A stretch of DNA of 64,000 bases from Candidatus Woesearchaeota archaeon (lineage in GTDB: Archaea > Nanobdellota > Nanobdellia > Woesearchaeales > UBA10216): the NCBI GenBank assembly GCA_016185705.1, contig JACPMZ010000003.1, forward strand, positions 74,900 through 138,899, read 5' to 3'. Both the position numbers and the translations under genes were made by a program. Positions 1 through 64,000 of this stretch are shown here, in pieces. Under the pieces are notes generated by a model. The model was not told the origin of the DNA, ran no database searches, and saw only the letters and a list, made by a program, of their open reading frames with translations. Each line of letters begins with the position of its first letter. Positions within the stretch are counted from its first letter, which is position 1.

Positions 1-3000
1 TGCAAAGCCGGTGCAGACGTCAAGGAAGGTGACGTTGATGCCTGTCGTATCATTAAGAGTAATGTGCTTGGTTCCATTGACAGCATGGAAGGTGCTGCTC
101 TTCTGCGCTGACTGGTTGGCAATGTCTGTAATGTTTGCCTCTATGGTGAAGTTGCCAGTCTCGGCAATGTAATAGGTGTAGTTGTGGTAGTAAGTAAGCC
201 CTGTGCTGCCGTTCTGTATGTGCAGGGGCAAGTCAACAGAAGTGTTTGGCATCATGATGCTGACGTTGATTGCTGAAAGCAGCGTGTCAGGGTTGCTGAC
301 CACTTCAACAGTAATGTTTGTGTTGTTCAGGGCATAGGTGTGGTTGGAGCACAGCAGCGTGATAACAGGCAGAGCAGGGCTGGCATCCAGAACCTGAACA
401 GTGACTCTGCTGGCAGCAGTGCTGTTTGTCGTATCGTTGAAAGCGTAAGCAGTAATGTCAAGGTTCTGGGCAGTGATGTTCTCAACAGTGTAGTTGTATT
501 CCCACGTGTTTGAGCCAACGTCAGCGGCAGTGTAGTTTGTGCTGCGTATTGTTATGTTGACCTCATTAATCCAGCCGGTTCCATTAAGCTCAGAAACATT
601 AACCCTGACAACGTCTCCGGGGAATACCTGCGTCAGGTTGTCAATTGTGATGTTTATGGCAGCGATTACAACTTCCATCACATGGATTCCGGAAAAGTTG
701 GAAACGTTCTGCGCATCATTGCTTCTGACTGCATAGAACATCTGCCCTGACGTAAGGTTCTCAGTAACGGTTCTGGTTGTGCCGGAGATTCCGGTAATGT
801 TTACATGAGGAGTGGCAAGGTCGGCATTGTCATCTATGAGCAGGTCGTAAGTTATTGTGTCGCCGTCGTCATCTGAGGATGCGGTCCACGCGATTATAAC
901 GCTGCTGTGCAGCTGCACAGACCCATTCGCCGGAAGGAGCAGAGTGGTGTTTCCGGGAACCGTGTTTGATACTGTAAAGGTCTGCAGAGTTCCCTCGGCA
1001 GTGTTGCCGCCTGTGTCATTTGCATAGTATTTCCACTGCACAACTTCATTGCCTTCCAGCTCAGAAGAGCCTATCACATATGAGTAAAGGCCGCCTGAGT
1101 TATTCGTAACAGTGGTGTTTGCAAGCGAGCCAGTCCAGTTGCCTTCAACCACCACAACTGATACGCGGGCATCGCTGACGCTGGCATTGACTGTAACGTC
1201 AGAGCTTGCAAGCACAGCAGCAGGAATTCTTGTTTCTCCGCCGATAGTCGGAGAGGCGTTGTCATGCAGGTATCTGAAAGCGTCTGTTGATGTTCTTTGG
1301 TTGCCTGCTGTGTCAAAGGCCTTGACGCGCCAATACCATGTGATATCGGAAATCAGCACATCTGTTGAATCGTAATGCTCAGTCGTTGCATTGTTGGAGA
1401 AGTTCACCCACGCAAAGCTTGAGCTGTTCGTTACTTCAATTGTGTAGTTTGCAAGCTTGGCTTCAGCAGCCGCCTCCCAGGTAAATGTCGGGGTAAAGTT
1501 GTTTTCAACAGCGTTGTCAGCAGGCGTAAGAAGCGTGAAGACGCCCGGAGGCGTGGTGTCCTGCGTGGTTGCATTCTGGACAGTCGTGTTGGTGTTAGAG
1601 GCGTTGTCAATGGCATACAGCCTGATTGAATAGTTTGCCACGAGCAGGCCGGAGGTGTTGAAAGTGCTGTTTTCAGTCAACTGCCGTATGAATGTTCCGT
1701 TGTCAGCATAGGAAATGTTGACATAGCTCTCATTAAGGTGTATGTCGCGGGCAGTCCAGTTAATGCTGATGTTTTCTTCGGCGAGCTCTGCTGTTGCCGG
1801 ATTTACAACAAGCTCTATCAACGGCGCAGAATTGTCTGTTATGTACACGAAAGGCTGCGAAGTAAAGCTGTTGGATGCAAGGTCATAAGCAGTTACGCGC
1901 CAGTACCAGTATATGTCATTTGCCAGCGCAACTCCCGGAACCAGGCTTGTATTTGATGAAGCTGCCAATGCATAATAAGTTGCATTGATTGCAGCAAAGG
2001 TGCTTATGTTTGCTATCTGCAGCGTGTAGTTTGCAAAGTTTGACTCGGTTGCTGCTGCCCAGACAAAGGTCGGGCTGGTGTTGGTAGTAATGGTGTCATT
2101 AACAGGCGTGGTCAGGGTGAACGATGCAGGAGCGGTTGTGTCAAACGTGGCTGTATAGTTGACAGTAATTCCGACGTTTGCGTCAGGAACAACCGCGTCT
2201 GCGCATTCAACAGCCCAGACAAGCTGCACGCCGTCATTTACCCCGCTTATGGAGAATTCAGTATTTGAATTCCGCGTAACGCTTTCATTAGTTGCGTTTC
2301 TCAGATAAGCGCCTGTTGCGTTGTGGAACACGCTGCAGTTTGCAATGCCTGTTGCGTCACTGGCTGTAAACGAAATGTTCAGGACTGTGTTCGTGTAGGT
2401 GTCGTTCAAAGGAGAGGTGACTGTAACGTCAGGCGCATTAACGTCAATGCTGAATGTGAAGGTTGCAGATGTGTTAACGTTCTCTGCCCTGTCCGAGCAG
2501 TTGATGCTCCAGTTGTAAGTGCCCTGGTTCATCCTTAAGGTATAGTTGGTCAAAGTGTTGTTGGCAGTGCTGACATCTGAAATGTTGGTTGTATCGTTAA
2601 TCACGAGACTGCATGTCAGGGGCGGGCTTAATTCATCTATGGCTATCCATGTGAAGTTTACGGTCTGCGGCGATACATTCATGTCCAGCGGCTCAGTGAG
2701 GTTTACGAAGCTTGGCACCCTGTTGTCCAATCTGATGGTGCGGGTTTCGGTGGTGTTTTCAGCCGTATTGTTGCTGATGACAGTAACATTGTAGTAATAG
2801 AGCTCGTGCGGGTTGAGGTCAGTGAAGTTCATCAGGCGCAGTGCTGTGTCGTTTGTGCTTGTGATGTTTGTAACATTTGTTGAGGCATTGTAAAGGGCAA
2901 AGGTTATGTTTGAGATGTTTGTTTCTACAATAGTTACGTTAATGAGGATGAACGACTGGTTCAGGGCTGAATCGTTTGCAGCAGTGTTTGCGATGTAGTC

Positions 3001-6000
3001 AATGAACGGAACATTCCTGAGCTGAGTGAAATTTTCAATGTACTGGTTGTTGGCAAAGTCAGTTGCATTAATGGTGATGTTGTAGTGCGAAGCATTAATC
3101 TGATTGGCGTCAAAGCTGATGTTCCAGTAACCATTTGCACGGTCGCCAACATACAGGTCCGGCTTGAGCCATTCTGTCGCCGAGTGAGGCGTCATTATTC
3201 TCACTGAAACGTTCACAAGATTGGTCTGCGTGTCATTTGCGGAGATGTTAATCAGGAAAAAGTCTGTGTGGTGGACAGAGTCGTTAACGAGGTTTATTAT
3301 GGAAATGTTTGGAATGGTGTTGTCAAAAACAACCGATACATTGCCGGTTACAGTCGGGAAGAGGTTGCTGTTGGATGCATTGACCGTGATGTTGTAGCTG
3401 CCTTCCGGAAATGCAGTGGTGTCAATCGTGGCGTTCCAGTAACCAGAAGTTGTGGTTCCTGAGCTTAAGCTCAACGGGATAAGCCCTGTCTGGTTGCCTG
3501 AGGAATTAAGAAGGGTTGCATTCACCGCGCTGACAGTAACAGTTCCGGTTTCATTCACCGATACGTTAATCAGGAGGTTTCCGGATATGTTTGCCCTGTT
3601 GACAGGAACTGTTATGGATACATTTGCAGGGTCATTGTCAATTGTAATTGTGGAAGCGTTTGTTACATTCTGGTTGCCTGCAACGTCAGTGGCGTTAATC
3701 GTAATGTTGTACTCGTCATCGCCAGTGTTTGTTGTTATGAGCGTTGCGTTCCATGAGCCCACGAACAGAGTGCCATCAGACAGGTTGGCATCAAGCCAGT
3801 CAAGCACTGTGTCGCCGTCTGCGGTCTGAAGCCTGTAAGTTACATTCAGGACTCCGCTCGTGGTTTCATTCACAGAGCCGTTTATCTGTATGGTGCCGCG
3901 CTGCACTGTTCCCGAAGCCGGTGTTATTACAGATATGTTGGGAGGCGTGTTGTCAATGGTAACTGTTGTTGCGTTGGTTACATTCTGGTTCTTTACGAAG
4001 TCAGTGGCGTTGATTGTGATGTTGTACTCGCCGTCTGCAATAGCCGTGCTGTCAAACGTCATGTTCCAGTGGCCGTTATCGGCGTTGCCATCGTAGAGCT
4101 TCACGTCCAGCCAAGCAGAGGTTGTGCCGCCTGCTGAATGCAGCCGGAACGTAACATTCATCACTCCTGTGCCAGAATCATTCACTGAGGAGTTAATCAG
4201 GAAACTGCCTAACTGTGTTGAGCCGCTGACAGGAACCATTATTGACACGTTAGGCACGTTATTGTCAATGGTTATGGACACATTCTCAGATATGTTTGTG
4301 TTTCTGCTCTTCTCATCAGTCCACGGAATGCTTCCTGAGTCAGTGGCATTAGAGCTCAAATTGTATACGCCGTCAGCAATGCCCAAGGCAACAGTGTCAA
4401 TGGTTACGTTCCGGTAGCCGGATTTGAGCGAGCCAACGCTTAAATTAGTGGCGATGGGCGAAACTGAATGCACAGAGCCGGGCCGAAGCAAGCTGATATT
4501 AACGTCAGGCACATCGCTTTCAGTGTCATTTACAGAAACGTTTATCGTAAAGGAGCCGGAAATGTTTTCCATTGCAGCAGGCAGCTGGATGCTGTTGTTC
4601 GGGGGAGTGGTGTCGAGCTCAATCTGCAGGTGGGTGTGGTTTACGATAACAAAGTCGTAGGGATTTGTTCCCTCTGACCAGCCGACTGCGATGTCTGTGT
4701 TGTTGGACACCTCCGGGGCAGTAAGCCCCTGCTTGACAGTTGAGGTGTTGACAAGCGTAAACTCCCCAGACCATGAGGTGTTGTCCCAAATCCTGTAAAG
4801 AACGGATTCATTGCCCTCAGGCGTGACATTAATGTAATACAGGAACAGGTGAGTGTCGTTCCTGCTGAGAACAGGGCCTGTCAGCTTTGGCAGGTTAGAG
4901 TCAGGTGCGGTAAACTGCTGAACCAGCGTCCAATCTGTCCTGTCGCCGCCGTCGCTTCTGAAATGACTGAGGGAGGTGTCGTTTGCAAAAACCACGTGGA
5001 TGTCAATATCGCCGCTGTTGTTGAACGAAATACCGCTCCATTGAGACGCGGAGCCTGTACCTCTGCCAAAAGTGGTGGATGCGGTCTGGGCTACGGCAAC
5101 CCCGCCATTCCAGGTGACATTCGATGCTTGGGCACCATCGCCTGCTGACACTGAAATCCTCATCATGTTGCCATTCTGAAGCGGGAAGAACTTGGACGAA
5201 GGGAAATTGGAGCCGGTGCTAGGCAGAGTCACATTCCAGTCGCCATCCCAGCTGTCGCCGTTGTCCGGATTAAGACTGTAATTATTCGGGAAAGTACTTG
5301 AGTGGCAGTTATTGCCTTCCTGGCCCGCAAAATAATAGTTCTCAGTGCTGATTCCAACTGTGGCGCCTGTGCCAGCGCACGCATCAGCCTGCTGTTTCAG
5401 CGAATAATTTATGGTAAAGTTGACGCTGCCGTCTGGAAAGGTGTTGCCGCGGGTGAAATTCATATATTTCTTAGTGCCATCATCACGAAGGCCAATAAAC
5501 AGGAAAGTGTCAAAGCCGTTTATTTCCTTGTAAACAACGTCGCCCCTGCTGGTGGTCCCGCCAGGCTGCTGCTCAGGGCTGCCCTTATTCCACACCACAA
5601 GGTCTGAACTGAAGTTGTGCTTGTATACATTGCTGTCAATATACCACGCAAACCAGTTGTTCCCGTCCCAGAAAATCTTTCTTTCGTAAGGAAAGTTGGA
5701 GATGATTGCTGAGTCAGTGAAAACAGTCGGGTCTATTGTTATGTTGCCTGCGTCCTTAATGCCATTAATCCGCACGACACTGCCGTCGCCTGATAAAGCA
5801 AAGCTGGATGCGATGTCAGAAAAGTCATACGTCAGGCTGCCGAGGTTTATCTGCATGGCATCGTGGTCAATGTTGAGCAGCCCGATGTTTGAGCTGCTGA
5901 AGTCCATGCCCAGGTATTCCATGCTATTCTTCAGGTTCTGGCAGTCCTGCGTGGCGTTCGCCAAAGTTAATCCAAAGTCCTGCTTCCAGCTGTTCAGGTC

Positions 6001-8712
6001 AATGTCTGACTTATCCCAGCTGAGTGCGTAGCAGCCGGCAGTATCCTCGGGAACGTAATGCCTGTTTCCGTTTGCGGACATGAAAACCCTGTAGCTCAGC
6101 TCGTTCCGGCTGCCGGAGTCTGTCCAGTTAAGGACAAAATGGGAGCTGTTCCAGGCAAACTGCGTCTGGAAGTCGCTGATGCTCTTGCGTGCCACGCGCA
6201 CAACTGTATCAGGCGAAAGCACGTCGTAAAATGCTTCAGCAACCGCTCCTGAGTAGTTGAAGTGCTGCACGTGCCTGCCATTGGTTTTTACAGTTGCCGT
6301 ATGGAACATTGTCTGGTTGCATTCCAGATTCCTTACTGAGTATCCGACGATATGGCTGCCGTCAGTCAACACTTCAGGGGCAATTACTGTTTCGCCGCAG
6401 CTGAACTGCACGAATTCAAGGTCCGGCTGCCGCTGCACGCCGTCCTTAAAGCCGGAGTAGCTCGTGCCGTTTGCAGCGGTTATTGTCAGGTTGCCGATGC
6501 CGGTTGCGTTAAATTCAACAGTCCAGTTCCTCTCAATGAAATCCTTTGTGTAAACATTAAAGATGAATATCTCAACCTCGTACAGAATGCTGCTTAAGCT
6601 TGGAACTATCCACTCAACCCTGTCAATCAGCCCGTTACTGTTGGTGTCAATTTTCTTAATGCCAGTGATTTCCACTTTTGTTCCGTTGACCAACGCGAAA
6701 AGCTTAACGAAATTCTCAGGGGTTTCCCTTATGTCAGTGTAGGCAGTGATGTTTTCGTAATGGGTTTCTGAAGAGATGTTAATCTGCTTCCTCGTTGAAT
6801 CTGTTTCATTTTCCATGGCTATTGGCGCAGGCGTCTGGTATTCCACTTCCAGCTCGGTGGCGTTTTCCTCAATAACCAGCGTTATGTTTTCGTCCACAGT
6901 GTCCTTCAGCAGTTTTTCCCTGGATGCTGCGACTGTTTTCAGGTGGCTGTCAAGCGTCTCAACTTTTTTGCCGATGCGCTCCTCCCTCTCAACCTTTACG
7001 CTGCCTGCAATGCTTTCGTTGTTTTCCCTGACTGTGATGTTAATTGCTTCCTTGGGAATCTCTGTTGTTGTGCTGGACTCATTCACCAGCGTGATTATTT
7101 TCTTCCACGACACTGGCTCGTTGATAACTGCCCGGCCCTGCACCAGTGTTTCGTCCTTGTCAGTAATGTTGCTGCGCGTTATGTTGAATGTGTTGGAGAC
7201 AGCAGAGTAGTCCAGGTCGGATGCTGTGATGAAGGCAAAGGCAGTTCCTTTGAATCCATTTTCAGCCAGTATGGACGCTGTGCCATCTGCAATATCTATC
7301 TTAACATCTCCTATGACTGTCGCATTGTAAGTAAGCTCATCACTGTCAGGGTCTTTGAAATGCTCGGGCAGCAGGATTCTTGCGCCAGTTGTCATGTTGC
7401 CAATGTCTGCGAAGAAATATGGCGGCCTGTTATCAAGATAGACTGTCAGTTCAGCAGTGTTCCCGGTTGTGGAGTTTAAGTCAGACGCTGTAAAAGTTAT
7501 TAAAGCTGTTCCTGCAAAGTTTTTTGCATGCGTTATCGCTGCAATGCTTCCGTTGATTGAAACATCTGCTATGTCAGCCAGCGTATATGTTGCTGCAAAC
7601 ATCAGCTCATCCCCTTCAGCGTCGTAGAAGTACCTGCTCAGGTTCAGCGTAAGCGTAGCATTCTGCTTTATGCTTTGGGCAGGTATTGGAAGCGCTTTCG
7701 GAGCGGCATTTTCCGAGAATGCAGCTTTGTAAGTCAGCGAATCTATGACAAGGACTGCATCCTGGACTGAAACAATCAGCTTTGCAGACCTGCTCGTTCC
7801 GCTTAATGCGCAGGTTTCAACACATTTGTTGCTGAATCTTGTTACCGGCAGGAACACTGCCTGCAGCGAGCTCCACCCGCTCGAGACAACATCCACAGCA
7901 GGTTCAGTAATTTCAAGGGTGTAATTCGCATAGATGACCTGCGCGCTCACAGTGTTGTTAAAGCCAGTTCCATAAGCTCCGTAAGGAATGTTGAGGGTCT
8001 GCCAATTGTTGGAAACAGGAGCAAGCTCTGCCAGGCTGCAGCATGCGGCATTGCCATTGCAGATAACAGTGGAAGTGTCTTTGTTTGCAGGGGCAATCTG
8101 CCAGCGCGTGCACAGATTTTCTTCAGGAACAGGCCAGCTGAATGCGGTGTTGTGCACTGTGTAGTCAATCGAGCCCTCACTTGTGTCAATGCCGTCATCA
8201 TCAGGGTCAAAGGCTGTTCCTGAATTGTACTCAAGCACGACTTCAATTGACTTATCAGCACTTTCAACCTGCCTGCCTGCTGCGGCATCTGACTCATCGG
8301 TTGCATTGGGAACAAAGTCAAATATCGGAACAGTGGTGTGCAGCTCCCTTATGTCCCTGACAAGCTGGCCTGATATTGACAGGAAGTTGCCGTTGCCATT
8401 GCCGGAAGCGGATTGGTTAAGGACAACATAACGCTTCCCCTCAATTTCAAGCAAAACAGCTACAGGGCCTGTTCCAACAATCACGCCGCTTACCGAAACT
8501 GAAGATGGAGGGGCATCCAGAGCCAGAGGAATTTCAGCATATGTGGCATTTGCAGACGATATGTGCAGGTCAAGCGTCTGTGTAATGGTTTTCTCAGCCA
8601 CCAAAAAGCCGGTAAGAGAAAGCTGGTCTGCGATTGCCAGCAGTGTAAGCATCAGAACTACAGCGAACACTGCTGCTCCGAATCCCTGCGCGGCTCTTTC
8701 AGAGCGGGTCAT
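1..8712 (-). CDS. giant secreted/surface adhesin-like protein (>2,900 aa; C-terminus beyond window start) with N-terminal hydrophobic signal/anchor, many Ig-like repeat domains and dense N-x-S/T sequons
   Basis: ATG at 8712-8710 preceded by GGAGGT; one continuous minus-strand frame to position 1 (all listed small minus ORFs in 1-8700 lie in a different frame and plus ORFs are antisense shadows); N-terminus MTRSERAAQGFGAAVFAVVLMLTLLAIA; ~105-aa tandem repeats (TIDNxxPNxS...YNITINATD...NQNVTNA) encoded by ~318-bp DNA periodicity around 3370-4650. Confidence 0.8.
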   Translation of the reverse strand, partial: MTRSERAAQGFGAAVFAVVLMLTLLAIADQLSLTGFLVAEKTITQTLDLHISSANATYAEIPLALDAPPSSVSVSGVIVGTGPVAVLLEIEGKRYVVLNQSASGNGNGNFLSISGQLVRDIRELHTTVPIFDFVPNATDESDAAAGRQVESADKSIEVVLEYNSGTAFDPDDDGIDTSEGSIDYTVHNTAFSWPVPEENLCTRWQIAPANKDTSTVICNGNAACCSLAELAPVSNNWQTLNIPYGAYGTGFNNTVSAQVIYANYTLEITEPAVDVVSSGWSSLQAVFLPVTRFSNKCVETCALSGTSRSAKLIVSVQDAVLVIDSLTYKAAFSENAAPKALPIPAQSIKQNATLTLNLSRYFYDAEGDELMFAATYTLADIADVSINGSIAAITHAKNFAGTALITFTASDLNSTTGNTAELTVYLDNRPPYFFADIGNMTTGARILLPEHFKDPDSDELTYNATVIGDVKIDIADGTASILAENGFKGTAFAFITASDLDYSAVSNTFNITRSNITDKDETLVQGRAVINEPVSWKKIITLVNESSTTTEIPKEAINITVRENNESIAGSVKVEREERIGKKVETLDSHLKTVAASREKLLKDTVDENITLVIEENATELEVEYQTPAPIAMENETDSTRKQINISSETHYENITAYTDIRETPENFVKLFALVNGTKVEITGIKKIDTNSNGLIDRVEWIVPSLSSILYEVEIFIFNVYTKDFIERNWTVEFNATGIGNLTITAANGTSYSGFKDGVQRQPDLEFVQFSCGETVIAPEVLTDGSHIVGYSVRNLECNQTMFHTATVKTNGRHVQHFNYSGAVAEAFYDVLSPDTVVRVARKSISDFQTQFAWNSSHFVLNWTDSGSRNELSYRVFMSANGNRHYVPEDTAGCYALSWDKSDIDLNSWKQDFGLTLANATQDCQNLKNSMEYLGMDFSSSNIGLLNIDHDAMQINLGSLTYDFSDIASSFALSGDGSVVRINGIKDAGNITIDPTVFTDSAIISNFPYERKIFWDGNNWFAWYIDSNVYKHNFSSDLVVWNKGSPEQQPGGTTSRGDVVYKEINGFDTFLFIGLRDDGTKKYMNFTRGNTFPDGSVNFTINYSLKQQADACAGTGATVGISTENYYFAGQEGNNCHSSTFPNNYSLNPDNGDSWDGDWNVTLPSTGSNFPSSKFFPLQNGNMMRISVSAGDGAQASNVTWNGGVAVAQTASTTFGRGTGSASQWSGISFNNSGDIDIHVVFANDTSLSHFRSDGGDRTDWTLVQQFTAPDSNLPKLTGPVLSRNDTHLFLYYINVTPEGNESVLYRIWDNTSWSGEFTLVNTSTVKQGLTAPEVSNNTDIAVGWSEGTNPYDFVIVNHTHLQIELDTTPPNNSIQLPAAMENISGSFTINVSVNDTESDVPDVNISLLRPGSVHSVSPIATNLSVGSLKSGYRNVTIDTVALGIADGVYNLSSNATDSGSIPWTDEKSRNTNISENVSITIDNNVPNVSIMVPVSGSTQLGSFLINSSVNDSGTGVMNVTFRLHSAGGTTSAWLDVKLYDGNADNGHWNMTFDSTAIADGEYNITINATDFVKNQNVTNATTVTIDNTPPNISVITPASGTVQRGTIQINGSVNETTSGVLNVTYRLQTADGDTVLDWLDANLSDGTLFVGSWNATLITTNTGDDEYNITINATDVAGNQNVTNASTITIDNDPANVSITVPVNRANISGNLLINVSVNETGTVTVSAVNATLLNSSGNQTGLIPLSLSSGTTTSGYWNATIDTTAFPEGSYNITVNASNSNLFPTVTGNVSVVFDNTIPNISIINLVNDSVHHTDFFLINISANDTQTNLVNVSVRIMTPHSATEWLKPDLYVGDRANGYWNISFDANQINASHYNITINATDFANNQYIENFTQLRNVPFIDYIANTAANDSALNQSFILINVTIVETNISNITFALYNASTNVTNITSTNDTALRLMNFTDLNPHELYYYNVTVISNNTAENTTETRTIRLDNRVPSFVNLTEPLDMNVSPQTVNFTWIAIDELSPPLTCSLVINDTTNISDVSTANNTLTNYTLRMNQGTYNWSINCSDRAENVNTSATFTFSIDVNAPDVTVTSPLNDTYTNTVLNISFTASDATGIANCSVFHNATGAYLRNATNESVTRNSNTEFSISGVNDGVQLVWAVECADAVVPDANVGITVNYTATFDTTAPASFTLTTPVNDTITTNTSPTFVWAAATESNFANYTLQIANISTFAAINATYYALAASSNTSLVPGVALANDIYWYWRVTAYDLASNSFTSQPFVYITDNSAPLIELVVNPATAELAEENISINWTARDIHLNESYVNISYADNGTFIRQLTENSTFNTSGLLVANYSIRLYAIDNASNTNTTVQNATTQDTTPPGVFTLLTPADNAVENNFTPTFTWEAAAEAKLANYTIEVTNSSSFAWVNFSNNATTEHYDSTDVLISDITWYWRVKAFDTAGNQRTSTDAFRYLHDNASPTIGGETRIPAAVLASSDVTVNASVSDARVSVVVVEGNWTGSLANTTVTNNSGGLYSYVIGSSELEGNEVVQWKYYANDTGGNTAEGTLQTFTVSNTVPGNTTLLLPANGSVQLHSSVIIAWTASSDDDGDTITYDLLIDDNADLATPHVNITGISGTTRTVTENLTSGQMFYAVRSNDAQNVSNFSGIHVMEVVIAAINITIDNLTQVFPGDVVRVNVSELNGTGWINEVNITIRSTNYTAADVGSNTWEYNYTVENITAQNLDITAYAFNDTTNSTAASRVTVQVLDASPALPVITLLCSNHTYALNNTNITVEVVSNPDTLLSAINVSIMMPNTSVDLPLHIQNGSTGLTYYHNYTYYIAETGNFTIEANITDIANQSAQKSSTFHAVNGTKHITLNDTTGINVTFLDVCTGFA

Positions 8713-8963
8713 GCCCTACCTCCAAAAACATTGTCCTCAAACACCCAGACAGCACCTTTCGTGCTAATCACGATTTTTTTGCTGAGCTGCAGGTAGTCAA
8801 GAACCTGAAGCAAAGTGCCGTGCATCACCTTTTTCGGAAGCTGCCTTTTGATGTCAGCAACGCTCAGCGGCTGCGCAGAAGACTTGAGAACGCCCTCAAC
8901 CATGAGAATGGTGTTCAAAGTAGGAGAATGCATGCTCCGGGATGTACGCCCCTTTTTCCTCAT
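8709..8963 (-). CDS. small (84 aa) basic winged-helix-like DNA-binding protein, translationally coupled (ATGA overlap) to the giant surface-protein gene
   Basis: ORF MRKKGRTSRS...; stop TGA 8711-8709 overlaps ATG 8712-8710 of downstream gene; helix-rich basic sequence. Confidence 0.5.
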   Translation of the reverse strand: MRKKGRTSRSMHSPTLNTILMVEGVLKSSAQPLSVADIKRQLPKKVMHGTLLQVLDYLQLSKKIVISTKGAVWVFEDNVFGGRA

Positions 8964-9209
8964 GACTTAACCTTCAACACTTAACACTTCAGTATATTTA
9001 TATATCAATTATGTATGAAAATGATTTTATTTAAAATTGAAATATTACGATTTAATATTAATTTAAATAAATCCGATATTTTTTTAATATTTATAATCAT
9101 TAACTTAATCTAATATTATATTTTTTTAAAGTAATTAGATATTCTTATACCTCTTTTTCTTATTAATTTAATTTTTTTTTGTATTGATTTAATACTAACT
9201 GATATACAT
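8964..9209 (-). promoter_or_regulatory. extremely AT-rich upstream region (putative promoter/regulatory region of the wHTH + giant surface protein operon)
   Basis: ~250 bp of >85% A+T with many TATA-like and TTTAAA/ATTTAAAT motifs directly upstream of 8963. Confidence 0.4.
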
Positions 9210-9425
9210 TTATATATATTCTTTTCGGTTTTTGGGAGAATGCGTTGATCTTAAATCCAGAACTTTTATAGCCTGTTCATTCACTGTGCTCTTGACTTTT
9301 ATGCCAGCGACAGCAGGATGATTCTTCTTGATGAAGTTTTCTCCGGGCTTTATTCCCTGCTTGAATTTCTTCTTTGAGTAGAGAAAAACTGCTGTAACAA
9401 GATCATCTCGCTCAGGAGCAAGCAT
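9210..9425 (-). CDS. hypothetical small protein (71 aa)
   Basis: ORF only; no recognisable motif. Confidence 0.25.
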   Translation of the reverse strand: MLAPERDDLVTAVFLYSKKKFKQGIKPGENFIKKNHPAVAGIKVKSTVNEQAIKVLDLRSTHSPKNRKEYI

Positions 9426-9514
9426 TTCAGAATCAATGAGAATGTCTTCGGATGCAAGAGCATGTTCTGGCTCAAATTCGTGGTTTTCAGGTTTTTTGAC
9501 TCCTTAGTGGCTTT

Positions 9515-9569
9515 ATGACGCTTTTTAGAAAATCCGTCATAACTACTTTCAAATGATGAAACATTTATA
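9515..9569. repeat. left copy of perfect 55-bp direct repeat flanking the RM/EVE cassette; contains palindrome TTATGACG-N16-CGTCATAA and a decoy start ATGATGAAACATTTATAA (MMKHL*)
   Basis: identical 55 nt at 9515-9569 and 13121-13175 (atgacgctttttagaaaatccgtcataactactttcaaatgatgaaacatttata). Confidence 0.9.
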
Positions 9570-9644
9570 ATCCGTCCTATCTATTACCACGTCGTGAATA
9601 CGGATAATTTCTCATTTTTAAGGATTTGACCATTTTACGACGCT

Positions 9645-9671
9645 ATGACGCTTTCCTCAAATCCGTCATAA
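9645..9671. repeat. degenerate third copy of the repeat core (atgacgctttcctcaaatccgtcataa)
   Basis: shares atgacgcttt..aaatccgtcataa with the 55-bp repeats. Confidence 0.6.
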
Positions 9672-9779
9672 GCAGATGAGTTTTTCTGAAAACCCAGATG
9701 AAAGTAAGCGGAAACTTCAGAAATCGACGGAAATTTGAATTTCTTTGCTCTGATCTTGAATATAAAGTTAGAAAGTCTC

Positions 9780-11282
9780 TCAAAGAAATGCATTCAACAC
9801 TACTTGCTGTCTGGATAAATAATACTGCTCAACAAGATGATCAGGTAGAGGTAGCCTTTCTAAATTTCTAGGTTCAACCTTTACAGCTCCAGAACCATAA
9901 CTCTTACCAACCAATTTTAGATTCTCAATGGTTTCTGGGTGATTCAAAATCTCCCATAATGCATTAATGTACTTCTCATCATTTCTCTTAGGGTATACGC
10001 ATAAAAACCCAGTCAGGGGAACAACCCCCGCTTCATTTTTGATAAATCTTGAATTTCTACGACCTAAATACGCAAATAGCAATGCAGGAGTCTCTCTTCT
10101 CTCCATATAGTACCATTTCTTTCTTTGCTTAATCAATGCTCTGTTAGGTAAATCTAACTTAACTCCTTTTTTTATATAGTTAGCTAATGTTTCAGGAAGG
10201 TTCTCACACTGTTGATTTATTGATAATAAATATGTTGGTCGCCCTTTATCTTCAAGTTCTCGTATATCTTCTTTGCTCAGCAGATTACCTGTTGCATCTC
10301 TCGTTCTACCGATTGCTAATTTTAAAAAATTTTTTGGTATTTGCAGTTCCTCCACTTGTTCTTTTGTAAGAAAAAAAAATTCGTTTGCTCCTGTAGCAAT
10401 CCCTCTCATCACATTAGCAAAATCGCTTAGATGATACTTGAATCCATTATTTAGTTGTTGAGGTCGTGATAGTCCAGTCTCTAAAGCCTCTTTTAATGTT
10501 CTTGTTGTTATTTCAAGATTGTTTAATGACCTATCCTGGAAATCAGACTCTGCAAAATTGTAAAGGTCATCTGTATCAGCTTTATTTACTCTTACCCATT
10601 TAATTTCTTTTTTTTGCATCTCTTTTTTTATGAAAAATATAACTGCATTTGTATCTATTGACGGAAAGGGTGTTGCTTTTTCATCAAAGGTAATTACACA
10701 CTCTAAAGAAAAATTTCTGGTTATCCAATTCCATAATCGTTTAGCAAAAGTTCCCTCGCATGTATCTGCCGGCATAATAAATGCTAATCTTCCTTTATTC
10801 TCCAATAAGCTTAAAGCCTGAATAAGAAAATAGATATGATAACCGGCACGCCCATCGATTATTACTCCTGTCTTCTTTTTAGATAATTGTTTTAAAAATA
10901 GTTTTGTTTCTTTATCTATTCTGTGATGTCTAATATAAGGGGGATTAGCAACAACTGCCTTAAATCTTTCATTTGGTGGATTCTTTAAGAAATCTCTCTG
11001 TTCGACATGGCAATTTACTTCCTTGTAGATATCTTCTTTAAGAACTTCTATATCAATGTCTATTCCGTAGAAATTAGTATTTTTACTTCTATCAATTTCA
11101 TTCAATGCTTTCAGGAATGCACCGCTTCCGGTCCCGGGGTCGAATATCTTGCTTGAATTTTTCTTTACGTAAGAAACCATAGCTTTAGCTACCCAATTTG
11201 GTGTCCAGAATTGACCCTTATTCCTCAATTTTTCTCTTTCTTCGTGTTTTGTCGGTATCTTCTGACTTGCCATTTGAATCAT
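9780..11282 (-). CDS. type II N6-adenine DNA methyltransferase, gamma class (TaqI/Eco57I-like) with C-terminal target-recognition domain
   Basis: motifs FWTPNWVA (motif X), DPGTGSGAFL (motif I, SAM), NPPY (motif IV) in gamma order; 500 aa. Confidence 0.85.
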   Translation of the reverse strand: MIQMASQKIPTKHEEREKLRNKGQFWTPNWVAKAMVSYVKKNSSKIFDPGTGSGAFLKALNEIDRSKNTNFYGIDIDIEVLKEDIYKEVNCHVEQRDFLKNPPNERFKAVVANPPYIRHHRIDKETKLFLKQLSKKKTGVIIDGRAGYHIYFLIQALSLLENKGRLAFIMPADTCEGTFAKRLWNWITRNFSLECVITFDEKATPFPSIDTNAVIFFIKKEMQKKEIKWVRVNKADTDDLYNFAESDFQDRSLNNLEITTRTLKEALETGLSRPQQLNNGFKYHLSDFANVMRGIATGANEFFFLTKEQVEELQIPKNFLKLAIGRTRDATGNLLSKEDIRELEDKGRPTYLLSINQQCENLPETLANYIKKGVKLDLPNRALIKQRKKWYYMERRETPALLFAYLGRRNSRFIKNEAGVVPLTGFLCVYPKRNDEKYINALWEILNHPETIENLKLVGKSYGSGAVKVEPRNLERLPLPDHLVEQYYLSRQQVVLNAFL

Positions 11283-12214
11283 GCTTTTTCCAAAACATCC
11301 AATGCTTCCTGAGTAATGTCCATTAAGCCTCCATTAAAAGTAACATAAGGCAATATGTGGCCATTTTTATCTTCAATATACTGAGGCACTAACTCCGGTT
11401 TACTTTTTGAGATGCCCAGTTGATAAGCATAAAGATAATATATTTTGTATATGGCTTTACTTGTAGTTGCTCCACCTGGAGCTTGGAAAACTTGGATAGT
11501 TTGCTGAATTAATCCTTCGTCGAACAATCTTTCAGCTTCATCCAGAGCTATACCGTATGCTCTGTCAAAGAATACATGCCAGATATGTATGGGGATCTTA
11601 TTCTGGCTCTGCCATTTTTTTAATGGGGCTCTATCTTCCTCTTTTATAATTACTGTTGGAACAACTGCAGTTTTCTTCAGACCCATTTTTCCTTCCAATC
11701 GCTTCCGGGGAGTAAGTTCACTTCCATAGTCTGGCATTTTCTCAGCCACCCAAAGAGAATTTTCACATTCAACAGCAATTATTGCTTTTTGGATAAGTTC
11801 TTTCATCTCATCTTCTTTAATGAACGGAAGTTCGCTTGCCCCACCAACTTTACCAAGAAATTTGTCAACAAAAGCTTTATCTCCTATTTTGAAAACAAGT
11901 ATATCTGGTCTCTTAATATCTCCTAAACCTGCTTTTTCAAGTCTCTCGAAATATAATTCAAAGGCTCTAACATCATCAGTTGGCGCTGTTCCACTTGGCC
12001 CATAAGGGATTGCATAGAATTTTCTAGTTTTATTAACTGCTTCTATTACTCGTTTCTCACTCCACACTCCTTGCGACCAACGCATCAAAAAATCACTACC
12101 TCTTAATCTTCTCGGATTAAGCAAGAAATTTGACCAACCCACCTCCTTTAAACCTCTAAGTTCTAGTTCAATATCCTCGAGCATTACACTCAGTATCTTC
12201 TCAAACGGATGCAT
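11279..12214 (-). CDS. putative cognate type II restriction endonuclease (311 aa); identity not provable from sequence
   Basis: 4-bp overlap (ATGA) with downstream methyltransferase gene, same strand; possible PD...(D/E)xK-like segment RPDILVFKIGDK / AIIAVECE; no match to housekeeping families. Confidence 0.45.
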   Translation of the reverse strand: MHPFEKILSVMLEDIELELRGLKEVGWSNFLLNPRRLRGSDFLMRWSQGVWSEKRVIEAVNKTRKFYAIPYGPSGTAPTDDVRAFELYFERLEKAGLGDIKRPDILVFKIGDKAFVDKFLGKVGGASELPFIKEDEMKELIQKAIIAVECENSLWVAEKMPDYGSELTPRKRLEGKMGLKKTAVVPTVIIKEEDRAPLKKWQSQNKIPIHIWHVFFDRAYGIALDEAERLFDEGLIQQTIQVFQAPGGATTSKAIYKIYYLYAYQLGISKSKPELVPQYIEDKNGHILPYVTFNGGLMDITQEALDVLEKA

Positions 12215-12224
12215 TTTTTATCAT

Positions 12225-12626
12225 CTACTTTTCCAAATATATATAATCAGAGGGGGTAATGTTAATTATAGACCTCCCCATTAATACTGTTCCCCATCTC
12301 AAAGTATTCTTGAATATAGATAAATTAGCAGGAATATTTTTCCCGCTTGACCAATTGTTTATTTCAATGGGGTTTTTTAAGATTAATTTAGGTTCGATAT
12401 CAATATAATATTTAAATTGCTTATTCCTAAATCTTACTTTTTTCTGAGAAGGTATTGACTTTATTTCAAACGTGGCACAAATTCTTTTAGGTATAAGATA
12501 GATGACTAAACGATCCCCTTTTTTGATTAAATTGTATTGATTTTCAGATTTTACTGCATAAATATTATTGGATTGAATTTTTTCCCAATTCTCCTCATCA
12601 GTTAGAGCTAACCAATACTTAGTCAT
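12225..12626 (-). CDS. EVE domain (PUA-like, PH1033 family) protein, predicted modified-base-binding reader
   Basis: MTKYWLALTDEENWEKI...GDRLVIY...FEI...LRWG...DYIYLEK closely parallels the Pyrococcus PH1033 EVE-domain pattern (YWIxxTxENWExI...GDxLVIY...RW). Confidence 0.8.
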   Translation of the reverse strand: MTKYWLALTDEENWEKIQSNNIYAVKSENQYNLIKKGDRLVIYLIPKRICATFEIKSIPSQKKVRFRNKQFKYYIDIEPKLILKNPIEINNWSSGKNIPANLSIFKNTLRWGTVLMGRSIINITPSDYIYLEK

Positions 12627-12777
12627 TTATTATCACTTTTTTGTTAGATTTATCTAATTCATTTCTCATGAAATTTTCAAATTGCCGTGAAAGTATCCAT
12701 CCTTTTCTTTCGCAGATACTTTTGTAATCATCATAAACCTGCTCATCAACACTTAATGATATTACTTTTTTTGCCAT
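12619..12777 (-). CDS. ribbon-helix-helix (CopG/Arc-like) DNA-binding protein; candidate controller of the cassette (likely start MAKKV at 12777; longer ORF to 12810 exists)
   Basis: KKVISLSVDEQVYDDYKSICERKGWILSRQFENFMRNEL is a typical RHH beta-strand + two helices; overlaps EVE gene start by 8 bp. Confidence 0.65.
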   Translation of the reverse strand: MAKKVISLSVDEQVYDDYKSICERKGWILSRQFENFMRNELDKSNKKVIIND

Positions 12778-12779
12778 TT

Positions 12780-12944
12780 TTATCCCTTTGAAAACCTTAA
12801 ACCAAGCCACGTGAATAAACAGCCTATAAGAAAAATTACAACTTTAGTTCCGAAAGGATCTTTTCCAAAAAATGAATACAAAACAGCTCCAAATCCAATG
12901 ATTACAGCCGCTGCGGTTCCACTTATAAGTTTTGTATCTCCCAC
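12780..12944 (-). CDS. possible tiny hydrophobic membrane peptide (~54 aa, GTG start) immediately upstream of the RHH gene
   Basis: VGDTKLISGTAAAVIIGFGAVLYSFFGKDPFGTKVVIFLIGCLFTWLGLRFSKG; AAGGTGA upstream; stop TAA 4 nt before RHH ATG. Confidence 0.25.
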   Translation of the reverse strand: MGDTKLISGTAAAVIIGFGAVLYSFFGKDPFGTKVVIFLIGCLFTWLGLRFSKG

Positions 12945-13120
12945 CCAATCACCTTATTTATGTTTATATAAGCGTAAATATCCAGGTATATAAAGTTTTC
13001 TCTGACCTGTCCAGTGACCAGTGGAAAAAATAAAATAAGCGAGTCGTTACTTCGCTCCATTTTGCCTGCAACACCCTAAGTTTACGCCTGAGGATGCTTT
13101 CCTGTTCTGAAGGTGGCAAA

Positions 13121-13175
13121 ATGACGCTTTTTAGAAAATCCGTCATAACTACTTTCAAATGATGAAACATTTATA
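13121..13175. repeat. right copy of perfect 55-bp direct repeat; here it supplies the 5' end of the downstream methyltransferase ORF
   Basis: identical to 9515-9569. Confidence 0.9.
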
Positions 13176-14112
13176 TATTCATATAAAATATCAGAGTGAG
13201 CATGCAAACATTTCCTGTCAGCAATGCTTCGGAAAACGTGCAGCAGAGGGTATAACTCCAATGGCTTTGCCTGACATATTGACGCGCACACTGAGACAAA
13301 TAGCGCCGCGTAAAGCCAAGAAGCATTATATAGATCCCTGGCGTTTTTTAATTCCTCTTGTTAAAGGACAGGTATCTACGGATTATCAGCGTTTCTGGCA
13401 GAAGTACTATGCAGATTTACCCAGCCCTTCAGACAAGGATACCATTAAGCCTGGAGAGGAACCGCAATCAGCGGCATACCATTATACTGCAGTAAAGCTG
13501 TCCATACTTCAGAGTTTGAATTTAAACCCAGACCTTTATCCTAAGCGTCCCAGCGTGCTTGACATAGGCACCGGGACCGGGCATTGGATTGATTTCTATC
13601 TTGGCGAAGTGTTTAATGCTTCCCGCGTTACCGGCGTGGAAATTGCACCGTCTGCAGCAGAGTTTCTCAGAGAAAAATACAGTTCAAGAAGTGACGTTAC
13701 TATAATGGAAGCTGACATTTCAAAACCGGGTTTTTCCCTGGAAGACAAGGTCGGCATAGTTAACGCAATCGGTGTCATGTTCCATATAGTGCCTGATGAG
13801 GGATGGAAAAGAGCAATTGCGAATATTGCAAATGCTTTGGATTATAACGGGGTTATTTTGGTTGGAGGTCAGTTCAGAAGAATTCCTCCTCCTTTGGGCG
13901 GGCTTGTCCAATTTGAAAAAATACCTCCTGGGATGAATGATGAAGTTAAATACGTTGCTACCAAGAGACTTCGCTCCCTTGGCTATTGGAAAAAAATTTT
14001 AGGCGAGCATGGCCTTGAGGTTGTAGACATGATAAAAACCAAGGCACACCCCCTTATCTCAACCCCTGAGAACAACATACTGGTAGCCAGGCACAGCCGC
14101 AGCAAATTTTAA
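13159..14112 (+). CDS. class I SAM-dependent methyltransferase (probable true start at ATG 13261, MALPDIL...)
   Basis: VLDIGTGTGHW motif I; first 34 codons of the long ORF are AT-rich repeat-derived sequence. Confidence 0.75.
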   Translation: MMKHLYIHIKYQSEHANISCQQCFGKRAAEGITPMALPDILTRTLRQIAPRKAKKHYIDPWRFLIPLVKGQVSTDYQRFWQKYYADLPSPSDKDTIKPGEEPQSAAYHYTAVKLSILQSLNLNPDLYPKRPSVLDIGTGTGHWIDFYLGEVFNASRVTGVEIAPSAAEFLREKYSSRSDVTIMEADISKPGFSLEDKVGIVNAIGVMFHIVPDEGWKRAIANIANALDYNGVILVGGQFRRIPPPLGGLVQFEKIPPGMNDEVKYVATKRLRSLGYWKKILGEHGLEVVDMIKTKAHPLISTPENNILVARHSRSKF

Positions 14113-14237
14113 AGATAGAATGTGCTGAGTGATGCCTCTTACCAGGGCGTGGCTGTTCAGGAAGCTGTTATCGGCTATTTCTGTCCCACGCCCAAGACAA
14201 ACATTTATATACAATCTGTTACAAAAAGCAAGCTTAC

Positions 14238-17200
14238 TTGAGAAAAGAGGCCATATTAATGGAAGCCAGGGAAATCGCTATTATTTCGGCAGCATTTTTT
14301 CTGCTTATAGTGCTTGTATTTGCAGCCACGCCCGAGGCAGAGATGATTGTGTTTGATGACGTCCTGCAGAACGGGTTCAAGACAAACGAGTGGGAAGCGC
14401 CTGACGGGGCAACGTGCATCCTGAGCACAGCTTATACAGCAGAGAAGGCATCCGGAACTGCTTCAATACAGACAAACCTCAACAACTACTGCACAGTTTT
14501 CCTTTACAGGGATATAACCTTTGACATAGCTGATTACACGCAGGTGGAGTTTGACATATACGGCAGCAGCCCGTCGCTTACAGAATTTAACGTCAAATTG
14601 GCGACCAACTCCTACCAAACGACTGGAAGCATTGTGCCGATATCCGATTACGTCACAGTCTCAAACAAGTGGCAGCACGTAACAATACCCCTGAAAGACT
14701 TCAGCGTGGAATCCGGAACAAAAATTGCCGGAATACAATACAGGGATGCAGGAATCACAGGGCGGGGAAACGTGCTGCTTGATAACGTGAGGTTCGTCAA
14801 GATGAAGGACACCACAGGGCCTGTTCTGCAATCAGCTTCCATAACAACACAGGACTCAGTGAGGATAGACTTTGACGAGGGGCTTGATGCCACAGCCGCG
14901 AATCCAGGCAATTACCTAATCTCATCACTGACTGACTCTGCATTCGTCTTGCCCCTGGCGCCGGCGTCAGCAGAGCTGCTGAACCAAAAAGGCGTATCGC
15001 TCAAACTAAGCAAAGAGCTCAAGAACGGACACACATACATCATAGTTGTCAACAATGTAAAAGACCTGGCTGGCAACGCCATTACAGCAGGCTCATCCAT
15101 CAGCCTGCCTGTAACAATATCAGGCGTTGCGCTGAATGTGGACGCATCCAGAACCATAAGGCCCTTCAACAGCAAGATGAGGGGCGTCCAGCTGGCATGC
15201 TGGATGCACGAGCAGGGAAACAAGCCAAGCCCTGAAAATGCAGCGAACCTTGCCGAACTGACCAAACCGCTGAAGCCGGGCATAATAAGATACTGCGGCG
15301 GCTTGTGGGCTAACAACGTCGGCTGGGACAGAACCGGGCAGGCCCCCAAGGACGGGATGTGGAACTGGGTGAATCCGGACACAGCAGCAAAGCTTCCATA
15401 CAGCTACACCCACGCATACAAAGCAGCGTGGATTGACAGCCTGGGAAGGTTCCTTAAGGAAGTAGGAGCAGAGGCAATGATACAGGCAAACCTCTGCGAC
15501 AACAATCCACAAATGTGGGCAGACATGGTGAAGTATGCGAATGTTGAGAAGGGCTATGGCTTCAAATACTGGGAGCTAAGCAACGAAATTGACCTTGAAG
15601 ATGCCATAAGGGAAAAATGCTTCGGAACAACAGACAAGACTGCCTCAGCCAGGAACTATTCCAAGAGGTTTGCAGCATATACCAAAGCAATGAAGGCAGT
15701 TGACCCAAACATAAAAACAATGGGCCCTGTTACTGCAAACTACTACAGCGCACCTACTTGGTTCCCGCCGCTGGCAAATGAAATGAAAAGCCAGGGACTG
15801 AACCTTGACGTGATGTCATGGCACTGGTACCAAATATTTGATTTTTCAACAGACCCAAGCACAGAAGTGTACGATTATGGTTCACTGGCAGCGCTTCTGA
15901 ACTACAACACAGCGCTGACAAGCCAAAACAGCCCTTACAACAAAGGAGATGTCATACAGCCGCCCAGCCACGGAACAGCAGAGCACTGGGTGTACAGGTC
16001 AAGACGGGCATTCGCAGAGCACACAGCCAAAGATGCACGCTTATATGCAGCTGACTTTCCCAACGCAGAATTAGCGGTAACAGAAGCAAACTCCCACGGC
16101 TCTGATTTCACCACCTCGCTGAACGGCAACCATCTCGGGGCTGTGCGAATGGCAGACTACCTCGGAAGAGCTGCATACAACGGGCTGGACATAAACATCT
16201 GGTATGAGCTGTACGACGGCGGGGCAACCGGAATTTCTTACGGGCTGATTTATCCGGACAATGATGCCAACCCGACAAAGCTCTTCATCAGGCCAACATA
16301 TTACCCTATGCTGATGTACGCCCAGTGGTTCGGCGACACAATGGTGCAGTCTTCAACTGCTGACCCGGCACAAAATGTAGTGGTGTGGGCAAGCACCGAC
16401 ACCTTAGATTCAGGCAAACTAAAACTAATGCTCATAAACTTCAACTCAACAGTTGTAACCGCAACCGTAAACATAGCAGGGTTTACGCCCAAGAGCGGCA
16501 AATACTACCAGATGGCAAGCGCAAACCCAGCCAACCTGGACCGCTCCATGGCCAACAGCGGCGGAGAAACAACCATCAACGGATACAAACTGGATACAAC
16601 AGCAAGCAAAATCCAGCAGTCAATTGACGCCATAGCCCCAATCGCGCCATCAATAAGCGGAAACACGATAACGCAAACCCTTCAGCCGTATTCTGTAACT
16701 GCAATAGTGCTGAGTTCCACAGAATCCGTATCGCCGCAACCCCAGCAGCCAGCGCCACAGCTGCCGGATACCGCTGCGCCAATAATTTCAGCCTACTCAC
16801 CGGCAAAAGGAGAGTCCAATGTCAACAACAACAAGGCAATCAGCATGCTCATCCAGGACACAGGCGCCGGAGTGGATAAAAATTCAATAGAGCTGTTTGT
16901 CAAGGGCGTGAAGAAAACACCAGCAATAACAGGAACCAGCGCAGCATACACAGTAACATACACGCCAGAAATGCCATACCTGAACGCCGAGATAATCAAT
17001 GTACTGGTTAAAGCAAGCGACCTCTCAGGCAATCCGGCAATTGACAGCTACTACTTCACCATAGGAGGGGCTGCAATATGCTCGGACGGCATCTGCTCCT
17101 ACAGCGAAAGGGAAAGCTGCCCGCAGGACTGCGCATACGTAAAAGGAAACTTCAGCGACAGCAGCCACAACTTTGAAAACTTCAAGATGCGGATAAACAG

Positions 17201-18467
17201 CAGCGAAGACATCTACAAATACTTTGACCGCGAATTGCCCGTAGAATTCCTTGAAGAAATAAGCGGCTCAACAATTCCAAGAATAAAGTTTGACTTCAAA
17301 TTTGACATGGGCAAATTCCTTAATTTCAATGAGCTTCATTACTTCAAGCAGAAAGCAGCGGACAGAAGAGGATACCTTTACATGTCAGGGCTCAACGTTT
17401 CAGGCGAACTGAAGAGCTTCCTCATAGACCGGGTTAATGGAAGCAGCAATGCTGTCTGCATAAAGGATGCGGAAATCACAAACATAAGCGAAGTGAGCGA
17501 AGCATGCAGCCAGGCATCAGAGCAGCTTCTGATATGCGACGGGAAGCAGCGAAACGGCTACAAATGCGTGACGCAAGGCAACTACTTCAACGTGTCCGGA
17601 TTAACGCACTCAGCTGTGGTGGAATACGTGGCAGCATGCGGAAACAGCAGATGCGATGAGAGCGAATCATGCTCAAGCTGCAGCGCGGACTGCGGGGCAT
17701 GCGCTGCTGCAAGCACACCAAGCAGCTCATCCGGCGGAGGCGGAGGCGGGGGAGGCGGCGGTGGCGGTGGCGGCGGAGGCAGCAGCCAAAAGCTTTCAGA
17801 AAAAGTAACGCTGGACGGCACTCTTGAAGCAGGAAGCAGCGGAAGCTTTGCATTCAGCAAGCACATAGATGCCCTTTCAGTATACCAAGTCGATGTTGTA
17901 ACAAACTTCCAGGCAACAACACCGTCATTAACGCTGCAGGAAGTTTCGCTGTCAAAAGAAGTGCCAAGCGCCACTGACGCAGGCGAGAAGCTGTATTCAA
18001 TTGTCCAGCTTTCCCGCATCGGGCTAAGCGATGACGTTAAATCAGACATCAGGTTTAAGATAAAAAGCGAGTGGTTTATAAAAGAAGAGGTGGACGCCTC
18101 AACCATAGTGCTGAAAAAGCTGTCAGGAGACAAATGGATAAAGCTGCCAACCATTCATGCAGCCGAAGAACCGGGATACCATGCTTACAGCGCAAGCCTC
18201 ACAGGACTGTCAATATTTGCAGTGGTCGGAGGGCAGACAAAGCCAGCGCCGCAGCAGCAAACCATACAGCAGGAAAAAAGAGCTGACAAGTACGCCAATG
18301 AAATCAATGAGATTAAAGCTGAACCAATAGTCAGCAAGAAAAGGTCGTTCTTTGCGCTGAAGCAGGTATTCTCAATAATCGTGATTATGGCAGCCCTGCT
18401 CTTAGTATACGAGGTTGTGCATAAGATAAGGAAACGCAACCGGTCAGCAGAGTCCTACATTAACTGA
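14238..18467 (+). CDS. large surface protein (1409 aa): signal peptide, glycoside-hydrolase-like TIM-barrel region (YWELSNE), Ig-like domains, PQ-rich linker, Cys-rich module, (Gly)16 linker, C-terminal TM anchor with basic tail
   Basis: N-term MEAREIAIISAAFFLLIVLVFAA; WELSNEID resembles GH clan-A acid/base NE(P) motif; ICSDGICSYSERESCPQDCAY; C-term FFALKQVFSIIVIMAALLLVYEVVHKIRKRNR. Confidence 0.8.
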   Translation: MRKEAILMEAREIAIISAAFFLLIVLVFAATPEAEMIVFDDVLQNGFKTNEWEAPDGATCILSTAYTAEKASGTASIQTNLNNYCTVFLYRDITFDIADYTQVEFDIYGSSPSLTEFNVKLATNSYQTTGSIVPISDYVTVSNKWQHVTIPLKDFSVESGTKIAGIQYRDAGITGRGNVLLDNVRFVKMKDTTGPVLQSASITTQDSVRIDFDEGLDATAANPGNYLISSLTDSAFVLPLAPASAELLNQKGVSLKLSKELKNGHTYIIVVNNVKDLAGNAITAGSSISLPVTISGVALNVDASRTIRPFNSKMRGVQLACWMHEQGNKPSPENAANLAELTKPLKPGIIRYCGGLWANNVGWDRTGQAPKDGMWNWVNPDTAAKLPYSYTHAYKAAWIDSLGRFLKEVGAEAMIQANLCDNNPQMWADMVKYANVEKGYGFKYWELSNEIDLEDAIREKCFGTTDKTASARNYSKRFAAYTKAMKAVDPNIKTMGPVTANYYSAPTWFPPLANEMKSQGLNLDVMSWHWYQIFDFSTDPSTEVYDYGSLAALLNYNTALTSQNSPYNKGDVIQPPSHGTAEHWVYRSRRAFAEHTAKDARLYAADFPNAELAVTEANSHGSDFTTSLNGNHLGAVRMADYLGRAAYNGLDINIWYELYDGGATGISYGLIYPDNDANPTKLFIRPTYYPMLMYAQWFGDTMVQSSTADPAQNVVVWASTDTLDSGKLKLMLINFNSTVVTATVNIAGFTPKSGKYYQMASANPANLDRSMANSGGETTINGYKLDTTASKIQQSIDAIAPIAPSISGNTITQTLQPYSVTAIVLSSTESVSPQPQQPAPQLPDTAAPIISAYSPAKGESNVNNNKAISMLIQDTGAGVDKNSIELFVKGVKKTPAITGTSAAYTVTYTPEMPYLNAEIINVLVKASDLSGNPAIDSYYFTIGGAAICSDGICSYSERESCPQDCAYVKGNFSDSSHNFENFKMRINSSEDIYKYFDRELPVEFLEEISGSTIPRIKFDFKFDMGKFLNFNELHYFKQKAADRRGYLYMSGLNVSGELKSFLIDRVNGSSNAVCIKDAEITNISEVSEACSQASEQLLICDGKQRNGYKCVTQGNYFNVSGLTHSAVVEYVAACGNSRCDESESCSSCSADCGACAAASTPSSSSGGGGGGGGGGGGGGGGSSQKLSEKVTLDGTLEAGSSGSFAFSKHIDALSVYQVDVVTNFQATTPSLTLQEVSLSKEVPSATDAGEKLYSIVQLSRIGLSDDVKSDIRFKIKSEWFIKEEVDASTIVLKKLSGDKWIKLPTIHAAEEPGYHAYSASLTGLSIFAVVGGQTKPAPQQQTIQQEKRADKYANEINEIKAEPIVSKKRSFFALKQVFSIIVIMAALLLVYEVVHKIRKRNRSAESYIN
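17733..17780 (+). repeat. (GGN)16 trinucleotide tract encoding 16 consecutive Gly (poly-Pro on antisense)
   Basis: ggcggaggcggaggcgggggaggcggcggtggcggtggcggcggaggc. Confidence 0.9.
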
Positions 18468-18477
18468 CGGAGGGCAA

Positions 18478-19926
18478 ATGGCATTTGAAATCGTATTCGC
18501 AACTGTTGGCATAATAATACTGCTCGGCTTCCTGAGCGACCTTATCTTTTCCAAAACCAACATTCCTGACGTTCTCTGGCTGATACTCATCGGCGTTCTG
18601 ATAGGGCCAGTGCTGAATTTTGTCAGGCCGGAATCATTGGGGCAGGCAGCAAGCATATTCACCTCATTTGCGCTGCTATTCATCCTGTTTGAAGGAGGGT
18701 TGCACATCCGCATCAAGGATTTGATGAAAAGCATGTACGGAGCAACAACACTTACAGCAATAAACTTCATGCTGACAGTAACAGCAGTAACAATAATCGC
18801 CAAATTCTTCGGGTGGAGCCTGACCAACTCGCTCCTCCTCGGCACAATCCTCGGCGGAACAAGCTCAGCAGTGGTCGTGCCAATCGTAAAGAAGCTCAAA
18901 ATGGGCAAGGACAACGCTCTCAAGCTGATACTGGAATCAGCATTTACTGACGTGCTGTGCATTGTAGCGACTTTGACAATAGTCCAAATAGTAACACTCG
19001 ATAAAGTTGACCCCGGGGCAGTTCTGAATGCGCTGTTCGGGAGCTTTGCAATAGCAATCTTCGTAGGCCTGATAGCAGGATTTCTGTGGATACTGCTGCT
19101 GGACAGATTTCAGCAACTCTCAAAATCATACATATCCACCATCGGAATCCTGCTGATAGTTTCAGGCATATCAGAATTCGCCCACTCAAGCGGCGCAATA
19201 GCAGCCCTGTCATTCGGAATAGTCATGGGCAACTCGAGGAAAATACTGTCGCTGGCAGAAGGCGTAGAAGAGGAAGCAGACCCGCTGTCATCCTCCGCAA
19301 GGGCATTCTTCTCCCAGATATCATTTTTCGTAAAAACATTCTTCTTTGTATACATAGGAATACTCGTCAGCATGACAGAATACTACCTCATATGGCTCGG
19401 ATTCCTGATTGCGGCAGCAGTATTCCTCATGAGGCCAATATCGGTGAAGTTCTCATACAAGCCGGAGCAGCCGCTTGACCGGCCGATAATGGAATCAATG
19501 ATACCAAAAGGGCTTGCAGCAGCAGTGCTTGCGCAAATACCGATGCAGATGGGCATACTCAACGCAGAGCAGCTGCTGACGCCCGTAATATCAGCCATAT
19601 TCTTCACCATAGCAATAACAACAATCATGGTATTCCTGACAGAAAAAGGAAAATACAGAGGAACAACAGCATTATACCTGAAGCTTATTGGCAAAAAATA
19701 CGGCGAGAAAAGCGGCAAAACAAACGCAGCTGCGCCCAAAAAAACTGCTGCTGCCAAAAAATCAGCCACAAAAAATACAGCTTCCGGCACCGGAAAACCA
19801 GCTTCCAAACAACAGCGAAAAAAGCAAGCCAAAGCGCCAAAGCCAGCAGCACCAAGCTCAAAGCAAGCAGGCACAGCAACAAAAGCAAGATTGCCCTCTC
19901 CCAATTCCAAGGGCAGCGGCAAATAA
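18478..19926 (+). CDS. nhaP: Na+/H+ (cation:proton) antiporter, CPA1/NhaP family, with ~90-aa Lys/Ala/Pro-rich low-complexity C-terminal tail
   Basis: multi-TM profile and NhaP-like sequence (FEGGLHIRIKDL, LLGTILGGTSSAVVVPIV); tail KKTAAAKKSATKNTASGTGKPASKQQRKKQAKAPKPAAPSSK. Confidence 0.8.
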   Translation: MAFEIVFATVGIIILLGFLSDLIFSKTNIPDVLWLILIGVLIGPVLNFVRPESLGQAASIFTSFALLFILFEGGLHIRIKDLMKSMYGATTLTAINFMLTVTAVTIIAKFFGWSLTNSLLLGTILGGTSSAVVVPIVKKLKMGKDNALKLILESAFTDVLCIVATLTIVQIVTLDKVDPGAVLNALFGSFAIAIFVGLIAGFLWILLLDRFQQLSKSYISTIGILLIVSGISEFAHSSGAIAALSFGIVMGNSRKILSLAEGVEEEADPLSSSARAFFSQISFFVKTFFFVYIGILVSMTEYYLIWLGFLIAAAVFLMRPISVKFSYKPEQPLDRPIMESMIPKGLAAAVLAQIPMQMGILNAEQLLTPVISAIFFTIAITTIMVFLTEKGKYRGTTALYLKLIGKKYGEKSGKTNAAAPKKTAAAKKSATKNTASGTGKPASKQQRKKQAKAPKPAAPSSKQAGTATKARLPSPNSKGSGK

Positions 19927-20016
19927 GCGGCGCACAGCGCAAGGAAGCAGTTCAGCGATTAAAATGGAGCAGGGCGCAGCATATGCCTGGAAAGCGGACT
20001 TAACAAATCCGCAAAC

Positions 20017-20026
20017 TTTAAAATAA
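20017..20026 (+). promoter_or_regulatory. TATA box (tttaaaataa) ~25-30 nt upstream of tRNA
   Basis: archaeal TATA-like element at appropriate distance from 20050. Confidence 0.4.
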
Positions 20027-20049
20027 GGCAGCAAGCACTATATCCTAAC

Positions 20050-20182
20050 AGCCCCGTAGTGTAGCGGCCAACCACACCAGCCTTTGGACGCAGAGGAAAG
20101 CTGGGGACGGCGGTTCGAACGAGAAATCGGAGATTTCTGGTGTCCCAGAACCTCCGGTTCTGCGACAATCCGCCCGGGGCTA
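20050..20182 (+). tRNA. tRNA-Gln(TTG) with two introns: 11-nt intron at canonical 37/38 (20088-20098) and 49-nt intron in the T-loop near 59/60 (20120-20168); mature length 73 nt, no encoded CCA
   Basis: acceptor AGCCCCG/CGGGGCT + discriminator A; D-arm GTGT-AGCGGCCAA-CCAC; anticodon stem CCAGC/GCTGG with loop CTTTGG[intron]A; T-stem GGCGG/CCGCC with TTCGAA[intron]T; T-loop intron forms two hairpins (AGAAATC/GATTTCT and CAGAACC/GGTTCTG). Confidence 0.75.
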
Positions 20183-20183
20183 T
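20167..20183 (+). repeat. att-like core (aatccgcccggggctat) = 3' end of tRNA-Gln; first of three direct copies
   Basis: tccgcccggggctat repeated at 20755-20769 and 21094-21108. Confidence 0.85.
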
Positions 20184-20199
20184 GCTCTAATCCACAAAA

Positions 20200-20207
20200 T
20201 TTATATA
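20200..20207 (+). promoter_or_regulatory. TATA box (tttatata) 23 nt upstream of leaderless toxin gene
   Basis: position relative to ATG 20230. Confidence 0.4.
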
Positions 20208-20229
20208 CTGGTTCTAACATGTTATAACA

Positions 20230-20427
20230 ATGGAGCTTGTTTTTACCCTTCACGCCAAACGGCAAATGGTTGAGCGGGGTATCAGTAAGCAACAAGTCAT
20301 TGATACAATCAAAAAAGGAGGGAAAGTCAGGCAAACAGATGGTTTGCTTGCATCTTACGCTTACATTAAGGTCGCATTTAAAATCAGGGGAGAAAAATAT
20401 ATCATTAAAACGGTCATGATAACATGA
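20230..20427 (+). CDS. DUF4258-family putative toxin (65 aa)
   Basis: HAKRQMVERGISKQQVIDTI matches DUF4258 signature (HAxERMxERGIS..ev); 4-bp overlap with downstream zinc-finger/AbrB gene. Confidence 0.55.
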   Translation: MELVFTLHAKRQMVERGISKQQVIDTIKKGGKVRQTDGLLASYAYIKVAFKIRGEKYIIKTVMIT

Positions 20428-20753
20428 GCATATGCTATGTCTGTGACAAAGGAAAATTGTTGAAGAAGAAAGTTGATTTCAAAGTATACGGCGTAAGTCT
20501 GGGCAAATTCAACGCTGAAGTTTGCGGTAATTGCGGTGAAACATACTTTAGCGAGAGGGTGTCTGATGAAATGGACACTATTGCCAAGAAAAAGGGGCTG
20601 TGGGGATTGGAAGCAACGACAAAAGTCGGCAAAGTTGGCAATTCCATCGATATTAAAATTAATAAACGCATTGCAGATTTTGCCGGATTAAGGAAAGGGG
20701 AGGAAGTAAGGATATACCCTGAGGGCAGAAATAAACTCATCATATCTGTTTAG
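20424..20753 (+). CDS. putative antitoxin: YgiT/MqsA-type zinc finger fused to AbrB/SpoVT swapped-hairpin DNA-binding domain
   Basis: CYVCDKG...CGNCGETYFS zinc ribbon; C-term IDIKINKRIADFAGLRKGEEVRIYPEGRNKLIIS AbrB-like; paralog at 63406-63735. Confidence 0.6.
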   Translation: MSICYVCDKGKLLKKKVDFKVYGVSLGKFNAEVCGNCGETYFSERVSDEMDTIAKKKGLWGLEATTKVGKVGNSIDIKINKRIADFAGLRKGEEVRIYPEGRNKLIISV

Positions 20754-20754
20754 C

Positions 20755-20769
20755 GTCCGCCCGGGGCTA
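20755..20769 (+). repeat. second copy of tRNA-3'-end att-like core, followed by TATA box 20784-20792
   Basis: tccgcccggggctat. Confidence 0.85.
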
Positions 20770-20798
20770 TTTCTGTAGCAAATTTTATATACGGCAAT

Positions 20799-21023
20799 AT
20801 GTTGAATACTCCTATGGGCAAGAAATATACCATAATAGTGGAAAAAGACGAAGCTGGTTGGCTGGTCTCTGAAGTAGTTGAACTTCCCGGTTGCCATACC
20901 CAAGCAAAGGATATGAATCAGCTTATAGAGAGGACTAAGGAAGCCATACAAGCTTATCTGGAAAACGGGGAGCAACCCGAAATTTCTGAGGAATTCGTTG
21001 GCGTTCAGCAGATAGAGGTGTAG
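20799..21023 (+). CDS. hicB: HicB-family antitoxin (probable leaderless start at ATG 20814)
   Basis: YTIIVEKDEAGWLVSEVVELPGCHTQAKDMNQLIERTKEAIQAYLE matches HicB/UPF0150 consensus. Confidence 0.8.
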   Translation: MLNTPMGKKYTIIVEKDEAGWLVSEVVELPGCHTQAKDMNQLIERTKEAIQAYLENGEQPEISEEFVGVQQIEV

Positions 21024-21027
21024 TTCT

Positions 21028-21135
21028 TTGGCTAAATTGCCAAGACTGACTGGGAAGGAACTTGCTAAAGTTGCAGAGAAATTTGGATTTGAATCCGCCC
21101 GGGGCTATTTTATCAGTATGCAAACACTTATATAA
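21028..21135 (+). pseudogene. hicA: HicA toxin remnant: first ~22 codons (LAKLPRLTGKELAKVAEKFGFE) then truncated/replaced at the att-like repeat
   Basis: TTG start 21028; HicA N-terminal signature KLPRLTGKEL..K.LEKLGF; homology ends exactly where repeat 21092-21108 begins. Confidence 0.6.
21092..21108 (+). repeat. third copy of tRNA-3'-end att-like core (aatccgcccggggctat), followed by TATA box 21128-21136
   Basis: 17/17 identical to 20167-20183. Confidence 0.85.
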
Positions 21136-21144
21136 CTAAATCCT

Positions 21145-21993
21145 ATGCCTAAAAGCATGAGCAAGGTCATCCTAATCACCGGCTGCTCCTCAGGAATAGG
21201 ATTGGCAACAGCAATATTTCTCGCAAAGCAGGGCAACAAAGTGTATGCTTCCATGAGGGATTTGAACAGGAAAGGGAGTTTAATGGCTGAAGCAGCGAAT
21301 GCAGGCGTTTCTGTCGAATTACTGCAGCTGGATGTTACTGACGACAACAGCGTAAAAAAAGCAGCAGCCCAAATCATTGAAAAAGAAGGCAGAATTGACG
21401 TTCTGATTAACAACTCAGGCTACGGATTAATGGGCGCTGCCGAGAGCGTTACAATTGAAGAAGCCAAGGCAGAGTTTGAAGTAAATTTTTTCGGTCTGCT
21501 GAGAGTCACCCAAGCTGTGCTTCCGCATATGCGCAAGCAGAAGTCAGGGCACATCATCAACATAAGCAGCATAGCAGGAATAAAGGCAATGCCGGCCTCT
21601 GACTTGTACAACGCCTCAAAGTTTGCTGTCGAGGGGCTGACAGAGGCGATGGCTCCAACTCTGCGTCTGCTTGGCATAAAAACGAGCCTGATAGAGCCGG
21701 GCCCTGTTGCAACAAAATTCGTGCCTTCAATAAGATTTGGAAGCAGGCAGGCAGGAAAAGCAGAATACGCTGGCGCAATGGAAAAAATGAGCGCTTCCCG
21801 CAGAGAACGCTTCAGCTCTGCCCAGAAGCCTGAAGAAATCGCTGCAATAATCAATGAAGCAATCACTGCCAAAAAGCCGCATCTTCGCTACCAGACAAGC
21901 GACTGGGTGAAAAATGCTGCGAAGGACAAGCTTGCTGAACTTACGGGCGACAGCATAGTTGACAGCTACATGGATACGCTAAAAAGAGAATAG
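21145..21993 (+). CDS. short-chain dehydrogenase/reductase (SDR) family oxidoreductase (probable leaderless start at 21157)
   Basis: TGCSSGIG cofactor motif, NNSG, YNASK (YxxxK) catalytic motif. Confidence 0.85.
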   Translation: MPKSMSKVILITGCSSGIGLATAIFLAKQGNKVYASMRDLNRKGSLMAEAANAGVSVELLQLDVTDDNSVKKAAAQIIEKEGRIDVLINNSGYGLMGAAESVTIEEAKAEFEVNFFGLLRVTQAVLPHMRKQKSGHIINISSIAGIKAMPASDLYNASKFAVEGLTEAMAPTLRLLGIKTSLIEPGPVATKFVPSIRFGSRQAGKAEYAGAMEKMSASRRERFSSAQKPEEIAAIINEAITAKKPHLRYQTSDWVKNAAKDKLAELTGDSIVDSYMDTLKRE

Positions 21994-22022
21994 GCCCTGG
22001 CGCCGGGAAGCACCACACCAAA

Positions 22023-22322
22023 ATGAGAGCATCATACAAACAGAAATGCATAGTCTGCAGAAAGAACCATGCCTTAGTTACATGGAAAAACCGCGTCCCT
22101 GTCTGCACGGAATGCAGGATGCGGGAGATTAACAGGCCCATAACAGAGCCAAAATTCAGGAAGCTGTTTGATGTTGACAAATCCCTGTATGAAAAATCCG
22201 GGTTTTTAAGAAACATAAAGGCGAGCTACCTGCGCTTTGGAAACCTCAGCGAGAAGCAGATAGAAACGTTCAAAAAAGTCGTTGAGGAAGTCAAGAAAAA
22301 ATCTAATAGTAAATCTCATTAA
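22023..22322 (+). CDS. zinc-ribbon hypothetical protein (CxxC...CxxC) with basic C-terminus
   Basis: CIVCRKN...CTECR. Confidence 0.45.
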   Translation: MRASYKQKCIVCRKNHALVTWKNRVPVCTECRMREINRPITEPKFRKLFDVDKSLYEKSGFLRNIKASYLRFGNLSEKQIETFKKVVEEVKKKSNSKSH

Positions 22323-22352
22323 TTTATGAATAAAGAGTGAGATTTACCAAAT

Positions 22353-22395
22353 AGCAAATCGCAATTTAAAAGTTCAAGTATTTATGCGATTTGCT
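22353..22395. terminator. 10-bp perfect inverted repeat (AGCAAATCGCA...TGCGATTTGCT) between convergent genes; possible bidirectional terminator hairpin
   Basis: stem arms 22353-22363 / 22385-22395. Confidence 0.3.
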
Positions 22396-23076
22396 ATAAC
22401 GATACCGGAAAATAAGGTTCTTTTCTGAGAACATATTGCCTAGATTGAATTTTTTGGCAACAACCTCTGGAACTGTCATGTAAGCAACCAAAATTCTGCC
22501 AGCGTGCTTCTTCGCTTTTTCAGCGAGCAAACCTTTTTTCACCGCAGACAGAGCAACAGTTGTTTTTGCCCTTATGCACGGGTCGTAAGCTTTTCCAGTA
22601 GTTGCGTCAAGCCCGGAGGGAAGGTCAATTGAGAGTATTTGAACCTTTGAATTATTTGCTGCCCGAATCATTTCAGCATATCTGCTGCGGGGATTTCCGC
22701 TGATGTTGTAGCCGAGCAGCCCGTCAATAATCAAGCCGTATTTGCTGTAATCAACTTTTTTTGCCTCCTTTACACCCATGCGCTGCAGTATTTTCCACTG
22801 ATGCAGCGGAACCGGCTTTAATTTACTGCCTGCAAAGCAAACGTCAACCCTGTAACCCCAATTAATCAGATGACGGGCAGCAACCAAAGAGTCGCCGCCG
22901 TTATTCCCAGTGCCTGACAATACAAGTATTTTCTTTCTTTTATCATTCTTAACAATGGAAGTAGCTGCAGCCGCAACAAAAAAGCCAGCAAGCTCCATCA
23001 TTCTCGGAACGTCAATGCCGAGCTTAATCATGGCTTTATCCAGCGCAGTCATTTGAGTTTTTGTTAATGGTTTCAT
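22366..23076 (-). CDS. nnrE: NAD(P)H-hydrate epimerase (YjeF N-terminal domain)
   Basis: LVLSGTGNNGGDSLVAARHL signature of YjeF-N. Confidence 0.8.
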   Translation of the reverse strand: MKPLTKTQMTALDKAMIKLGIDVPRMMELAGFFVAAAATSIVKNDKRKKILVLSGTGNNGGDSLVAARHLINWGYRVDVCFAGSKLKPVPLHQWKILQRMGVKEAKKVDYSKYGLIIDGLLGYNISGNPRSRYAEMIRAANNSKVQILSIDLPSGLDATTGKAYDPCIRAKTTVALSAVKKGLLAEKAKKHAGRILVAYMTVPEVVAKKFNLGNMFSEKNLIFRYRYSKSHKYLNF

Positions 23077-23678
23077 TTTTTTACCGCAATAACCATGAAG
23101 TATTTAATCAAGCCAAGGTGATTGTATTTTTTGTGAATCCTTATCTTAAATCCCAAATATTTCAAGTAATCAATAAACTCTGCTTCATTATACATTTGGT
23201 CGTATGGATGTGCTAGCAGCTTTTTGCCAATCCTGCCGATGAATGTGTTAAACGTGTCTGATGATAAATCTATTAATATAAATTCACCCCTGGGTTTTAA
23301 TATACGCTTTATCTCTTTCAGGCAGTCTTTCCAGTTAGGTATGTGGTGTATAACAGCGAAATCAAAAACAGCATCAAAGCTGGCATTTTTATATTTAAGA
23401 TTTGCTGCATCACGAACCTCAAACATTATAGAAGCGTCTTTGCTCTTTTTCTTAGCTAACTTTATCATTCTGGCGTCCAGATCAATTGCATAAATTTTTT
23501 TTGGAGAAAAATACCTCTTTATTTGCCGAGTTGCAGCACCGTTCCCGCACCCAATCTCTAAAACAACCTTGTTCTTAGGCAGCTGTGATAGCTGTTTTAC
23601 TTTTTTAACTTCAATCCTTTTGATGCTGTCGCTTATGGGATTATTTACAAGTATAAATTCCAACCTGTTCAATAGCAT
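23073..23678 (-). CDS. class I SAM-dependent methyltransferase (type 11-like)
   Basis: VLEIGCGNGAATRQ motif I; 4-bp overlap with yjeF-N gene. Confidence 0.75.
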   Translation of the reverse strand: MLLNRLEFILVNNPISDSIKRIEVKKVKQLSQLPKNKVVLEIGCGNGAATRQIKRYFSPKKIYAIDLDARMIKLAKKKSKDASIMFEVRDAANLKYKNASFDAVFDFAVIHHIPNWKDCLKEIKRILKPRGEFILIDLSSDTFNTFIGRIGKKLLAHPYDQMYNEAEFIDYLKYLGFKIRIHKKYNHLGLIKYFMVIAVKK

Positions 23679-24311
23679 TTAATGTTGGTTGTTCGCTTTC
23701 CTTAATAAATTTATCACTTCCTCATCCTCCACCTGCTGGAAATCCCGGTAAAACTCGCCAACAGCCATGAAGTATGCAGGGTGCTCCAGCACTATGAGCT
23801 TATCCACCTTGTCCTTTACAAGCTGCAGGCTTTCAGGAGGCCCCACTGGAATTGCAGCAACAATTTTTTTTGGATTCTGAGATTTAACGCAGCTAACGGC
23901 AGCCAAAAAAGTATGGCCTGTGGCTATCCCGTCATCTGCAATAACCACTGTCCTGTCCTTCATATCCGGCAAACCGGCTTTTCCTGTTAATTCCATGTAA
24001 CGGCGCTTGATAGATGATTTAAGGTTTTTCACTTCTGCATCAATATACTGCCTGCTGATGCCGTGGAGAGCAATCAACTGGCTGTCCAGCAAAACAACAT
24101 CATTGCATACAGCGCCTACAGCAAGCTCCGGCTGACCAGGGTAAGGAATCTTTTTTGAAATCAAAATGCCCAAATTGCTTTTGAGCTGTTTGGCAATGGC
24201 ATAGCCAACCTCAACGCCGCCGCGGGGAATGGCAAGCACCAGCGCACCCTTACAGCTGCCGAGCCTGTCAGCCAGCAGCCTGCCTGCCTCAAACCTGTCA
24301 GCAAACACCAT
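23679..24311 (-). CDS. type I phosphoribosyltransferase domain protein (true start probably MVFADRF at 24311; longer ORF to 24446)
   Basis: VVIADDGIATGHT PRPP-binding motif. Confidence 0.7.
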   Translation of the reverse strand: MVFADRFEAGRLLADRLGSCKGALVLAIPRGGVEVGYAIAKQLKSNLGILISKKIPYPGQPELAVGAVCNDVVLLDSQLIALHGISRQYIDAEVKNLKSSIKRRYMELTGKAGLPDMKDRTVVIADDGIATGHTFLAAVSCVKSQNPKKIVAAIPVGPPESLQLVKDKVDKLIVLEHPAYFMAVGEFYRDFQQVEDEEVINLLRKANNQH

Positions 24312-24349
24312 GCAACTGTGCAGGCAGGAAAGGTTTAAAAAGCTAATTA

Positions 24350-24565
24350 ATGCAAAACGTATCAATGGCCAAGAAAAAGCGCAAAATAACAATGTGCAGG
24401 GACTACTTCGGATTCGGCGCAGTTTCCATATTAGCAGGTTTAGCATTTCTTACAATAACCTTGCTGACAACCGCCACTGTTCTGAGATTTTTCATAACCG
24501 GGTTCTTTATTGCGCTGGGAGTTATTGATCTGGCGTTGTATGCGATATTCAGGGAGAAGGGGTAA
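24350..24565 (+). CDS. possible small 2-TM membrane protein
   Basis: basic N-term MAKKKRK then two hydrophobic helices. Confidence 0.3.
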   Translation: MQNVSMAKKKRKITMCRDYFGFGAVSILAGLAFLTITLLTTATVLRFFITGFFIALGVIDLALYAIFREKG

Positions 24566-24634
24566 GCTACGTTTTCCGGCTCGGCACCGAACAGTCAGTA
24601 AACTTTATAAACCACTCCGAACCTGCGCTGTGCT

Positions 24635-25090
24635 ATGGCACGGATGTATTCAAAGAAGCGCGGAAGAGCAGGATCAAAAAAGCCCCTGCGAACAGATAAG
24701 CCAACATGGGTTAGGTATAAAGCAAAGGAAATAGAACTGCTTATCTCAAAAATCGCCAAAGAAGGAAAAGCGCCCTCCCAGATTGGACTGGTATTGCGGG
24801 ACCTCTACGGCGTGCCAAGCACAAAATTAATTACAAAAAAAAGGGTAACACAGATAATGCGGGAAAAAAGCGTCGCACCAGCTGTTCCTGAAGACCTGAT
24901 GGCTCTTATAAGAAAAAATATAATGATCAAAAAGCACCTTGAGCGCAATAAGCATGACATGACGGCAGTGCACGGCCTTGAGCTCACTGAATCGCACATC
25001 AAAAGGGTAGTTGACTATTACAAACGAACCAAGAAGCTGGCAGCTGACTGGAAGTATGACCCGGCCAAGATAAAGCTGATGATTGAATAG
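24635..25090 (+). CDS. rps15: 30S ribosomal protein S15P/S13e (uS15)
   Basis: MARMYSKKRGRAGSKKP... archaeal uS15 N-terminus and length. Confidence 0.9.
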   Translation: MARMYSKKRGRAGSKKPLRTDKPTWVRYKAKEIELLISKIAKEGKAPSQIGLVLRDLYGVPSTKLITKKRVTQIMREKSVAPAVPEDLMALIRKNIMIKKHLERNKHDMTAVHGLELTESHIKRVVDYYKRTKKLAADWKYDPAKIKLMIE

Positions 25091-25223
25091 TTAATATCCC
25101 TGATTCGCACCGCTTCCAATGGCGATACTGGAAAAATTTACTTCACACTTTCTGCAAAGTCAGCTTCTTAACTGTCCGCCCCGACCTATTTGATGATGCT
25201 CCCTTCTCCCTACAATTCAATCA

Positions 25224-25274
25224 CCGCTGCTTTTTCCCTCCCCTTAATTTTTAAGGGAGGGAAAAAAGCAGCGG
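25224..25274. repeat. palindromic hairpin of the CCCTCCC...GGGAGGG family (ccgctgctttttccctcccc TTAATTTTTA agggagggaaaaaagcagcgg); followed by MITE-like right-end motif cttggaaagcttac
   Basis: perfect 20-bp stem; family recurs >10 times in window. Confidence 0.8.
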
Positions 25275-25392
25275 CAATACCGAAAGAGGCAGCAGGGCGC
25301 CCTGTACACTTGGAAAGCTTACTTTATACTTTCACAAACTTTAAATAAGACACGGCTACAGCCAATCATCGTAATTTTCTGCAAGTGATACG

Positions 25393-26799
25393 ATGGACAA
25401 ATACGCAAGATTTCAAGAGCTGGTCAATTCAGCTGCTCAAGACTTCTCAAAGACAAGCAAAAACGAAATCATAAGGGTAGTTTCCCATCTCGATGCAGAC
25501 GGGCTGAGCAGCGCAGCAGTCCTGATAAAGGCGTTAAGCAGCGACAACAGAAAATACTCGCTGTCCACCGTGCACCAGCTGGATGAAGACGAAGTCAGGC
25601 AATTATCCTTTGAGCCGTACGCCTGCGTGTTCTTTACAGACATAGGCTCCGGCCAGCTCAGCCTGATAAAAAAGCATCTGAAGGGCAAAAAAGTTTTCAT
25701 ACTGGACCACCACCAGCTCGAAGAAACGGACGGAGGCAGCAACATTGTCCACGTAAATCCGCACCTGGCCGGGGTGAATGGCAGCCGAGAGGTGAGCGGC
25801 TCAGGCGTAACGTACCTGTTTGCAAAAGCGCTGAACGCTGCAAACGTCAACCTTGCTCACATTGCATTGCTCGGAGCAATGGGCGATATGCAGGAAAACA
25901 GCGGCTTTGAAAAGCTGAATGCGCAGATACTTGAAGATGCCAAAGAATCCGGAAAGATAAAAGTCATAACCGGGCTGAGGGTATTCGGAGCTCACACAAG
26001 GCCTCTGCACAAGGTCATAGAGCGCAGCAGCGAACACCCAATACCGGGAATAACAGGCAGCGAAAGCGCTTCCCTGATGTTTTTGCAGCACCTCGGCATA
26101 AATCCGCGGAACGGCGAAGGGTGGAAGAAGCTGACAGACCTCACAGACGAAGAACTCCAGAAACTGGCGACAGCCATAATAGTAAGACGGCTTGACCAGG
26201 AAAAGCCCGAAGCAATACTTGGCCCGGTGTACATCCTGCAAAACGAAAAAAAAGACTCTCCACTGAAAGATGCGAAGGAATTCTCATCAGTATTAAATGC
26301 GTGCGGCAGGCTGGGCAAAGCCTCAGCAGGAATAGGAGCGCTGCTCGGACACAGCGGGAGCAAGGAGCAGGCGATAAAAACGCTGCGAAGCTACAAGCGC
26401 CACATCGCAAATGCATTAACCTGGTATAAAACAGCAAAAAAAGGCATAATCAAGGGAAAAGGATACATAATAATAAACGCCGAGGAAAACATAATGCCCA
26501 CAATAATAGGAACGCTTGCCTCCATGCTCTCCAAATCAGGAGAAATAGAAGAAGGCAGCATAATCCTGTCAATGGCGCAGACAGACAAAGACAAAACCAA
26601 AGTCAGCATAAGGATAAGCGGCAACAAAGATGTTAATTTAAAAGAAATAATAAATAAAATAACAATAACAGTAAACGGCATGGCAGGCGGCCACCACCAG
26701 GCGGCAGGAGCACTAATAGATACTGCCAGAGAAACAGAGTTCATTGAGGCAGCCAAAAGAATCCTTGAAATGCAGGCGATGGAGGAGAAGGTGGCTTAG
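25393..26799 (+). CDS. archaeal RecJ-like DHH-family phosphoesterase/exonuclease (DHH + DHHA1)
   Basis: SHLDADGLSSAAV (DHH region) and NGMAGGHHQAAGA (DHHA1 GGGH motif). Confidence 0.85.
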   Translation: MDKYARFQELVNSAAQDFSKTSKNEIIRVVSHLDADGLSSAAVLIKALSSDNRKYSLSTVHQLDEDEVRQLSFEPYACVFFTDIGSGQLSLIKKHLKGKKVFILDHHQLEETDGGSNIVHVNPHLAGVNGSREVSGSGVTYLFAKALNAANVNLAHIALLGAMGDMQENSGFEKLNAQILEDAKESGKIKVITGLRVFGAHTRPLHKVIERSSEHPIPGITGSESASLMFLQHLGINPRNGEGWKKLTDLTDEELQKLATAIIVRRLDQEKPEAILGPVYILQNEKKDSPLKDAKEFSSVLNACGRLGKASAGIGALLGHSGSKEQAIKTLRSYKRHIANALTWYKTAKKGIIKGKGYIIINAEENIMPTIIGTLASMLSKSGEIEEGSIILSMAQTDKDKTKVSIRISGNKDVNLKEIINKITITVNGMAGGHHQAAGALIDTARETEFIEAAKRILEMQAMEEKVA

Positions 26800-27470
26800 T
26801 AAACGTAGCTGTCCCTTCTTGCGTGTTTGTAGATGAGCAGTCCAACTGCAGCTATGACTGCCACGCTGACCAAGATTATCGCGTATGTGATTAGATTGTT
26901 GCGGTCATCCCTGCCCTCCTGACTTGACATTTCAACTTTTTCAATAAAGCAATCTGCATCCACTGAAGAATCACAATCAGGGTCACATACGTTATCCTGA
27001 AGCTCCACGCAGTAACCATCCGCCGTACCTGCAGGGCAGTCTTCACTACACGATCCATAGTTCTCCTGATCCTGGCAAATGTTGTCGCCACAAACGTTTG
27101 CAAATCTTAAGACGTCTATTTCTGCTAACGTTGCTCCATCGGGCGCTGACAGACGTATCAGCGCCCCATCCCGAAAGTAAGCAGCGGAAACAAGATTAGA
27201 TTCAATAGCCATACTGTGATGATCTGTGATAACTACTTCCGGATCGTTCGTTGGACTATGTGTGTGATAGTCAAACCCCTCCTCCAATCCAAACGTAAAT
27301 GTATCTAATACTTCGTTATCCTGCGATATAAGAAAATACCGGTAGTCACCTGGCAAGTTTGATATAAATCCTTCACCAATACTGACATCAGCGACCACAT
27401 CCCCGCTATCGCCTGAAAGTTCAATCCGATAAATTTTATCAGTTGCACTTACGAACGTACTTAACGCCAA
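26796..27470 (-). CDS. secreted Cys-rich protein with C-terminal TM anchor (signal peptide likely extends upstream with non-ATG start, ...KKIFAVACIFLALSTFVSA)
   Basis: Cys-rich module CGDNICQDQENYGSCSEDCPAG...CDPDCDSSVDADC then ITYAIILVSVAVIAAVGLLIYKHARR; module resembles the one in 14238-18467 protein. Confidence 0.65.
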   Translation of the reverse strand: MALSTFVSATDKIYRIELSGDSGDVVADVSIGEGFISNLPGDYRYFLISQDNEVLDTFTFGLEEGFDYHTHSPTNDPEVVITDHHSMAIESNLVSAAYFRDGALIRLSAPDGATLAEIDVLRFANVCGDNICQDQENYGSCSEDCPAGTADGYCVELQDNVCDPDCDSSVDADCFIEKVEMSSQEGRDDRNNLITYAIILVSVAVIAAVGLLIYKHARRDSYVY

Positions 27471-27505
27471 AAATATGCATGCAACTGCAAAAATTTTTTT
27501 GTTAA

Positions 27506-30500
27506 TTATCCTACACCACCTGTTGCCAATTTATCACTCAATACCTTTTTTTCTATTGGACTGTAACCATTTACCAAATAACGATCCGAACACATCACAT
27601 TTACCGATGTTGGCCATGGCTTGAAGCGGTCTGAATGAGCACCGCCTTTTCTAACGGTAACCCCCCCTACTACTTTAACTCCCGCATCTCCGCACCCGGG
27701 GTAGCAACCCATATCTCCCCACTTAAGATATTCTGGATTATTCCATTCTGCGCACGGCTGGTCTGCTGATACCTGAATTTCACCGCAAGCCGGATTGTGG
27801 AATCCAGGATCTGCCGGAACTAGTAGTTCAGGGTTACCACCACAAGTATGTGGGAAATTCCCAAGCGCATGACCCAATTCGTGCAGCATTACCGGCTTTA
27901 CAACATCATCGGCGCTTCCATGCCAGTCCGGACATCTGCCGTCTGAAGCGCATGGCGGAATCCCACTTGGAACAACTACCATATTGTATCCACCGCTGGC
28001 CTCTCCGCTGTCCTTTGCGACCACAATAATCTGGTCGACCGGACAAGTCATAGCAATCTCACGGATTTTGGCAGTGTGAGCTCTACAGTCTTCCGTGTAA
28101 TCGTCAAAAATCAGTTCAGGATCATACCGGCCCACCTTGTAAACACTAAATAGATCTAAGCTGGTACTGAATGGCTCAATTTCTCTGAAAGTATCGGCAA
28201 TTTCATCTGCATAATAATCAAACCGAGCACTTTCACTCTCTTTAAACAAGCAGGGCACAACAACAAAATTAACATTATTGCCGCTACCAAGTATGCGTTC
28301 ACATTGCGCTGAGGAAACAATCAACTCTGCAGTGTCCAGCACATGGTAATTATCATCCGAATTCCTACCTAACACGCTAAACTCATGAACACCCGAACCA
28401 TAAGATGAGGTATCAAATGAAACGGCAAAGACTTCATCCCCCGCATCCCCGTCACCATGCCCGCCATCATCGTACAGATCTAAGTATTTACCCTCTGTAT
28501 TACTTCTCAGCAAAATATCCTTGCCACCAAAACCTTTAGCCAGAACGACTGCCGTGACATACCCTCCCCCGACAACATTCTCAGGGTCTAAGGCTAAGAT
28601 AACAGTTGGCTGGATAGTTTTCACTGAAAAGTCTGTAACCTTTTGATTTTGATTAAAGCCTTTTCCAACGACTCCGGCAAAACCATTTATCAACTCAATA
28701 TCGTCCACTACTATGTCCCACTCATCTGGTTCAATCTCGTTTATACCCCACACTTTTGCCCTCATCGTATCACCTTCGAACATGATTATTACATATACTT
28801 CGTCGCCACCATTAAACTTCTTGGTGACAATAGGTGCTATATAAGTAAACTGTGCTATATCAGTAACCGGGTAGTTCTTTTTTTCGTTAATAGTGAACCC
28901 CAGCAGCTTCTGGTTGGTCCGAAGTTCGACATTTAGGCAATAACCTGTTATTGCATCTATGCTCATCCTACCACACAGCATTAACAGTTCAAAAGATTCA
29001 TCCGGCAAATCTATTCGCCCAGATATTATGCCATCTGAAAATTTGTGATTCAAGTTGATTATTGCAGCATAATTATTATCCTTAAGAGTTATTGTATCTT
29101 TCTCAATTGCCCATTCCCCTTCTATACTCCGCCACCCACCTAAGCACAATCCTCCAGCAGCGCAAGCGCTTCCGTCACCACACAAACACTGCTTTTCTAC
29201 TACCCCCCTGCAACTCCCATCCGGCATAGCAGTATCGCCTAAAGGACAGCCGCACTGTCTATTATCACTCATTAATCTTCCGTTATTGCAGAAGTATGGC
29301 TTTGTGGAGGAGCATTCTCCGTTTGCCGTCCCGTCACCGCATTTGCTCTCATGTTCAAGAGAAGCAAATTCATTTTTACCGTAACTATAGAAGCCAACAT
29401 ATCCCGTGGAATACTCCCTGTCCTTTCCAAAAAGAGTCCAACCAAAAGGTTCAGGCAATCCTTTTTCCCAGACTTTTCCCAGAAACAGGTCGCCTTCTGA
29501 TTTAAATCTCATTGAACTGCCTTTCACGCCACTAAAGCCCGCACTTAGATCGATGGTGGAGCTCCCAAGCTTCTTAATCTCAACCCAGTTGTCGTCGGTT
29601 TGCCTTAAACAGTATGCTTCACCATTGTCCCTGATTCTGCCGCAAATACCCCTATAATTCCCAGTTGCAAGAGCATCTTCAAATGTGGTGGTTATGTCAA
29701 AATCACGCACAATCCCTATATCCTGAACAGCAAGAATTCCTGAGATGCCGGTACCAGTATGCAGAGGATTGGCACTGCTGCAATCCCATATGCCAGCTAT
29801 GCTTTTAAATCCCCATAATTTACATGAAGCCAGTGGGCATTCTGCACTCCCAGAGAATGCTCCCGGTGTTTTGCATGAATCGGCTTTCTCAACACGCACT
29901 TGTATCTTTTCGCCTTCAGGAAACGGAGAAAGCGCATCAAAATTTCTGATAGAGTTCTGTGCCACCACAAGTGTCCTGCATTCATCACTTCCATAATTCG
30001 CGCCTGCCGGGCATTCCAATACCAAATATTCCTTGGCACCCTCTACTTCACTCCATGAGGATTCCAAAGTGTAACGTTCACCATCATAGGATATTTCGCA
30101 TTGACTAATTTCAGGAACCTCACATTCAGGCAGCTCAATGCATTCCCCAACACAAAGATACCCCTGCGGGCATGTCTTTGGAAACTGATTGCCAGTAACA
30201 CTCACGCAGTCAGCATAACCACTGCACGGCTTTGGTCTGACATTATATGAGTATTTCTGAGCAAAGTCCTCACAAACAGCGCCGCATCCGGTGTCAAGAA
30301 GGCAACTGTAAATTTCAGTGTCTATTCCCGGCACTCCTAACTGACCTAAATCCTCAACTGTGCACACTTCATTTGCAGCGCAACTGGTATCACCACATTC
30401 AACGCCGCATTTGCCTGCATTTTGTCGGCCAGTATCAGTATCTCCAGGCAGGCTTGGCGGGGCATCTGCCCTGCAGGCACCTTCCCTGCACTTGCTATCG

Positions 30501-31687
30501 CTATCGCAGTTGTATGTCGCTACCTTTATTTCGTTGTTATCGCAATAAACTTCTTGCAGCACTTTGCCTGCTATGCAAAAATCAGGGACAACAATGCAGG
30601 CGCCGCCAGAATCATCAGAATAACATTCTGTCGCCTCTCCCTTAACCTCAATCTTGAAGCCGCTGTCAGAATCAACGCAGATCTGATTTGACTTGGCTGC
30701 AGGGCAGCTACAATCATTATTGCAATTCGTGCAAGACTCAGAGGATTCACATACGTTGTTTCCACACTGGTTACAGTCCTTGGTGAGAAGTTTATTGCTA
30801 TCATCGCAGTCATTTCCCTTAGCGCAGTTTACTCCGAAGCCGTCACCATCGTTGTCAACGCACTTTTTTCGATTTAAGCATTTTGCCGGGTTGCCAAGTA
30901 CTGGCGCCCCGCCGATAGTTGTTGTAACGCAAAGAAATCCCTCATTGCACTGGTTATTTGGTTCACAACAATTTTGATTAGGGCCGCCACATTCTGTCTT
31001 AACCGGGCAGCTGCCACATGTGCTGGTTTCCTGGCAGCAGATTCCAGACTGGCAGTCCACATTCCCCTTACATGACACGCCGTCAGGAGCCTGGCACTGG
31101 CTGTTAGGACAGGTGTTAAAACACCCACCGCAGTAAGAGCACTCTGTCAGCCCAGAACAGCAGCCGAGGGTCTTTGGCTGCTGCCCCCACTCACCGCAGG
31201 AGCAGTCCTTAGTGCCGGTAACGGTTCTCGTATTTCCGCAGTTGCTTTCCTGACTGAACTTTTCACCCTTGCAAACGCTGGAACGATCGGGCGACCATGA
31301 CGAATCAACGCAACACGGCGCATTGCCGCATTCTCCGCAACTGCTCTGCAGAGAAGAGCCGCAGTGCCTGTTGCAGTCATCAAATCCGCCGCAGCCACCG
31401 CCATAAGCGCAGCCATCCTTAAGACTGGTAATAGGGCAAGTGCCGCCGCAGCCGTCACTGAAGCCACAGAAGGGATAAGAGCAGGAAGGTGTGCACGGCT
31501 CTTGTTCAATTGGCTTAACAGATTCGTGCTTACACTGGCCAATGCAGTCAACATAATTGTCCAGTTCCGGCTCGCAGCCGCAATGGTCAGCCTCGGTAGT
31601 AGAGGAATTCGCCAAGAAAAAAACAGATGTAGCTACCAACAATACGCCAAATACAAATAATTTCCCAACTACCTGTGTTAGGTGCAT
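27506..31687 (-). CDS. giant (1393 aa) secreted cysteine-rich protein with C-terminal metzincin-type zinc-metalloprotease motif
   Basis: signal peptide MHLTQVVGKLFVFGVLLVATSVFF; >120 Cys in repeated CxxC/CGxC modules; HELGHALGNFPH = HExxHxxGxxH zinc-binding consensus. Confidence 0.8.
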   Translation of the reverse strand: MHLTQVVGKLFVFGVLLVATSVFFLANSSTTEADHCGCEPELDNYVDCIGQCKHESVKPIEQEPCTPSCSYPFCGFSDGCGGTCPITSLKDGCAYGGGCGGFDDCNRHCGSSLQSSCGECGNAPCCVDSSWSPDRSSVCKGEKFSQESNCGNTRTVTGTKDCSCGEWGQQPKTLGCCSGLTECSYCGGCFNTCPNSQCQAPDGVSCKGNVDCQSGICCQETSTCGSCPVKTECGGPNQNCCEPNNQCNEGFLCVTTTIGGAPVLGNPAKCLNRKKCVDNDGDGFGVNCAKGNDCDDSNKLLTKDCNQCGNNVCESSESCTNCNNDCSCPAAKSNQICVDSDSGFKIEVKGEATECYSDDSGGACIVVPDFCIAGKVLQEVYCDNNEIKVATYNCDSDSKCREGACRADAPPSLPGDTDTGRQNAGKCGVECGDTSCAANEVCTVEDLGQLGVPGIDTEIYSCLLDTGCGAVCEDFAQKYSYNVRPKPCSGYADCVSVTGNQFPKTCPQGYLCVGECIELPECEVPEISQCEISYDGERYTLESSWSEVEGAKEYLVLECPAGANYGSDECRTLVVAQNSIRNFDALSPFPEGEKIQVRVEKADSCKTPGAFSGSAECPLASCKLWGFKSIAGIWDCSSANPLHTGTGISGILAVQDIGIVRDFDITTTFEDALATGNYRGICGRIRDNGEAYCLRQTDDNWVEIKKLGSSTIDLSAGFSGVKGSSMRFKSEGDLFLGKVWEKGLPEPFGWTLFGKDREYSTGYVGFYSYGKNEFASLEHESKCGDGTANGECSSTKPYFCNNGRLMSDNRQCGCPLGDTAMPDGSCRGVVEKQCLCGDGSACAAGGLCLGGWRSIEGEWAIEKDTITLKDNNYAAIINLNHKFSDGIISGRIDLPDESFELLMLCGRMSIDAITGYCLNVELRTNQKLLGFTINEKKNYPVTDIAQFTYIAPIVTKKFNGGDEVYVIIMFEGDTMRAKVWGINEIEPDEWDIVVDDIELINGFAGVVGKGFNQNQKVTDFSVKTIQPTVILALDPENVVGGGYVTAVVLAKGFGGKDILLRSNTEGKYLDLYDDGGHGDGDAGDEVFAVSFDTSSYGSGVHEFSVLGRNSDDNYHVLDTAELIVSSAQCERILGSGNNVNFVVVPCLFKESESARFDYYADEIADTFREIEPFSTSLDLFSVYKVGRYDPELIFDDYTEDCRAHTAKIREIAMTCPVDQIIVVAKDSGEASGGYNMVVVPSGIPPCASDGRCPDWHGSADDVVKPVMLHELGHALGNFPHTCGGNPELLVPADPGFHNPACGEIQVSADQPCAEWNNPEYLKWGDMGCYPGCGDAGVKVVGGVTVRKGGAHSDRFKPWPTSVNVMCSDRYLVNGYSPIEKKVLSDKLATGGVG

Positions 31688-31692
31688 TAACC

Positions 31693-32052
31693 TTAGTCCT
31701 TCTCCAAACTGTAGGCAGCTTTGATAGCCACTATGATTGAAGCAGGCACAACAAAAGTAAGTATTGCCAGATAAATCCCTTCAAGATAAGCGCCGATGTT
31801 CGGAACCTGGCCGAGAACTGAGCCGCCGAGCGAAGTTACTATAATCAATGCGAGCGTAGCAATGAGAAACTCCCTCGTTTCCTTCAAGGTAATGTTAAGC
31901 AAGCCAACGATTATGCCCAAAGCAATCAGCGCAGAACTGAGAGTAACTTCCAGCTCATTCGGATAAATAATGCCTCCAACAACAGCCAGCGAAACACCCA
32001 TAAGGAACAGAACGCTGCCAATCTTCAGAGGGTGAGGTTTCGCCATATGCAA
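31693..32052 (-). CDS. small polytopic membrane protein (3-4 TM), first gene of the Cys-rich secretome operon
   Basis: hydrophobic helices; 5-nt spacing to downstream giant gene. Confidence 0.55.
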   Translation of the reverse strand: MHMAKPHPLKIGSVLFLMGVSLAVVGGIIYPNELEVTLSSALIALGIIVGLLNITLKETREFLIATLALIIVTSLGGSVLGQVPNIGAYLEGIYLAILTFVVPASIIVAIKAAYSLEKD

Positions 32053-32090
32053 CTTATTGGCAGGACTGTTTTTAAAGGTTTCGGAAACGG

Positions 32091-32234
32091 GGTGAAGTCA
32101 AGTTAAGTGGCAAAACCGTCGCATCCTTCCCTGATTTTTTTCTCCCCCCCTTAAAAAATAAGGGGGGGAGAAAAAAATCAGCCAAGCAGGCATCGGCAAG
32201 CTCAGGATTGCAGGACACATAACTTGGCATTACC
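32091..32234. mobile_element. MITE-like element copy A (144 bp): TIRs ggtgaagtcaagtt / aacttggcattacc, central (C)7/(G)7 palindromic hairpin 32131-32182, flanked by 9-bp TSD cggaaacgg (32082-32090 and 32235-32243)
   Basis: direct observation of TIR, TSD and near-identity to copy at 52841-52982. Confidence 0.75.
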
Positions 32235-32351
32235 CGGAAACGGACTCTGCCGGAACTAAGAAACTTTCGCCATTCAGAAGTCCCGTAGAATAGGCAGAGC
32301 CCGAAAATTTACTGCCTGTGCAGCTGGGCTGGTATCCTGCCTTCCCTCTGC

Positions 32352-33362
32352 TCATGTAAAGATTTTTGATACCGCCAATGTCTGCTCAAGTTTTGGCAGC
32401 ACAATTCTTTGGGAAGCAGCAACCGCAGCGAAACACCCCACATGAAAGAGGTTGCTGCCGCCGATGCCCCTTTTGCCGTTGAAACGCACCGGGCGCCCGA
32501 TATTTGCATCAAAGCCAACATACCCGATTCTGTGGTGGCTTTCAATTTTTGGTTTGATGCCAAACATCTTAGCCAATGCTTCAATTGGAGTCCAGCCCTT
32601 ACTGGCGAAGAACATTTCAGCCAAAGCTTCCCTGAGTTCAGGAGAGCCTGCAACCATAAGCACGCGGTCATCCTCCATGAAATCAGGAAGCGTTAATTCT
32701 CCGCTTGGATTGATATTGTATTCGTCTCTGTCTAACGGCACAAAACTCGTATAAGGCGTTCCTGGCGCAGGCACGTTGCCTTTTCTAACGTCTTCAATAT
32801 GCAATCTGGGAACCTCCAGGCCATTGTATCTGCCTTTTCCAACAGCATCCCATTCATCGTCATCATCAATCGGCGCGAATCCATAATGGTGAGCACGCCG
32901 TTCAGCATCAGGAATCCAACAGAGCGCATTGTCGTAAGATTCACTAACTGCTTTTTCAAGCCCCTTCGGAGTTACCAGAGAACCAGCTGAATGCCATACC
33001 TCATAAAACCTGCCATAGGGATAGCGCTGTCCATGACATTCCACAGTATTTGTATCAATCCCTGCTCGCATAATCGCCTCACGAACCTCAGGATTAGCCA
33101 TTGCCTGTATTGCCATCGGCATGTCAGCTACTCTCAAGCCGTGTTCTGCAGCTAATATATCTGCCTTTTTTCGGGCCTTGGCATAGCCAGTCCTGCCTGT
33201 AACCGCTGCGAGCACACGGGATTCCCCTTGAACAATTATTTGCGGCATTTTGAAGCGAACTCCATTATCCTGTATTCTTACAGGCAAAGTGCAGGCAGTA
33301 TTTAAGGATTGCGGTTTTATAATCACCGCATAGTAGTGGAATAAAAACAGACTGCGGCGCAC
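32352..33362 (-). CDS. conserved hypothetical protein (possible true start MPQIIV at 33248)
   Basis: long ORF with protein-like composition; no confident family assignment. Confidence 0.5.
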   Translation of the reverse strand: MRRSLFLFHYYAVIIKPQSLNTACTLPVRIQDNGVRFKMPQIIVQGESRVLAAVTGRTGYAKARKKADILAAEHGLRVADMPMAIQAMANPEVREAIMRAGIDTNTVECHGQRYPYGRFYEVWHSAGSLVTPKGLEKAVSESYDNALCWIPDAERRAHHYGFAPIDDDDEWDAVGKGRYNGLEVPRLHIEDVRKGNVPAPGTPYTSFVPLDRDEYNINPSGELTLPDFMEDDRVLMVAGSPELREALAEMFFASKGWTPIEALAKMFGIKPKIESHHRIGYVGFDANIGRPVRFNGKRGIGGSNLFHVGCFAAVAASQRIVLPKLEQTLAVSKIFT

Positions 33363-33508
33363 AACCCCTCCATGTCTTAATGCGTTCTCCGGAACAGAAA
33401 AATCTTCATGTGGATTATAAAAACCTTCTTGAAACTCAGTAACGCTCTGCTGTTAACGAATGAATGGCCACATGCAATCGTATGAACATACTTAATATAT
33501 AAAATTTG

Positions 33509-34456
33509 TCACTCCCTAACCTCAGCGTCATCAATAATTCCGTCTGAGTCAAGGTCAACGCCTTCAACAACCTTTGCAGCTATTTTTTTGTTTCTTACGT
33601 TGCCTGCGCTAATCTCCTTAAAATGCTTTAAGAAAGCAACGATGGCAGCCCTTGTTCCTGAGTAGCGCTTGCCTGCAACAACCAAAACGCTTTTTTCGCT
33701 GTTGAACGGAGATTTTGCCTTAACAATGATGCCTGACTCATCGCTTGGGTAAACTGAATCTGATACAGTGCTTCTGATGCTCCAGTTCTCTGCCTTATCA
33801 AACCTTATTGGAAGCTTCTGGTTAACCGCGCCTGTAACTTTGTTGACAATCGGGCCGCCTATCAGAATTAAATGATTGCCTTTCAATTCCTGCTCCTGCA
33901 CTTCAGTATCAAGCTTAACGTAAAGCTTCGGAACATAATTAAGGAATGTGCCCAGAAACAACGCAAGGTCCATGCCGTAATAGCCGTCGCGGGAACGCGC
34001 TTTGTCAGGCCCGTGCGGGTCAGGGCTGCCAACTATAATTAATGCGCTGAGCTTTCCGTTATCTATGAAAGGATGCAGAAACTCAGAGTCTGACTTCAGC
34101 TGAATCTGCGTGGGCTCAAGCTCCCTGAACTTAATAACTACTGCGGGCTTCTCAACAGCGTAAAACTTAGCAACAGCGCCCTGCCGCGTTTCCTGCCTGA
34201 CAACCTTAACGATGCCTGCGCTATGCAAGTTGCGGATGTGATAATAAATTTTCTGCTCATGAACCTTAAGGGCTTTAGCTATTTCTACCGGATACATCGG
34301 CTTTGAAGAAAGCAGCTTGATTATTTTTATGGCCAGCTCAGAGCTGACGCTGCCTGCATTCTTCGCATCCACCTCGCATGCAGGAAGCGAATACACCCCA
34401 TCTGCCCTTTTGTCAACCGCAAACATAGCAACCACTTGTCTAAACTGCCTGAGCAT
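33509..34456 (-). CDS. ArsR-type winged-helix transcriptional regulator fused to uncharacterised C-terminal alpha/beta domain
   Basis: MYPVEIAKALKVHEQKIYYHIRNLHSAGIVKVV wHTH; C-terminal LIIVGSPDPHG...LILIGGPIVN. Confidence 0.6.
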   Translation of the reverse strand: MLRQFRQVVAMFAVDKRADGVYSLPACEVDAKNAGSVSSELAIKIIKLLSSKPMYPVEIAKALKVHEQKIYYHIRNLHSAGIVKVVRQETRQGAVAKFYAVEKPAVVIKFRELEPTQIQLKSDSEFLHPFIDNGKLSALIIVGSPDPHGPDKARSRDGYYGMDLALFLGTFLNYVPKLYVKLDTEVQEQELKGNHLILIGGPIVNKVTGAVNQKLPIRFDKAENWSIRSTVSDSVYPSDESGIIVKAKSPFNSEKSVLVVAGKRYSGTRAAIVAFLKHFKEISAGNVRNKKIAAKVVEGVDLDSDGIIDDAEVRE

Positions 34457-34505
34457 TCACTCAAAGCGCTGTTACCCTTTTCACCAGCCAACTTCCCCAC
34501 TAAAC

Positions 34506-34552
34506 TGCTTTTTTCCCTCCCCTAAAATTTAAGGGGGAGGGAAAAAAGCAGC
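34506..34552. repeat. palindromic hairpin of CCCTCCC...GGGAGGG family (ctgcttttttccctcccc TAAAATTTAA gggggagggaaaaaagcag) followed by MITE right-end-like motif gcttggaaacttacc
   Basis: perfect stem; shared flanking motif with 25224 copy. Confidence 0.8.
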
Positions 34553-34673
34553 AATCCAAAAAGCAAGCACGGCGCTTGGAAACTTACCACTTTAAATAAA
34601 TTTTTATCTACGTTAAAAAATAATTATAAGTACATATTTAATTCTTTCCATTTTAAAACAGGAAAGTTTTTAT

Positions 34674-36080
34674 ATGGCTGCATTCATAAACAAAGCCATG
34701 ATCAAAAAATTTCTGGCAGTTTCAGCAGTAGTGGCCATGCTGCTGCTAATCCCTTATGCAATCGCCCAGTCGGATGACGATTCAAATAAACCCCGGGAAA
34801 GATTAAATGCAGTGAAAGACAGGCAGGACAGTCCAAACGCAGCAGCCGCCCCTGCCAGGGAACGGCTTGCAGAAGCGCTGAACAAGAGAAACGAAGCGCT
34901 GCAGAAGGAAGCGTTTGCAAAGCTCAACGATGCAGACAAAACCAGATTCAGGAATCTGGACAGCAGACGGCTGGAGAAAATCTCGGCATTAGATGCGGAC
35001 AAAGTCAGCAAATTAAAAGCTGTCAGCAAAGACAGGCTGAGAGTTGTCGCTGCACACGCTGACAGACTGGCAGGGCTTGAACAGGCAGACCTTGCAAAAG
35101 CAGCACAGCTTGACAGAAGCAGGATAAAAGAGCTTGCTGCGCTGAGCCCTGAAAACGCAGCAGGCAGATTAAAAAATATACGCATAGTAAAAGCAAATGA
35201 GGATTTCAAAATCAGGCCTCTTGCAACAGGCAGGATTACAGCTGCTGCTGCTGCGCACAAAAGAATTCAGGACAAAAAAGAGGAACTGCGCGCTGCATAC
35301 GCTCAGAGAATTGACAAAGTCAAGGCAGCCAAGGAAAAACTCAGAAACTGCGAAGGGGATTGCGATACTGTCAGGCAGGAAGCAATTGACAGAGCCAGGG
35401 AAGCAGCGCTGAATGTTATAGAAAGACTAACCAATCACATAGAAAAAATCAAGGAAAGAGTCAGCACTTCGCAGGACCTGAGCGAGGAAGAGATAGCTGA
35501 CAGAATTGCAAAGCTCGACAGCTTGCTTGAAGAAGTGTCATCTGTTCAGGCAGCAGTTGAAGCTGCAGCAACAAAGGAAGAATTGAATGCCGCTGTAAAA
35601 GAGCTGCGACAGATAGTTGCGAAAATAAAGATAAAAACAAATGCTCACGCGCAGGGGCTCGTAAGGGCAAGGGTAATCGGAATAGTTCATTCAGGAAATG
35701 TAATTGAAAAGAAACTTGACTGCTCGCTCGCAGCTTTGGAGGAAGAAGGCGCAGACACAAGCGAAATAGATGTATTGATGGACGAATACAGCAGACTGAT
35801 GGCAGCAGCAAGGGAAAAAGCCAAAGAGGCAAAAGACGTATTTGAAAAGGAAGATGAAGCTGCGGTGGAAGCAGCCAGGCAACTAATCATTGAAGCAAGA
35901 GAATCAGCAAAGCAGGCGCACAACCTGCTGCCTGAAATCAGGGCAGCCATAGCAAAGCTTGGCGGTGGCGGAGCTGCATGCGAGGAAGCGCAGGAAATAG
36001 CAATTGAGGCGGAAGCTGACGCGGAGACTGAGCAGGAAATAGAAGCGGGAGACGAAAAAAATGAAACTGATACTGATTAG
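34674..36080 (+). CDS. secreted coiled-coil protein rich in A/E/K/R/L repeats with acidic C-terminal tail
   Basis: signal peptide MIKKFLAVSAVVAMLLLIPYAIA; heptad-like low-complexity helical sequence. Confidence 0.65.
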   Translation: MAAFINKAMIKKFLAVSAVVAMLLLIPYAIAQSDDDSNKPRERLNAVKDRQDSPNAAAAPARERLAEALNKRNEALQKEAFAKLNDADKTRFRNLDSRRLEKISALDADKVSKLKAVSKDRLRVVAAHADRLAGLEQADLAKAAQLDRSRIKELAALSPENAAGRLKNIRIVKANEDFKIRPLATGRITAAAAAHKRIQDKKEELRAAYAQRIDKVKAAKEKLRNCEGDCDTVRQEAIDRAREAALNVIERLTNHIEKIKERVSTSQDLSEEEIADRIAKLDSLLEEVSSVQAAVEAAATKEELNAAVKELRQIVAKIKIKTNAHAQGLVRARVIGIVHSGNVIEKKLDCSLAALEEEGADTSEIDVLMDEYSRLMAAAREKAKEAKDVFEKEDEAAVEAARQLIIEARESAKQAHNLLPEIRAAIAKLGGGGAACEEAQEIAIEAEADAETEQEIEAGDEKNETDTD

Positions 36081-36288
36081 CTTATTTGCTGTAATGCTGG
36101 CTGCGGCATGCACGCCCTCTGGGCCAGCAGAAGCGCCTGTATCAGAAATCACACCCCCTGAGACAACTGCCACAGAAGCTGACATACAGTCAGTGAGCGA
36201 ACCAACTGCAGAACAAATAGAATCAGAGCTTGACACTTCTGAACTGGATGCCATAAACGATGATTTGGACCTGATGATTGTGGAGTAG
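36061..36288 (+). CDS. small secreted/lipobox-like acidic protein (75 aa), overlapping preceding gene by 20 nt
   Basis: MKLILISLFAVMLAAAC then P/T/E-rich acidic sequence. Confidence 0.4.
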   Translation: MKLILISLFAVMLAAACTPSGPAEAPVSEITPPETTATEADIQSVSEPTAEQIESELDTSELDAINDDLDLMIVE

Positions 36289-36451
36289 CAAACTGTCTGA
36301 ATCTTCACCCATCCCTATTCTAAGCTGCCCGCATATTCGTGCAGCACTCTATTTCCGCTCCCTTCAAAAGTTAAGGAGGCGGAAACAGAGCGCAGAAGGA
36401 AAATGTTATGGAGATGCGCAAGGGAGCTCGCAGAATAATAACAAGCACAAA

Positions 36452-36724
36452 TCAAAGCAGCGTCCTGATATTATCAAGATGGTCTGCCATGTCAGAGCCC
36501 TTCTTTGTCAGCGCAAGGAGCTTTAGTCTGCCCTGCTTCTCAAAATTCACCAACCCGGCTTTTTCCATCTCCTGCAGAATCTTTACGACATGGGAATAAG
36601 TGCAGTCAATAGTTTTTGCGAGCGATGAAGCATAAACCCCGCTCTTGGCGTTACGCAGCTCAACGAGCATCATCGCCGGCTTCTCGCGAAAAAATACGTT
36701 AAAAATCTCCGGATTCTCCATCAA
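36452..36724 (-). CDS. small winged-helix transcriptional regulator (ArsR/MarR-like)
   Basis: YASSLAKTIDCTYSHVVKILQEMEKAGLVNFEKQGR HTH + wing. Confidence 0.6.
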   Translation of the reverse strand: MMENPEIFNVFFREKPAMMLVELRNAKSGVYASSLAKTIDCTYSHVVKILQEMEKAGLVNFEKQGRLKLLALTKKGSDMADHLDNIRTLL

Positions 36725-36841
36725 TGTTTACCCCCTCAACTCCAACCATTATTTTTTAGCATATATATAAATGTTTCTGTGCAAAAAATTTCTCCGACGG
36801 CAACACAGCCTGATTCAACAAAGCAAAACTCCGCGTTCCAA

Positions 36842-37615
36842 CTACTCCCAACTCTTTAATGCATCCTGCTCTACAAAATGCAGCTCTCCCGGAACAACGA
36901 GGCTGTGCGGCTGCCTGCCAAAATTTAAGCGCCTTAATTCAGCAGCAGTGCCTGACTTAATTGCGAAATCATCGCTGCCAACCCTCGCAACGCCAACGCA
37001 AAAGGTTTTTTCAGTAAAAACGCTCTGCTGCCGCCTTGACTCTATTTCAAGCAGAATGTCAATGGCTTCCTTCACAGTCATAAACTTATCCTGCTCCGGC
37101 TTAAGGTCAAGCATTAAAAGAGTGTGAAGCCCAAGGATTTTGTTCTGCCTAATGACTTCGTAAGAAGTCTCAGGCCGAAAGCTTTTATCCGGATAAGGAA
37201 TGGAAGTTGTTTTACCGAACTTGTAAATCTGCAAGCCGGTAATGCCGACAGCAGTCAAGATTGAAGCGTTGTGAATCACCTTAAATTTAACGTTATTTTT
37301 TTTGCAGCGAAGCATGATGTCAATATGAGTGGTTGCTCCGAACGGATCTCCAATAACGAGCAGGGCAACGTCCTTAACTTTAGCAGCCTCAATGAGCTCA
37401 TCATCCTGCTCAACAAATCTGCGGCCAACAACCTTAATTTCCCTGCCATAAAACTTTTCCAATGAAGAAACGCTGCAGTCAATCAAGCTGGTATAGTTTT
37501 CCAGATAAACCTCATCGCAGCTCTTAATTGCTTCCAGCCCCTTAGCCGTAATGTCTTTCTCGTCATTCAGCCCGATGCCGATTAAGTAAAGTGTCATTAC
37601 AGCAGGCAACATCAA
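36842..37615 (-). CDS. dphB: diphthine synthase (diphthamide biosynthesis methyltransferase; likely start MTLYLIGIGL at 37603)
   Basis: tetrapyrrole-methylase-fold signature LYLIGIGL...GDPFGATTH typical of Dph5/DphB. Confidence 0.85.
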   Translation of the reverse strand: MMLPAVMTLYLIGIGLNDEKDITAKGLEAIKSCDEVYLENYTSLIDCSVSSLEKFYGREIKVVGRRFVEQDDELIEAAKVKDVALLVIGDPFGATTHIDIMLRCKKNNVKFKVIHNASILTAVGITGLQIYKFGKTTSIPYPDKSFRPETSYEVIRQNKILGLHTLLMLDLKPEQDKFMTVKEAIDILLEIESRRQQSVFTEKTFCVGVARVGSDDFAIKSGTAAELRRLNFGRQPHSLVVPGELHFVEQDALKSWE

Positions 37616-37644
37616 ACCATTTATAAAAGCTTTTGAATTACGGC

Positions 37645-37782
37645 CTTATTGAAAAGTTCACGCAGCCTCGCTCTGTTGCTGGCTTCCCTTCCTACTTTTT
37701 CCCTCCCTTAAATATTCAAGGGAGGGAAAAAGCAGGAAGAACGGCGGGATAAACGCAGCGGTAAAGTGAACTTTTTTCAATA
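37645..37782. mobile_element. MITE-like element, subfamily 2: TIRs ccttattgaaaagttcac / gtgaacttttttcaatag with central hairpin 37688-37738 (cttcctacttttttccctccc TTAAATATTCAA gggagggaaaaagcaggaag)
   Basis: 17-bp inverted termini; interior homologous to 53029-53110 copy. Confidence 0.6.
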
Positions 37783-37849
37783 GCACCGGAATTACAAATG
37801 TATTTTAGACCAAGGAAAAGGAAAGAGCAGCGTTTATTTGATTGAACTG

Positions 37850-38284
37850 CTATCTGCTCGCTTCTGCCAATGAAACGCGCTTTAACTCTTTTACCCTGTC
37901 AAAATCAGCGTCGTCTGTGATTATTTCCTTTTCGCCGTGCAGGATTGCTGTTGCGGCGTGAAGGGCGTCGCGGGGGCGCAGCGCACATTTGATTGCAAGT
38001 TCTGCCGCTTTTTTTGCAATAGGAACAGTAACATCCTGTGCACTTAAATTTGGCAAGCTTAAAACAATCCCGCCTTTCTCAACAGCCTCCTTTAAGGGCA
38101 TTGATGCCCTGCAAATCCAAGTTACTTCATCCCATGTTAAAATTGACGTGGAAGCTGCAATGCGCATATCAGCAATTTCTTGGAGAATATGCTTTGATTG
38201 AACGGCTTTTGCGTCACTTAAATCGCCTATTGCCGCCGCGTAAATAAATACATTAGCGTCTAAGTAAACCATATTCTTCCTCAT
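37850..38284 (-). CDS. vapC: PIN-domain toxin VapC
   Basis: MVYLDANVFIYA PIN signature; downstream of AbrB-type antitoxin. Confidence 0.85.
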   Translation of the reverse strand: MRKNMVYLDANVFIYAAAIGDLSDAKAVQSKHILQEIADMRIAASTSILTWDEVTWICRASMPLKEAVEKGGIVLSLPNLSAQDVTVPIAKKAAELAIKCALRPRDALHAATAILHGEKEIITDDADFDRVKELKRVSLAEASR

Positions 38285-38522
38285 ACTGTTCGTTGAGCCT
38301 CTTCTTAATCCATTTAACAGGATCGCCTTTTATTTTTATCCTGCGGCTTGAACTGCAGAATTCTTCAACAATCTGCTGTGGTGTTTTTGCAGGCTTCACA
38401 ACCATCTCATCGCCTTTTACTTCAACAGTCACTTCACTCCCTGCACGAAGCCCAAGCTGTTCCCGAATGTCCTTTGGCACAACAAACTGGCCGCGTTCGC
38501 CAATTGCCCTTTTAACCAGCAT
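38253..38522 (-). CDS. vapB: AbrB/SpoVT/MazE-family antitoxin VapB
   Basis: RGQFVVPKDIREQLGLRAGSEVTVEV swapped-hairpin motif. Confidence 0.75.
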   Translation of the reverse strand: MLVKRAIGERGQFVVPKDIREQLGLRAGSEVTVEVKGDEMVVKPAKTPQQIVEEFCSSSRRIKIKGDPVKWIKKRLNEQYEEEYGLLRR

Positions 38523-38703
38523 CTTAAACCACCTTTCCAGCAGCCACAGCCGTTAAAATTCATACCTGCTAATCAGAAAAAGTATGAATTTATATATAAA
38601 GTTTTCTGATTTGATTGGCTTTAATTTTTACTATCAGTTAGTAGTTAAAATAGAAAGATTTATAAAGGGGCGGCGCAGCATGAAACAAAGAGGGGGTATC
38701 AGA

Positions 38704-39081
38704 ATGGCAAACATTGTAGTAGCGGATGATGAACCTGCGATAAGCGGATTTTACAGAGACGCGCTTGAAATGCTTGGGCACACTGTTTATGCGGCAGGAA
38801 ATGGAAGGGAAGCAGCATCGTTACTTGAAGAACTTACTGGTGCCGGTACTGATGTTGGGCTTGTAATCACTGATTATAATATGCCAGGCATGAGTGGAAT
38901 TGAGCTGCTCCAATTTATGAGTGAGGGGCAATATGGAATGCAGGCCATAATGATATCATCTGATTCAGATAATGCAGTGGCTGAGAAAGCGGAGAGTGCA
39001 GGGGCAGCCTTTTACAAAAAGCCAATAAGGCTGCAGGATCTAATTGAAGCAGTAGAATCAGCGCTTGCGGGAAAAAAATGA
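38704..39081 (+). CDS. stand-alone CheY-like response-regulator receiver domain (longer ORF from 38584 probably not translated)
   Basis: IVVADDEP...D(Y)NMPGMSG...K receiver motifs; ATGA overlap with downstream GH15 gene. Confidence 0.75.
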   Translation: MANIVVADDEPAISGFYRDALEMLGHTVYAAGNGREAASLLEELTGAGTDVGLVITDYNMPGMSGIELLQFMSEGQYGMQAIMISSDSDNAVAEKAESAGAAFYKKPIRLQDLIEAVESALAGKK

Positions 39082-40076
39082 TAGCCAGAAGCATACAGAT
39101 ACTTGAAAAGCTGCAGCATCCGACAGGGCTGTTCAGCGCGAGCAGCGCTGCCGGAACAGGGTATAACAAGTCATGGATAAGGGATAATGTTTATGCTGCT
39201 CTCGGCTTTGAAGCTGTGAAGGATAATGCTGCGGTGAGGAAAGCTTACCGGGCGATGCTGGACATACTTCTGAAGCACGAATACAAAATAGACTGGATGA
39301 TAAGGCAGCCAACTCCCAAAGAAGCATTCAGGTACATACATGCACGCTACAACCCGCGAACAATGGAAGAGATATATGAGCCGTGGGGCAACAAGCAGAA
39401 CGACGCAGTAGGAGCAGTGCTGTTCAAAATTGGAGAGCTTGAAAGCAAAGGCATCAGAATCATACGCAACAGCAGCGATGTCAGGATTCTGCAAAAGCTT
39501 GTAAATTATCTTGCAGCTATTGAATACTGGCACGACCGCGACAACGGAATGTGGGAGGAAAGCGAGGAGGTGCATGCTTCAAGCGTTGGAGCGTGCGTTG
39601 CCGGATTAAAAATGATTCAGAAAATTGACGGAATTGAGGTTGAGCAGCAGCTGATAAAAAAAGGGGAAGAAACACTGAATGGACTGCTGCCGGCAGAGTC
39701 AGAAACAAAGGAAGCTGATTTGGCATTGCTGTCGCTGATTTATCCGTATAATGTTGTTAATGCAATGCAGCGGGATGCGATTTTAAACAATGTTGAACAG
39801 CAACTTGCCAGGAACAGAGGAGTGATAAGGTACAAAGGCGACAAGTATTACAGCAACGGCTCAGAGGCAGAATGGTGCTTCGGATTCCCGTGGCTCGCAA
39901 TAATTTATAAAAACCTTAACAGGGCTGACAAATACGCATATTACCTTAGAAAAACCCTTGAAATCGCAAACCCGGAGGGAGAGATTCCTGAACTTTACTA
40001 CGGCAACACCGCAGAATGCAATGAGAACTCGCCGCTTGCGTGGGCTCAGTCGCTTAGCGTGGTGGCGAGCGCATAA
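39078..40076 (+). CDS. glycoside hydrolase family 15-like (glucoamylase/glucodextranase-type alpha/alpha6 barrel) protein
   Basis: SWIRDN and GMWEE motifs characteristic of GH15. Confidence 0.65.
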   Translation: MIARSIQILEKLQHPTGLFSASSAAGTGYNKSWIRDNVYAALGFEAVKDNAAVRKAYRAMLDILLKHEYKIDWMIRQPTPKEAFRYIHARYNPRTMEEIYEPWGNKQNDAVGAVLFKIGELESKGIRIIRNSSDVRILQKLVNYLAAIEYWHDRDNGMWEESEEVHASSVGACVAGLKMIQKIDGIEVEQQLIKKGEETLNGLLPAESETKEADLALLSLIYPYNVVNAMQRDAILNNVEQQLARNRGVIRYKGDKYYSNGSEAEWCFGFPWLAIIYKNLNRADKYAYYLRKTLEIANPEGEIPELYYGNTAECNENSPLAWAQSLSVVASA

Positions 40077-40191
40077 ATACGGATGCAAGCTCGCACATTC
40101 TGTTCTTCTGCAATCTTTACTGATTCTTGTTCTGCTGAAAACAGAACATTTTCACAGTTATACCATTGTGGCGGCGATGATTAAAACAGAG

Positions 40192-41901
40192 TCAGCCGGA
40201 TTTCAGCTCCTGCAGCAGCTCAATCAGCGTAGAGCAGCTCCACGCCTGACTGAGGCAGCCCTCTGCTTTTTGCTGCGACGCAGAACTCAGCTCAGAGCAG
40301 CACCCAACAGCGCCAAGCCACAGCAAATCATTGACTGAAGCATCTTTTATTTTCTTAATGTAATAGCCGTATTTTTTCCTGTTGAGCCGGGCCATAACCA
40401 CTGCTGCCAAGTTGTTTATCCAATACCAGGAATCCCCGCGATGATATGATTTGCTGTTCTCTCCAGTGTAATTTTCCTGGAAAAGCGGATGCGCCTTGTC
40501 AATGCTGGCTAAGCCGCCCCAGTCAAGCCACAAATGCGGGAGCACATTGTCAAAGCATGTTTCCCATTCTTTCTTGCTTAAAAGCTTAGGATAAGCGTAA
40601 GCTGCTATGAACACGTTCGGCCTGATGGTGAAATCAAAGGCCAAATCTGCCAGGTATTTCCTGTTCCAGAAGCCAGCCCTGGCCTTATCTGCCATCGCTG
40701 ATTCCTGATTCCTGACAGACTGTTTTTTTGACAGCAGCCAGAGAAAGTTAAGCGAAGCCAATGTCAGGGCCTGGACTTCCACCGGGAAGCCCTCCCTTCC
40801 GTTATCGCCAAAATCCGTGTCCATCCACGACTCGTTTTTGCTGCTAAAAATCAATCCGCTCCTGCCGTAAAACTCCTGCTGCCGCCCAAGCGAGTTTTTC
40901 AGAGCTGCTTTCACTTCCAAAATCTCTGAGCCGGTCAATGCCTTCGCTTCGTAAAGCTGCCTCAGCCTGAAAAAAAGCCAGCCAACTGAATCCGATGAGC
41001 CGATGCCTATGCTGGCAATCCTCCCATCCCTGCCGATCCTGCCAAGATACCTAAAAAGCAGCCTTTTGCGCAGGAGCATGCCTGCTGCAGATGAAGAAAT
41101 GACAGAGTCCCTGCTCCAATACTGATAAAACCAGGGCAGGCCTGCATAAACATCCTCAGCTGTAACAAGAGCGTCATATGAGGACTTTGCCAGCTCCAGG
41201 ACGCTGCTTTTCCTGCTCTTCTCCTGCAGGCCATGCATATGGCTGAAAACGTATTCTGACTCTGAAAGAGCAGCATCCTCGCTTAAAGCAGCTGAAAAAA
41301 CCATTTTTGAGGCATGCACAGAGAACGCCCTGTAAACATACCGTTCAGAAAGCGAGCCCCGCTGCCTGTCAAGCCTGTAATCGCGCTTCACCCAGTGGCC
41401 CAGCTTATTACAAGCGCCATCAGACCTGACGGCAAGATACAGCTTAAACTCATCCAAACCGGCTGCGGAGTCCCTGCCGTCTGTTTTTTTCACAAACTCC
41501 ACAACAAGGGCGTTGTCTTTGAAGTGTGCATTGTAGTACCTTCCCCATTCCCTGAAGTCAGAAGCAAGCATGCAGTCAAGAAAAACATCCACATCCGCAC
41601 TTTTGGAGAGGACATAGCAAAGCGAGTTGTAGTAATGCGGCAGGAAAACGCTTTCACTACGGCTGCCCCTGATTATGGCTACCCTGCCCGGATAATAATC
41701 GAACTGCTGCGGCACATCTGCTGCCTGCAGGGATTCAATGACTTTGTAAAGCCTGTTTCCAAGCGATGCAAAGTATCCGTGGTACTTGCTTTCCGGATTA
41801 GACGAGAAACTAAAAAAAGAACCTGCTCTGTTTGTAAGAATAAAGCCGGGATTGTCAATGTCCTTTGAAAGCCCCAAACATTTGTTGTTTACCGTTGCCA
41901 T
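40192..41901 (-). CDS. amylo-alpha-1,6-glucosidase / glycogen-debranching-enzyme-like (GDE_C-type) protein
   Basis: 569 aa alpha/alpha-barrel-like sequence (DSWYWINN...), in alpha-glucan gene neighbourhood; family call by context + weak motif. Confidence 0.5.
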   Translation of the reverse strand: MATVNNKCLGLSKDIDNPGFILTNRAGSFFSFSSNPESKYHGYFASLGNRLYKVIESLQAADVPQQFDYYPGRVAIIRGSRSESVFLPHYYNSLCYVLSKSADVDVFLDCMLASDFREWGRYYNAHFKDNALVVEFVKKTDGRDSAAGLDEFKLYLAVRSDGACNKLGHWVKRDYRLDRQRGSLSERYVYRAFSVHASKMVFSAALSEDAALSESEYVFSHMHGLQEKSRKSSVLELAKSSYDALVTAEDVYAGLPWFYQYWSRDSVISSSAAGMLLRKRLLFRYLGRIGRDGRIASIGIGSSDSVGWLFFRLRQLYEAKALTGSEILEVKAALKNSLGRQQEFYGRSGLIFSSKNESWMDTDFGDNGREGFPVEVQALTLASLNFLWLLSKKQSVRNQESAMADKARAGFWNRKYLADLAFDFTIRPNVFIAAYAYPKLLSKKEWETCFDNVLPHLWLDWGGLASIDKAHPLFQENYTGENSKSYHRGDSWYWINNLAAVVMARLNRKKYGYYIKKIKDASVNDLLWLGAVGCCSELSSASQQKAEGCLSQAWSCSTLIELLQELKSG

Positions 41902-41903
41902 TG

Positions 41904-42881
41904 CTAAAATTCGGACTCCCCGCGATAAAACCTGGCAGCATCCTCGGGCGAGACTGTGTTGATGGTTATGCCGCTTGACAGCTCAAAGCCAGCCCAGTTG
42001 GCTATTCTTGGAGTTACTTCAACATGAAAATGCAGGTCGCTGCCAGCAGGAGAGTAATGCAAAAAATAATTATAAGCAGCGTTCAGCTTTTTCAGCTTCC
42101 TCAAGATGCTTAAAAGGATTTTTGCAAGGGAAGAAAGCTCCTCTTTGGTTAAGTCAGCGAGCGAAGTTACATGCCTTTTCGGAAAAAGCCAGACCTCATA
42201 ATTGAACCGGGAAGCATAAGGCGCAAAGGCAACTGCATCCGCGTTTTCAAAACACCTCCTGAAGCTGCCTTTCTCAATATCAATGATTTTGCAGTACCTG
42301 CACGGCTTTCCGGAAGCATCAGCTTCCTGCTGAACAATCTGCGGAATGAATGCTGTTGCAATAATCTGCGTGTGGCTGTGCTGCAAAGAAGCGCCGCCTT
42401 TGCTGCCGTGATTCTTGAAAATGGCAACGTAATTTATGCTGCGCCTGCCGCTTAACTCAGCAATTCTGCCTTTGTATATGGAAAAAAGCTCAGCTAATTC
42501 AGCGCTGCCCAAATCCCAGAGCTGCTTTTTTTTTGAAGGGGTCTCAACAATAATCTCATGCATGCCAAAAGCATCAGCAAAGGTAAAAAAAGTGTTGTCA
42601 GTCCTTACATCAGGATTGCCGAGAATGTCAACTGCAGGAAACTTGTTTGCAAACCACCTGAAGCGCCATTTCCTGTTTCCAATGCGGCCAATTTCAGCCG
42701 GAGTAAGGTGCTCATTGCCGGGGCAGAAAAAGCACAAGTCCTTCCCGGAGCTGTCAGGTTCACGCAGCTCCTGAGGCCGCCTGCCCCTGCCAGAAGCTAT
42801 AATCACCCAGCGGTCCAGGATGTAGTCTTTTCTCAGCTCCATATTATGCCCTCTCCAAAGCAAGATTGTAGGCGTTTTCAT
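41904..42881 (-). CDS. GalT-like HIT-family nucleotidyltransferase (galactose-1-phosphate uridylyltransferase / ADP-glucose phosphorylase type); likely start MELRKDYI at 42842
   Basis: CFFCPGNE (CxxCxGxE zinc site) and HSHTQ (HxHxQ) active-site motifs. Confidence 0.75.
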   Translation of the reverse strand: MKTPTILLWRGHNMELRKDYILDRWVIIASGRGRRPQELREPDSSGKDLCFFCPGNEHLTPAEIGRIGNRKWRFRWFANKFPAVDILGNPDVRTDNTFFTFADAFGMHEIIVETPSKKKQLWDLGSAELAELFSIYKGRIAELSGRRSINYVAIFKNHGSKGGASLQHSHTQIIATAFIPQIVQQEADASGKPCRYCKIIDIEKGSFRRCFENADAVAFAPYASRFNYEVWLFPKRHVTSLADLTKEELSSLAKILLSILRKLKKLNAAYNYFLHYSPAGSDLHFHVEVTPRIANWAGFELSSGITINTVSPEDAARFYRGESEF

Positions 42882-44613
42882 AATTCTTAATCATGCGCTT
42901 CCAATCAGTCAATGATGCAAGGTGCTTCGCATCTATCTTGTTCTTAATGCGCTCCTGCACGCCAAGCGAGCCATAATCATCCAGGATTTTTGCCAGCGCT
43001 TTCACAACCTCATCATCACCGACTCCAAAGCGCCTGACGACAAAAATGCCGGGAGATTCCTTATCCCGGCTTTGGTCGCATATATACCTCCCGTAGCCCG
43101 AAAGGTCAGTGGTTACCGAAGCCACCCCCAATGCAGCAGCTTCAACCGGAGTATAGCCCCACGGCTCATAGAAGCTCGGGAACACCCCCAAATGCGCGCC
43201 CTGCATTGCCTCGTAATAGGACAGGTCCAGCAAGCCATCCGAGCCAGTCAGATAAATAGGATAGAATACCACCTTAACCCGGTCAGCCTTCCTGTTCAGC
43301 AGGCCGGAAGCCTTAAAAGCATTAAATATCTGGTCAGAATCCTCGCTATGAACAGTATGCGTGGACAAAGGAGGAACCCCTGCCCGCTTAAACCTCAACA
43401 GCTTCTTCCTAACCTCATCAAGCAGCGAAGGACCAAGAAGATAGCTTTCATCGCAGGTTGACTTTGACGCAATCATGGACGTCAAAAGCCGCTCCATTAA
43501 AACTTCGTGCTCGTCTGTAATTGAATCCTTCACATCCTTAAAAAAAGACTTGTTTTCAGTCAACTCCGGCCTAATCTCCCCAACATTTCCCGGAACCCAG
43601 AAAAAAGCAACAATGGTTTTGCTGGACTTCCGCGCCTTCAGCTTCCGGTTCAGGTCGCCCAAAGCCCTTATGAAGATGTCAATGCCCTTTGCCCTGAACT
43701 CATACCTGGAAGCAAGGAAGTAAATCAGCGTGTCGTCAATGTCAAAGTCATAATACGGGAAAAAGTAGTAAAGCAAAAACTCCTTAATCTTGCTTTTGTA
43801 CAAGCGGTGCTTTATTGAGGCCTCCTCAAATGTCGGAAATTTGCCTGTATTAAGCCCGTTTGGCAGCACAACATCAACTTTTCTGCCCAAAAATTTTTCC
43901 GCCTCAATTGCCGTAATAGGGCTTACTGTCGTAAAGACATCAGCATTCTTTGCCGCCTGCTCCTCAATCTGGTGCTTGGGCAACATGCTCGTGCGGTACT
44001 CGGGCTTGCCGAGGTCAGCAGAAAACTTTGCATCATAAATGTCAAGCCCTGCGCCGGCAAAGCTCCTGCCCAAAACAGTTGCGTGGGTAGTGAAAACAGA
44101 GGCAACATTCGCCTTTCTGCCTTTCAAGTAAAGCAAAGCAGCGCCAGCCAGCCACTCATGGCAGTGCGCAATGGCCTTTTTGCCTTTTGAAAATTCTTCC
44201 ACAGCCATGCCTGCAGCATAAGAAAAAATAACAGGCTCGTCAAAATCAAAGTAAGAGGTGTACAGGGAATCTATCTTAAACATGTCCCATAACTCGGCCT
44301 TTACAAAGTCCTTTCTTGCAGTAAAACCGCTGAAGTCCAGGAGAATTGCACTGATTTCCGTGTCTGTAAGCCACTTGCCAAAATGGCAGACAATACCCTG
44401 CTCCTTCAGCCTGTTAAATGCGGCGTTAAACTCGTGGGGAACCGGCTCCTCAATAAACTCTGACCTGTGCTTATCGGGAAAATAAGGACCTATGGCAAAG
44501 TATTTCTCATAGCGGTCCCTGACATCAGCGGATTTGCTCTTAATAACAGTGTAAATGCCGCCTACCTTGTTGCAAACTTCCCAAGAAATCTCAAACAAGT
44601 ACGTGCTGCTCAC
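42844..44613 (-). CDS. glycogen synthase, GT3 (eukaryotic-type) family
   Basis: N-terminus FEISWEVCNKVGGIYTVIKSKS matches GT3 glycogen synthase signature (EVSWEVANKVGGIYTV). Confidence 0.8.
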   Translation of the reverse strand: MSSTYLFEISWEVCNKVGGIYTVIKSKSADVRDRYEKYFAIGPYFPDKHRSEFIEEPVPHEFNAAFNRLKEQGIVCHFGKWLTDTEISAILLDFSGFTARKDFVKAELWDMFKIDSLYTSYFDFDEPVIFSYAAGMAVEEFSKGKKAIAHCHEWLAGAALLYLKGRKANVASVFTTHATVLGRSFAGAGLDIYDAKFSADLGKPEYRTSMLPKHQIEEQAAKNADVFTTVSPITAIEAEKFLGRKVDVVLPNGLNTGKFPTFEEASIKHRLYKSKIKEFLLYYFFPYYDFDIDDTLIYFLASRYEFRAKGIDIFIRALGDLNRKLKARKSSKTIVAFFWVPGNVGEIRPELTENKSFFKDVKDSITDEHEVLMERLLTSMIASKSTCDESYLLGPSLLDEVRKKLLRFKRAGVPPLSTHTVHSEDSDQIFNAFKASGLLNRKADRVKVVFYPIYLTGSDGLLDLSYYEAMQGAHLGVFPSFYEPWGYTPVEAAALGVASVTTDLSGYGRYICDQSRDKESPGIFVVRRFGVGDDEVVKALAKILDDYGSLGVQERIKNKIDAKHLASLTDWKRMIKNYENAYNLALERA

Positions 44614-44690
44614 TCATCTCAACCCCTTTTCCCAGAATAATTGGCAGATTAGTATAAAATTCTATTGTTTTTTGGTAAAGCCAGGTTAAG

Positions 44691-44940
44691 TGCCAAAACC
44701 GTGCGCACACTGCGCAGATTTTTTTCTCTTTTCAGAAATTCAGCTCTGTTCTTTACTCCGCGCTTCATCTCCACCTCCCTTAATTTTTGAAGGGAGGTGG
44801 AGATGAAGCGCAATGGCAGCTTAAGCATGCGGTTTTTCGGAGATACCCAGCTTAGAAAGGAAAAAAACAGCCAAGCAGGCATCGGCAAGCTGAGGATTGC
44901 AGGGCATGCAAAACTTTACATTACTGCCTGCCCTGATTAT
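44691..44940. mobile_element. degenerate/composite MITE-like copy C (left arm ggtaaagccaggttaagtgccaaaaccgtgcgcacactgcgcag; right arm cagccaagcaggcatcggcaagctgaggattgcagg...acattact) interrupted by a different hairpin (44757-44810, cgcttcatctccacctccc TTAATTTTTGAA gggaggtggagatgaagcg)
   Basis: arms homologous to copies A/B; central segment replaced/inserted. Confidence 0.5.
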
Positions 44941-45021
44941 AGTCAGAACATAGTGCTAAAAGAAAAAGTTTAAATACAATCAGTGCAATAAAGCTGGCGG
45001 GGTTCTAAAGAGGAAGGCGAA

Positions 45022-45330
45022 TTGAGAAGAACATTTTTGCAATTAAGGGAGCACATCCTGAGGGCATTGCTTGAAGGCCCTCTGACAATAAACCAGGTTG
45101 CCTGCAGGACAGGCATCAACTGGCGCACTGCAAAGCACCATCTCGAATTCCTTAAGTATAGAGGCATGGCAGCCGAGGTAGTAAGCTCATCCTATGTTAA
45201 GATATACAGGATAACAGAACAAGGCGGAAGCAGTTTCCCTGTGAAGCAGGCAGTAAAACGCGAGGCATTAGAAGTTGAGATTACACTTAATGGGAAGTCC
45301 CGCGAACTTGAAAAGGTGGAAATAAGATGA
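45022..45330 (+). CDS. winged-helix transcriptional regulator (ArsR/TrmB-like), 4-bp overlap with GT4 gene
   Basis: LTINQVACRTGINWRTAKHHLEFLKYRGMA HTH + wing. Confidence 0.55.
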   Translation: MRRTFLQLREHILRALLEGPLTINQVACRTGINWRTAKHHLEFLKYRGMAAEVVSSSYVKIYRITEQGGSSFPVKQAVKREALEVEITLNGKSRELEKVEIR

Positions 45331-46523
45331 GGGTGCTGATGTTTGGCTGGGAGTTCCCGCCTTTCAGCTCAGGCGGCCTGGGGTCAGCGTGCTATGGCCT
45401 TGCAAGAGCATTGAGCAGGGAGAATGTTGACATAACATTTGTGCTCCCGCAGGCAAACCCCATTGAATATGATTTCATGAAGGTAATAGCTGCCAACATA
45501 CCAAGACTCAAGCTGCGCGGCATAAAGTCCATGATAAGCGGATATGCAACTTCGCATGAATATGAGCAAAAAATTTTTCAGATGAAAATGAAAGCAGACC
45601 CTTCACTGGAAATTTACGGCCAGAACCTTATTGAAGAAGTTGAGAGGTATGCGAACAAAGCGGCGGAAATTGCCAGGGAGGAGGCGCACGACTTAATTCA
45701 CGCGCACGACTGGCTTACATTCAAAGCAGGCATAGCAGCAAAAAAAGCGTCAGGAAAACCGCTGGTTGTGCACGTGCACGCAACCGAATTTGACAGGACA
45801 GGAGGGCATGGAGTGAACCAGTACGTGTATGACGCGGAAAGGGAAGGCATGCATGCTGCAGACGCAATAATCGCTGTCAGCAACTACACCAAATCAAAGA
45901 TAATCCGCTACTATGCTGTAAGCCCTGAAAAAGTGCACGTTGTGCACAACGCCATTGACATTGACAGCACAGCAGCAAACCCGCAGCACAAAACAGGCAA
46001 GGTGGTGCTGTACCTTGGAAGGGTAACGCTGCAGAAAGGCCCGGACTATTTTGTTGACGCTGCGAAAAAAGTGCTGGAAAAAGAGCCTGATGCAAGGTTC
46101 ATTATCGCAGGAAAAGGCGACATGGAAACACGCCTTATCAACAAGGCAGCCAGCCTCGGCATATCTGACCGGGTGCTGTTCACAGGATTTTTGCGGGACA
46201 GCGACATAGCAAAGGCATACAGCATGGCAAGCTTGTATGTAATGCCCTCAGTTTCAGAGCCATTCGGAATAACTCCGCTGGAAGCAGCAGGCAACTGCAC
46301 GCCTGTTATGATATCAAAGCAGTCAGGCGTTTCAGAAGTATTAAACCACTGCCTTCGCGTTGACTTCTGGGACGTCAATGAAATGGCAAACAAAATACTG
46401 GCAGTGCTGCATCACAGGGAGCTGCAGGAAGCTCTTACAGAAAACAGCTTCCGGGAAGTCAGCCGAATGAGCTGGGCAAGCTCAGCCAAAAAATGCATGC
46501 AGGTATATGAGGCAGTGAAATGA
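45327..46523 (+). CDS. glycosyltransferase family 4 (retaining GT-B)
   Basis: EPFGITPLEAAGNCTPV (E-x7-E) motif; GT-B two-domain architecture. Confidence 0.8.
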   Translation: MRVLMFGWEFPPFSSGGLGSACYGLARALSRENVDITFVLPQANPIEYDFMKVIAANIPRLKLRGIKSMISGYATSHEYEQKIFQMKMKADPSLEIYGQNLIEEVERYANKAAEIAREEAHDLIHAHDWLTFKAGIAAKKASGKPLVVHVHATEFDRTGGHGVNQYVYDAEREGMHAADAIIAVSNYTKSKIIRYYAVSPEKVHVVHNAIDIDSTAANPQHKTGKVVLYLGRVTLQKGPDYFVDAAKKVLEKEPDARFIIAGKGDMETRLINKAASLGISDRVLFTGFLRDSDIAKAYSMASLYVMPSVSEPFGITPLEAAGNCTPVMISKQSGVSEVLNHCLRVDFWDVNEMANKILAVLHHRELQEALTENSFREVSRMSWASSAKKCMQVYEAVK

Positions 46524-46572
46524 GGCAGAGGAGCCAGCCAGGGCACAAAAGCTGACGACACCCAAAAATGAG

Positions 46573-46689
46573 GCTATGCCAGCTTTTGCGTGTTTCGCTG
46601 CCCGCTTTTTATTCCCTCCCTCGCAAATTAAGGGAGGGAATAAAAAGCGGGCGAGGCAGCGGAAAAAACACACTTAACTTGAAATTACC
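46573..46689. mobile_element. MITE-like copy D (reverse orientation) with CCCTCCC hairpin 46597-46653, flanked by 13-bp direct repeat acccaaaaatgag (46560-46572 / 46687-46699)
   Basis: right end cacacttaacttgaaattacc = reverse complement of family left TIR; exact flanking duplication. Confidence 0.65.
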
Positions 46690-46750
46690 CAAAAATGAGA
46701 AGATTTAAAAATTGCGGAATACACATTAAAGCACTTAAAGAGGGCGGGGT

Positions 46751-47953
46751 ATGGTAAGCGTATGCTTTTATTTCCAGGTGCATCAGCCAGAGCGGATAAG
46801 AAAGTACTCTGTCTTTGAGGTCGGGAAGAGCGCTGACTATTTCTTCCATCAGAAGAACAGGGAAATAATAGAACGGGTTGCAAAGAAATGCTACCTGCCG
46901 GCAAACGCGATAATTCTGGAACAGCTGAAAAAGCATGGCAGGCTTAAAGTTGCCTATTCTTTCAGCGGCGTCGTGCTTGAGCAGCTGGAGAAATACGTTC
47001 CCGAAGCAATCAGCTCTTTCCAGAAGCTTGCAGACACAGGAAAGGTTGAAATACTCGACGAGACCTACTACCACTCGCTGGCATTCCTTTATTCAAAAAA
47101 AGAGTTTTTTGAGCAGGTGAGAATGCACAGGCGCAAAATAAGCGAGCTGTTCGGGCAAAAGCCAAAAGTGTTCAGGAATACTGAACTGACGTACAACAAT
47201 GAGCTGGCAGCGACAGCAGCAGAGATGGGATACAAGGCAGTGCTGGCAGAGGGAGCAGACCACATACTCGGCTGGAGAAGCCCGAATTTCGTCTATAAGC
47301 CGGTAACTGCAGACATAAAGCTGCTGCTCAAGAACTACCGGCTCTCAGACGACATAGCATTCAGGTTCAGCAACCATGACTGGAAGCACTGGCCCCTTAC
47401 CGCAGAAAAATTCGCGTCCTGGGTGAACAGCATAAACGGGAACGGAAACTGCGTAAACCTGTTCATGGACTATGAAACATTCGGCGAGCACCAGTGGCCT
47501 TCAACAGGCATATTCAATTTCCTGAGAGCAGTGCCAGGCGAAATACTAAAGCATCCGGACAACGATTTCAGGACGCCAACTGAGATTGCAGAATTCAAGC
47601 CAGTCGGAGAGCTTGACGTGCCATTCACAGTCTCGTGGGCTGACGTGGAGAGAGACCTGAGCGCGTGGACTGGAAACAAGATGCAGCAGGCCGCACTGCA
47701 GAAAATATATGAAATGGAAGCCGCAATAAGGGGAAGCGGCAGCAAAAAGCTTATTGAAAACTGGAGGAAGCTCCAGACATCAGACCACTTCTACTACATG
47801 TGCACCAAGTGGTTCAATGACGGAGACGTGCATAAGTATTTTAACCCCTACGACTCGCCGTATGATGCGTTCATAGCATACATGAACATAATAAGCGACA
47901 TCAAGCAAAAGCTTAAACCAATTGAGGAAGCAATACCAACAATAATGAGGTGA
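46751..47953 (+). CDS. glycoside hydrolase family 57 (alpha-amylase/alpha-glucan-processing)
   Basis: FQVHQPER (HQP motif) and GH57 N-terminal barrel signature. Confidence 0.8.
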   Translation: MVSVCFYFQVHQPERIRKYSVFEVGKSADYFFHQKNREIIERVAKKCYLPANAIILEQLKKHGRLKVAYSFSGVVLEQLEKYVPEAISSFQKLADTGKVEILDETYYHSLAFLYSKKEFFEQVRMHRRKISELFGQKPKVFRNTELTYNNELAATAAEMGYKAVLAEGADHILGWRSPNFVYKPVTADIKLLLKNYRLSDDIAFRFSNHDWKHWPLTAEKFASWVNSINGNGNCVNLFMDYETFGEHQWPSTGIFNFLRAVPGEILKHPDNDFRTPTEIAEFKPVGELDVPFTVSWADVERDLSAWTGNKMQQAALQKIYEMEAAIRGSGSKKLIENWRKLQTSDHFYYMCTKWFNDGDVHKYFNPYDSPYDAFIAYMNIISDIKQKLKPIEEAIPTIMR

Positions 47954-47957
47954 TTTT

Positions 47958-48281
47958 ATGGGAAATAGAAAGAATGAGGAGCCGGTCAGCAAAAACATTA
48001 CTGAACTGGCAATACTGAGGTTCATGGAAGCGCCGAGCGGCAAGCAGTTTGTGCTGAATGACGGACGTCTGCTGAAAAATATCAAGGAACTGGCTGATGC
48101 GCTTGAGCACATGAGCGATGACGTATTCAAGCATCATGTTGCTCCCGGAAAAAACGATTTCAGCATCTGGGTGAGCGAAGTGCTGCAGGAAAATGACTTG
48201 GCAGACGACTTGACTGCTGTTGACAATCAGTTAAAGGCGCAATTGGCGGTGCTGAAGCACATAGCCAAGAAAGCATTTTGA
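47958..48281 (+). CDS. paralog 1 of a three-member tandem family of small proteins with conserved F..HH(V/A)..G(K)NDF..WV core; function unknown
   Basis: FKHHVAPGKNDFSIWVSEV; 5-nt gap after GH57 gene. Confidence 0.55.
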   Translation: MGNRKNEEPVSKNITELAILRFMEAPSGKQFVLNDGRLLKNIKELADALEHMSDDVFKHHVAPGKNDFSIWVSEVLQENDLADDLTAVDNQLKAQLAVLKHIAKKAF

Positions 48282-48282
48282 G

Positions 48283-48597
48283 GTGAAAAAAATGAAAAAA
48301 GACAAAGCGAATGAAGCCAGAAAGCTTCTGAGCAACGTAGAGCACTGGAAGGCATTCTGGGTGAACAAGGGACCCATATACAGGAATATTGCGGAGTTTG
48401 GGGCCAAGGTGGGAAACCTGAAGCCAGCCCAATTTGCGCACCACGTAAACAAAAGCAAGAACGACTTTGCAAAATGGGTGGATGAGGCAATCGGAGACAA
48501 GGTGCTTGCGAAAAGGCTGCGCAGCCTGAAAACAAAGCAGGCAATAGCCAGAGTGGTATCAGAGCGGGTAAGCGCGCTGAAAAAGCTTGCAAAATGA
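48283..48597 (+). CDS. paralog 2 of tandem small-protein family
   Basis: FAHHVNKSKNDFAKWVDEAIGDKVLAKRL; starts 2 nt after paralog 1. Confidence 0.55.
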   Translation: MKKMKKDKANEARKLLSNVEHWKAFWVNKGPIYRNIAEFGAKVGNLKPAQFAHHVNKSKNDFAKWVDEAIGDKVLAKRLRSLKTKQAIARVVSERVSALKKLAK

Positions 48598-48950
48598 ACC
48601 TGAGGAACAACGTAAGCCCTGAACACAGGTTTTACTGCGCTGACGGCAGCACCTTCCAAAACCTGAACGAGCTTGCATCCGGGCTGAGAAAAATGCGGCC
48701 CGAAGTATTCCAGCACCACGCAAACGCAGGCAACAATGATTTCCGCAACTGGGTGCGGGATGTGTATGGCAACAAACAGCTTGCAGACCAGATTGCCCGG
48801 GCAAAACTCAGCCTGGAAGCATCGCAGATAATAGCCAGGAAGCTGAATACAACCGGGAAGCGGGCAAAGCGCGCAATGAAAAATGAAAGACTGCATAAAA
48901 AAATCCACAAACACATAATGCGGCTTATGAGCAAATACAGGAAAAAATAA
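48594..48950 (+). CDS. paralog 3 of tandem small-protein family with extra basic tail
   Basis: FQHHANAGNNDFRNWVRDVYGNKQLADQI; ATGA overlap with paralog 2. Confidence 0.55.
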   Translation: MNLRNNVSPEHRFYCADGSTFQNLNELASGLRKMRPEVFQHHANAGNNDFRNWVRDVYGNKQLADQIARAKLSLEASQIIARKLNTTGKRAKRAMKNERLHKKIHKHIMRLMSKYRKK

Positions 48951-50885
48951 TTACTCTTTCAGTTCCCGAATTACTTCTACAACACCCGCAGAACACGGAT
49001 TTTTGGTTACATGGTCTGCCACTGCCTTAAGCTCCTTATGCGCATTTGCCACCGCAATCCTGTAACCAGGAACATTAAAAAGATCCACGTCATTCTGCGC
49101 GTCACCCATTATGATAGTTTTCTCAGGGTCAATATTCAAGTGGTTTAAAGCCATCTTTGTTCCAGCACCCTTATCAACACCACTCGGCAAAATCATGAAT
49201 TCACCAACATTATATTTGTAAGCAAGATGCTTGCTCAAAGGCCTGAGAATCTTCCTGACCTTTGCACTCTCCTTCCGGGGAACGCTGATGATGTTGAGGC
49301 CTGAGGTATGCTTTATCCTGGCGCCGGCAATCAGCCTTGCAGCGCGCCTAACCGTATTTGAAGAAAAAGTAATGAGCTGGTCTTTGGCAGGAATGTAAAT
49401 AACTGCGCCATTCTCTGCAACAATGCACTTCCACACGGGATATTTCCTGTACAGCTTGTGGACATACCTGAAAGGCCTTCCTGTCACGAGCACCAAAGGA
49501 ACTTTGAGCGATTTCAACTCCGCAATGACCTTGGCATTGACTTTCCCGGGAGCGTCTGTAATTGTCCGGTCAAAATCGGTTATAAAAGCATTGACATCCT
49601 TCAGATTCATCATCCTGGGCCCCCAATCGCTTTTGCTGCCGAGAATCCTGTGGTAAAGCATAATGTGCTCCTCAACTATCCTGCTCATTGAGAATTTTTC
49701 CTGCACAATCCTCAAGCTTTCCTGCCCCATCCTCTCATTGAGAGAGCTGTTGGTGAGAAGCTTTACAATAGCGCCAGCAGTCTCCCTGATGTTATCCACG
49801 CCCACCAAAAACCCATTAACCCTGTCCTGTATCTGCAAAGGAATTCCGCCTGCATCAGTCCCGACAACCGGCTTTCCGCAAGCCATAGCCTCAGTAACCG
49901 CAAGCCCAAAGCCCTCAATCTTTGACGTCAAAGCAGCAACATCAGCACACGCATATACAGAAGGCAGCTCATCATATGGAATTGTTCCTGTAAAAACAAT
50001 ATGCTGCTGCAGCTTCAACTGCCTGATGAGAGTGTGCACAGCATCCTCATACTTCTTGCGGATATCGGACATCTTGCTTGTCAATGACCTGCCGCCAACA
50101 AAAACCAGCTTTGCATCCGGAACTTTCCTCAGGATATAGGGCATTGCCCTGATAAGCTGCTCATGGCCGCTTTTGATGTCAATCCGCTGCGCAGACAATA
50201 TTATTTTGCACCTTTCCAAACCAAATTTTCTCTTAAACTCCGGATTTGGCCTTGTGGGAACAAACAATTTTGTGTTGGCAAGAGGGTAAAGAAGAGCTGT
50301 CTTTTCCCTTGGAAGCCCTGCCTTAACAGCATTCCTGACATATTCCGGCGATGAAAAGACAACACAGTCGTATTCAACCATCTGGTTTATCAGGAATTCC
50401 TTCAAATGCCTGGGCATAGCGCTGATGAAAGGAATGTGCCACCTGAGAAACAACGGAGTTCCGCGGGGAATGCCCTTGTACAAATACAGCAACTGGAAGT
50501 CATGAATGTCAACAATCTCAGCAGGCTCCTTCTGCAAAAGCTCATCCAGCTGCTCGGCAATAGCTTCATTAATCTCCATGTATTCCCTGAAGCCGGGCAT
50601 GTCGATTGCTTCCCTGTCAAAGCCGCCAAAGCCGTGGCACGCATTCCAGACGCTTTCCTTGAATTTCACAAAGCCCTCTATAAGCTCATCCTTTAAAGGC
50701 TCTTTCGGAACCCGGTAAACATTTATGCCCTTAACCTCCTCAAACGCCTCAGCACCGGAAGGCCGCAGGTGAATCTCAGCAACCTCGTGGCCGCGCTTCT
50801 GCAGCTCCCGGCCAAGATTCAGAAGATAAGTGGAAACGCCCCCGATGTTCGGATAAAAAGACTGCGAAGCAAAAAATATTTTCAT
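48951..50885 (-). CDS. bifunctional-type GT4 glycosyltransferase fused to C-terminal HAD-IIB phosphatase domain (sucrose-phosphate-synthase-like / glycoside-compatible-solute synthase-phosphatase architecture)
   Basis: GT4 EGFGLAVTEAMACGKPVV; HAD motif I ITDFDRTITD and motif IV GDAQND in C-terminal 230 aa. Confidence 0.75.
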   Translation of the reverse strand: MKIFFASQSFYPNIGGVSTYLLNLGRELQKRGHEVAEIHLRPSGAEAFEEVKGINVYRVPKEPLKDELIEGFVKFKESVWNACHGFGGFDREAIDMPGFREYMEINEAIAEQLDELLQKEPAEIVDIHDFQLLYLYKGIPRGTPLFLRWHIPFISAMPRHLKEFLINQMVEYDCVVFSSPEYVRNAVKAGLPREKTALLYPLANTKLFVPTRPNPEFKRKFGLERCKIILSAQRIDIKSGHEQLIRAMPYILRKVPDAKLVFVGGRSLTSKMSDIRKKYEDAVHTLIRQLKLQQHIVFTGTIPYDELPSVYACADVAALTSKIEGFGLAVTEAMACGKPVVGTDAGGIPLQIQDRVNGFLVGVDNIRETAGAIVKLLTNSSLNERMGQESLRIVQEKFSMSRIVEEHIMLYHRILGSKSDWGPRMMNLKDVNAFITDFDRTITDAPGKVNAKVIAELKSLKVPLVLVTGRPFRYVHKLYRKYPVWKCIVAENGAVIYIPAKDQLITFSSNTVRRAARLIAGARIKHTSGLNIISVPRKESAKVRKILRPLSKHLAYKYNVGEFMILPSGVDKGAGTKMALNHLNIDPEKTIIMGDAQNDVDLFNVPGYRIAVANAHKELKAVADHVTKNPCSAGVVEVIRELKE

Positions 50886-51040
50886 GCTACCAGCTCAGAA
50901 AGACCCCGCTATCATTTACATCAATGATATTGATTAGCATGTTTTAAAGAAAAACTAAAGTTATAAATACTTTTCTGTTCAGCGAGCGCAGTAGAAATTC
51001 CTGCTCTTTATTCCTTCTGTCTTCGCAACAAAACCATTTC

Positions 51041-51176
51041 TCTCTGCGCCCTCCCCCTTCGAAAGTTAAGGGGGAGGAAATAGGGCGCAGTTGCAATCAA
51101 ACAGCAAACTATATGCGGGGGCAGATATGCGGCGTGCGCAGGCAGCGGGAACAAACACACTTAACTTAAAATTACC
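51041..51176. mobile_element. MITE-like copy E (reverse orientation): imperfect CCCTCCCCC hairpin 51044-51090 and right end gcgcaggcagcgggaacaaacacacttaacttaaaattacc
   Basis: homologous to copy D over hairpin-to-terminus segment. Confidence 0.5.
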
Positions 51177-51360
51177 ACAAAAAAGTGAGCTGTAAGGTTA
51201 GCGTCACCTGGCATCTGTTTAATTTGTAACTCTGAGCGTTTAGGACAAAACAGGTGGTTAGGTATGATTAGATTATCTGGTGGAAACTCACCACAGATTT
51301 AGTGCTTTCCCAACAAAGTAGAGTATCAAAATGATAATCAAGATACCAACCAAATCCGTT

Positions 51361-51615
51361 CTACCGTTTTTTGCCTTTGCCAAGCTTAAGCTCATCCAAT
51401 TCCCTCCAAATCTTCTTAAGTTCATTTTGCGTATTTATCTGCGCCTTTAATACTTTTATGTCATTCTCGTGTTCTTCTAAGTTAAGCCATAATGCTAAAA
51501 TTAAGGTCAAAATACCAATTACAAAAAAGGTTTGATTAGATATTTGCCCACCAAAAAAACTTACAGCGAATCCAATGACACCAAGAGCAATATCTCTCGA
51601 ATCCATACTTCCCAT
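51361..51615 (-). CDS. small 2-TM membrane protein with C-terminal coiled-coil
   Basis: IALGVIGFAVSFFGG...FFVIGILTLILALWL then charged helix. Confidence 0.4.
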   Translation of the reverse strand: MGSMDSRDIALGVIGFAVSFFGGQISNQTFFVIGILTLILALWLNLEEHENDIKVLKAQINTQNELKKIWRELDELKLGKGKKR

Positions 51616-51713
51616 AGGTTAAATAGCATTTTTATAGGTTTTCATTAGGTGACGTTTATTTTACAGCTCACAAAAAAGAAAAGTATAAAAACAGATAAAC
51701 CAGCAATTATGCC

Positions 51714-51884
51714 ATGACAAAGCCACCAAAAGGAGCTGTAACAGCACAGCAGTTTTTAAAAGCGTACCTGGCTATGGAACGGCCAACCACAACGCACCTG
51801 TTCTACACCAAAGGGGTGCTTGACTTTCTGGTGGGAATGATAATAGGAGTTGTTATAGGGATAATTGTTGCTAACTTTGTCTGA
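51714..51884 (+). CDS. possible 56-aa tail-anchored small membrane protein (below 60-aa ORF cutoff)
   Basis: MTKPPKGAVTAQQFLKAYLAMERP...GVLDFLVGMIIGVVIGIIVANFV. Confidence 0.3.
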   Translation: MTKPPKGAVTAQQFLKAYLAMERPTTTHLFYTKGVLDFLVGMIIGVVIGIIVANFV

Positions 51885-51914
51885 TTACAGAAATCTCTGA
51901 TGCGCTTGGTTCGG

Positions 51915-51965
51915 CTTCCTGCTTTCCCCCTTCCTGACAAATTAAGGGAGTGAGAAAGCAGGAAG
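51915..51965. repeat. hairpin of the family (cttcctgctttccccc TTCCTGACAAATTAA gggagtgagaaagcaggaag)
   Basis: 12-bp outer stem + degenerate core. Confidence 0.6.
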
Positions 51966-52031
51966 CAGCAATAAAAAGATTCAAATGCATGCGCAGACGC
52001 GAGGCAAGCCCCGCCGCACAGAGGGATACGC

Positions 52032-52328
52032 TCAAACCAGCACCAACAGCCCGGAACTACCGCAATAAAAATAAAATTTGTTTATGTTGCTAAAATACTT
52101 TCCCAGGCGCCTGAGCTGCTTCCTTGCCTTGATTATGCGGTGCGAGCACTTGACTTCATACACGTCAACGCTGCTGCCTTTTCTTGCTATAATGTCTGCT
52201 TCTCCAATCAGGCGCTTGTCGGAACGCACAGGGACATTTAGAGAAACCGAATCGTAATCTTCCTTAATGCGCTCGCACAATTCAATGACGTAGCGGTCGT
52301 GTTTGCTCAGTTTATTGGCAATCACCAA
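52032..52328 (-). CDS. small PD-(D/E)xK nuclease-fold-like protein (98 aa)
   Basis: GEADIIARKGSSVDVYEVK fits D-x(n)-E-x-K restriction-endonuclease-like core. Confidence 0.45.
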   Translation of the reverse strand: MVIANKLSKHDRYVIELCERIKEDYDSVSLNVPVRSDKRLIGEADIIARKGSSVDVYEVKCSHRIIKARKQLRRLGKYFSNINKFYFYCGSSGLLVLV

Positions 52329-52358
52329 AAAGCTTTATGGATGTCTGAATATTTAAAT

Positions 52359-52793
52359 TTAACTGAGCGGCGGTGTTGCGTTTACAACCCCATCAAGCTT
52401 GCTGATAAAAATATCGCTGGCTGGATTGATATTGCCTTTAAGGTTAGCCGGTAATATTCTGACTGCCTGATACTCCCCACCCGTAACATTTACGCCAATG
52501 ACCAGCTGCGTGAAATCTGCGCCTGTACTGGAAGTGTTGTAAAAAACAATATAGTACTGCCTTCCGTCAATAGCGCCTGGCGTTGAAAATATGCGGCTGT
52601 AGCCGTCCTGCGCATTAGCTGCCAGAACCAATTCCGCCTCAACAGCATCTGCCAAGTCCTCAGCAGACTGCCTGGTGCGGCCATCACTGACAATAATAAA
52701 GCGGTCTGACATAACTGAGAGGAAAGCGATAAGAAAAAGCGTCATAACAGCAATAATCATGGCTGTTTCATTGGCGCTCTGGGCATTCCTCAT
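52359..52793 (-). CDS. possible class III signal peptide (archaeal type IV pilin-like) protein
   Basis: N-terminus MRNAQSANETAMIIAVMTLFLIAFLSV resembles archaeal prepilin signal (charged residues, A/Q, then hydrophobic helix with early E). Confidence 0.45.
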   Translation of the reverse strand: MRNAQSANETAMIIAVMTLFLIAFLSVMSDRFIIVSDGRTRQSAEDLADAVEAELVLAANAQDGYSRIFSTPGAIDGRQYYIVFYNTSSTGADFTQLVIGVNVTGGEYQAVRILPANLKGNINPASDIFISKLDGVVNATPPLS

Positions 52794-52840
52794 AGCAGTT
52801 ATTCTGCTGTTATGGGTTTATAAAATTATGGAAGCGGGGG

Positions 52841-52982
52841 TAATTTCAAGTTAAGTGGCAAAACTGTCGCACACTGCTCTGATTTTTTTCTCCCCCCCCT
52901 TAAAAAATAAGGGGGGAGAAAAAAATCAGCCAGGCAGGCATCGGCAAGCTCAGGATTGCAGGACACACAACTTGACATTACC
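52841..52982. mobile_element. MITE-like element copy B (142 bp): TIRs (gg)taatttcaagtt / aacttgacattacc, central (C)8/(G)6 hairpin 52880-52929, flanked by 10-bp TSD ggaagcgggg (52831-52840 / 52983-52992)
   Basis: direct observation; ~90% identical to copy A. Confidence 0.8.
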
Positions 52983-53028
52983 GGAAGCGGGGCGCCATTG
53001 GAATGCTCATGCAAATTCGTGCCTTCAG

Positions 53029-53110
53029 CTTTCCTGATTTTCACCTCCCTAAATATTAAGGGAGGGGAAAACCAGGAAGAGCGGCGAGATAAAGGCAGCG
53101 TCTGAAACGC
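53029..53110. repeat. subfamily-2 hairpin copy (ttcctgattttcacctccc TAAATATTAA gggaggggaaaaccaggaagagcggcgagataaaggcagcg) immediately downstream of MITE copy B
   Basis: homologous to interior of 37645-37782 element. Confidence 0.6.
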
Positions 53111-53429
53111 GAAAATCAGGGCAGCGAAACGGCAGCGCCGAGACAGGGTTTAACAGTCAGAAGCATCAACCCCCCGAAAACCTATACTGGCAGCTTTTGA
53201 TATATATTCTGGCGTGCAGAAATATTTAAATAGTAGGGTAGTTTAAAAGTATAGAAGTTGTGTGTTTTGTTGGCGCAAAACACTTAATGAACATTGGCAC
53301 ATGCTTTTTGGCGAAAGCACGAATTCTAGAAGTAGCTATAACATAACTACTTTATAAAGATTTGGGTAGTGCAGTAGTTGTGTTCCGGCTTAAAAAAATA
53401 AAACAACAAAACCGCGGGGTGGCAATAAA

Positions 53430-54500
53430 ATGGAATTTATCGTGCAAGACGCTTTAAAAACAGCTGAGGAACAAGAACTAAAGTCATTTGTAGGGCAGGC
53501 CAACATAAAAGTGGCTGGTGTCGGAGGAGCAGGCAACAACATGGTAAGCTGGCTCCACAGAAAGGGCATTAAAGGAGCTGAGATAATAGCATGCAATACA
53601 GACAAGCAGCATCTTGACATCTGTCACGCTGACAAAAAATTCATAATCGGCAGGGAGCTGACACGAGGCCTGGGCTGCGGCGGCTTCCCTGAAAAAGGGG
53701 CAGAAGCAGCCAAGGAAACCATCCAGGAGATAAAGACAGCATTGGCAGGCGCTGACATGGTATTTGTATGCGCCGGCATGGGCGGAGGCACAGGAACAGG
53801 GGCAGCCCCTGTAGTTGCCAAGGTAGCAAAGGAAAATGACGCAATAGTGATAGGAACTGTTACCATGCCGTTCAAGATAGAGCGGGCGCGAATTGACAAA
53901 GCAGAATTCGGGCTGCAGCAGCTAAGGCAAGTTTCTGACACTGTCATTGTGATAGACAACAATCGCCTGGTGCAGATAGCAGGAAACCTGCCAATAGAGC
54001 AGGCTTTTGCAGTAGCCAATGAGCTTATTGCGACAATGATTAAAGGCATAGTGGAAACTATTGCGGTTCCATCGCTTGTCAACCTGGACTTCGCGGATGT
54101 CAAAGCAATAATGACAAACGGAGGCGTTGCAGCAATCGGAGTAGGAGCTTCTGACACCAACAACAAAGTTGAGGAAGCAGTGCAGGGAGCCCTAAGCAAC
54201 CCGCTGCTGGACATAAGCTACAAAGGGGCGGGCGGAGCGCTGATACATGTAAGCGGAGGACCTGACCTGACACTTGACGAAATCAACAGGATAGGAGAGC
54301 TGGTAACTGAAAGCCTGGATGATGATGCAAACGTCATCTGGGGAGCGAGAATAGTGGAGGAGATGAAGGGCAAAATAACCGTGATGACAATCATCACCGG
54401 AGTAACAAGCCCCTGGATACTCGGAAACCCAGCACGAGCAAAAAAAGTGCCGCAAAGAACAACAATCGACAACGACCTGGGCATAGAAATAGTATCATAA
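53430..54500 (+). CDS. ftsZ: cell division GTPase FtsZ
   Basis: GVGGAGNN, GLGCGG, tubulin signature GGGTGTGAAPVVA. Confidence 0.9.
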   Translation: MEFIVQDALKTAEEQELKSFVGQANIKVAGVGGAGNNMVSWLHRKGIKGAEIIACNTDKQHLDICHADKKFIIGRELTRGLGCGGFPEKGAEAAKETIQEIKTALAGADMVFVCAGMGGGTGTGAAPVVAKVAKENDAIVIGTVTMPFKIERARIDKAEFGLQQLRQVSDTVIVIDNNRLVQIAGNLPIEQAFAVANELIATMIKGIVETIAVPSLVNLDFADVKAIMTNGGVAAIGVGASDTNNKVEEAVQGALSNPLLDISYKGAGGALIHVSGGPDLTLDEINRIGELVTESLDDDANVIWGARIVEEMKGKITVMTIITGVTSPWILGNPARAKKVPQRTTIDNDLGIEIVS

Positions 54501-54602
54501 TCACCGATAAGGTGAATTTCTTTGCCTTCATTTTACCACCCCCAACAAGCAAAGTGAAGGCAAAAGTTGCCCTGCCTTCAAAAAGCGGGGCATTTTTTTA
54601 TT

Positions 54603-55094
54603 TTAATCAGAAAGAATTTCCTCTCTGGAAATTATGATAAGGTTATCCTTCAACTCCATCTCATCAATAAGCTGCTCAACCTGTGACTTACTAAGAATTT
54701 TACCTGCCCATAAATGCCTGAGAACTGAATTCAGAGAAATAACTGCAATGCCCTCCCTCTGACAAAAATTGATAATCTTTTTTTCATTAGTAACAACAGC
54801 AGCTTTTCTGCATTTGGCTATTGAAGCAGTATCTCGCTCACCACTACCGAAACTTTTTGGGAGAGTGCCCGCATATGCTGATTCGTTATCCGACATCTGC
54901 ACAACCCTGATTTTGCCTTTCGCAAATATAGAATATACAATTTTGGCATGGTCGTAACCCAACTCTTTTGCTTTCTTCACTTCACTTAGTACATTTGGAG
55001 AAACAACCAGATTGTCGCCCAGAGCTTCAAATAACAACCCCAATCTTCCGATTTTACCAAAAGTGGAAAGAATGTTAGTGTCAAGAAGAATCAT
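54603..55094 (-). CDS. PIN-domain protein (VapC-like toxin)
   Basis: MILLDTNIL start; acidic residues in PIN positions. Confidence 0.8.
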   Translation of the reverse strand: MILLDTNILSTFGKIGRLGLLFEALGDNLVVSPNVLSEVKKAKELGYDHAKIVYSIFAKGKIRVVQMSDNESAYAGTLPKSFGSGERDTASIAKCRKAAVVTNEKKIINFCQREGIAVISLNSVLRHLWAGKILSKSQVEQLIDEMELKDNLIIISREEILSD

Positions 55095-55432
55095 CCGCTC
55101 CTTCTCCTAATACGTAAAAGAGTTGCTCCTCTATTAATTTCCTCTTTGGATTGGGGAGAAACTTTTATACGAATCTTTCTGTCAACCAACACATCCTTAA
55201 ACTCCTCAAAATTCATACAAGCAATCTCAGCGGCCTTGCTCAGAGTAACTTCCCCCTTCTTATACATTTCAACAGCTGCCGCCAGCCTCAGGTGAGTGTT
55301 ACCTTCAAAAAGCGATCTCAATGCATCCCTAACAACCTCGGACTTATTGGAGTAATAACCCGCATCAATAACTGCCTCAATCTCATCGTCGTACATTTTT
55401 GGAATACTAAACGCACTTGGCATATTCATCAC
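55091..55432 (-). CDS. UPF0175-family putative antitoxin partner of the PIN protein
   Basis: AAAVEMYKKGEVTLSKAAEIACMNFEEF matches UPF0175 core; ATGA overlap with PIN gene. Confidence 0.6.
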   Translation of the reverse strand: MMNMPSAFSIPKMYDDEIEAVIDAGYYSNKSEVVRDALRSLFEGNTHLRLAAAVEMYKKGEVTLSKAAEIACMNFEEFKDVLVDRKIRIKVSPQSKEEINRGATLLRIRRRSG

Positions 55433-55543
55433 CTGCTATTGATAATAGTTGATAATATGTAATAACTCCTATAAATACTTTTCGCCCGCCTGCCTTCAAA
55501 AGCGGGGCATTTTTTATTTAATCTTCAAAAGAAATAACACCTA

Positions 55544-55780
55544 TCAGTTAAGCGCGATACTGAATGCTATACTCATATAAACACCATCTCCGGCTAGATA
55601 TCCTACGTCAAAAATAACCTGTAGTTGACTATCATCACCCGCTTTTATAGCTTTTCTATGTTCAATTACCGCGCCTCGAATTTCAGGGCTTTTGTGGGCA
55701 GCAAGCCCCTCTACTAATTCTTCGATAGCCGTTTGCAGCGAATAATTTTCCCTTTTCTTTATCTGCTTTTGCAAGTTCAA
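55544..55780 (-). CDS. hypothetical small protein (78 aa), possible minimal HEPN-like (R-x5-H) fold
   Basis: ORF; IRGAVIEHRKAI. Confidence 0.3.
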   Translation of the reverse strand: MNLQKQIKKRENYSLQTAIEELVEGLAAHKSPEIRGAVIEHRKAIKAGDDSQLQVIFDVGYLAGDGVYMSIAFSIALN

Positions 55781-55921
55781 CTAATATTGCTTCGCTTAAA
55801 TTTTCATATGAAGACATATTTACAGTTTAATGATTAAGTATAAATTTTTTTTCTGTTTTACCATTAGCAGATACGAAATTACGATAGATTTTTATATTCC
55901 AGACTATCTAATACTATTACG

Positions 55922-56119
55922 ATGGTAGAAGCAACTTTTGAAAAACAAGTAATAGATAAATTAGAGCATATGGAAAAAAATATCAACTACATAAAGGAAC
56001 ATATTGAAGATTCAAGATTGAGTAATGAAGAAAAACAACTATTAGAAGAAAGTTATGAGAGCGAGAAAGAAGGAAAACTAGTTTCTAGTAAAGATTTAAG
56101 GAAGAGCTTGGCACAATGA
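55922..56119 (+). CDS. hypothetical small acidic coiled-coil protein (65 aa)
   Basis: ORF only. Confidence 0.3.
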   Translation: MVEATFEKQVIDKLEHMEKNINYIKEHIEDSRLSNEEKQLLEESYESEKEGKLVSSKDLRKSLAQ

Positions 56120-56175
56120 GTTTTAACATTGGTTATGATAATCAACCAGAAAAATTCCAAATTAAACAGCTTATA

Positions 56176-56889
56176 TCAATTTTTTGCAGCAGTGATTTTT
56201 TTAAACAGCTTTTCCTCATCCACCCTAACACCCAATTTACTGAAGAACTCGCCGACATTGTGAATGTCGCGCTTCAGCATCGCAGCTGAGTTTGGCGAAC
56301 GCAGGGGGGATGCCTGAGAGAAATCAATGAAAACAGGCGCTTCGTTGCGGTTGAGGATGTTGAACTTTGACAAATCACCATGAACGTAACCGCTCCTGTA
56401 GAATTTCTTCATGTTGAGGATTATGCCATCAAAGAACTCCTGCGGTCTCTCCGGAATGGCATCCTTTATTTTTTGGGCTGGCTGCGCGTCTCCGACCGAA
56501 CTCATTACCATAATGTTTTTCATAAACGCAATGGGAACAGGCGCTGCTACATTTGCTCTTTGCGCAGCCATCAGATTGCGGTACTCCCTCTGGGCCCAGG
56601 CGAAAATGATAGCGCGCTTCCGCTTGGCAAGCCCCTCATACCTTGGATCAGACCTGATGTAGTCAAACATCTTCTTGAAGTCTGCTGTTTCAAGGCGGTA
56701 AATCTTCACGATGACTTTTGTGCTTCCCCTTGAAGCTGAGAAAACATTGGCCTCCTTGCCTATTGACAGCGGGCTCAATGAGCCATCCTCAAAAATGTCC
56801 TTGCTGCTGAGGACAAAAAGGTTTCTGATTGTAAACTGGTCAAACACGTCCTCCTCAGTCTTAAACCGCTCGCGGAATTTTTTGGCCAT
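56176..56889 (-). CDS. rio1: RIO-type serine/threonine protein kinase (Rio1-like, no N-terminal wHTH)
   Basis: VKIYRL (VAIK-like), YVHGDLSKFNIL catalytic loop, IDFSQA (DFG-like). Confidence 0.85.
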   Translation of the reverse strand: MAKKFRERFKTEEDVFDQFTIRNLFVLSSKDIFEDGSLSPLSIGKEANVFSASRGSTKVIVKIYRLETADFKKMFDYIRSDPRYEGLAKRKRAIIFAWAQREYRNLMAAQRANVAAPVPIAFMKNIMVMSSVGDAQPAQKIKDAIPERPQEFFDGIILNMKKFYRSGYVHGDLSKFNILNRNEAPVFIDFSQASPLRSPNSAAMLKRDIHNVGEFFSKLGVRVDEEKLFKKITAAKN

Positions 56890-57018
56890 GACTTTATCCT
56901 GCCTGCATTATTTTTCCTATCCTGCTGCCTCCTCAACTCAGCAGATGGGAATGAATCCAGTTGCGGGAGCACTGACAGTTTATAAAACTTTATAAAACGG
57001 GCAAAAACAGCATTTGAT

Positions 57019-57747
57019 ATGGATGATATTAAGCTGGTGCTGGTAAGCGGCGAAGGAAAACACCTGCATGTCAGGGACGTTCAGCACGATTACCACTGCC
57101 AGTACGGCATTGTCAAAAAAGGCGATTTGAAATCAGGAATTGTTAAGACAAACACCGGAAATACGTTATTTGCATTTCAACCAAGCTTCATTGACAAGTA
57201 CAAAAAAATAAGGCGCGCTCCCCAGATAATACCATCCAAGGACATTGGCAGCATCATAGCAGAAACAGGCGTCAACAAAGAAAGTTTTGTAGTTGATGCA
57301 TGAAGCGGGAGCGGCGCATTAGCCGTATTTTTGGCCAACATAGCAAAAAAGGTCGTGAGCTATGAAGTCAGAAAGGATTTTGCAGCGGTAGCTGCGGAAA
57401 ACGTAAAGCTTCTTCAGCTGAAAAACATCTCAATCAAAATCAAGAATGTTTATGACGGCATTGAGGAGGAAAACGCGGACCTGATAACTTTTGACCTGCC
57501 AGAGCCGTGGAAGGCGCTTAAAGCTGCCGAAAAGGCGCTGAAAGTCGGAGGATTTATTGTTTCGTACTCGCCCACAACATCGCAGGTTTCAGATTTCGTC
57601 AAAGCAGCCAAAAACACCAGCCTGCTGCACATGAAAACCATAGAAATCATACAGCGCGAATGGGAGTTTGACGAGCGCATTGTAAGGCCAAAGTCGCAGC
57701 CGATAGGGCATTCAGGGTTTATAACGTTTTTGCGCAAAATAAGTTAA
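57019..57747 (+). pseudogene. trmI: tRNA (adenine57/58-N1)-methyltransferase TrmI/Gcd14 homolog interrupted by in-frame TGA (57301-57303) at the conserved Gly of SAM motif I; annotated by ORF caller as two ORFs (57019-57303 and TTG-started 57331-57747)
   Basis: ...SFVVDA-TGA-SGSGALAVFLAN... versus TrmI consensus VvEaGtGSGaL; both parts in same frame. Confidence 0.7.
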
Positions 57748-57799
57748 AGCAATGAATAATGCCAGTGCAGCAGCAGGAGCGATAACATTGTAAGCGGCT

Positions 57800-58984
57800 T
57801 CATATTATGTCCTCCTTAACAACTTCTCCGGGCAGGGTTGTTTTGTCCGGCCATATCTTCCTGCCGGGATAAACTGACGTGCGGATGCCTGTCTTAACGT
57901 TATCGCCTATGGCTGTGCCAAACTTTCTGGTTGCAGTGCCTGTTAATTGACCGCTTACCCTTGACCTAACCTCTTCATTGTCATGGCGGAGATTTGCAAC
58001 AATAAAACCAGCTCCGAGATTAACATTCTCCCCAATGACAGAATCGCCGACATAGCTTAAGTGCGCAACGTGCGAGTTATCCATAACTATGGAATTTTTA
58101 ATTTCAACAGCATTTCCAATCCTGCAGTTGTCGCCAATGGACGTTGAAGCGCGGATGTAGCAGTTAGGGCCTATGTCGCAGTTCTCCCCAATTATCACAG
58201 GGCCTTCAATGTATGTGCCGCTCCTTAACAGCGTGTTTTTGCCCACAACAACTTTTCCCTTAATTGTAACGTTTTCCTCAACAGCTGAGGCAACATCCCC
58301 TTCAATATTGTTAAGCAGTTCCTCGTTTGCTTCCAGCAGAGACCACGGATAAGTTATGGGAATCCAGCTATCAGCTGTTTCCACAACTATTTTTTCCTGC
58401 TTTGCCAGAGATTTTACTGCATCTGTCAATTCGTACTCGCCGCGGGAGCTTTTATCAAGCTTTTCAATAACAGGAAATATTTTTCTGTCAAGAACGTAAA
58501 GCCCGGTATTGGCAATGCCCGTTGTCGGAGCTGCCGGCTTTTCCTTCAAGTCAATGAGTCTGCTGCCATCAGCAACTATTTCGCCGAACATGGCAATGTC
58601 CTTTACCTTCCTGCCGCTAATGCACAAATCATGCTTGACAGCTGCGGCAATAGCATCCCTGCTGTAAATGTCATCACCCATCAAAACAATGAATTTATCA
58701 TCCAAAAGCTTCTCAGCAGCAAGCAAAGCATGGGCCGTGCCTGTTTGCTGCGACTGCTCAATGAACGTCAGCTGAATATCAGCGAAGGCACTGCCAAGGT
58801 AATCGCTTATCCTGCTGCCTTCATGGCCGATGACGATGATAGCTTCATCCACAATGCCCCGCAGCTGGGAAAGCGTGTGCTCAATCACCGTTTTATTGGC
58901 TACTTTGAGCAAAGGCTTTGGCCTGTTAACTGTCAACGGAAAAGTCCTTGTGGATCTGCCAGCAGCCAGAATGACAGCTTTCAT
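57800..58984 (-). CDS. glmU: bifunctional sugar-1-phosphate nucleotidyltransferase / hexapeptide-repeat acetyltransferase (archaeal GlmU-like)
   Basis: N-term MKAVILAAGRSTR (G-x-G-x-R nucleotidyltransferase P-loop); C-terminal left-handed beta-helix hexapeptide repeats (IGENCDIGPNCYI...). Confidence 0.8.
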   Translation of the reverse strand: MKAVILAAGRSTRTFPLTVNRPKPLLKVANKTVIEHTLSQLRGIVDEAIIVIGHEGSRISDYLGSAFADIQLTFIEQSQQTGTAHALLAAEKLLDDKFIVLMGDDIYSRDAIAAAVKHDLCISGRKVKDIAMFGEIVADGSRLIDLKEKPAAPTTGIANTGLYVLDRKIFPVIEKLDKSSRGEYELTDAVKSLAKQEKIVVETADSWIPITYPWSLLEANEELLNNIEGDVASAVEENVTIKGKVVVGKNTLLRSGTYIEGPVIIGENCDIGPNCYIRASTSIGDNCRIGNAVEIKNSIVMDNSHVAHLSYVGDSVIGENVNLGAGFIVANLRHDNEEVRSRVSGQLTGTATRKFGTAIGDNVKTGIRTSVYPGRKIWPDKTTLPGEVVKEDII

Positions 58985-60264
58985 TTTCCAACCTCTGCCT
59001 TAACAGCGTCTGCTATCCTTCCAGCCAATTCATTTATGCTGCCTTTGCCTTCCACCATGATGCGAAGCACGTTTTCAGTGCCCGAATAGCGAACAAAGAC
59101 CCTGCCCTGTTCCCCAGCTTCCTTAATTTTTTCCATAACATCAGGTATTGATTCCAGCGGCTTCTTTTCCTTAACAGCAACGTTAACAAAAACTTGCGGG
59201 TATTTTGCAATAATCCCTGAAAATTCAGAAAGCTTTTTGCCGAAACCAAGGATTTGGATAGCAGCCAACAGCGCATCAGCAGACCTTGCAAACTCAGAAA
59301 AAATGTAATGGCCTGAGCTTTCGCCGCCAAAACTGTAATTGTTGGCGAACATTTCTTCAGCCACCAATTTATCGCCGGTATTAACCCTTACGACTTTAAT
59401 ATCGTGTTTGCCTAAAGAATCGTCAAGCCCGGAATTGCTGTAATCAGTAACCACGATGGCGTTATTGCTGAGCCTGCCTTTTTCCTCCAGATTAACAGCG
59501 ATTGCAGCCATTACAGCATCAGAATCAACAACATTGCCCTGCTCATCAATCACTACAAGCCGGTCAGCGTCGCCGTCAAAGGCAATTCCTGCATCCAGCT
59601 TATTTTCTTTCACTATTTTTTGCAGCTGCTCAGGATGCATGGCACCGCTCTCATTTATGTTGCTGCCGTCAGGATGGTTGCCGATGACAGTAACGGATGC
59701 ATCCAGCTTTTCAAAAACTTCTGCTGCAATGAAAGAGGCAGAGCCATTGCCGCAGTCAATGCCGACTTTCAATCCCTGCAGGTTTCCGCTGCTTACCAAA
59801 AATTCCTTGTAAGCCCCGTAGCTTTCCAGACTGCGCTCTTTAGGCCCTGCGCCAGCCGCTCTGAAAGATTTTGATGCAAGTATGGCTTCAAGCTTTTCCT
59901 GCTCATCGTCAGAAAACTTAAATCCGCTGCTGCCAAAAAATTTAAAGCCGTTCTCATCCGGAGGATTGTGCGAAGCAGAAATCATAATGCCGCAAGCAGC
60001 TTTCTCATTCATTACCGCGAAAGAAACAGCATTGCTTGGAACGACTCCGAGCAGCAGCGCTTCGCCTCCGGAATCAATTATGCCTTTCGCCAAAGCAGTT
60101 TGCAGAGCTTTTCCTGATGACCTCGTGTCCCTGCCGATAATAATTTTCGGAGTTTCAGAATCAGCAAGCGCAACGACTGCTTTTCCCAATTCAAATGCAA
60201 AGCCCTCAGTAACCGGATGCTGATTTGCCTTTCCACGGATTCCGTCGGTGCCGAAAAGAGTCAT
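58981..60264 (-). CDS. glmM: phosphoglucosamine mutase / phosphohexomutase
   Basis: GIMISASHNP active-site serine loop; MTLFGTDGIRG N-terminus. Confidence 0.85.
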   Translation of the reverse strand: MTLFGTDGIRGKANQHPVTEGFAFELGKAVVALADSETPKIIIGRDTRSSGKALQTALAKGIIDSGGEALLLGVVPSNAVSFAVMNEKAACGIMISASHNPPDENGFKFFGSSGFKFSDDEQEKLEAILASKSFRAAGAGPKERSLESYGAYKEFLVSSGNLQGLKVGIDCGNGSASFIAAEVFEKLDASVTVIGNHPDGSNINESGAMHPEQLQKIVKENKLDAGIAFDGDADRLVVIDEQGNVVDSDAVMAAIAVNLEEKGRLSNNAIVVTDYSNSGLDDSLGKHDIKVVRVNTGDKLVAEEMFANNYSFGGESSGHYIFSEFARSADALLAAIQILGFGKKLSEFSGIIAKYPQVFVNVAVKEKKPLESIPDVMEKIKEAGEQGRVFVRYSGTENVLRIMVEGKGSINELAGRIADAVKAEVGK

Positions 60265-61994
60265 TTCACTGTCACCGCTTTTGCCAAGTTACGCGGATAA
60301 TCCGGATTCAGCCCTTTAAGCAAAGCCAAATGATAAGCCAGCATCTGCACAGGAATAATGTTTACAATAGGAGATGCGTTGCCTGCATCAGGCACTTTCA
60401 GCCAGTAATCAAACGCCTCGTTGTTTTCCGGAGCTATTCCAATAATGAAGCCGCCTCTTGCTTTTATTTCCATGGCGTTGCTAATCATCTCTGCCTTAAC
60501 GCTGTCATTGGCGACCAAAGCAATGCACGGCGTTCCCTCATCAATCAGTGCAAGCGGGCCGTGCTTAAGCTCGCCGGCGGCAAAGCCCTGGGCGTTTATG
60601 CAAGCTGTTTCCTGCAGCTTAATGGCTGCTTCCAGAGCCATTGGATAATTGATGCCCCTTCCAATAATGTACATGTCGCTTCTTTCTTTCAGCATCTCAG
60701 CCAATTTTTTTATGTGTTCCTCGTAGCGCGGGTTAAGCATATCATTAACCTGCTCAGCCACATTCAAAAGCAGCAGCTTGCCTTCCTGAAGCTTTCCGAT
60801 GGAAGCGTAAGCCAAAAGAGTAACGACTGCGAGCTGCGCTGTTGTTGCCTTTGTTGACACAACAGCGCGTTCAGCGCCTGCATTAACCATGAAGTACTGG
60901 TCAGAAGCGCGCATCATGGTGCTGCCGAAAACATTGAGCAGCGAGATGACTTTGGAGCCGCTTTTTTTGGCTGCGTCAATCGCCTCAAGAACATCTGCTG
61001 TTTCCCCGCTCTGCGAAACAGCAATTATCAAAGACTTTGGCGTCAGGTAATGGCTGTAGTTGGGGAATTCCGAGGCAACGTAGGAATTCACGTGCTTTCT
61101 GGCAACTTTAGAAAAAAGGTACTCGGCAGCCATGCATACTTTTCCTGCGGTGCCGCAGCCAACAAGGAAAGTGCCGTACGCGTTATTAATATCAGCTGCC
61201 ACTGACATGATTTTTGACTCATCCTGATTAATGGCTTTGTAAAGTGTTTCTTTCTGGTCCATAATCTCCTTAATCAGGTAATGCTCATAGCTGCCCTTCT
61301 CTGCTGATTCAGGCTGCCAGTCAATTTCCACAACTCTTTTGCTTACTTTTTCACCGCTGTCAATGCTGTAAAAATGAGCCGCTTCATCAATTATTACCAG
61401 CTCGTTATCGTCAAGGTACTGAACATTCTTTGTGTGATTGAAAAACGCGCTTATGTCGGAGGCAATGAAAAACTCATCCCTGCCGATGCCTACTATGAGC
61501 GGAGCTCCTTTTCTTGCAGCAGCCAGCCTGTTTTCATACTTCGCAACAAAAGCTGAGCGGCCCTTCAGCAGCTTAGCAGCTTCCTTAATTGCCTGCTCAA
61601 AGCCAATGGAAAGCTTCTCCTCAATAAGGTGGGAAACCGTTTCAGAATCAGTGTCAGACGCAAAGCGGTGCGAGCTTAAGGAAGCTTTAAGCTCCTGATA
61701 ATTCTCAACAATGCCGTTGTGAACAACAGCAACCCTTCCTGAGCAGTCAAGATGGGGATGCGCATTCTGCCAGGTAACAGGGCCGTGGGTGCTCCAGCGG
61801 GTATGGCCAATCGCAATGCTGCTCGGGCTTATGACAACGTTGCCGCTTTCGCCAATCCTGCCAACCCTCTTAACAACCTCAGAGCCAGTTGCTATTCCCC
61901 ACGAATCATAGCCGCGGTACTCAAGCGCCTTCAAGCCATCCAAAACGACCTTAGAAGCGTCTTTCCATCCCTTATAAGCAATTATGCCGCACAT
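60261..61994 (-). CDS. glmS: glutamine--fructose-6-phosphate aminotransferase (isomerising)
   Basis: MCGIIAY N-terminal Cys nucleophile; two SIS domains; 577 aa. Confidence 0.9.
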   Translation of the reverse strand: MCGIIAYKGWKDASKVVLDGLKALEYRGYDSWGIATGSEVVKRVGRIGESGNVVISPSSIAIGHTRWSTHGPVTWQNAHPHLDCSGRVAVVHNGIVENYQELKASLSSHRFASDTDSETVSHLIEEKLSIGFEQAIKEAAKLLKGRSAFVAKYENRLAAARKGAPLIVGIGRDEFFIASDISAFFNHTKNVQYLDDNELVIIDEAAHFYSIDSGEKVSKRVVEIDWQPESAEKGSYEHYLIKEIMDQKETLYKAINQDESKIMSVAADINNAYGTFLVGCGTAGKVCMAAEYLFSKVARKHVNSYVASEFPNYSHYLTPKSLIIAVSQSGETADVLEAIDAAKKSGSKVISLLNVFGSTMMRASDQYFMVNAGAERAVVSTKATTAQLAVVTLLAYASIGKLQEGKLLLLNVAEQVNDMLNPRYEEHIKKLAEMLKERSDMYIIGRGINYPMALEAAIKLQETACINAQGFAAGELKHGPLALIDEGTPCIALVANDSVKAEMISNAMEIKARGGFIIGIAPENNEAFDYWLKVPDAGNASPIVNIIPVQMLAYHLALLKGLNPDYPRNLAKAVTVK

Positions 61995-62314
61995 AAAGAC
62001 TCACTGAAACAACCATGGCAGCCGCTTATTAAAGGCAGCTGCCACAGAGGTGTTCATGCTGCTTAAGGTAGGCATGCATATATAAAAGCATTATTAAAAC
62101 AATGTTATTACTATTATAAATAAAATTATAGTTTTTGGTTGCGAAAGTTTTATTAAGCCCATTCACATACCGCATGCATGCGCTACATCCACCAAATAGT
62201 GAGCAATGACATAATGCTGATGCTTCTCCTCATCATGCTGACGGTTATTATCATTGTGAACAGCAGCTCTGTTCCGTAGGGTCAATGCTATCCGCTGCCC
62301 CTTTCCCACAACAG

Positions 62315-62364
62315 CGCTTTATTTTCTCCGCCCTTAACTTTAGGGGAGGGGAGAAAATAAAGCG
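62315..62364. repeat. hairpin of family (cgctttattttctccgccc TTAACTTTAG gggaggggagaaaataaagcg)
   Basis: perfect ~19-bp stem with GGGAGGG core. Confidence 0.7.
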
Positions 62365-62397
62365 CGGAACAAGATATTAGCATTCGAAGGAACTTGC

Positions 62398-62958
62398 ATG
62401 AAAAAAGAAATAAGACTTCTTGGAATCGACGATGCGCCTTTTGACAAGTTCAAGGACAAAAAAACACTGATAGTCGGCGTTTTTTTCCGGGGCGGAGGCA
62501 GCGTGGATGGAATACTTTCGGAAACTGTTGACATAGACGGAAGCGATGCGAGCGAGAAAATCATTGAGATGGTGAACCGCAGCAAGTTCAGGACGCAGCT
62601 GAGGGCTATAATGCTGAAAGGAATAGCATTCGCAGGCTTTAACCTCATAGACATTGAAAAAGTCAGCAAAAAAACAGGAATACCTGTAATAGTGGTAATG
62701 CGGCGGCTGCCCGACAAAGAAAGAATCGGACGCATACTTGCAAAGCTGCGCAAAGAGAGCAGCATAAAGCTGATGGAAAAAGCAGGGCAGATAAGCAAAG
62801 CAGGCGCCATCTACATTCAGTTCAGCGGAACAACGCCTGAGCAGGCAAAGGAAATAATCAGGATAAGCAGCAGCCGCGGAAACATTCCTGAGCCAATCAG
62901 AGTAGCGCACCTGATTGCAGGCGGGGTTAAGCTCGGGCAGAGCAGGGGGAAGGCGTGA
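62398..62958 (+). CDS. DUF99/UPF0215-family archaeal protein
   Basis: MKKEIRLLGIDDAPF... typical N-terminus of the DUF99 family. Confidence 0.6.
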   Translation: MKKEIRLLGIDDAPFDKFKDKKTLIVGVFFRGGGSVDGILSETVDIDGSDASEKIIEMVNRSKFRTQLRAIMLKGIAFAGFNLIDIEKVSKKTGIPVIVVMRRLPDKERIGRILAKLRKESSIKLMEKAGQISKAGAIYIQFSGTTPEQAKEIIRISSSRGNIPEPIRVAHLIAGGVKLGQSRGKA

Positions 62959-63238
62959 ACTTCTCTGGAAAAACAAAAAAATATATAAATATCTTTTTAT
63001 ATCAATAGATATCTTTTAGATGATAAAGATATTCGCTGAAGATTGCACTGGAAAGGCAAGCTGCTGGTGTTCACGTGGCATGTCAAGAACTGCGGACTGA
63101 AGTCCACAGCGTGCAGTTCTTGAGCATGCTCAGAAACGCTGAATGCTTACTCCGCACTGAAGTAAGGAGATTGCGCATCAGCGTTTCTGACATTTCAAGA
63201 AAGAGTTTGAGGATATTAGGAAGCCAATAGAATTTGTT

Positions 63239-63409
63239 TTGGACATACTGGACGGTGGAGAACGTGTGCGAGTATCAAAGCGGCAGAACAAATACAATGT
63301 GTTTTATCCATTTGGAAGAAAATACTTGTGCCTTTCATATGTTGAGCACGAACAAATAATCTTGATACATATCAAACCTATTTGGAGAAAACCGGAGGCA
63401 AGAAAATGA
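63239..63409 (+). CDS. possible RelE/ParE-superfamily toxin (approx. 56 aa, non-ATG start; open frame begins 63191)
   Basis: ...KYNVFYPFGRKYLCLSYVEHEQIILIHIKPIWRK resembles RelE C-terminal region; stop TGA overlaps ATG of downstream zinc-finger/AbrB gene (ATGA). Confidence 0.35.
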   Translation: MDILDGGERVRVSKRQNKYNVFYPFGRKYLCLSYVEHEQIILIHIKPIWRKPEARK

Positions 63410-63735
63410 AAAAATTCATGAAAACCTGTTACAAATGCGGAAGCAGCGTTCATGCAGCCAAAATTATGAAAGAAGGAGTTAAGCTGAACGGCTTGAAGTG
63501 CCCCAAATGCGGAGAAGAATATTTTACGTCAAGCGAATTGGTCAAGTTTGACATTCTTAAAGGGAAAAGAAAGCTGATAAGAAAATTCGGAGTCCTCGGA
63601 GATTCCACCATTATGCGATTCCCAAATGACGTGCTTGAAGATTATGGAATAAAGCCCGGCGATTACGGCGCATTTGAAAAAAGGCCAGAAGGCATACTAA
63701 TCAAGCCAGTTCATTCCAAAGAACTGGAAATGTAG
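63406..63735 (+). CDS. putative antitoxin: YgiT-type zinc finger + AbrB-like swapped-hairpin domain (paralog of 20424-20753); ORF caller extends to TTG 63382
   Basis: CYKCGSS...CPKCGEEYFTS; C-term TIMRFPNDVLEDYGIKPGDYGAFEKRPEGILIKPV. Confidence 0.6.
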   Translation: MKKFMKTCYKCGSSVHAAKIMKEGVKLNGLKCPKCGEEYFTSSELVKFDILKGKRKLIRKFGVLGDSTIMRFPNDVLEDYGIKPGDYGAFEKRPEGILIKPVHSKELEM

Positions 63736-63828
63736 ATACGCCCAACTCTGCAGAACAGGGTACGGAAAAAGCGCAAACACGACTTTTTAACAATTTATTC
63801 TGCAAAACCTCATTTTTGCCCCAAAAAA

Positions 63829-63945
63829 GCCGGAAACTTTCCGGGCTTTCCGGAAAAACGATTCTTAGTTTTTAAAGCAGCCAGCAAAATTTCCGGACGA
63901 TTTGAATGAATATCCGGCTTTTCCGGAAACTTTCCGGAAAATCCT
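63829..63945. repeat. cluster of five TTCCGGAA-type palindromic octamers (ccggaaactttccgg, ctttccggaaaaa, atttccggacg, ttttccggaaactttccggaaaat)
   Basis: direct observation; candidate transcription-factor operator array. Confidence 0.6.
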
Positions 63946-64000
63946 GGGCAAGGCATATTAACCTGGAAAATAAAAAAGAAAACGTGCAGGCGCAAACAGG

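Follow-up and report, generated by a model that had tools for sequence, protein, structure and literature searches.

On the minus strand of the window (the whole stretch of DNA analysed, 64,000 nucleotides in length), three co-directional open reading frames were found between positions 26796 and 32052, as the initial annotation had described. In 5' to 3' order these are referred to as A (119 amino acids, or 117 from the start chosen by gene callers at ATG 32046), B (1393 amino acids) and C (224 amino acids). The sequence of the locus was 100% identical across four independent assemblies. Its main features are as follows:

32069–32076, minus strand: TATA-like box TTTAAAAA, read from the sequence, about 26 nt upstream of the gene A ATG
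31693–32046, minus strand: gene A, a cysteine-free protein of 117 amino acids with four transmembrane segments
27506–31687, minus strand: gene B, a mosaic protein of 1393 amino acids with 104 cysteines
26796–27509, minus strand: gene C, a small anchored protein (canonical ORF 26796–27470, the first canonical start being TTG 27470)

The spacers between these genes were short, at 5 nt between A and B, and 35 nt between B and C (or, should an ATA codon be the start of C, an overlap of 4 nt; see below). Since archaeal TATA boxes are usually found at about this distance, TTTAAAAA was considered a candidate promoter, and A, B and C are probably co-transcribed from it, which would yield a leaderless A-B-C transcript. 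A scan for sigma-70 promoters and intrinsic terminators returned no more than chance-level counts, which is to be expected in an archaeon.

Four hydrophobic segments were identified in A, and the membrane protein that had been proposed for this cluster was thereby confirmed. Gene A had no significant match in Pfam or NCBIfam and its family is unannotated; the homologues recovered (P0153–P0159, 36–60% identity) derived from archaea and from Kangiella, and shared the conserved motif GLLNxTxKExxxFL.

Gene B was divided into the following regions:

31586–31687, minus strand: aa 1–34, signal-peptide-like N-terminus (MHLTQVVGK, a 17-residue hydrophobic core, then NSSTTEA preceding D; n/h/c layout judged by eye)
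29828–31585, minus strand: aa 35–620, disulfide-type module region, 76 cysteines (13%)
29348–29827, minus strand: aa 621–780, ConA-like (CBM66/galectin-like) beta-sandwich domain 1, from the AlphaFold model and Foldseek
29147–29347, minus strand: aa 781–847, cysteine module of the widespread CxDGTxxGxCSxxKPxYCxxGxLxxxCxxCGCP type
28598–29146, minus strand: aa 848–1030, ConA-like beta-sandwich domain 2, paralogue of domain 1
28304–28597, minus strand: aa 1031–1128, Ig-like domain carrying YLDLYDDGGHGDGDAGDEVFA, from NCBIfam score and jackhmmer
27509–28303, minus strand: aa 1129–1393, predicted igalysin (M64)-like metzincin catalytic domain, His variant, from alignment, profile and model
27848–27883, minus strand: aa 1269–1280, zinc-site motif HELGHALGNFPH with H1269, E1270, H1273 and H1280, from sequence
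27593–27595, minus strand: M1365 in NVMC, candidate Met-turn methionine, from alignment

Attempts to annotate B directly, by sequence search of PDB and through Pfam and NCBIfam, produced nothing useful, and a word-indexed search with the full-length protein returned a single, partial relative (P0001). An exhaustive search of representative sequences gave 476 matches, most of them to aa 781–847 alone, as many as 35 stretches being matched in one protein; Pfam coverage of this type of cysteine module was absent in P0003. It was only through the exhaustive search that relatives of the catalytic domain first emerged.

The sole hydrophobic segment of B lies at the N-terminus (aa ~10–27), and hydropathy indicated no further transmembrane helix. 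Hydropathy and the site between TEA and D fit a Sec signal, while the 17-residue core is also compatible with a signal anchor. The initial annotation had credited B with more than 120 cysteines in repeated CxxC/CGxC modules. Neither figure nor motif was upheld: the count was 104, with 76 falling in aa 35–620, and CxxC and CGxC, which occur only five and three times, cannot be the units of repetition in B. The modules of aa 35–620 take the forms WSPx4VCxGxxFxQx3CGxxRx3GTK, DxDGDG...DCDD, CGNNVCESSESCTNCNNDC (30710–30766) and DSDSG...KG...C, and the region had no match in Pfam. The N-terminal modules are common to P0001 and to a giant protein at an archaeal MAG locus, L086, where one module was 58% identical over 62 aa (E 2e-13). 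The modules of B resemble those of secreted archaeal giants; searches of the literature for cysteine-rich DPANN giants gave nothing relevant.

A LamG/ConA-like fold had been guessed for the middle of the protein, and this was corroborated by the model of aa 621–780 (alignment A3), which had an overall pLDDT of 71, with core blocks at 79–96, and displayed the beta-jelly-roll of the ConA-like superfamily. Its best Foldseek matches were to CBM66 (4b1m/4b1l, E 1.4e-5), followed by a GH43 C-terminal domain, galectins, GH16 and LamG. Domain 2 aligned with domain 1 (E 3e-5) through the common motif KVW..EP..W, and both recruited one common domain family in jackhmmer. While the two domains share the fold of CBM66 and DUF1080-type lectin domains, neither matched Pfam 3keto-disac_hyd or Laminin_G; the pair belongs to an unannotated family with KVWxxGxxEPxxW, which sets it apart from the CBM66/DUF1080 type. 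ConA-like folds are not always sugar-binding. The Ig-like domain that follows came just below the cut-off for NCBIfam choice_anch_X (NF041940; 24.5 bits against 25, at aa 1069–1097). In jackhmmer it was homologous to the DDGxHxDG repeats of P0141, and it was also homologous to the Ig-like domain of P0062 that directly precedes a canonical M64 protease domain.

The initial annotation had placed a metzincin site, HExxHxxGxxH, in the C-terminal domain of B. A regular-expression search found no such motif; HELGHALGNFPH reads HExxHxxGxxxH, and its third histidine stands seven residues past the second, as does the third ligand of igalysins, rather than six as in classical metzincins. The exhaustive search yielded about 20 relatives of this domain at 30–40% identity, and the family, which comprises at least 19 clusters, is absent from Pfam and NCBIfam. 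In the family alignment (A2), H, E, G and H were invariant, and the +7 histidine and the Met-turn methionine nearly so, giving the motif HExGHx6H plus a [IVM]MC Met-turn; [IVM]M[CS] occurred at the Met-turn in 17 of 19 relatives. Nearly all family members open with a signal or TM-like segment, and their fused domains include PA14, CARDB, PKD and beta-helix.

Several lines of comparison connected this family with the igalysins. When the family profile was searched against PDB, the top matches were the M64 entries 3p1v (E 5.5e-4) and 4df9 (E 2.6e-3), along with IgA proteases. An AlphaFold model of the catalytic domain (pLDDT 75, pTM 0.78) had the secondary-structure order E-E-H-E-H-E-E-E-H, consistent with a metzincin fold; Foldseek placed M64 structures at all of ranks 1–17 (E 5e-8 to 2e-4, probability 1.00), albeit with TM-scores of only 0.53–0.58, and adamalysins and ADAMTS4 followed weakly. 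In an hhalign comparison with P0062 and its canonical M64 domain (97.5%, E 5.8e-12, 198 columns), the family profile paired H1280 with the third-ligand Asp of HEFGHSFGGLADEY, and M1365 with the SLMN methionine. Model confidence was low (pLDDT 45–60) in the lower subdomain, which contains the third histidine region and the Met-turn, so the zinc geometry is not visible in the model and the Met-turn was assigned by alignment alone. Pfam Peptidase_M64 (PF09471) did not match B even at E ≤ 1, and touched three of 20 relatives weakly (best E 1.6e-3). The metalloprotease fold that had been suggested for the C-terminus is supported as a prediction, and specifically as an igalysin/M64-like one: alignment shows aa 1129–1393 to be homologous to the igalysins, the metzincin branch classed as M64 in MEROPS, and the domain is predicted to fold as they do.

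Igalysins are metzincins with a motif longer by one residue, HExxHxxxGxxD(EY) (PMC12237041; bioRxiv 10.1101/2025.10.18.683246). Those giving the best fold and profile matches to B were the IgA peptidase of Thomasclavelia ramosa, BF3526 (4DF9/9QDI) and BACOVA_00663 (3P1V). With these, B shares a strand-helix-strand entry (VxxVPxGF...EPY.SN.DkFsvY), the active-site helix HExGH, a Met-turn, an Ig-like domain directly upstream and the lack of an obvious pro-domain. However, the third ligand of igalysins is Asp while that of the B family is His, and the igalysin DEY, in which Glu serves a second zinc and Tyr is a switch, is replaced by H-T-C in B and H-[TSP]-C in the family consensus. In the subgroup of B, unlike in igalysins, Gly occupies the place that it has in classical metzincins, and the additional residue comes behind it. 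Further differences are the cysteine-rich, divergent lower subdomain, the archaeal host and the huge cysteine-rich N-terminal half. HExxH, the Gly three residues past the second His, the His ligand and a downstream Met are shared with classical metzincins (astacins, MMPs and adamalysins), but profile or fold matches to MMP-14, snake-venom metalloproteases and ADAMTS4 were weak, and far poorer than those to M64 both by sequence (E ≥ 0.04 versus 5e-4) and by fold (E ≥ 0.06 versus 5e-8). At the level of sequence, the catalytic domain of B belongs to a distinct, uncurated subfamily in which His at +7 replaces the igalysin Asp.

The nearest likeness in overall design was found among archaeal mosaic M64 proteases of the P0062 type, in which CxDGT-type cysteine modules, an Ig-like DDGxHxDG domain and the protease occur in a B-like order. 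Homology between the catalytic domains of P0062 and B extends into the lower subdomain, where the NC, CxxW and GCYxGC cysteines are shared. Unlike B, P0062 keeps HEFGHSFGGLADEY, passes the Pfam M64 threshold, and has no counterpart to either ConA-like domain or to the N-terminal stretch of 590 residues. The catalytic-domain family of B was missed by word-indexed searches with either B or profile A2, and a scan of GTDB genomes with the catalytic domain of B found no relative; a scan of metagenomes found one high-GC bacterial contig with unrelated neighbours.

When called from TTG 27470, C has no signal peptide; a signal-like sequence is encoded upstream, where the in-frame codons read IINKKIFAVACIFLALSTFVSA, followed by TDK. 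This upstream stretch contains no ATG, GTG or TTG, and the true start is probably ATA at 27509–27507, which overlaps the TAA of B as ATAA, or else ATT at 27506; a Shine-Dalgarno-like run, GGTGGTG, lies just before these codons. Translation of C would then probably be coupled to that of B, from a non-canonical start overlapping the B stop codon. Fusion of B and C by frameshift or read-through was also considered and rejected, because the codons upstream of C encode a typical signal peptide, which would serve no purpose within a fused protein, because a slippery heptamer is lacking, and because the sequence did not vary among the four assemblies. The layout of C comprises the signal-like N-terminus, a beta-rich domain of ~110 aa, the cysteine module CGDNICQDQENYGSCSEDC (27036–27092), a second cysteine cluster, an acidic linker, a transmembrane helix and a basic tail, and its C-terminal anchor had been correctly anticipated. 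A PDB sequence search with C for a known protease-inhibitor fold found nothing.

The cysteine module of C was said to recur in the protein encoded at 14238–18467, a surface protein of 1409 amino acids with GH44-like, CBM30, Big_5 and PGF-pre-PGF domains, in each case just before the C-terminal anchor. When the six reading frames of the window were searched, the pattern C[GS][DN]x1-2Cx3-9C(xxC)?xxDC had exactly four matches, one in C, one in B (which had been overlooked previously) and two in the 1409-aa protein; composition-preserving shuffles produced 0–2 matches in 2000. The two copies in the latter are:

17079–17132, plus strand: cysteine module copy 1, CSDGICSYSERESCPQDC, aa 948–965 of the 1409-aa protein, pattern match
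17637–17693, plus strand: cysteine module copy 2, CGNSRCDESESCSSCSADC, aa 1134–1152 of the 1409-aa protein, pattern match

The shared module is therefore real, but in the 1409-aa protein the copies precede the transmembrane segment (~1370–1398) by 220–430 residues and so are not adjacent to the anchor.

A 'secretome operon' had been proposed for the three genes. The proposal draws chiefly on the short, same-strand spacing; the arrangement was repeated in only one of five informative contexts of A homologues. This was L086, where an A homologue (60% identity) is followed after 4 nt by a protein with a signal, cysteine module and TM, and by the giant cysteine-rich protein. The C-like protein has almost no sequence in common with C (E 0.012), and the C-terminal part of the giant matched nothing in PDB or Pfam, the contig ending inside the gene. 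No giant or C-like neighbour was present in the remaining four contexts. It is a real possibility, if short of an even chance, that no functional operon exists here, A being a housekeeping small membrane protein that merely lies upstream, and A, B and C having no common function. The company kept by A homologues elsewhere (a membrane pyrophosphatase, a cation antiporter, a PGI-like gene and a pilus-like cluster in Kangiella) favours this view, as does the absence of any A-like or C-like neighbour from P0001, the sole other giant found with B modules. Against it stand the 5-nt gap between A and B, in which no AT-rich promoter-like box was found, the only TATA-like box being that upstream of A, and the recurrence of the trio in L086 in the absence of any other flanking synteny with the A-B-C locus.

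For B itself, the evidence points with reasonable confidence to an exported, multi-domain zinc metalloprotease, extracellular and glycan-targeted. The whole protein would be placed outside the cell by a Sec-type signal at its N-terminus, or by a signal anchor that stays uncleaved. Zn2+ would be bound by H1269, H1273 and H1280, with E1270 activating water and M1365 packing beneath the site. The lectin-fold and cysteine-rich modules may carry the protease to glycosylated surfaces or polymers, where it would consequently cleave glycoproteins; candidate targets are the envelope of a host cell, the surface of the organism itself and protein from the environment. As such, B is a plausible cell-surface tool and not a new kind of system.

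What such a protease would serve may be read in different ways. It is possible, though only tentatively to be entertained, that B is a nutritional exoenzyme, one of several local extracellular hydrolases, which attaches to matrices of polysaccharide or glycoprotein (biofilm or detritus, for example) and frees peptides for an organism limited in biosynthesis. The nearby 1409-aa surface protein, with its GH44-like, CBM30 and Big_5 domains and common cysteine module, is in keeping with this; the CBM66-like fold is typical among polysaccharide-targeting enzymes, and the fusions seen in the family resemble those of degradative exoenzymes. B lacks a C-terminal anchor, however, although retention through an uncleaved N-terminal anchor is conceivable; no peptide transporter genes were seen adjoining it, and characterised igalysins are narrow in specificity.

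An unlikely alternative, close to the view of the initial annotation, casts B as an instrument of host interaction, displayed on an episymbiotic DPANN cell, binding host glycans by way of its lectin and cysteine modules and cutting S-layer or envelope proteins in order to attach or to open up host resources. The archaeal setting assumed by the initial annotation fits the genome context, which looks DPANN-like (a uS15 of archaeal type, a GAN-type DHH protein and PGF-pre-PGF). The best GlmS matches were to Ca. Micrarchaeota MAGs (60–62%), the run numbers of the assemblies adjoin those of a groundwater CPR/DPANN study, three giant surface proteins occur within the window, and a secreted lectin-plus-protease architecture is compatible with such a role, as it is with several others. 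But the taxonomic placement was based on a single HGT-prone marker, and members of the catalytic family of B are also found in ordinary bacteria, where both the partner domains and the contexts are unrelated.

It would be distinctly speculative to regard A, an anchored cysteine-module protein and an interchangeable cysteine-rich giant enzyme as a lineage-specific DPANN surface-display cassette, in which the giant would be docked, or its export assisted, by the anchored protein and conceivably also by the 4-TM protein, through common cysteine modules in a cohesin-dockerin-like manner, the His-type igalysin being one swappable warhead directed at host envelopes. Most improbable is an adhesin whose protease-like C-terminal domain is dead and binds only, for although adhesion-type modules make up most of B and HELGHALGNFPH departs from the metzincin and igalysin consensus alike, the catalytic positions (H, E, H, +7 H and Met) are all intact in B and conserved throughout the family.

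To our knowledge, how small-genome groundwater archaea act on their neighbours or surroundings is largely unknown, and B, if correctly interpreted as a glycan-targeted extracellular protease, would be a concrete candidate for such activity. Its family would represent an unannotated branch of the igalysin/CLCA-type metzincins that has kept the longer zinc motif while using the classical His ligand; this branch would bear on the relation of the Asp-ligand igalysins to other metzincins, and would supply annotation for a few dozen hypothetical proteins. The analysis also flagged several widespread cysteine-rich modules and a ConA-like domain family that lie outside Pfam and NCBIfam.

The central gene, B, was flanked by A and C in the same direction, as the initial annotation had described; all three lay on the minus strand, with intergenic gaps of 5 nt (A-B) and 35 nt (B-C):

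31693-32052, minus strand: gene A, open reading frame of a small 4-TM protein (gene callers' start at ATG 32046, giving 117 aa)
27506-31687, minus strand: gene B, Cys-rich giant protein, 1393 aa
26796-27470, minus strand: gene C, small anchored protein, 224 aa

Four hydrophobic segments were found in A, one in B, at the N-terminus, and a C-terminal TM in C. The A-B-C sequence was 100% identical across four independently assembled contigs (runs SRR12113383, SRR12113384, SRR12113420 and SRR12113430), and the locus is therefore not an assembly artefact.

The sequence HELGHALGNFPH was located at aa 1269-1280 of B. It had been read as the metzincin zinc site HExxHxxGxxH, but that literal motif was absent because the final His was one residue too far along; the broader assignment to metzincin-type proteases stood, since family M64 (igalysins, or IgA proteases) led the profile and Foldseek comparisons and aligned with the domain by hhalign. 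Sequence searches of Pfam, NCBIfam and PDB with B, including the domain scan that had been proposed, gave nothing useful for the catalytic domain, and a word-indexed search found one partial relative only (P0001). An exhaustive search with aa 560-1393 as query matched 476 proteins, the majority only over a Cys module of ~45 residues, while ~20 relatives covered aa ~1120-1393 at 30-40% identity. In the trimmed alignment of this catalytic-domain family (A2), H150, E151, G153 and H154 (H1269, E1270, G1272 and H1273 of B) were invariant; a His 7 residues past the second His (H1280) and the Met of [IVM]MC (M1365) were nearly so, and several cysteines were also conserved. Among 19 non-self members within the top 150 hits, HExGHx6H occurred in 18, a Met-turn-like motif in 17, and a signal or TM-like start in nearly all. 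Pfam M64 reached 3 of 20 members, weakly, and NCBIfam matched none; the family has no model in either database.

Profile searching of the PDB placed M64 entries first (3p1v, E = 5.5e-4; 4df9, 2.6e-3), followed by T. ramosa IgA proteases and then MMP-14 (0.04). The AlphaFold model built from A2 (pLDDT 75, pTM 0.78) exceeded 90 in the upper subdomain and fell to 45-60 in the lower. As had been anticipated, the predicted structure was metalloprotease-like: Foldseek ranks 1-17 against the PDB were all M64 structures (E = 5e-8 to 2e-4; TM 0.53-0.58 to Bacteroides enzymes), and non-M64 metzincins appeared only at E above 0.05. Alignment of A2 by hhalign with the canonical M64 domain of P0062, an archaeal mosaic protein whose domain passes the Pfam threshold, was strong (97.5%, E = 5.8e-12, 198 columns), pairing H1280 with the Asp of HEFGHSFGGLADEY and M1365 with the Met of SLMN. 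Igalysins are placed in the metzincin clan by the structural literature, and their motif, HExxHxxxGxxD(EY), is one residue longer and common to CLCA proteins (PMC12237041; bioRxiv 10.1101/2025.10.18.683246). The zinc motif of the B domain is likewise one residue longer; compared with the classical HExxHxxGxxH, its Gly position is the same and its third His one residue later. This arrangement, with the extra residue after Gly (HExxHxxGxxxH), was confined to B and the four relatives nearest to it; other members of the family had igalysin-like spacing. Where igalysins have D-E-Y, however, the B family has H-[TSP]-C, with His as putative ligand. Judged by alignment and predicted structure, the C-terminal domain of B is a metzincin of igalysin-like type with His in the ligand position, H-[TSP]-C replacing D-E-Y.

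The remainder of B could be divided as follows:

aa 35-620: string of small Cys modules
aa 621-780 and 848-1030: paralogous domains (E = 3e-5)
aa 781-847 (29147-29347): one copy, between the lectin-fold domains, of the widespread Cys module CxDGTxxGxCSxxKPxYCxxGxLxxxCxxCGCP
aa 1031-1128: Ig-like domain with a DDGGHGDGDAGD loop

The paralogous domains belonged to an unannotated family marked by KVWxxGxxEPxxW, which had no Pfam match. The model of aa 621-780 (core pLDDT 79-96) matched CBM66, a GH43 C-terminal domain, galectins, GH16 and LamG; jointly these identify a ConA-like lectin fold, in keeping with the suggested LamG/ConA-like domain. The Ig-like domain scored 24.5 bits for choice_anch_X (cut-off 25) and was homologous to that directly ahead of the protease in P0062, the protease there being canonical M64. 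The CxDGT-type module (proteins P0003-P0151) accounted for most of the 476 matches, and single proteins among the best hits had as many as 35 stretches matching it; no Pfam model was found for it in P0003.

B contained 104 cysteines, rather than the more than 120 first counted, and 76 of them fell within aa 35-620 (13% of that region), where some modules were common to P0001 and to the L086 giant described below. CxxC and CGxC, previously proposed as repeat modules, occurred just five and three times and so do not make up the repeats. The pattern C[GS][DN]x1-2Cx3-9C(xxC)?xxDC had exactly four matches across all six reading frames of the window:

30710-30766: gene B
27036-27092: gene C
17079 and 17637: two copies, in a separate 1409-aa PGF-pre-PGF surface protein (14238-18467)

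Composition-preserving shuffles gave 0-2 matches in 2000 for each protein. The module shared by C and the surface protein is thus real, and B carries one too; in the surface protein, however, the anchor comes about 220 and 410 residues after the copies, and not directly after them as had been supposed.

Gene A is a member of a small family of 4-TM proteins, present in archaea and Kangiella. A comparable trio was present in an archaeal MAG:

GCA_002505845.1 (L086), 10380-15016: A homologue (60% identity); 4 nt on, a 235-aa protein with signal peptide, module CNADGVCDSGIGENQQTCPQDC, acidic linker and TM; Cys-rich protein of at least 1207 aa, with the B N-terminal module in common (58% identity over 62 aa, E = 2e-13)

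The contig stopped within the third gene; the C-terminal ~170 residues of the fragment had no PDB match and the whole fragment no Pfam match. Beyond the trio there was no synteny with the window. The 'operon' of the initial annotation is favoured by the short same-strand gaps and by this repetition; but four other A homologues lay in unrelated contexts and P0001 had no A-like or C-like neighbours, so linkage across two genomes is suggestive, not established, and A may be a bystander. The sole TATA-like box (TTTAAAAA, 32069-32076) was 26 nt before the A ATG. Upstream of the first canonical start of C, the frame encoded IINKKIFAVACIFLALSTFVSA followed by TDK, by sequence a textbook signal peptide, for which no ATG, GTG or TTG was available (27470-27512). 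Candidate starts were an ATA overlapping the B stop (ATAA) or the next ATT, with a GGTGGTG run just upstream, and this region was identical in the four assemblies. Non-canonical or re-initiation translation may operate at C in this archaeon, C perhaps being translated by coupled re-initiation at a non-canonical codon.

Direct support for B comprises the homology and predicted fold of its catalytic domain, intact catalytic positions, lectin-fold domains and the single N-terminal hydrophobic segment. B would be exported and co-transcribed with A and C; zinc would be held by H1269, H1273 and H1280, E1270 would act as general base, M1365 would lie below the site, and the ConA-like and Cys modules would direct the protein to glycosylated surfaces. 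B is probably an active extracellular metalloprotease. Within that overall judgement, and only roughly graded, an environmental protein is a possible substrate, the host envelope a slightly more doubtful one, and the cell's own surface proteins an improbable one. The fold and chemistry are already known; what is new is an igalysin-like subfamily with a His ligand, missing from Pfam and NCBIfam, its fusion in an archaeon with a pair of ConA-like domains and a Cys-module region of 590 residues, and possibly a three-gene cassette.

Gene content (archaeal uS15 with S13/S15 N-terminal domain, a GAN-type DHH-CID protein and the PGF-pre-PGF surface protein) tentatively points to a DPANN-type archaeon, a plausible but thinly supported placement. 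SRR12113421, whose number falls among those of the source runs, belongs to a study of episymbiotic CPR and DPANN organisms in groundwater at Modesto, California, and by their neighbouring accession numbers the source runs are probably of that project too. GlmS (60261-61994) was closest to Ca. Micrarchaeota MAGs (60-62%), then CPR Peribacteria/Peregrinibacteria (55-58%); this near-equal similarity suggests cross-domain gene sharing among episymbiont lineages. A glycogen/alpha-glucan cluster (39078-50885) encoded GH15, GDE_C, GH57, GT4/GT5 and a GT-HAD fusion, and its GT3-type glycogen synthase (42844-44613) matched the largely eukaryotic Pfam Glycogen_syn (E = 1.4e-145). The pairing of an Eco57I-like N6 methylase with an AccI-like endonuclease (restriction-modification, 9780-12626) lay where GC was 35-37% (10-14 kb) against about 47% elsewhere in the window, a contrast suggesting an island of recent acquisition. 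A reading frame of 2905 codons or more (1-8715, minus strand), leaving the window at its left edge, had a hydrophobic TM-like N-terminal end and Ig-like Big_13, Big_7 and Big_3_3 domains, and is the third giant surface protein of these 64 kb. The intergenic palindrome CTGATTTTTTTCTCCCCCCC..GGGGGGGAGAAAAAAATCAG (23-bp perfect stem, -46 kcal/mol, z -7) had full copies at 32131-32181 and 52880-52927, sharing the flanks ..CCGTCGCA.. / ..GCAGGCATCGGCAAG, and a variant at 34505-34551; one copy lay between the upstream gene and the gene A promoter, and the element could be a terminator, REP-like or protein-binding. Finally, a 315-aa protein (33509-34456, minus strand) combined ArsR/TrmB-type HTH domains with a match to S_layer_C ('S-layer like family, outer domain'), which is an unusual combination in a transcription factor.

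Follow-up and report, generated by a model that had tools for sequence, protein, structure and literature searches.

We investigated a family of short intergenic repeats in a 64-kb window, the whole stretch of woesearchaeal DNA analyzed here. The copies we call A, B, E46, and C are 144, 144, 118, and 252 bp long, respectively (Table 1); no listed ORF of at least 80 aa lies inside any copy, and inspection of the ORF list placed all window copies between ORFs. A and B each lie a few bases upstream of a TATA-like box of a leftward gene, C occupies the divergent promoter region of a glycogen synthase gene and an HTH gene, and E46 is part of a roughly 175-nt insert (46525-46699) that parts the GT and GH57 genes. 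The original prediction of a MITE-like family, always intergenic, proved correct: the elements are short and non-coding, with terminal inverted repeats, 9-bp duplications, ends matching those of an insertion sequence (IS), and empty sites in relatives.

Table 1. Repeat copies, target-site duplications, and stand-alone hairpins in the window
Feature	Position	Strand	Description
MITE-like copy A	32091..32234	+	144 bp; central 23-bp C7/G7 hairpin
A target-site duplication	left 32082..32090, right 32235-32243		9 bp, CGGAAACGG; exact 9/9
MITE-like copy B	52839..52982	+	144 bp; 91% identical to A
B target-site duplication	left 52830..52838, right 52983-52991		9 bp, GGAAGCGGG; exact 9/9
MITE-like copy E46	46572..46689	-	118 bp; reverse orientation, IS-left-type end on right
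E46 target-site duplication	46563-46571 and 46690-46698		9 bp, CAAAAATGA; exact
MITE-like copy C	44674..44925	+	252 bp; A/B-type arms, 82-92% identical
Partial copy E51	51038..51176	-	single good end 51158-51176 (GGTAATTTTAAGTTAAGTG)
S37, second subfamily	~37643..37786	.	~144-bp long palindrome, own ends ..CTTATTGAAAAGTTCAC / GTGAACTTTTTTCAATAG..
S53, partial S37-subfamily copy	53029..53110	.	outer ends absent
Stand-alone C-tract/G-tract hairpin	25227..25271	.	no IS-type ends
Stand-alone hairpin	34505..34551	.	divergent intergenic region
Stand-alone hairpin, weaker	36347..36386	.	between convergent genes
Stand-alone hairpin	51913..51962	.	between convergent genes
Stand-alone hairpin	62312..62362	.	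20-bp stem

A and B agree in 132 of 145 alignment columns, close to the predicted length of about 143 bp and identity of about 90%, although B starts at 52839 rather than 52841. Terminal inverted repeats of the form GGTAAT(T/G)TCAAGTT... are present at both element ends, and the terminal repeat GGTAATTTCAAGTTAAGTG is non-random, occurring at six sites in the window with at most three mismatches versus none in 100 shuffles. The left end of A resembles that of the parent IS described below (GGTGAAGTCAAGTTAAGTGG), its right end reads ...CACATAACTTGGCATTACC, and its RNA fold has a z-score of −9.2. The flanking duplications of A, B, and E46 are exact over 9/9 positions and consist of three different sequences, whereas the probability of one such match by chance is 4 × 10⁻⁶. 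Exact duplications at A and B had been predicted, and the tenth G then counted at B could equally well be the first G of the element itself. The predicted range of 9-13 bp did not hold, as the duplication is 9 bp throughout the window; the 13-bp flank acccaaaaatgag of E46 contains an exact 9-bp duplication, to which the longer count had added an ACC that on the right belongs to the element's terminus and on the left matches by chance.

The remaining copies are more degenerate. The left end of E46 (GGCTATGCCAGCTT) has decayed, and both ends of C are degenerate. C, an older copy, had been listed among the reverse or degenerate copies; its bounds shift from the predicted 44691-44940 to those in Table 1, and its apex has been swapped for about 129 bp of different sequence (44729-44857) with another 24-bp hairpin. 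E51, likewise listed there, is a reverse-orientation partial copy that retains one good end, with no second end found; it has 35 nt in common with E46 (89%) and a hairpin at 51042-51087. No target duplications were found at C, E51, or S53. The predicted second subfamily was recovered, S37 and S53 being 82% alike over 83 nt. S37 contains a 22-bp hairpin (CCCTCCC/GGGAGGG), is flanked on each side by a GAATTAC direct repeat, and folds with a z-score of −8.0, and S53 begins 47 bp past the right-hand terminus of B, leaving 46 nt in between.

The intergenic location of every copy and the TATA-like boxes near A and B would also suit conserved, non-mobile regulatory palindromes, that is, operator or terminator modules at fixed intergenic positions. 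Archaeal RNA polymerase terminates at oligo-T, and the T-runs on both strands of the repeats could stop it. However, the copies do not recur at orthologous positions in the syntenic relatives L027 and L030. Neither relative has E46; their GT and GH57 genes overlap, and conserved sequence picks up directly after E46. L027 also lacks C in its orthologous intergenic region. This presence/absence comparison, for which the original prediction had called, covers E46 and C, synteny being broken around A and B. Because the proteins of the relatives share only about 68% identity with those of the window, the empty sites show absence and not a precise excision boundary, and about 48 nt adjoining E46 are not accounted for. 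At least one insertion, E46, remodelled an operon, parting the GT and GH57 glycogen genes. The regulatory reading is further contradicted by the 9-bp duplications of unrelated sequence on the flanks, by ends that are those of a transposase-bearing IS, and by copies in divergent promoter regions (C, B/S53, and the hairpin at 34505), where a terminator would have no role. On both strands, a T-run precedes the C-arm and the G-arm leads into an A-run; the T-run is thus 5′ of the stem, the reverse of an intrinsic terminator (a G+C-rich stem followed by a T-run), and a scan of the window for terminator-like structures showed no enrichment (30 found versus 27.2 expected). We therefore regard this explanation as largely refuted and highly improbable.

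A search for an IS with matching terminal inverted repeats, as the original prediction proposed, found a complete 911-bp element in L094 (GGTAATGTCAAGTTAAGTGGG...CACACAACTTGACATTACC) bordered by a perfect 9-bp duplication, CTCTTTCTG. Its right end is identical to that of B (CACACAACTTGACATTACC) over 19/19 nt, and the left end of B also matches the IS left end. The parent IS, found in Woesearchaeota/Nanoarchaeota contigs, is 897-911 bp long, slightly exceeding the IS6 range of 700-900 bp, and carries terminal inverted repeats of roughly 20 bp together with a single ORF encoding a 263-aa transposase. Further copies with matching ends occur in L093, L092, L040, and L042, and in the latter two a MITE-type end leads into the transposase ORF. 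Each full-length IS has a leader stem-loop whose position is conserved but whose sequence varies. Exact or near-exact flanking duplications recur at copies outside the window: the flanks match at 9/9 positions in L085, which shares its Rifle source with the second Woesearchaeote MAG, at 8/9 in L010, and at 7/9 each in L017, L057, and L059. The 8/9 copy and one of the 7/9 copies are from that MAG, and the other two are metagenome elements; no target duplication was found at L086 or L068. L093, with 8 bp, is the sole exception to the 9-bp duplications of L094 and all well-preserved MITEs.

L057 is a 453-bp internal-deletion derivative of the IS in which the 3′ portion of the transposase gene is retained, showing that such derivatives do arise. 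By analogy, A, B, and others might be what is left in situ of full-length IS copies, each of which lost its interior independently, with no movement as small elements. Nevertheless, A, B, and C have about 100 bp of the same non-IS interior at three loci, on which independent deletions would not converge, and the target duplications of A and B differ. The common interior refutes this origin for A, B, and C, and as a general account we find it barely credible.

Judging from model matches, the transposase combines an N-terminal IS1/IS1595-type zinc ribbon with an IS6-type DDE domain. It matches DDE_Tnp_IS240 (PF13610) with 67 bits (cut-off 27) and aligns over the whole NCBIfam IS6 model NF033587 with 113-115 bits (n = 3 proteins), under the cut-off of 125 bits. 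The IS1/IS1595 zinc-ribbon model NF050000 was passed by two of the three proteins (32.3-32.8 bits, cut-off 28; P0144, 26.6), the match to the InsA-type zinc ribbon PF03811 was sub-threshold (24 bits, cut-off 26), and scores against the IS1 transposase model NF033558 stayed at 40-53 bits, short of its cut-off of 100. With its motifs (CxxC...CxxC, DETY, TDG, and E...K.R), the protein is best described as a divergent IS6 relative and not as a certified family member.

The parent IS shares with the archaeal IS6-like elements ISH14, ISH15, ISPfu1/5, and ISC774 the DDE_Tnp_IS240 domain, the archaeal E...K.R and W...F signature, a single ORF, and ends that start with GG and have G at position 7 (GGTAATG at both ends of the L094 element). 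E. coli IS1 also starts GGTAATG, and the GGnnnTG ends, the 9-bp duplication, and the InsA-type zinc ribbon (NF050000 and PF03811 matches) are all IS1-like; however, IS1 encodes InsA/InsB with a frameshift instead of one ORF, and the catalytic domain of the parent is nearer to IS6. Unlike the archaeal IS6-like transposases, which have 211-237 aa, the 263-aa parent protein has the N-terminal zinc ribbon, whereas the zinc fingers described within IS6 are confined to long clades of clostridial elements (PMC6807381, PMC7986276). The usual 9-bp duplication also departs from the IS6 norm of 8 bp (PMC7986276), to which ISH15 and ISPfu5 are 9-bp exceptions (PMC6807381).

Taken together, the window repeats are very probably MITEs, non-autonomous deletion/replacement derivatives of this archaeal IS6-like insertion sequence. 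A transposase supplied in trans would bind the retained ends, an element of about 120-250 bp would be inserted at staggered cuts 9 bp apart, as the chemistry of DDE transposases generally suggests, and gap repair would produce the observed 9-bp duplication; copies survive between genes only. The MITE interior is not IS-derived, being a long palindrome whose apex is a hairpin of T-run, C-tract, AT-loop, G-tract, and A-run. The spacing between this hairpin and the left end is close to that of the IS leader stem-loop, and the positional match may reflect homology or shared function. Several points count against an IS6-like origin. In addition to the sub-cut-off IS6 score and the 9-bp duplication, no autonomous copy is seen in the window, where a tblastn search for the cognate transposase family gave no match, as predicted. 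There are 460 transposase homologues, most of them on contigs about 1 kb long; those few with a named source are labelled Woesearchaeota or Nanoarchaeota, all from other assemblies. The predicted trans-acting transposase has thus been located at the family level, in related archaea, and not yet for the source genome. Moreover, IS6-family elements are thought to move via cointegrate formation (PMC7986276, PMC6807381), a route that does not readily yield simple 144-bp insertions. ISfinder lists only two IS6 MITEs (PMC7986276, PMC6807381), MITEHarch3 and MITEBth2, which, as here, have both ends and no ORF (PMC7986276); they measure 227 and 336 bp, whereas the present MITEs are smaller (58-252 bp) and numerous.

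The central hairpin, predicted to be part of the element, is present in A and B but is not invariant. It is a module: subfamilies with different ends share it, it stands alone at intergenic sites (Table 1), and some otherwise matching MITEs lack it. Stand-alone hairpins are also found in L004 (second Woesearchaeote MAG) and in L085, a metagenome contig from the same source. The L030 spacer orthologous to 34505..34551 is about 100 nt shorter and lacks the hairpin, and the L027 site orthologous to 51913..51962 is pyrimidine/purine-rich with no significant folding. All hairpins are oriented with the pyrimidine arm first, at a ratio of 8:0 for the window and of 5:0 for L004, L058, and L085 together, where L058 re-samples an L004 site and leaves four independent hairpins. 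No Rfam 15 family matched anywhere in the window at the gathering score. The stand-alone 35-55-nt hairpins resemble REP/BIME in being intergenic and imperfectly conserved in sequence, each with near-perfect self-complementarity; unlike REPs, the copies bounded by terminal inverted repeats have duplications, and no Y1 REP-associated transposase was seen.

These observations raise the question of whether the hairpin cores are an independent REP-like family, dispersed by another enzyme or through recombination and captured by the MITEs, so that two systems are superimposed. The same design standing alone at five window sites and in L004 and L085, its presence in A/B, E46/E51, and S37, the matched MITE pairs with and without the module (L017 versus L010, L085 versus L004), the exchanged apex of C, and the uniform orientation all favor this idea, as does the distribution, with no hairpins found in L027 or L030 and none of the pyrimidine-first C-tract type in L092-L094. 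On the other hand, we found no candidate enzyme and no consistent flanking signature around the stand-alone hairpins, which may be old MITEs with decayed ends, and palindrome-stimulated deletion explains the hairpin-less MITEs equally well, with TTAG microhomology on the flanks of the L085 module. Independent spread is thus an unlikely explanation.

Two linked possibilities, namely that the hairpin module is under its own selection or mobility and that the parent IS belongs to a clade bridging IS1 and IS6, are likewise doubtful. The hairpin could have a bidirectional role as an oligo-T stop or insulator, or it could form a cruciform recognized by a protein; if so, MITEs would spread a functional cassette across the reduced genome of a DPANN archaeon. 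The IS1-type zinc ribbon, GGnnnTG ends, 9-bp duplications, and IS6-type core may mark such a bridging clade. Unlike IS26, the parent IS may make simple insertions efficiently, which, if true, would explain its many MITEs, whereas IS6 elements rarely spawn them.

As MITEs, these elements are an ordinary kind of transposon in a little-studied DPANN host. The Sulfolobus elements SM1-SM4 and other archaeal MITEs are likewise short, bounded by terminal inverted repeats, intergenic, non-coding, and mobilized in trans by resident IS transposases; SM1-SM4 differ in their parent IS families and in a host phylum that is not DPANN, and we know of no equivalent C-tract/G-tract hairpin core in them or in other archaeal MITEs. 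The bacterial Correia elements of Neisseria and the enterobacterial ERIC/IRU are about 100-150 bp long, form one long hairpin, are intergenic, and can alter transcription of their neighbors. Correia elements duplicate TA, compared with 9 bp here, and to our knowledge no cognate transposase has been identified for them, whereas the parent IS family of the window MITEs is identified.

MITEs A and B agree in 132 of 145 aligned columns and share both termini, starting with GGT(G/A)A(A/T)(G/T)TCAAGTTAAGTGG and finishing with CACA(T/C)AACTTG(G/A)CATTACC. The 19-nt end motif had six matches in the window at three or fewer mismatches, compared with none in 100 dinucleotide shuffles, which bears out the proposed family with terminal inverted repeats. 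Of the other copies, C has degenerate ends on both sides, no duplication, and about 129 bp of other sequence in place of the hairpin apex, and E51 has a single good end only. The second subfamily that had been proposed was also recovered: S37 and S53 are 82% alike across 83 nt, and S37 is a palindrome of approximately 144 bp whose ends differ from those of A/B, with a GAATTAC repeat at each side. Inspection of the ORF list placed every copy between genes, as expected from the original prediction, and folding of all copies was far stronger than that of shuffles (z, −6 to −9). Rfam and tRNA searches of the window gave no matches. The predicted bounds of A were kept, and those of C and the starts of B and E46 were revised to the positions tabulated here. 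Additionally, A and B share one orientation, and each is inserted only a few bases upstream of the TATA-like box of the leftward gene; the minus-strand boxes near A and B read CCTTTAAAAAC and ATTTTATAAAC, respectively.

Mobile elements and other features in the window and in related loci (L-handles); positions refer to the window unless a locus is named
Feature	Position	Length	Description	9-nt flank match
MITE A	32091-32234	144 bp	Exact 9-base flanking duplication CGGAAACGG	9/9
MITE B	52839-52982	144 bp	Exact 9-base flanking duplication GGAAGCGGG	9/9
MITE C	44674-44925		Arms of A/B type, 82-92% identical	None
MITE E46	46572-46689		Reverse orientation; one end perfect, other degenerate; exact 9-bp duplication CAAAAATGA	9/9
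L094 IS		911 bp	Ends GGTAATGTCAAGTTAAGTGGG...CACACAACTTGACATTACC; exact 9-bp duplication CTCTTTCTG	9/9
L093 IS		897 bp	Variant ends GATGAAGTCAAGTT; 8-bp repeat	
L092 IS		909 bp	Without repeat	None
L057		453 bp	Internal-deletion derivative	7/9
L085				9/9
L010				8/9
L017, L059				7/9
L068, L086				None
IS leader stem-loops	L094 2020-2070; L093 108-145; L092 2945-2992			
Stand-alone hairpins	25227; 34505; 36347; 51913; 62312			
TATA-like boxes by A and B	32040-32090; 52793-52838		Minus strand	
GT gene	45327-46523		Glycosyltransferase	
Fusion-gene segment	48951-51700	2.8 kb	Includes E51	
Segment with MITE A	26796-33362	~6.7 kb		
Low-GC block	9507-13175		Direct repeats at 9507-9569 and 13113-13175	
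Tandem units	2956-4558		Units of ~315 bp	

Flanking duplications of 9-13 bp had been predicted. The exact repeats were confirmed, but the length range was not, since the duplication is 9 bp at A, B, and E46; the 13-bp repeat read at E46 had included extra bases from the element's own terminal ACC. The duplicated 9-mers are mutually unrelated, save those of A and B, which both resemble GGAARCGG, and other family members do not show target similarity of this kind. Flank matches of 9/9 to 7/9, against a chance expectation of about 2.25/9, in mostly unrelated sequences therefore identify 9 bp as the signature of the family. Complete matches at E46 and L085, and at the IS of L094, extend the exact duplication beyond A and B.

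No autonomous copy was seen in the window, in agreement with the absence of a transposase noted there earlier, and none of the transposase homologues could be assigned to the assembly of the window by protein accession number. When species-representative genomes were scanned with the end motif, five loci proved real, the other matches being mostly due to chance or coding sequence (e.g., Bacteroides SusC-like genes). The Woesearchaeote MAG RIFCSPHIGHO2_02_FULL_45_15 carries three complete small elements (L004, L010, and L017), and two contigs of a Methanosarcinales MAG stop within the end motif (L005, 3092-3145; L006, 1-55); the IS family may extend to Methanosarcinales, with contamination of this bin as the alternative explanation. 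A 1.7-kb Logan contig that is 98.7% identical to the window likewise terminates within an element copy (L001, 1-79). In metagenomes, approximately 15 of the 61 loci were relevant, the rest being mostly chance or coding matches, and in L040, L042, and L045 the end GGTAATTTCAAGTTAAGTGGGAAA is followed by an ORF about 100 nt further in. A search for an insertion sequence (IS) with matching terminal repeats, as had been suggested, was thus successful: B agrees with the IS at its left end and is identical to the full-length IS of L094 across 19 nt at its right end. The MITE therefore keeps both distinct IS ends, around an interior that shows no relation to the IS.

The transposase set comprised one reconstructed sequence and the real homologues P0149, P0144, and P0121, each of these three being 263 aa long. 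The 9-bp duplication and GGTAATG ends at first pointed to an IS1-family parent, but the family models favor IS6: the best whole-protein model was IS6 NF033587 (113-115 bits, end-to-end alignment, below the cut-off of 125), whereas the IS1 model scored 40-53 bits. The DDE_Tnp_IS240 domain (PF13610) scored 67 bits (cut-off, 27). At the N-terminus is a CxxC...CxxC zinc ribbon, for which NF050000 (IS1/IS1595 zinc ribbon) gave 26.6-32.8 bits in the three homologues (cut-off, 28) and PF03811 (Pfam InsA-type) gave 24 bits in the reconstructed protein, just below its cut-off of 26. A PDB sequence search returned no match. Most of the 460 transposase homologues sit on contigs of around 1 kb, as a multicopy IS would predict, and the few with a named source were labelled Woesearchaeota or Nanoarchaeota. 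Judged from sequence, the most fitting description of the parent is a divergent archaeal IS6-like clade. It departs from the IS6 family in its curated score, in lacking the 8-bp duplication, and in its additional IS1-type zinc ribbon, and it resembles IS1 in its GGnnnTG ends and 9-bp duplications, although such ends are common to IS1 and IS6 (PMC6807381).

The glycogen locus allowed comparison with empty sites. The flanking genes in the window encode a PF05693 glycogen synthase (100% identical to MBI2663833.1 of Candidatus Woesearchaeota archaeon in NCBI), GT4/GT5 transferases, GH57, and a TrmB/S-layer-type HTH protein. Two syntenic relatives, L027 (GCA_053533915.1) and L030 (GCA_053533375.1), have glycogen synthases 68-69% identical to that of the window and share with it the gene order from TP-methylase to the DUF5752 genes. 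The GT and GH57 genes, which overlap by 7 nt in both relatives, are 227 nt apart in the window, where the conserved GAAGATTTAAAA...GGTAAGCGTATGC picks up directly after E46 and its duplication. The GT ORF is 20 aa shorter than in the relatives (398 vs. 418 aa), and the lost tail is still recognizable downstream of E46, out of frame. C sits in the middle of the divergent region between the glycogen synthase and HTH genes, bordered on both sides by conserved promoter-proximal blocks, and L027 has just about 60 nt there. The absence of E46 from both relatives and of C from L027 argues against the view that the copies are conserved, non-mobile sequence at orthologous sites. A and B are located where synteny with the relatives breaks.

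Several further differences were observed. The GT gene stops at a TGA where the relatives have GGA, within AAATGAG (46518-46524), which recurs at 46566-46572 and 46693-46699 within the E46 target duplication. About 48 nt to the left of E46 (46525-46562) are also absent from L027 and L030; this segment ends in ...GACGACACC, followed by AAATGAG, the same motif that precedes it, and might be what is left of a previous insertion at this position. A segment containing E51 and a gene for a 644-aa GT4/HAD-phosphatase fusion (sucrose-phosphate-synthase-like) is absent from L027, where 78 nt separate the flanking genes, and represents a gene gain adjoining a MITE end. Between the DHH/RecJ-like and HTH/S-layer genes, which are adjacent in L030, the window holds MITE A, a 1393-aa ORF without a Pfam match, and three smaller ORFs.

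The elements behave as classical MITEs do in every testable respect (ends, duplications, a parent IS family, and absence from orthologous sites), and the original interpretation was right. A transposase acting in trans would recognize the ends of about 20 bp and insert the element at staggered cuts 9 bp apart. IS6/IS26 elements are considered to transpose via cointegrates that homologous recombination then resolves, and only two IS6 MITEs are listed in ISfinder (PMC7986276, PMC6807381). So prolific a MITE family suggests that the zinc-ribbon IS clade may make simple insertions, which would fit its IS1-like traits, and is relevant to the question of whether archaeal 'IS6' elements share the transposition mode of IS26. 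The biology is otherwise ordinary, the points of interest being this transposition mode and the hairpin module.

The module has the design T-run/CCCTCCC/AT-rich loop/GGGAGGG/A-run at 12 window loci, 8 of which have stems of at least 12 bp; counting all window hairpins with such stems, there were 12 vs. about 1 in shuffles. The pyrimidine arm comes first in 8:0 cases in the window and in 5:0 in L004, L058, and L085, from the second MAG (that of L004) or its source metagenome (L058 being a second sampling of the L004 site). None of these hairpins occurs in L027 or L030, and the pyrimidine-first type is absent from the IS-bearing L092-L094. The design is opposite to that of an intrinsic terminator and copies lie in divergent promoter regions; therefore, the hairpin is not simply a terminator, although archaeal RNA polymerase could be halted by its T5-T8 runs, which are present on both strands. 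A promoter/terminator scan showed no enrichment, and in an indel-ridden hairpin alignment the covariation term was about 0 over eight consensus pairs.

The module acts as a unit that can be separated from the rest of the element. It occurs across subfamilies with differing ends, is missing from otherwise matching MITEs (L010 vs. L017; L004 vs. L085, the latter pair with TTAG microhomology at the module junctions), and is swapped for a different version in C. The predicted central C-tract/G-tract hairpin is thus present in the MITEs but is not a fixed part of them, as it also stands alone at five sites. Those standing alone may be MITEs that have decayed, or they may form a repeat of their own; around the one at 34505, the spacer exceeds its L030 counterpart by about 100 nt. 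Duplication of the 25227 and 34505 hairpins with paralogous downstream genes was rejected, the two 468-aa proteins being unrelated. All full-length ISs carry a stem-loop, variable in sequence and constant in position, at a comparable distance from the left end and directly before the ribosome-binding site (stems of 12-16 bp, ending at GGAG). This leader structure may serve to control translation of the transposase in a conserved way, and, more speculatively, the MITE hairpin may descend from it or substitute for it.

With ends, duplication length, and transposase family identified, Woesearchaeota gain a defined IS/MITE pair. We found no paper on MITEs in Woesearchaeota in the searchable literature, and neither Woesearchaeota nor Nanoarchaeota is mentioned in the main text of a survey of archaeal IS elements from 2026. 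That L005, L006, and L001 end within copies indicates that the repeats fragment assemblies, and knowledge of the family aids in closing and curating DPANN genomes. Given the insertions in promoter regions and the split GT-GH57 pair, the elements are candidates for lineage-specific rewiring of carbon-storage genes.

Elsewhere in the window, a low-GC block (35-37% vs. about 47%) encodes an Eco57I-like N6 DNA methylase, an AccI-like restriction endonuclease, and an EVE-domain protein. Direct repeats of 63 nt, 95% identical to each other, flank this block, which has the look of a restriction-modification cassette gained by horizontal transfer, the repeats being att-like. Within a long coding region lie four to six tandem units, 60-80% alike, a pattern typical of repeated Ig-like or surface-protein domains.

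What the first reader, a model, noticed from the sequence alone, without database searches (positions are those of the whole stretch)
47958..48950. Three tandem paralogous small proteins of unknown function inside the glycogen island
Genes 47958-48281, 48283-48597 and 48594-48950 are packed with 1-4-nt spacing or overlap. They share an approximately 90-aa core with invariant features, notably (F/L)..L...L..M....F.HH(V/A)..(G/S)(K/N)NDF..WV..(V/A).....LA..(L/I). The third has an added Lys/Arg-rich tail. They sit between GH57 and a GT4-HAD fusion and are flanked by MITEs. The family is unassigned.
Basis: seen in the sequence. Interest (0 to 1): 0.6.

Follow-up and report, generated by a model that had tools for sequence, protein, structure and literature searches.

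The report
OrfY-like accessory proteins of glycogen operon
Three small tandem genes in a Woesearchaeota (DPANN archaeon) glycogen gene cluster are single-module members of the uncharacterised OrfY/DUF5752 family, are linked to sugar-transferase genes in many genomes, and probably form a non-catalytic, partly membrane-anchored helper complex for alpha-glucan synthesis.

Summary
Three co-directional, tightly packed paralogous genes sit at 47958-48950 (BLASTP E 3e-12 to 2e-15) and share the stated motif.

The claim that the family is unassigned is wrong. All three match Pfam DUF5752 (PF19027). The only solved relative is OrfY of Thermoproteus tenax (PDB 4CSO), and the AlphaFold model of the first protein matches nothing else. 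Function remains unknown and I found no literature.

New findings:
- **One module each.** Each protein is one module of the two-repeat OrfY architecture.
- **Conserved synteny.** The order HTH, GT4/5-type glucosyltransferase, GH57, DUF-a, DUF-b, sometimes DUF-c, recurs across Woesearchaeota/Nanoarchaeia. GH57 lies upstream on the same strand in 63 of 68 testable loci.
- **A missed fourth part.** A 56-aa transmembrane mini-protein (51714-51884) is homologous to the C-terminal membrane anchor that is fused to DUF-c in other lineages.
- **Same theme elsewhere.** The canonical two-repeat form sits directly after GT20 trehalose-phosphate-synthase genes in soil metagenome contigs.

No phage, defence or mobile-element match was found.

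Best reading, inferred rather than shown: a non-catalytic hetero-oligomeric adaptor or regulator of retaining alpha-glucosyltransferases, tethered to the membrane in some lineages. It is a new variant of a known uncharacterised family and is moderately interesting.

The parts
47958..48281 (+). DUF5752-a: single OrfY-like module, 107 aa, acidic core (pI 5.8)
   Evidence: Pfam PF19027 E 3.1e-7, 30.4 bits. AF2 model pLDDT 84; the only PDB fold match is 4CSO, prob 0.98-0.99. It is the first gene of the DUF array in the loci. An SD-like GAGGTG lies upstream.
48292..48597 (+). DUF5752-b: single module, 101 aa (longest ORF from GTG 48283 = 104 aa), basic (pI 10.4)
   Evidence: Pfam PF19027 E 8.7e-6, 25.7 bits. 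BLASTP to a gives 3e-12. It is an orthologous 'b' gene of about 99 aa, second in most loci. Gene callers give 101 aa.
48594..48950 (+). DUF5752-c: single module plus Lys/Arg-rich C-terminal amphipathic helix (LHKKIHKHIMRLMSKYRKK), 118 aa
   Evidence: Pfam PF19027 E 1.1e-3, below the cutoff, but BLASTP gives 2e-15 to both a and b. Orthologous 'c' genes carry long linkers ending in a basic amphipathic motif or a TM helix. Hydrophobic moment 0.81.
51714..51884 (+). TM56: 56-aa tail-anchor-like membrane mini-protein, the detached C-terminal anchor of the c protein
   Evidence: jackhmmer: homologous small genes lie directly after c in L001/2/3/7/9/11/12/14/16/18 (in L006 about 4.2 kb downstream of c). 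The same sequence forms the C-terminus of fused c proteins in L008 and L010 (E 1e-25 to 1e-33) and, more distantly, in L017/20/58/79/81. No Pfam hit.
46751..47953 (+). GH57 family protein (400 aa, no signal peptide) immediately upstream
   Evidence: PF03065 E 6.9e-78. Same-strand upstream neighbour in 63 of 68 loci.
45327..46523 (+). GT4/GT5-type retaining alpha-glucosyltransferase (glycogen-synthase/GlgM-like), 398 aa
   Evidence: Pfam Glycos_transf_1, Glyco_transf_4 and Glyco_transf_5. Best PDB hits are GlgM 6TVP (4e-20) and archaeal GlgA. It is the most constant neighbour of the DUF genes and is present even where GH57 is missing (L112).
45022..45330 (+). Small ArsR-type winged-helix regulator, first gene of the operon (4-nt overlap with the GT)
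   Evidence: PF01022 E 6.7e-6. Conserved at this position in most loci.
42844..44613 (-). GT3 (eukaryote-type) glycogen synthase, divergent from the operon
   Evidence: PF05693 E 1.4e-145. It is divergent in most loci. In eight loci it lies co-directionally right after the DUF genes.
48951..50885 (-). TreT/SPS-like GT4 fused to a HAD phosphatase; lineage-specific insertion between c and TM56
   Evidence: Pfam Glycos_transf_1 + Hydrolase_3/S6PP. Best PDB hit is T. uzoniensis TreT 6ZJ4 at 1e-21. Not found at this position in the 80 genome loci. L001 has a different TreT-like GT4 there.

Best explanation
The three genes encode single-module members of the OrfY/DUF5752 family. They are made together with a GT4/5-type alpha-glucosyltransferase and a GH57 enzyme from one operon. 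I propose that they are non-catalytic accessory subunits. An acidic 'a' subunit and basic 'b'/'c' subunits would assemble into a hetero-oligomer that reproduces, from separate chains, the two-repeat body of OrfY. This assembly would bind the co-encoded retaining (GT-B) alpha-glucosyltransferase(s), or a glucose-derived ligand of theirs, and so regulate or localise alpha-glucan synthesis. In this genome the c subunit, through its basic amphipathic C-terminal helix and the detached 56-aa transmembrane partner, would hold the assembly at the cytoplasmic face of the membrane. Shown: family membership, fold, paralogy, operon structure, conserved synteny and homology of the membrane-anchor. Inferred: hetero-oligomerisation, the binding partner, and the regulatory or tethering effect.
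For: Family and fold:
- PF19027 hits.
- Profile hit to both repeats of OrfY 4CSO, E 1.2e-6 and 2.5e-7.
- Foldseek finds only 4CSO.

Co-expression:
- 4-nt gap to GH57, an ATGA overlap between b and c, and SD-like motifs.
- The median gap between the first and second DUF genes is 4 nt across loci.

Conserved link to alpha-glucosyl transfer in three settings:
- Woesearchaeota/Nanoarchaeia: HTH, GT4/5, GH57, a, b, sometimes c. GH57 is upstream in 63 of 68 loci. GT3 synthase is adjacent, and in eight loci it directly follows the DUF genes.
- Variants where the DUF genes follow the GT directly without GH57 (L112) or are interleaved with it (L114).
- The canonical two-repeat DUF5752 (P0243, Pfam E 1e-43) overlaps by 4 nt the end of a 768-aa GT20 gene in about 20 soil metagenome loci.
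- From my own knowledge (Kouril et al. 2008, Arch Microbiol 190:355; not retrievable here), orfY precedes treT (GT4) in T. tenax.

Non-redundant paralogues:
- The order a-b is kept in 61 of 84 loci (ab 43, abc 18).
- The first-gene core is net negative in 85% of loci, and the later genes are neutral to basic.

Membrane anchor:
- TM or amphipathic C-termini occur on the last paralogue in many lineages.
- TM56 is homologous to those tails.
- Linkers are basic in some lineages and acidic in others, as expected of a spacer.

No catalytic family, phage or defence match.
Against: - No experiment or interaction prediction supports complex formation.
- 43 of the sampled loci have only a and b with no detectable anchor, so membrane tethering cannot be the core function.
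- The module also occurs fused to KaiC-like ATPases, HerA-like ATPases, TrmB-HTH + cold-shock domains and long coiled-coil proteins. It is therefore a general-purpose module, not a glucan-specific one.
- The depositors of 4CSO labelled OrfY a transcription factor.
- The 80 archaeal loci are the best of 480 hits and come from related lineages, so the synteny counts are not independent events.
Confidence: 0.45

Rival explanations
1. They are nucleic-acid-binding regulators. These would be transcription factors or RNA binders that control the glycogen operon, as the label on the OrfY structure suggests.
For: - PDB 4CSO is deposited as 'OrfY protein, transcription factor'.
- b and c are very basic (pI 10.4 and 10.9).
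- Many c-type linkers are extremely Lys/Arg-rich.
- One relative fuses the module to a TrmB HTH and a cold-shock domain (P0051).
Against: - The operon already begins with a dedicated ArsR-type wHTH.
- The module matches no HTH or other DNA-binding fold in the PDB.
- The core of the first paralogue is acidic in 85% of loci.
- Linkers are acidic in some lineages (L072, L075).
- Two or three paralogous regulators, one of them membrane-anchored, for a single operon would be unusual.
Confidence: 0.22
2. The module is a small-molecule sensor for a glucose-derived metabolite such as NDP-glucose, a glucose phosphate, maltose or trehalose. It would pass that signal to whatever it is attached to or encoded with.
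For: - The strictly conserved polar loop HH(V/A)NxxKNDFxxW looks like a ligand site rather than a core element.
- The module is promiscuously fused to ATPases and an HTH, as sensor domains are.
- In P0051 it sits downstream of a TrmB-type HTH, where, from my own knowledge of TrmB, a sugar-binding effector domain sits.
- All three gene contexts involve NDP-glucose-using enzymes.
Against: - No similarity to any known ligand-binding fold.
- The HH pair is not conserved in the second repeat of the canonical form (YLHF in P0243 and P0244).
- This reading overlaps with, rather than excludes, the best explanation.
Confidence: 0.15
3. The synteny is a passenger effect. DUF5752 would be a generic DPANN structural or interaction module with no role in glucan metabolism.
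For: The family is large (4737 cluster representatives). Many members lie in unrelated architectures such as coiled-coil proteins and KaiC or HerA fusions.
Against: - Translational coupling to GH57 or the GT, and retention of the link while gene order is reshuffled (L026, L033, L112, L114, L116).
- An independent link to GT20 in soil metagenome contigs.
- Glucan-related neighbours even in one locus lacking GH57 (a GH15-like protein in L029, identified by eye only).
Confidence: 0.1

Closest known systems
OrfY of Thermoproteus tenax (PDB 4CSO) / Pfam DUF5752 (PF19027)
   Same: Same sequence family and fold, with the NDFxxW helix-capping motif and an HH-containing preceding helix. The gene sits next to a retaining alpha-glucosyltransferase. 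For OrfY that is treT, from my own knowledge. For the canonical form in soil metagenome contigs it is GT20.
   Different: OrfY and the Pfam model contain two repeats in one chain of about 210-220 aa. Here each gene encodes one repeat (about 100 aa), and two or three diverged copies are kept side by side. One copy has a membrane-targeting tail. The partner pathway is glycogen-type (GT4/5, GH57, GT3) rather than trehalose.
Activating glycosyltransferase-TPSP complex of T. tenax (PMC3634074)
   Same: Precedent for an operon-encoded partner protein that is needed for full activity of an archaeal alpha-glucosyl transfer enzyme. A mechanosensitive channel gene is linked there, and an MscS-like gene also lies near the GT20-DUF5752 pair.
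   Different: The activator there is itself a GT4-fold protein and is not related to DUF5752. This is an analogy of logic only.
Non-catalytic glucan-organising tethers (mammalian Stbd1; plant PTST2/MFP1), cited from my own knowledge
   Same: These are small non-enzymatic proteins. Via a membrane anchor plus a binding module they fix glycogen or starch-initiating enzymes to a membrane. That matches the module + long linker + TM architecture of the c-type proteins.
   Different: No sequence or fold relationship. Those proteins use CBM20/CBM48 or coiled coils. Glucan or enzyme binding by DUF5752 is untested.
Glycogenin (GT8), the primer for GT3 glycogen synthases
   Same: It addresses the same gap. 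DPANN archaea have GT3 synthases but no recognisable glycogenin (review PMC11046441). The DUF genes lie beside GT3, and in eight loci directly before it.
   Different: DUF5752 has no GT fold and no conserved Tyr, Ser or Thr acceptor among its invariant residues. A priming role is pure speculation.

Membership tests
Pfam DUF5752 (PF19027) / OrfY family | Sequence match to the family HMM above the gathering score (23 bits) | tested here: met
   a scores 30.4 bits and b 25.7 bits, both above the cutoff. c scores 18.7 bits, below it, but c is linked by BLASTP 2e-15 to a and b.
Pfam DUF5752 (PF19027) / OrfY family | Conserved NDFxxW motif preceded by an (F/Y)xHH helix | tested here: met
   Invariant in a, b and c and in 57 diverse relatives. 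It aligns to YTNDFARW and GRNDFSRW of 4CSO.
Pfam DUF5752 (PF19027) / OrfY family | Fold similarity to the solved OrfY structure | tested here: met
   The AF2 model of a (pLDDT 84) has 4CSO chains A, B and D as its top three Foldseek PDB hits, prob 0.91-0.99, TM(query) 0.45-0.49. Nothing else exceeds prob 0.1. E-values are modest (0.04-0.14). b and c were not modelled.
Pfam DUF5752 (PF19027) / OrfY family | Two tandem repeats of the module in one polypeptide (model length 208) | tested here: not met
   Each window protein covers only one half of the Pfam profile: a covers 124-196, b 54-84 and c 133-188. The canonical P0243 covers 2-207. They are therefore filed as a single-module variant.
Pfam DUF5752 (PF19027) / OrfY family | Gene adjacent to a retaining alpha-glucosyltransferase gene (an empirical association, not a formal criterion) | tested here: met
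   A GT4/5-type GT lies in the same operon in the window and in relatives. GT20 precedes the canonical form.
Helix-turn-helix transcription factors (ArsR/TrmB/HxlR type) | Recognisable HTH or winged-helix domain | tested here: not met
   The only hit is a sub-threshold HxlR match for b (E 0.037, 14.3 bits against a cutoff of 20.8). There are no wHTH structures among the Foldseek hits.
Carbohydrate-binding modules / starch-binding domains | Match to a CBM family or beta-sandwich fold | tested here: not met
   No Pfam or NCBIfam CBM hit. The predicted fold is a small alpha/beta domain with five helices.
   Best PHROG E-value is 0.014, in a family of unknown function. PADLOC gave no hits. BFVD gave none below E 0.8.
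MITEs (claimed to flank the genes) | Multi-copy short element with terminal inverted repeats and target-site duplication, directly flanking the genes | tested here: inconclusive
   Interspersed 50-180-nt repeats with a palindromic core (CCCTCCCT...AGGGAGGGA) recur in intergenic spacers of the window. TIR and TSD structure was not resolved. None abuts genes a-c.

The most novel reading that the evidence does not exclude
The DUF5752 a/b/c(+TM56) assembly is the missing initiation factor of DPANN glycogen synthesis. It would be a protein platform, anchored to the membrane in some lineages, on which the GT4/5-type enzyme starts a glucan that the primer-dependent GT3 synthase then extends. That would make it a functional analogue of glycogenin in organisms that have none.
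Probability: 0.06. Interest if true: 0.8.

Novelty: new variant of a known kind. Interest (0 to 1): 0.5.

Why it matters
DPANN archaea carry eukaryote-type GT3 glycogen synthases. A recent review states that how these are primed and regulated, and what the neighbouring GT4 does, is unknown (PMC11046441). Woesearchaeota papers read the GH57 gene simply as a starch-degrading amylase (PMC8421398, PMC11606122).

This work shows that two to four conserved, uncharacterised OrfY-like genes, one of them membrane-anchored, belong to the same operon. It adds concrete and cheaply testable candidates to the pathway. It also gives the orphan structure 4CSO / DUF5752 a consistent genomic theme: partnership with NDP-glucose-using GT-B enzymes (GT4, GT5, GT20).

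Tried and rejected
- **Literature.** Searches for DUF5752, PF19027, OrfY + T. tenax, and OrfY + trehalose found no relevant paper. Kouril et al. 2008 is not held. The orfY-treT operon therefore rests on my memory.
- **OrfY orthologue search.** T. tenax synteny could not be verified with the tools.
- **Broad locus search.** The search for related loci with the broad alignment A3 failed for lack of a conserved stretch. A2 was used instead, which biases the loci towards orthologues.
- **Mapping a, b and c onto OrfY repeats.** The canonical-family HMM gave a 58 rep1 / 35 rep2 and b 11 rep1 / 58 rep2. Pfam maps a to rep2 and b to rep1. The results contradict each other, so no assignment was made.
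- **Heterodimer modelling.** The natural two-module protein P0171 had no alignment depth for repeat 1 (pLDDT 50-75, pTM 0.57), so it says nothing about inter-module packing.
- **Artefact hit.** The PDB hit 5LQ5 is caused by a C-terminal His-tag aligning to the HH motif.
- **Conserved GT4-HAD partnership.** Rejected, because the gene is absent from this position in the 80 genome loci.
- **Recently acquired island.** Rejected, because the gene order is conserved across the clade.

Full report
**Observation**

The window holds three co-directional ORFs at 47958-48281 (107 aa), 48283-48597 and 48594-48950 (118 aa).

- The second most likely starts at ATG 48292 (101 aa). A GAGGTG motif lies just upstream of that ATG, and independent gene calls give 101 aa.
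- Gene a starts 4 nt after the GH57 stop. Genes b and c overlap in ATGA. The stop of c touches the stop of a convergent GT4-HAD gene.
- The proteins are clear paralogues: BLASTP E 3e-12, 2e-15 and 2e-15 at 28-38% identity.
- They share the invariant pattern F..L.DG....N..EL........F.HH....(K/N)NDF..W.......LA.
- No other copy exists in the window.
- An exact match names the source as a Candidatus Woesearchaeota archaeon, where all three are annotated 'hypothetical protein' (HYX10_00665, _00670 and _00675).

**Family**

The family is not unassigned.

- All three hit Pfam DUF5752 (PF19027): a 30.4 bits and b 25.7 bits against a cutoff of 23, and c 18.7 bits.
- The 208-position Pfam model consists of two repeats of the module seen here. 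Each window protein covers one half of it. A canonical member, P0243, covers positions 2-207 with E 1e-43.
- A profile of the family hits one solved structure, PDB 4CSO, 'OrfY protein, transcription factor' of Thermoproteus tenax. It hits both of its repeats (E 1.2e-6 and 2.5e-7).
- An AlphaFold2 model of protein a (pLDDT 84, core above 90) is a beta-hairpin followed by five helices.
- In Foldseek against the PDB this model finds only 4CSO (prob 0.91-0.99, TM about 0.46-0.49). Nothing else rises above noise.
- PHROGs, PADLOC and viral structures gave nothing.
- No paper in the library mentions DUF5752, PF19027 or this OrfY.

**Size and architectures of the family**

An exhaustive HMM search found 4737 cluster representatives, 3117 of them below 1e-10.

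- Most are single modules of 100-140 aa.
- Others are 400-540-aa proteins with an acidic N-terminal region, a coiled coil and two C-terminal modules.
- Fusions to KaiC-like ATPases, HerA-like ATPases and a TrmB-HTH + cold-shock protein also occur.
- Some members end in a TM helix.

The module is therefore a general building block and not intrinsically a glucan domain.

**Conserved context**

The subfamily in the window is tightly tied to alpha-glucan genes.

- In two close relatives with Pfam-annotated gene calls the order is GT3 synthase (divergent), small HTH, GT4/5-type GT, GH57, DUF, DUF, DUF.
- A scan of one genome per species returned 480 relatives. The best 80 loci were all labelled Woesearchaeota, Nanoarchaeia or, doubtfully, 'Methanosarcinales' MAGs.
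- I annotated those loci by searching their ORFs with the window's own proteins.
- 68 loci have enough upstream sequence to test. GH57 lies on the same strand within 300 nt in 47 of them, within 6 kb in 16 more, and is absent in 5.
- One of those five, L029, has what I judged by eye to be a GH15-like glucoamylase downstream.
- In eight loci the GT3 synthase follows the DUF genes in the same direction.
- More distant relatives reshuffle the order but keep the link. L112 has GT, DUF, DUF, DUF without GH57. L114 has GT, DUF, GH57, DUF. L116 has GT, GH57, DUF, GH15.
- The most constant partner is therefore the GT4/5-type glucosyltransferase. Its best solved relatives are GlgM and archaeal GlgA.

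Caveat: these loci are related lineages chosen by similarity, so the counts are not independent events.

**Paralogue structure**

- By best match to a, b or c, gene order is 'ab' in 43 loci and 'abc' in 18. At least two diverged paralogues are thus maintained.
- The core of the first gene is net negative in 85% of loci. The later genes are neutral to basic. In the window the pI values are 5.8, 10.4 and 10.9.
- OrfY carries two modules in one chain. The persistence of paired, translationally coupled single-module genes suggests a hetero-oligomer rebuilt from separate chains. This is an inference.
- Attempts to map a, b and c onto specific OrfY repeats gave contradictory results.
- Modelling of a pair was not possible or not informative.

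**A fourth component**

- The last paralogue in many lineages has a 60-130-residue linker followed by a C-terminal TM helix or a conserved basic amphipathic end. The linker is very basic in some lineages and acidic in others.
- The window ORF 51714-51884 encodes 56 aa: MTKPPKGAVTAQQFLKAYLAMERPTTTHLFYTKGVLDFLVGMIIGVVIGIIVANFV.
- It is homologous to small genes directly after c in ten loci (in an eleventh, L006, about 4.2 kb downstream). It is also homologous to the C-terminal tail of fused c proteins in L008 and L010 (E 1e-25 to 1e-33).
- The ancestral array is therefore a-b-c-TM, or a-b-c::TM where the anchor is fused.
- In the window the array is split by the convergent GT4-HAD gene. That gene's best solved relative is TreT of T. 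uzoniensis. It is not at this position in the 80 genome loci.
- In L001 a different TreT-like GT4 and a GH15 gene occupy the same gap.
- About half of the loci ('ab' type) show no anchor, so tethering is an add-on.

**The canonical form**

- The two-repeat DUF5752 P0243 overlaps by 4 nt the end of a GT20 (trehalose-6-phosphate-synthase family) gene.
- A metagenome scan gave 23 loci at 37-97% identity. A 768-aa GT20 gene directly precedes DUF5752 wherever the upstream sequence is present. A Zn-peptidase gene follows and an MscS-type channel gene lies nearby.
- These loci are one or a few lineages of GC-rich soil organisms that I did not identify taxonomically.
- From my own knowledge (Kouril et al. 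2008, not retrievable), orfY precedes treT (GT4) in T. tenax.
- GT4, GT5 and GT20 are grouped together as closely related retaining GT-B families that use NDP-glucose (review PMC11046441).

**Mechanism**

I commit to non-catalytic accessory subunits that act on the co-encoded alpha-glucosyltransferase(s). They would form a hetero-oligomeric, OrfY-like body that binds the enzyme or a glucose-derived ligand and regulates or localises synthesis. Membrane tethering through c and TM56 would apply in this lineage (confidence 0.45).

Rivals:
- **Nucleic-acid-binding regulator (0.22).** For: the PDB label, the basic tails and the HTH/CSD fusion. Against: an existing operon HTH, no DNA-binding fold, an acidic 'a' core and acidic linkers in some lineages.
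- **Metabolite sensor (0.15).** The polar HHxNxxKNDFxxW loop supports it. It overlaps with the main model.
- **Passenger module (0.10).**
- **Glycogenin-like initiation platform (about 0.06).** This is the most novel reading not excluded. It is of interest because the review states that no glycogenin is known for DPANN GT3 synthases.

**Comparison and novelty**

- The genes are members of DUF5752/OrfY by sequence, motif and fold. They fail the two-repeat architecture, so they are a single-module, multi-gene, partly membrane-anchored variant.
- They work, by analogy only, like non-catalytic partners of glucan enzymes: the T. tenax GT-TPSP activator (PMC3634074), and Stbd1 or PTST/MFP1-type tethers (from my own knowledge).
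- Published Woesearchaeota genomics treats the GH57 as a starch-degrading amylase and ignores these genes.

**Verdict**

This is a real feature and a new variant of a known but uncharacterised family. Its function is still inferred. Interest 0.5.

Noticed in passing
window 51714-51884 (+): A 56-aa transmembrane mini-gene. It is homologous to the C-terminal membrane anchor of DUF5752-c proteins in other lineages and to small genes that directly follow c in close relatives. Here it is separated from c by about 2.8 kb.
   Followed up: yes
window 48951-50885 (-): A GT4 (TreT / sucrose-phosphate-synthase-like) fused to a HAD phosphatase, probably a compatible-solute synthase. It is inserted between c and TM56 only in this lineage. 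L001 has a different TreT-like GT4 plus a GH15 gene in the same gap. Given the OrfY-TreT link this recurrence is suggestive, but it remains unexplained.
   Followed up: partly
window 46524-46750: A 227-nt spacer between the GT4/5 gene and GH57 contains a copy of an interspersed palindromic repeat (core CCCTCCCTCGCAAATTAAGGGAGGGA). In L001 and L002 these two genes overlap. It looks like an insertion of a small repeat element inside the operon.
   Followed up: partly
window 44674-44924, 51055-51183, 51915-51965, 52816-53100; also 25224-25267, 32068-32243, 37688-37760, 62319-62360: A family or families of short intergenic repeats (up to 178 nt at 88% identity) is scattered through the window. They are MITE- or REP-like. 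Terminal repeats and target duplications were not resolved.
   Followed up: partly
window 38584-40076 (+): A stand-alone response-regulator receiver domain (165 aa) overlaps by 4 nt the start of a GH15 glucoamylase-like gene. This hints at phosphorylation-dependent control of glucan breakdown.
   Followed up: no
window 40192-42881 (-): The rest of the glycogen cluster lies here: a GDE_C (amylo-alpha-1,6-glucosidase) gene and a GalT/HIT-type nucleotidyl-transferase or phosphorylase gene, downstream of the GT3 synthase on the minus strand. L002 has the same set.
   Followed up: partly
L085-L107 (soil metagenome contigs): The canonical two-repeat DUF5752 always follows a 768-aa GT20 protein, with a 4-nt overlap wherever both gene ends are intact. 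The first about 278 residues of that GT20 protein have no Pfam match. An MscS-type channel and an HD-domain gene lie downstream on the other strand. This resembles the trehalose + mechanosensitive-channel module of T. tenax.
   Followed up: partly
P0027, P0029, P0040, P0054: A class of 390-540-aa proteins found in the family-wide search. They have an N-terminal amphipathic start (MVKxFxxGLLKKKEE), a repeated acidic DVPDELPxLAED motif, a coiled coil and two C-terminal DUF5752 modules. Function unknown.
   Followed up: no
L112 8202-9887; L114 9404-11080: A conserved 558-561-aa protein without any Pfam hit directly follows the DUF5752 genes in two Nanoarchaeota-type loci. It may be a further operon member.
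   Followed up: no
L006, L013, L017, L019 and about 30 other loci: Many contigs carrying this Woesearchaeota-type operon are titled 'uncultured Methanosarcinales archaeon'. The label is probably a taxonomic mis-assignment of DPANN MAGs. Not verified.
   Followed up: no

Follow-up and report, generated by a model that had tools for sequence, protein, structure and literature searches.

The trmI gene in a 64-kb stretch of DNA, referred to below as the window, is interrupted by a TGA codon in an otherwise open frame, and the question raised by this locus is whether the codon is read as an amino acid, is a genuine nonsense mutation, or is an error in the sequence. The reading frame runs from an ATG at 57019 to a TAA at 57745-57747, with the TGA at 57301-57303 as its sole internal stop. 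Around this codon, the sequence GTA GTT GAT GCA TGA AGC GGG AGC GGC GCA (57289-57318) translates as V V D A (stop) S G S G A. As a consequence of the internal TGA, mechanical ORF calling gives two pieces of 94 and 138 amino acids. No second, compensating copy of trmI was found in the 64-kb window. The coordinates of the features are collected in Table 1.

Table 1. Position of the features discussed, numbered along the window
Feature	Position	Strand	Remarks
trmI (archaeal tRNA m1A57/58 methyltransferase, Gcd14/TrmI family)	57019-57747	+	One in-frame stop
In-frame TGA, codon 95	57301-57303	+	T57301 private to the window
Motif I of the class I SAM methyltransferase fold, D-A-[G95]-S-G-S-G-A-L	57295-57321	+	First Gly of GxGxG replaced by the stop
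Product of the TGA allele, 94 aa	57019-57303	+	N-terminal domain only, without the SAM-binding fold; from the ORF list
ORF of 138 aa starting at TTG	57331-57747	+	3' remainder of trmI; from the ORF list
31-mer of the T allele at 57301	57301		TAGTTGATGCATGAAGCGGGAGCGGCGCATT
Private doublet	14361-14362		Adjacent sites of a single codon, GT in the window; the codon is read as Val here and as Thr in the contigs
Private sites	16754, 16772		Both synonymous, 18 nt apart; G and C, respectively, in the window
Private site	20415		Intergenic; C in the window
Private site	22406		R/Q change; one covering contig
Private site	48018		Synonymous; one covering contig
GDE_C amylo-alpha-1,6-glucosidase	40192-41901		
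GalT-like gene	41904-42881		
Glycogen synthase-like GT	45327-46523		
GH57	46751-47953		
Fusion of 644 aa	48951-50885		GT4/TreT-like plus S6PP/Hydrolase_3 phosphatase domain

When glycine was placed at the stop, the trmI product had 242 amino acids and matched Pfam GCD14 (PF08704) with 67.1 bits against a cutoff of 26. Residues 5-241 aligned to the TrmI structures 3lga and 3mb5 of Pyrococcus abyssi with an E value of 3e-48, and the TrmI enzymes of Thermus, Aquifex and Mycobacterium also matched the 242-aa product, at 1e-18 to 1e-28. Both marks of membership of the TrmI family, the family profile and the full-length structure match, are thus found in the window frame. The likeness to the P. abyssi enzyme (PDB 3lga, 3lhd and 3mb5) comprises the N-terminal domain and the class I SAM methyltransferase fold, with motif I (xDAGxGSGAL) and the DLPxPW motif common to both. 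In the structure alignment, the TGA codon faces the first G of VEAGVGSGAL, so that the window copy differs from P. abyssi TrmI in having a stop for the first glycine of motif I (Gly101, counted from the alignment). P. abyssi is a hyperthermophile, whereas the host of the window would be a mesophilic groundwater DPANN archaeon, in which the role of TrmI is predicted from sequence.

In the alignment of the family, residues D93, A94, G95, G97, S98, G99 and L101 were invariant, as were D159, L160, P163 and W164, and E116 was nearly so. The window frame retains E116, D159, L160, P163 and W164 downstream of the stop, including the acidic residue of motif II and the D-L-P of motif IV. As motif I is absent from it, the 138-aa remainder would be inactive even if it were translated. 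Of the 120 closest homologs in the database, every one had glycine in the column of codon 95. A survey of 80 trmI loci from GTDB species representatives (53-74% amino-acid identity) gave a glycine codon at the equivalent of codon 95 in 80/80 cases (33 GGC, 26 GGA, 14 GGT and 7 GGG), a count that is only partly unbiased, as one of the two peptide search patterns required the glycine. None of the 80 loci had an in-frame stop anywhere in trmI. The placement of the stop at the motif I glycine of TrmI by the first-pass annotation was therefore accurate. Many of the GTDB records with a Woesearchaeota-type trmI are titled 'uncultured Methanosarcinales archaeon' (loci L027, L037, L038, L040 and others), and the title 'Candidatus Aminicenantes bacterium' was found on the record of locus L040; such titles probably reflect placeholder or incorrect taxonomy, or bin contamination, in public records.

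An in-frame TGA at a glycine position is what would be predicted if UGA had been reassigned genome-wide to glycine, as in genetic code 25 of Absconditabacteria (SR1) and Gracilibacteria, or to another amino acid, and the sole in-frame TGA of the window does fall at such a position. This was examined by comparing ORF statistics under alternative stop sets and by scanning for frames that stay open across TGA. Under the standard code (code 11), 51 complete non-overlapping ORFs cover 87% of the window, and TGA is the commonest of their ends (21, against 18 for TAA and 12 for TAG). Seven of the 21 TGA ends lie in ATGA four-nucleotide start/stop overlaps (11279-11282, 23073-23076, 39078-39081, 45327-45330, 55091-55094, 58981-58984 and 60261-60264), which are a standard mark of a genuine terminator. 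The TGA codons at 18465-18467 and 46521-46523, cited as ordinary stops in the first-pass annotation, do end the ORFs 14238-18467 and 45327-46523. Standard-code gene calls on independent contigs gave matching gene boundaries.

When ORF pairs in one frame with a single TGA between them were sought, no other TGA-interrupted gene was detected in the window; the many conserved genes broken by TGA at glycine codons, which had been put forward as the sign of genome-wide recoding, came down to trmI alone. The remaining TGA-joined frames lay on the strand opposite real genes or overlapped them in a different frame. Code 25 would call for a tRNA-Gly with anticodon UCA; in the 64-kb window, the part of the genome that was examined, no tRNA genes were found. 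The likeness to code 25 is thus limited to the in-frame UGA, which stands where glycine is conserved, whereas here UGA is the most frequent true stop, a single gene is affected and the sister alleles described below have GGA; moreover, the hosts of code 25 are CPR bacteria and the host of the window is an archaeon. Genome-wide reassignment of UGA is refuted within the window, and as an explanation of the trmI stop it is hardly credible.

The frame at 1-8796 (+), which is nearly free of TAA and TAG and has many TGA codons at a spacing of 237 nt (79 codons), was considered as a recoded gene and rejected: its translation makes no sense, and the frame is antisense to an ORF on the minus strand that has at least 2905 amino acids. 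This ORF (1-8715, minus strand) extends past the start of the window, and only weak Ig-like matches (Big_13, Big_7 and Big_3) were obtained for it, at residues ~1500-1780. The 237-nt spacing of TGA on its antisense strand hints at an internal repeat that was not reported by Tandem Repeats Finder. Its antisense frame illustrates how such a sequence can mimic a recoded gene.

The ancestral state of codon 95 was read from near-identical sequences. A protein search returned a 242-aa protein (P0001) that is 100% identical to the trmI product, with the stop codon as the sole exception, and keeps the glycine at position 95. Eight independent Logan contigs of groundwater metagenome origin encode the intact protein. 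Six of them (L001-L006) were read as DNA; these come from six runs of two run-accession series (SRR12113431, -383, -385, -422 and -420, and SRR4343428). These six contigs are 99.75-99.99% identical to window positions 55969-62747, and all of them have GGA at codon 95, where the window has TGA. In L002 (6779 bases), L004 (4482) and L005 (3534), T57301G was the only difference from the window. As GGA is found in all six contigs, it is both the prevailing codon and the ancestral one, from which the window departs by a private G-to-T transversion.

The TGA therefore arose by one G-to-T substitution at 57301, private to the window, and the GGA-to-TGA origin that had been offered as one of several explanations is shown directly by the six near-identical contigs. 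An uninterrupted frame with an intact motif I is absent from the window copy and present in P0001 and L001-L006. The trmI sequence 3' of the stop is the same as in the intact alleles, no decay having accumulated yet. Three polymorphisms were found in trmI among the Logan contigs, all of them synonymous, and together with the invariant Gly95 they indicate that the gene is normally kept functional.

Among relatives that bear a name, Candidatus Woesearchaeota MAGs are the nearest, and many of them come from the Modesto site. As context only, run SRR12113421 of the SRR12113xxx series, which is not among the runs that yielded contigs, is described as a groundwater metagenome from Modesto, California, in He et al. 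2021, as quoted by 10.1101/2024.02.19.580942. Four independent Logan contigs end exactly at window position 55969. This breakpoint falls in the segment 55433-56175. Upstream of it the sequence is AT-rich, has no ORFs other than small ones, and adjoins a UPF0175/ParD-like antitoxin gene (55091-55432), whose partner of 163 aa lies at 54603-55094. The segment may be strain-variable or repeated, and may break assemblies for that reason.

The UGA could also be read through, or decoded as glycine or another amino acid, at this site only, giving a full-length and possibly regulated TrmI. The frame does stay open and is perfectly conserved 3' of the stop, and the 106 nt of trmI mRNA from about the stop onward (57295-57400, plus strand) fold with -33.9 kcal/mol, above the stability of shuffled controls (z = -3.0). 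However, the same population elsewhere has GGA followed by an identical downstream sequence. The downstream structure has therefore not evolved for readthrough, and the fold, being shared with the GGA alleles, is no evidence for recoding; it is probably ordinary mRNA structure. Nor is the stop conserved among the relatives, all of which have GGN and an uninterrupted frame, which speaks decisively against programmed recoding. No Rfam match, SECIS or other, reached the gathering score in the window, and none appeared in 56900-58100 even at E <= 1. Trp, Cys or Arg are the residues added by near-cognate readthrough at UGA codons, and Gly is not known to be among them. In P. abyssi TrmI the GxGxG backbone packs against the homocysteine moiety of SAM/SAH (PMC2952851), so that a protein with one of these insertions would probably be inactive. 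With TGA as the most-used stop, no other gene interrupted, and the stop absent from the sister contigs and the 80 relatives, the programmed readthrough or glycine recoding suggested in the first-pass annotation was rejected, and a site-specific event of this kind is very improbable.

Insertion of selenocysteine at the UGA has the codon itself in its favour and nothing else. The lack of a SECIS or other Rfam match stands against it, as do the identity of the aligned residue, which is an invariant Gly and not Cys, and the glycine of the sister alleles. It is refuted for practical purposes, its probability being negligible.

T57301 may be either a real allele or an artefact. As an artefact it would stem from an error in sequencing, assembly, polishing or curation, or from a minority base or a damaged one that became fixed in the consensus, and the organism would have an intact GGA trmI like the other copies. 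The private variation of the window bears on this choice. The background divergence was obtained from 19 further Logan contigs retrieved around five other window genes, which brought the total to 25 contigs covering 37,026 positions of the window. The runs that gave contigs were SRR12113383, -384, -385, -420, -422, -424, -430, -431 and -433, and SRR4343428. The window differed from all covering contigs at eight nucleotides, 57301 and seven others (Table 1). The clustering of these sites and the three synonymous changes look like natural strain divergence, not random error. They suggest that the window represents a distinct sub-strain, with small recombination tracts possible in the 1409-aa gene.

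The 1409-aa protein (14238-18467, plus strand) gave Big_5, CBM30 and weak GH44-like matches, and a 1393-aa protein (27506-31687, minus strand) gave no Pfam match; both are probably DPANN surface proteins. Gene calls on contig L016 placed small toxin-antitoxin-like genes at 20230-20900, with a DUF4258 protein and a weak HicB-like antitoxin, between the genes for a Na+/H+ exchanger and a short-chain dehydrogenase. A carbohydrate gene cluster of glycogen/trehalose type occupies 39078-50885. Within it, on the plus strand at 47958-48950, small genes coding for 107, about 101 and 118 amino acids follow one another in tandem. These three may be paralogs or parts of a single gene; DUF5752 matches, weak or faint, were obtained for the first two, and the segment is the same in Logan contig L009 bar one synonymous site.

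Private variation in the window amounts to about 2 per 10 kb, and consensus error in short-read assemblies is expected to be far rarer than this, which favours a real allele. The natural appearance of the seven other private differences, clustered and with three synonymous changes among them, mildly favours the same reading over an artefact. No frameshifts or other broken genes were found in the window, which argues against an error-prone assembly. On the other side, all eight other contigs that encode the protein are intact, the six read as DNA have GGA, and the TGA-truncated product has no record. The change is also a lone G-to-T transversion without neighbouring private variants, and it strikes an invariant, indispensable residue, a change that selection does not normally tolerate; nonsense changes in conserved genes are a class removed by selection and not avoided by errors. 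T57301 is isolated, no other private change being found within about 6.8 kb, and this isolation, together with the undecayed downstream sequence, is equally compatible with a consensus error.

Sequence collections were also searched. The exact 94-aa product had no record in a collection of 153 billion genes, and a 36-mer over 57301, with either base, was absent from the genome and JGI metagenome contig collections. The other private protein variants of the window had no record in the collections either, indicating that the window genotype is absent from them. As the genotype lies outside those collections, the missing 94-aa fragment and 36-mer are uninformative. On this evidence we lean towards T57301 being a real, very recent null allele of the sub-strain represented by the contig; an artefact is a distinct possibility, though not the probable one.

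If the allele is real, the G-to-T change at 57301 would convert GGA (Gly95) into a TGA read as a normal stop, in what appears to be a Woesearchaeota-like DPANN archaeon from groundwater. Translation would end after 94 residues, and the product would lack the whole methyltransferase fold. Archaeal TrmI makes m1A58 as well as m1A57, an obligatory intermediate on the way to m1I57 (PMC4191401; PMC2952851), so that cells with the TGA allele would be expected to lose m1A57/m1A58, and hence m1I57, in the T-loop of their tRNA. Such a loss would probably be tolerable at groundwater temperature and mildly deleterious, as trmI is otherwise under purifying selection. A trmI disruptant of Thermus thermophilus is viable and does not grow at 80 C (PMC6313347), and its viability implies that, where an aquifer is cool, a trmI null could be maintained for some time. 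That the TGA allele is real and partly read through, or has reached an appreciable frequency in the population, is improbable.

The trmI stop resembles natural nonsense alleles and young pseudogenes in its single point change to a standard stop, in the dominance of the wild type and in the lack of secondary decay. It does not differ from them in kind; what is particular is that the codon of an invariant glycine in the SAM motif is affected. The archaeal trmI is otherwise standard, and its stop is either an ordinary nonsense point mutation or an error in base calling, not a new kind of feature. Annotators should mark the gene as a pseudogene or as possibly containing a sequence error. Its TGA should not be counted as a stop-codon reassignment in DPANN archaea, and the value of the result lies in averting a false claim of recoding; comparison with independent assemblies at the population level can settle the choice between recoding and mutation in one step.

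If real, the allele would amount to a knockout of trmI that arose naturally in an archaeon not yet cultivated, and would be mildly informative on whether m1A57/58 is dispensable at low temperature. Were a real allele also partly read through, or kept at an appreciable frequency, T-loop m1A57/58 (and m1I57) methylation would be a polymorphic trait of a free-living DPANN lineage, and this natural knockout would mean that archaea in cold groundwater can dispense with a tRNA modification that is nearly universal among archaea.
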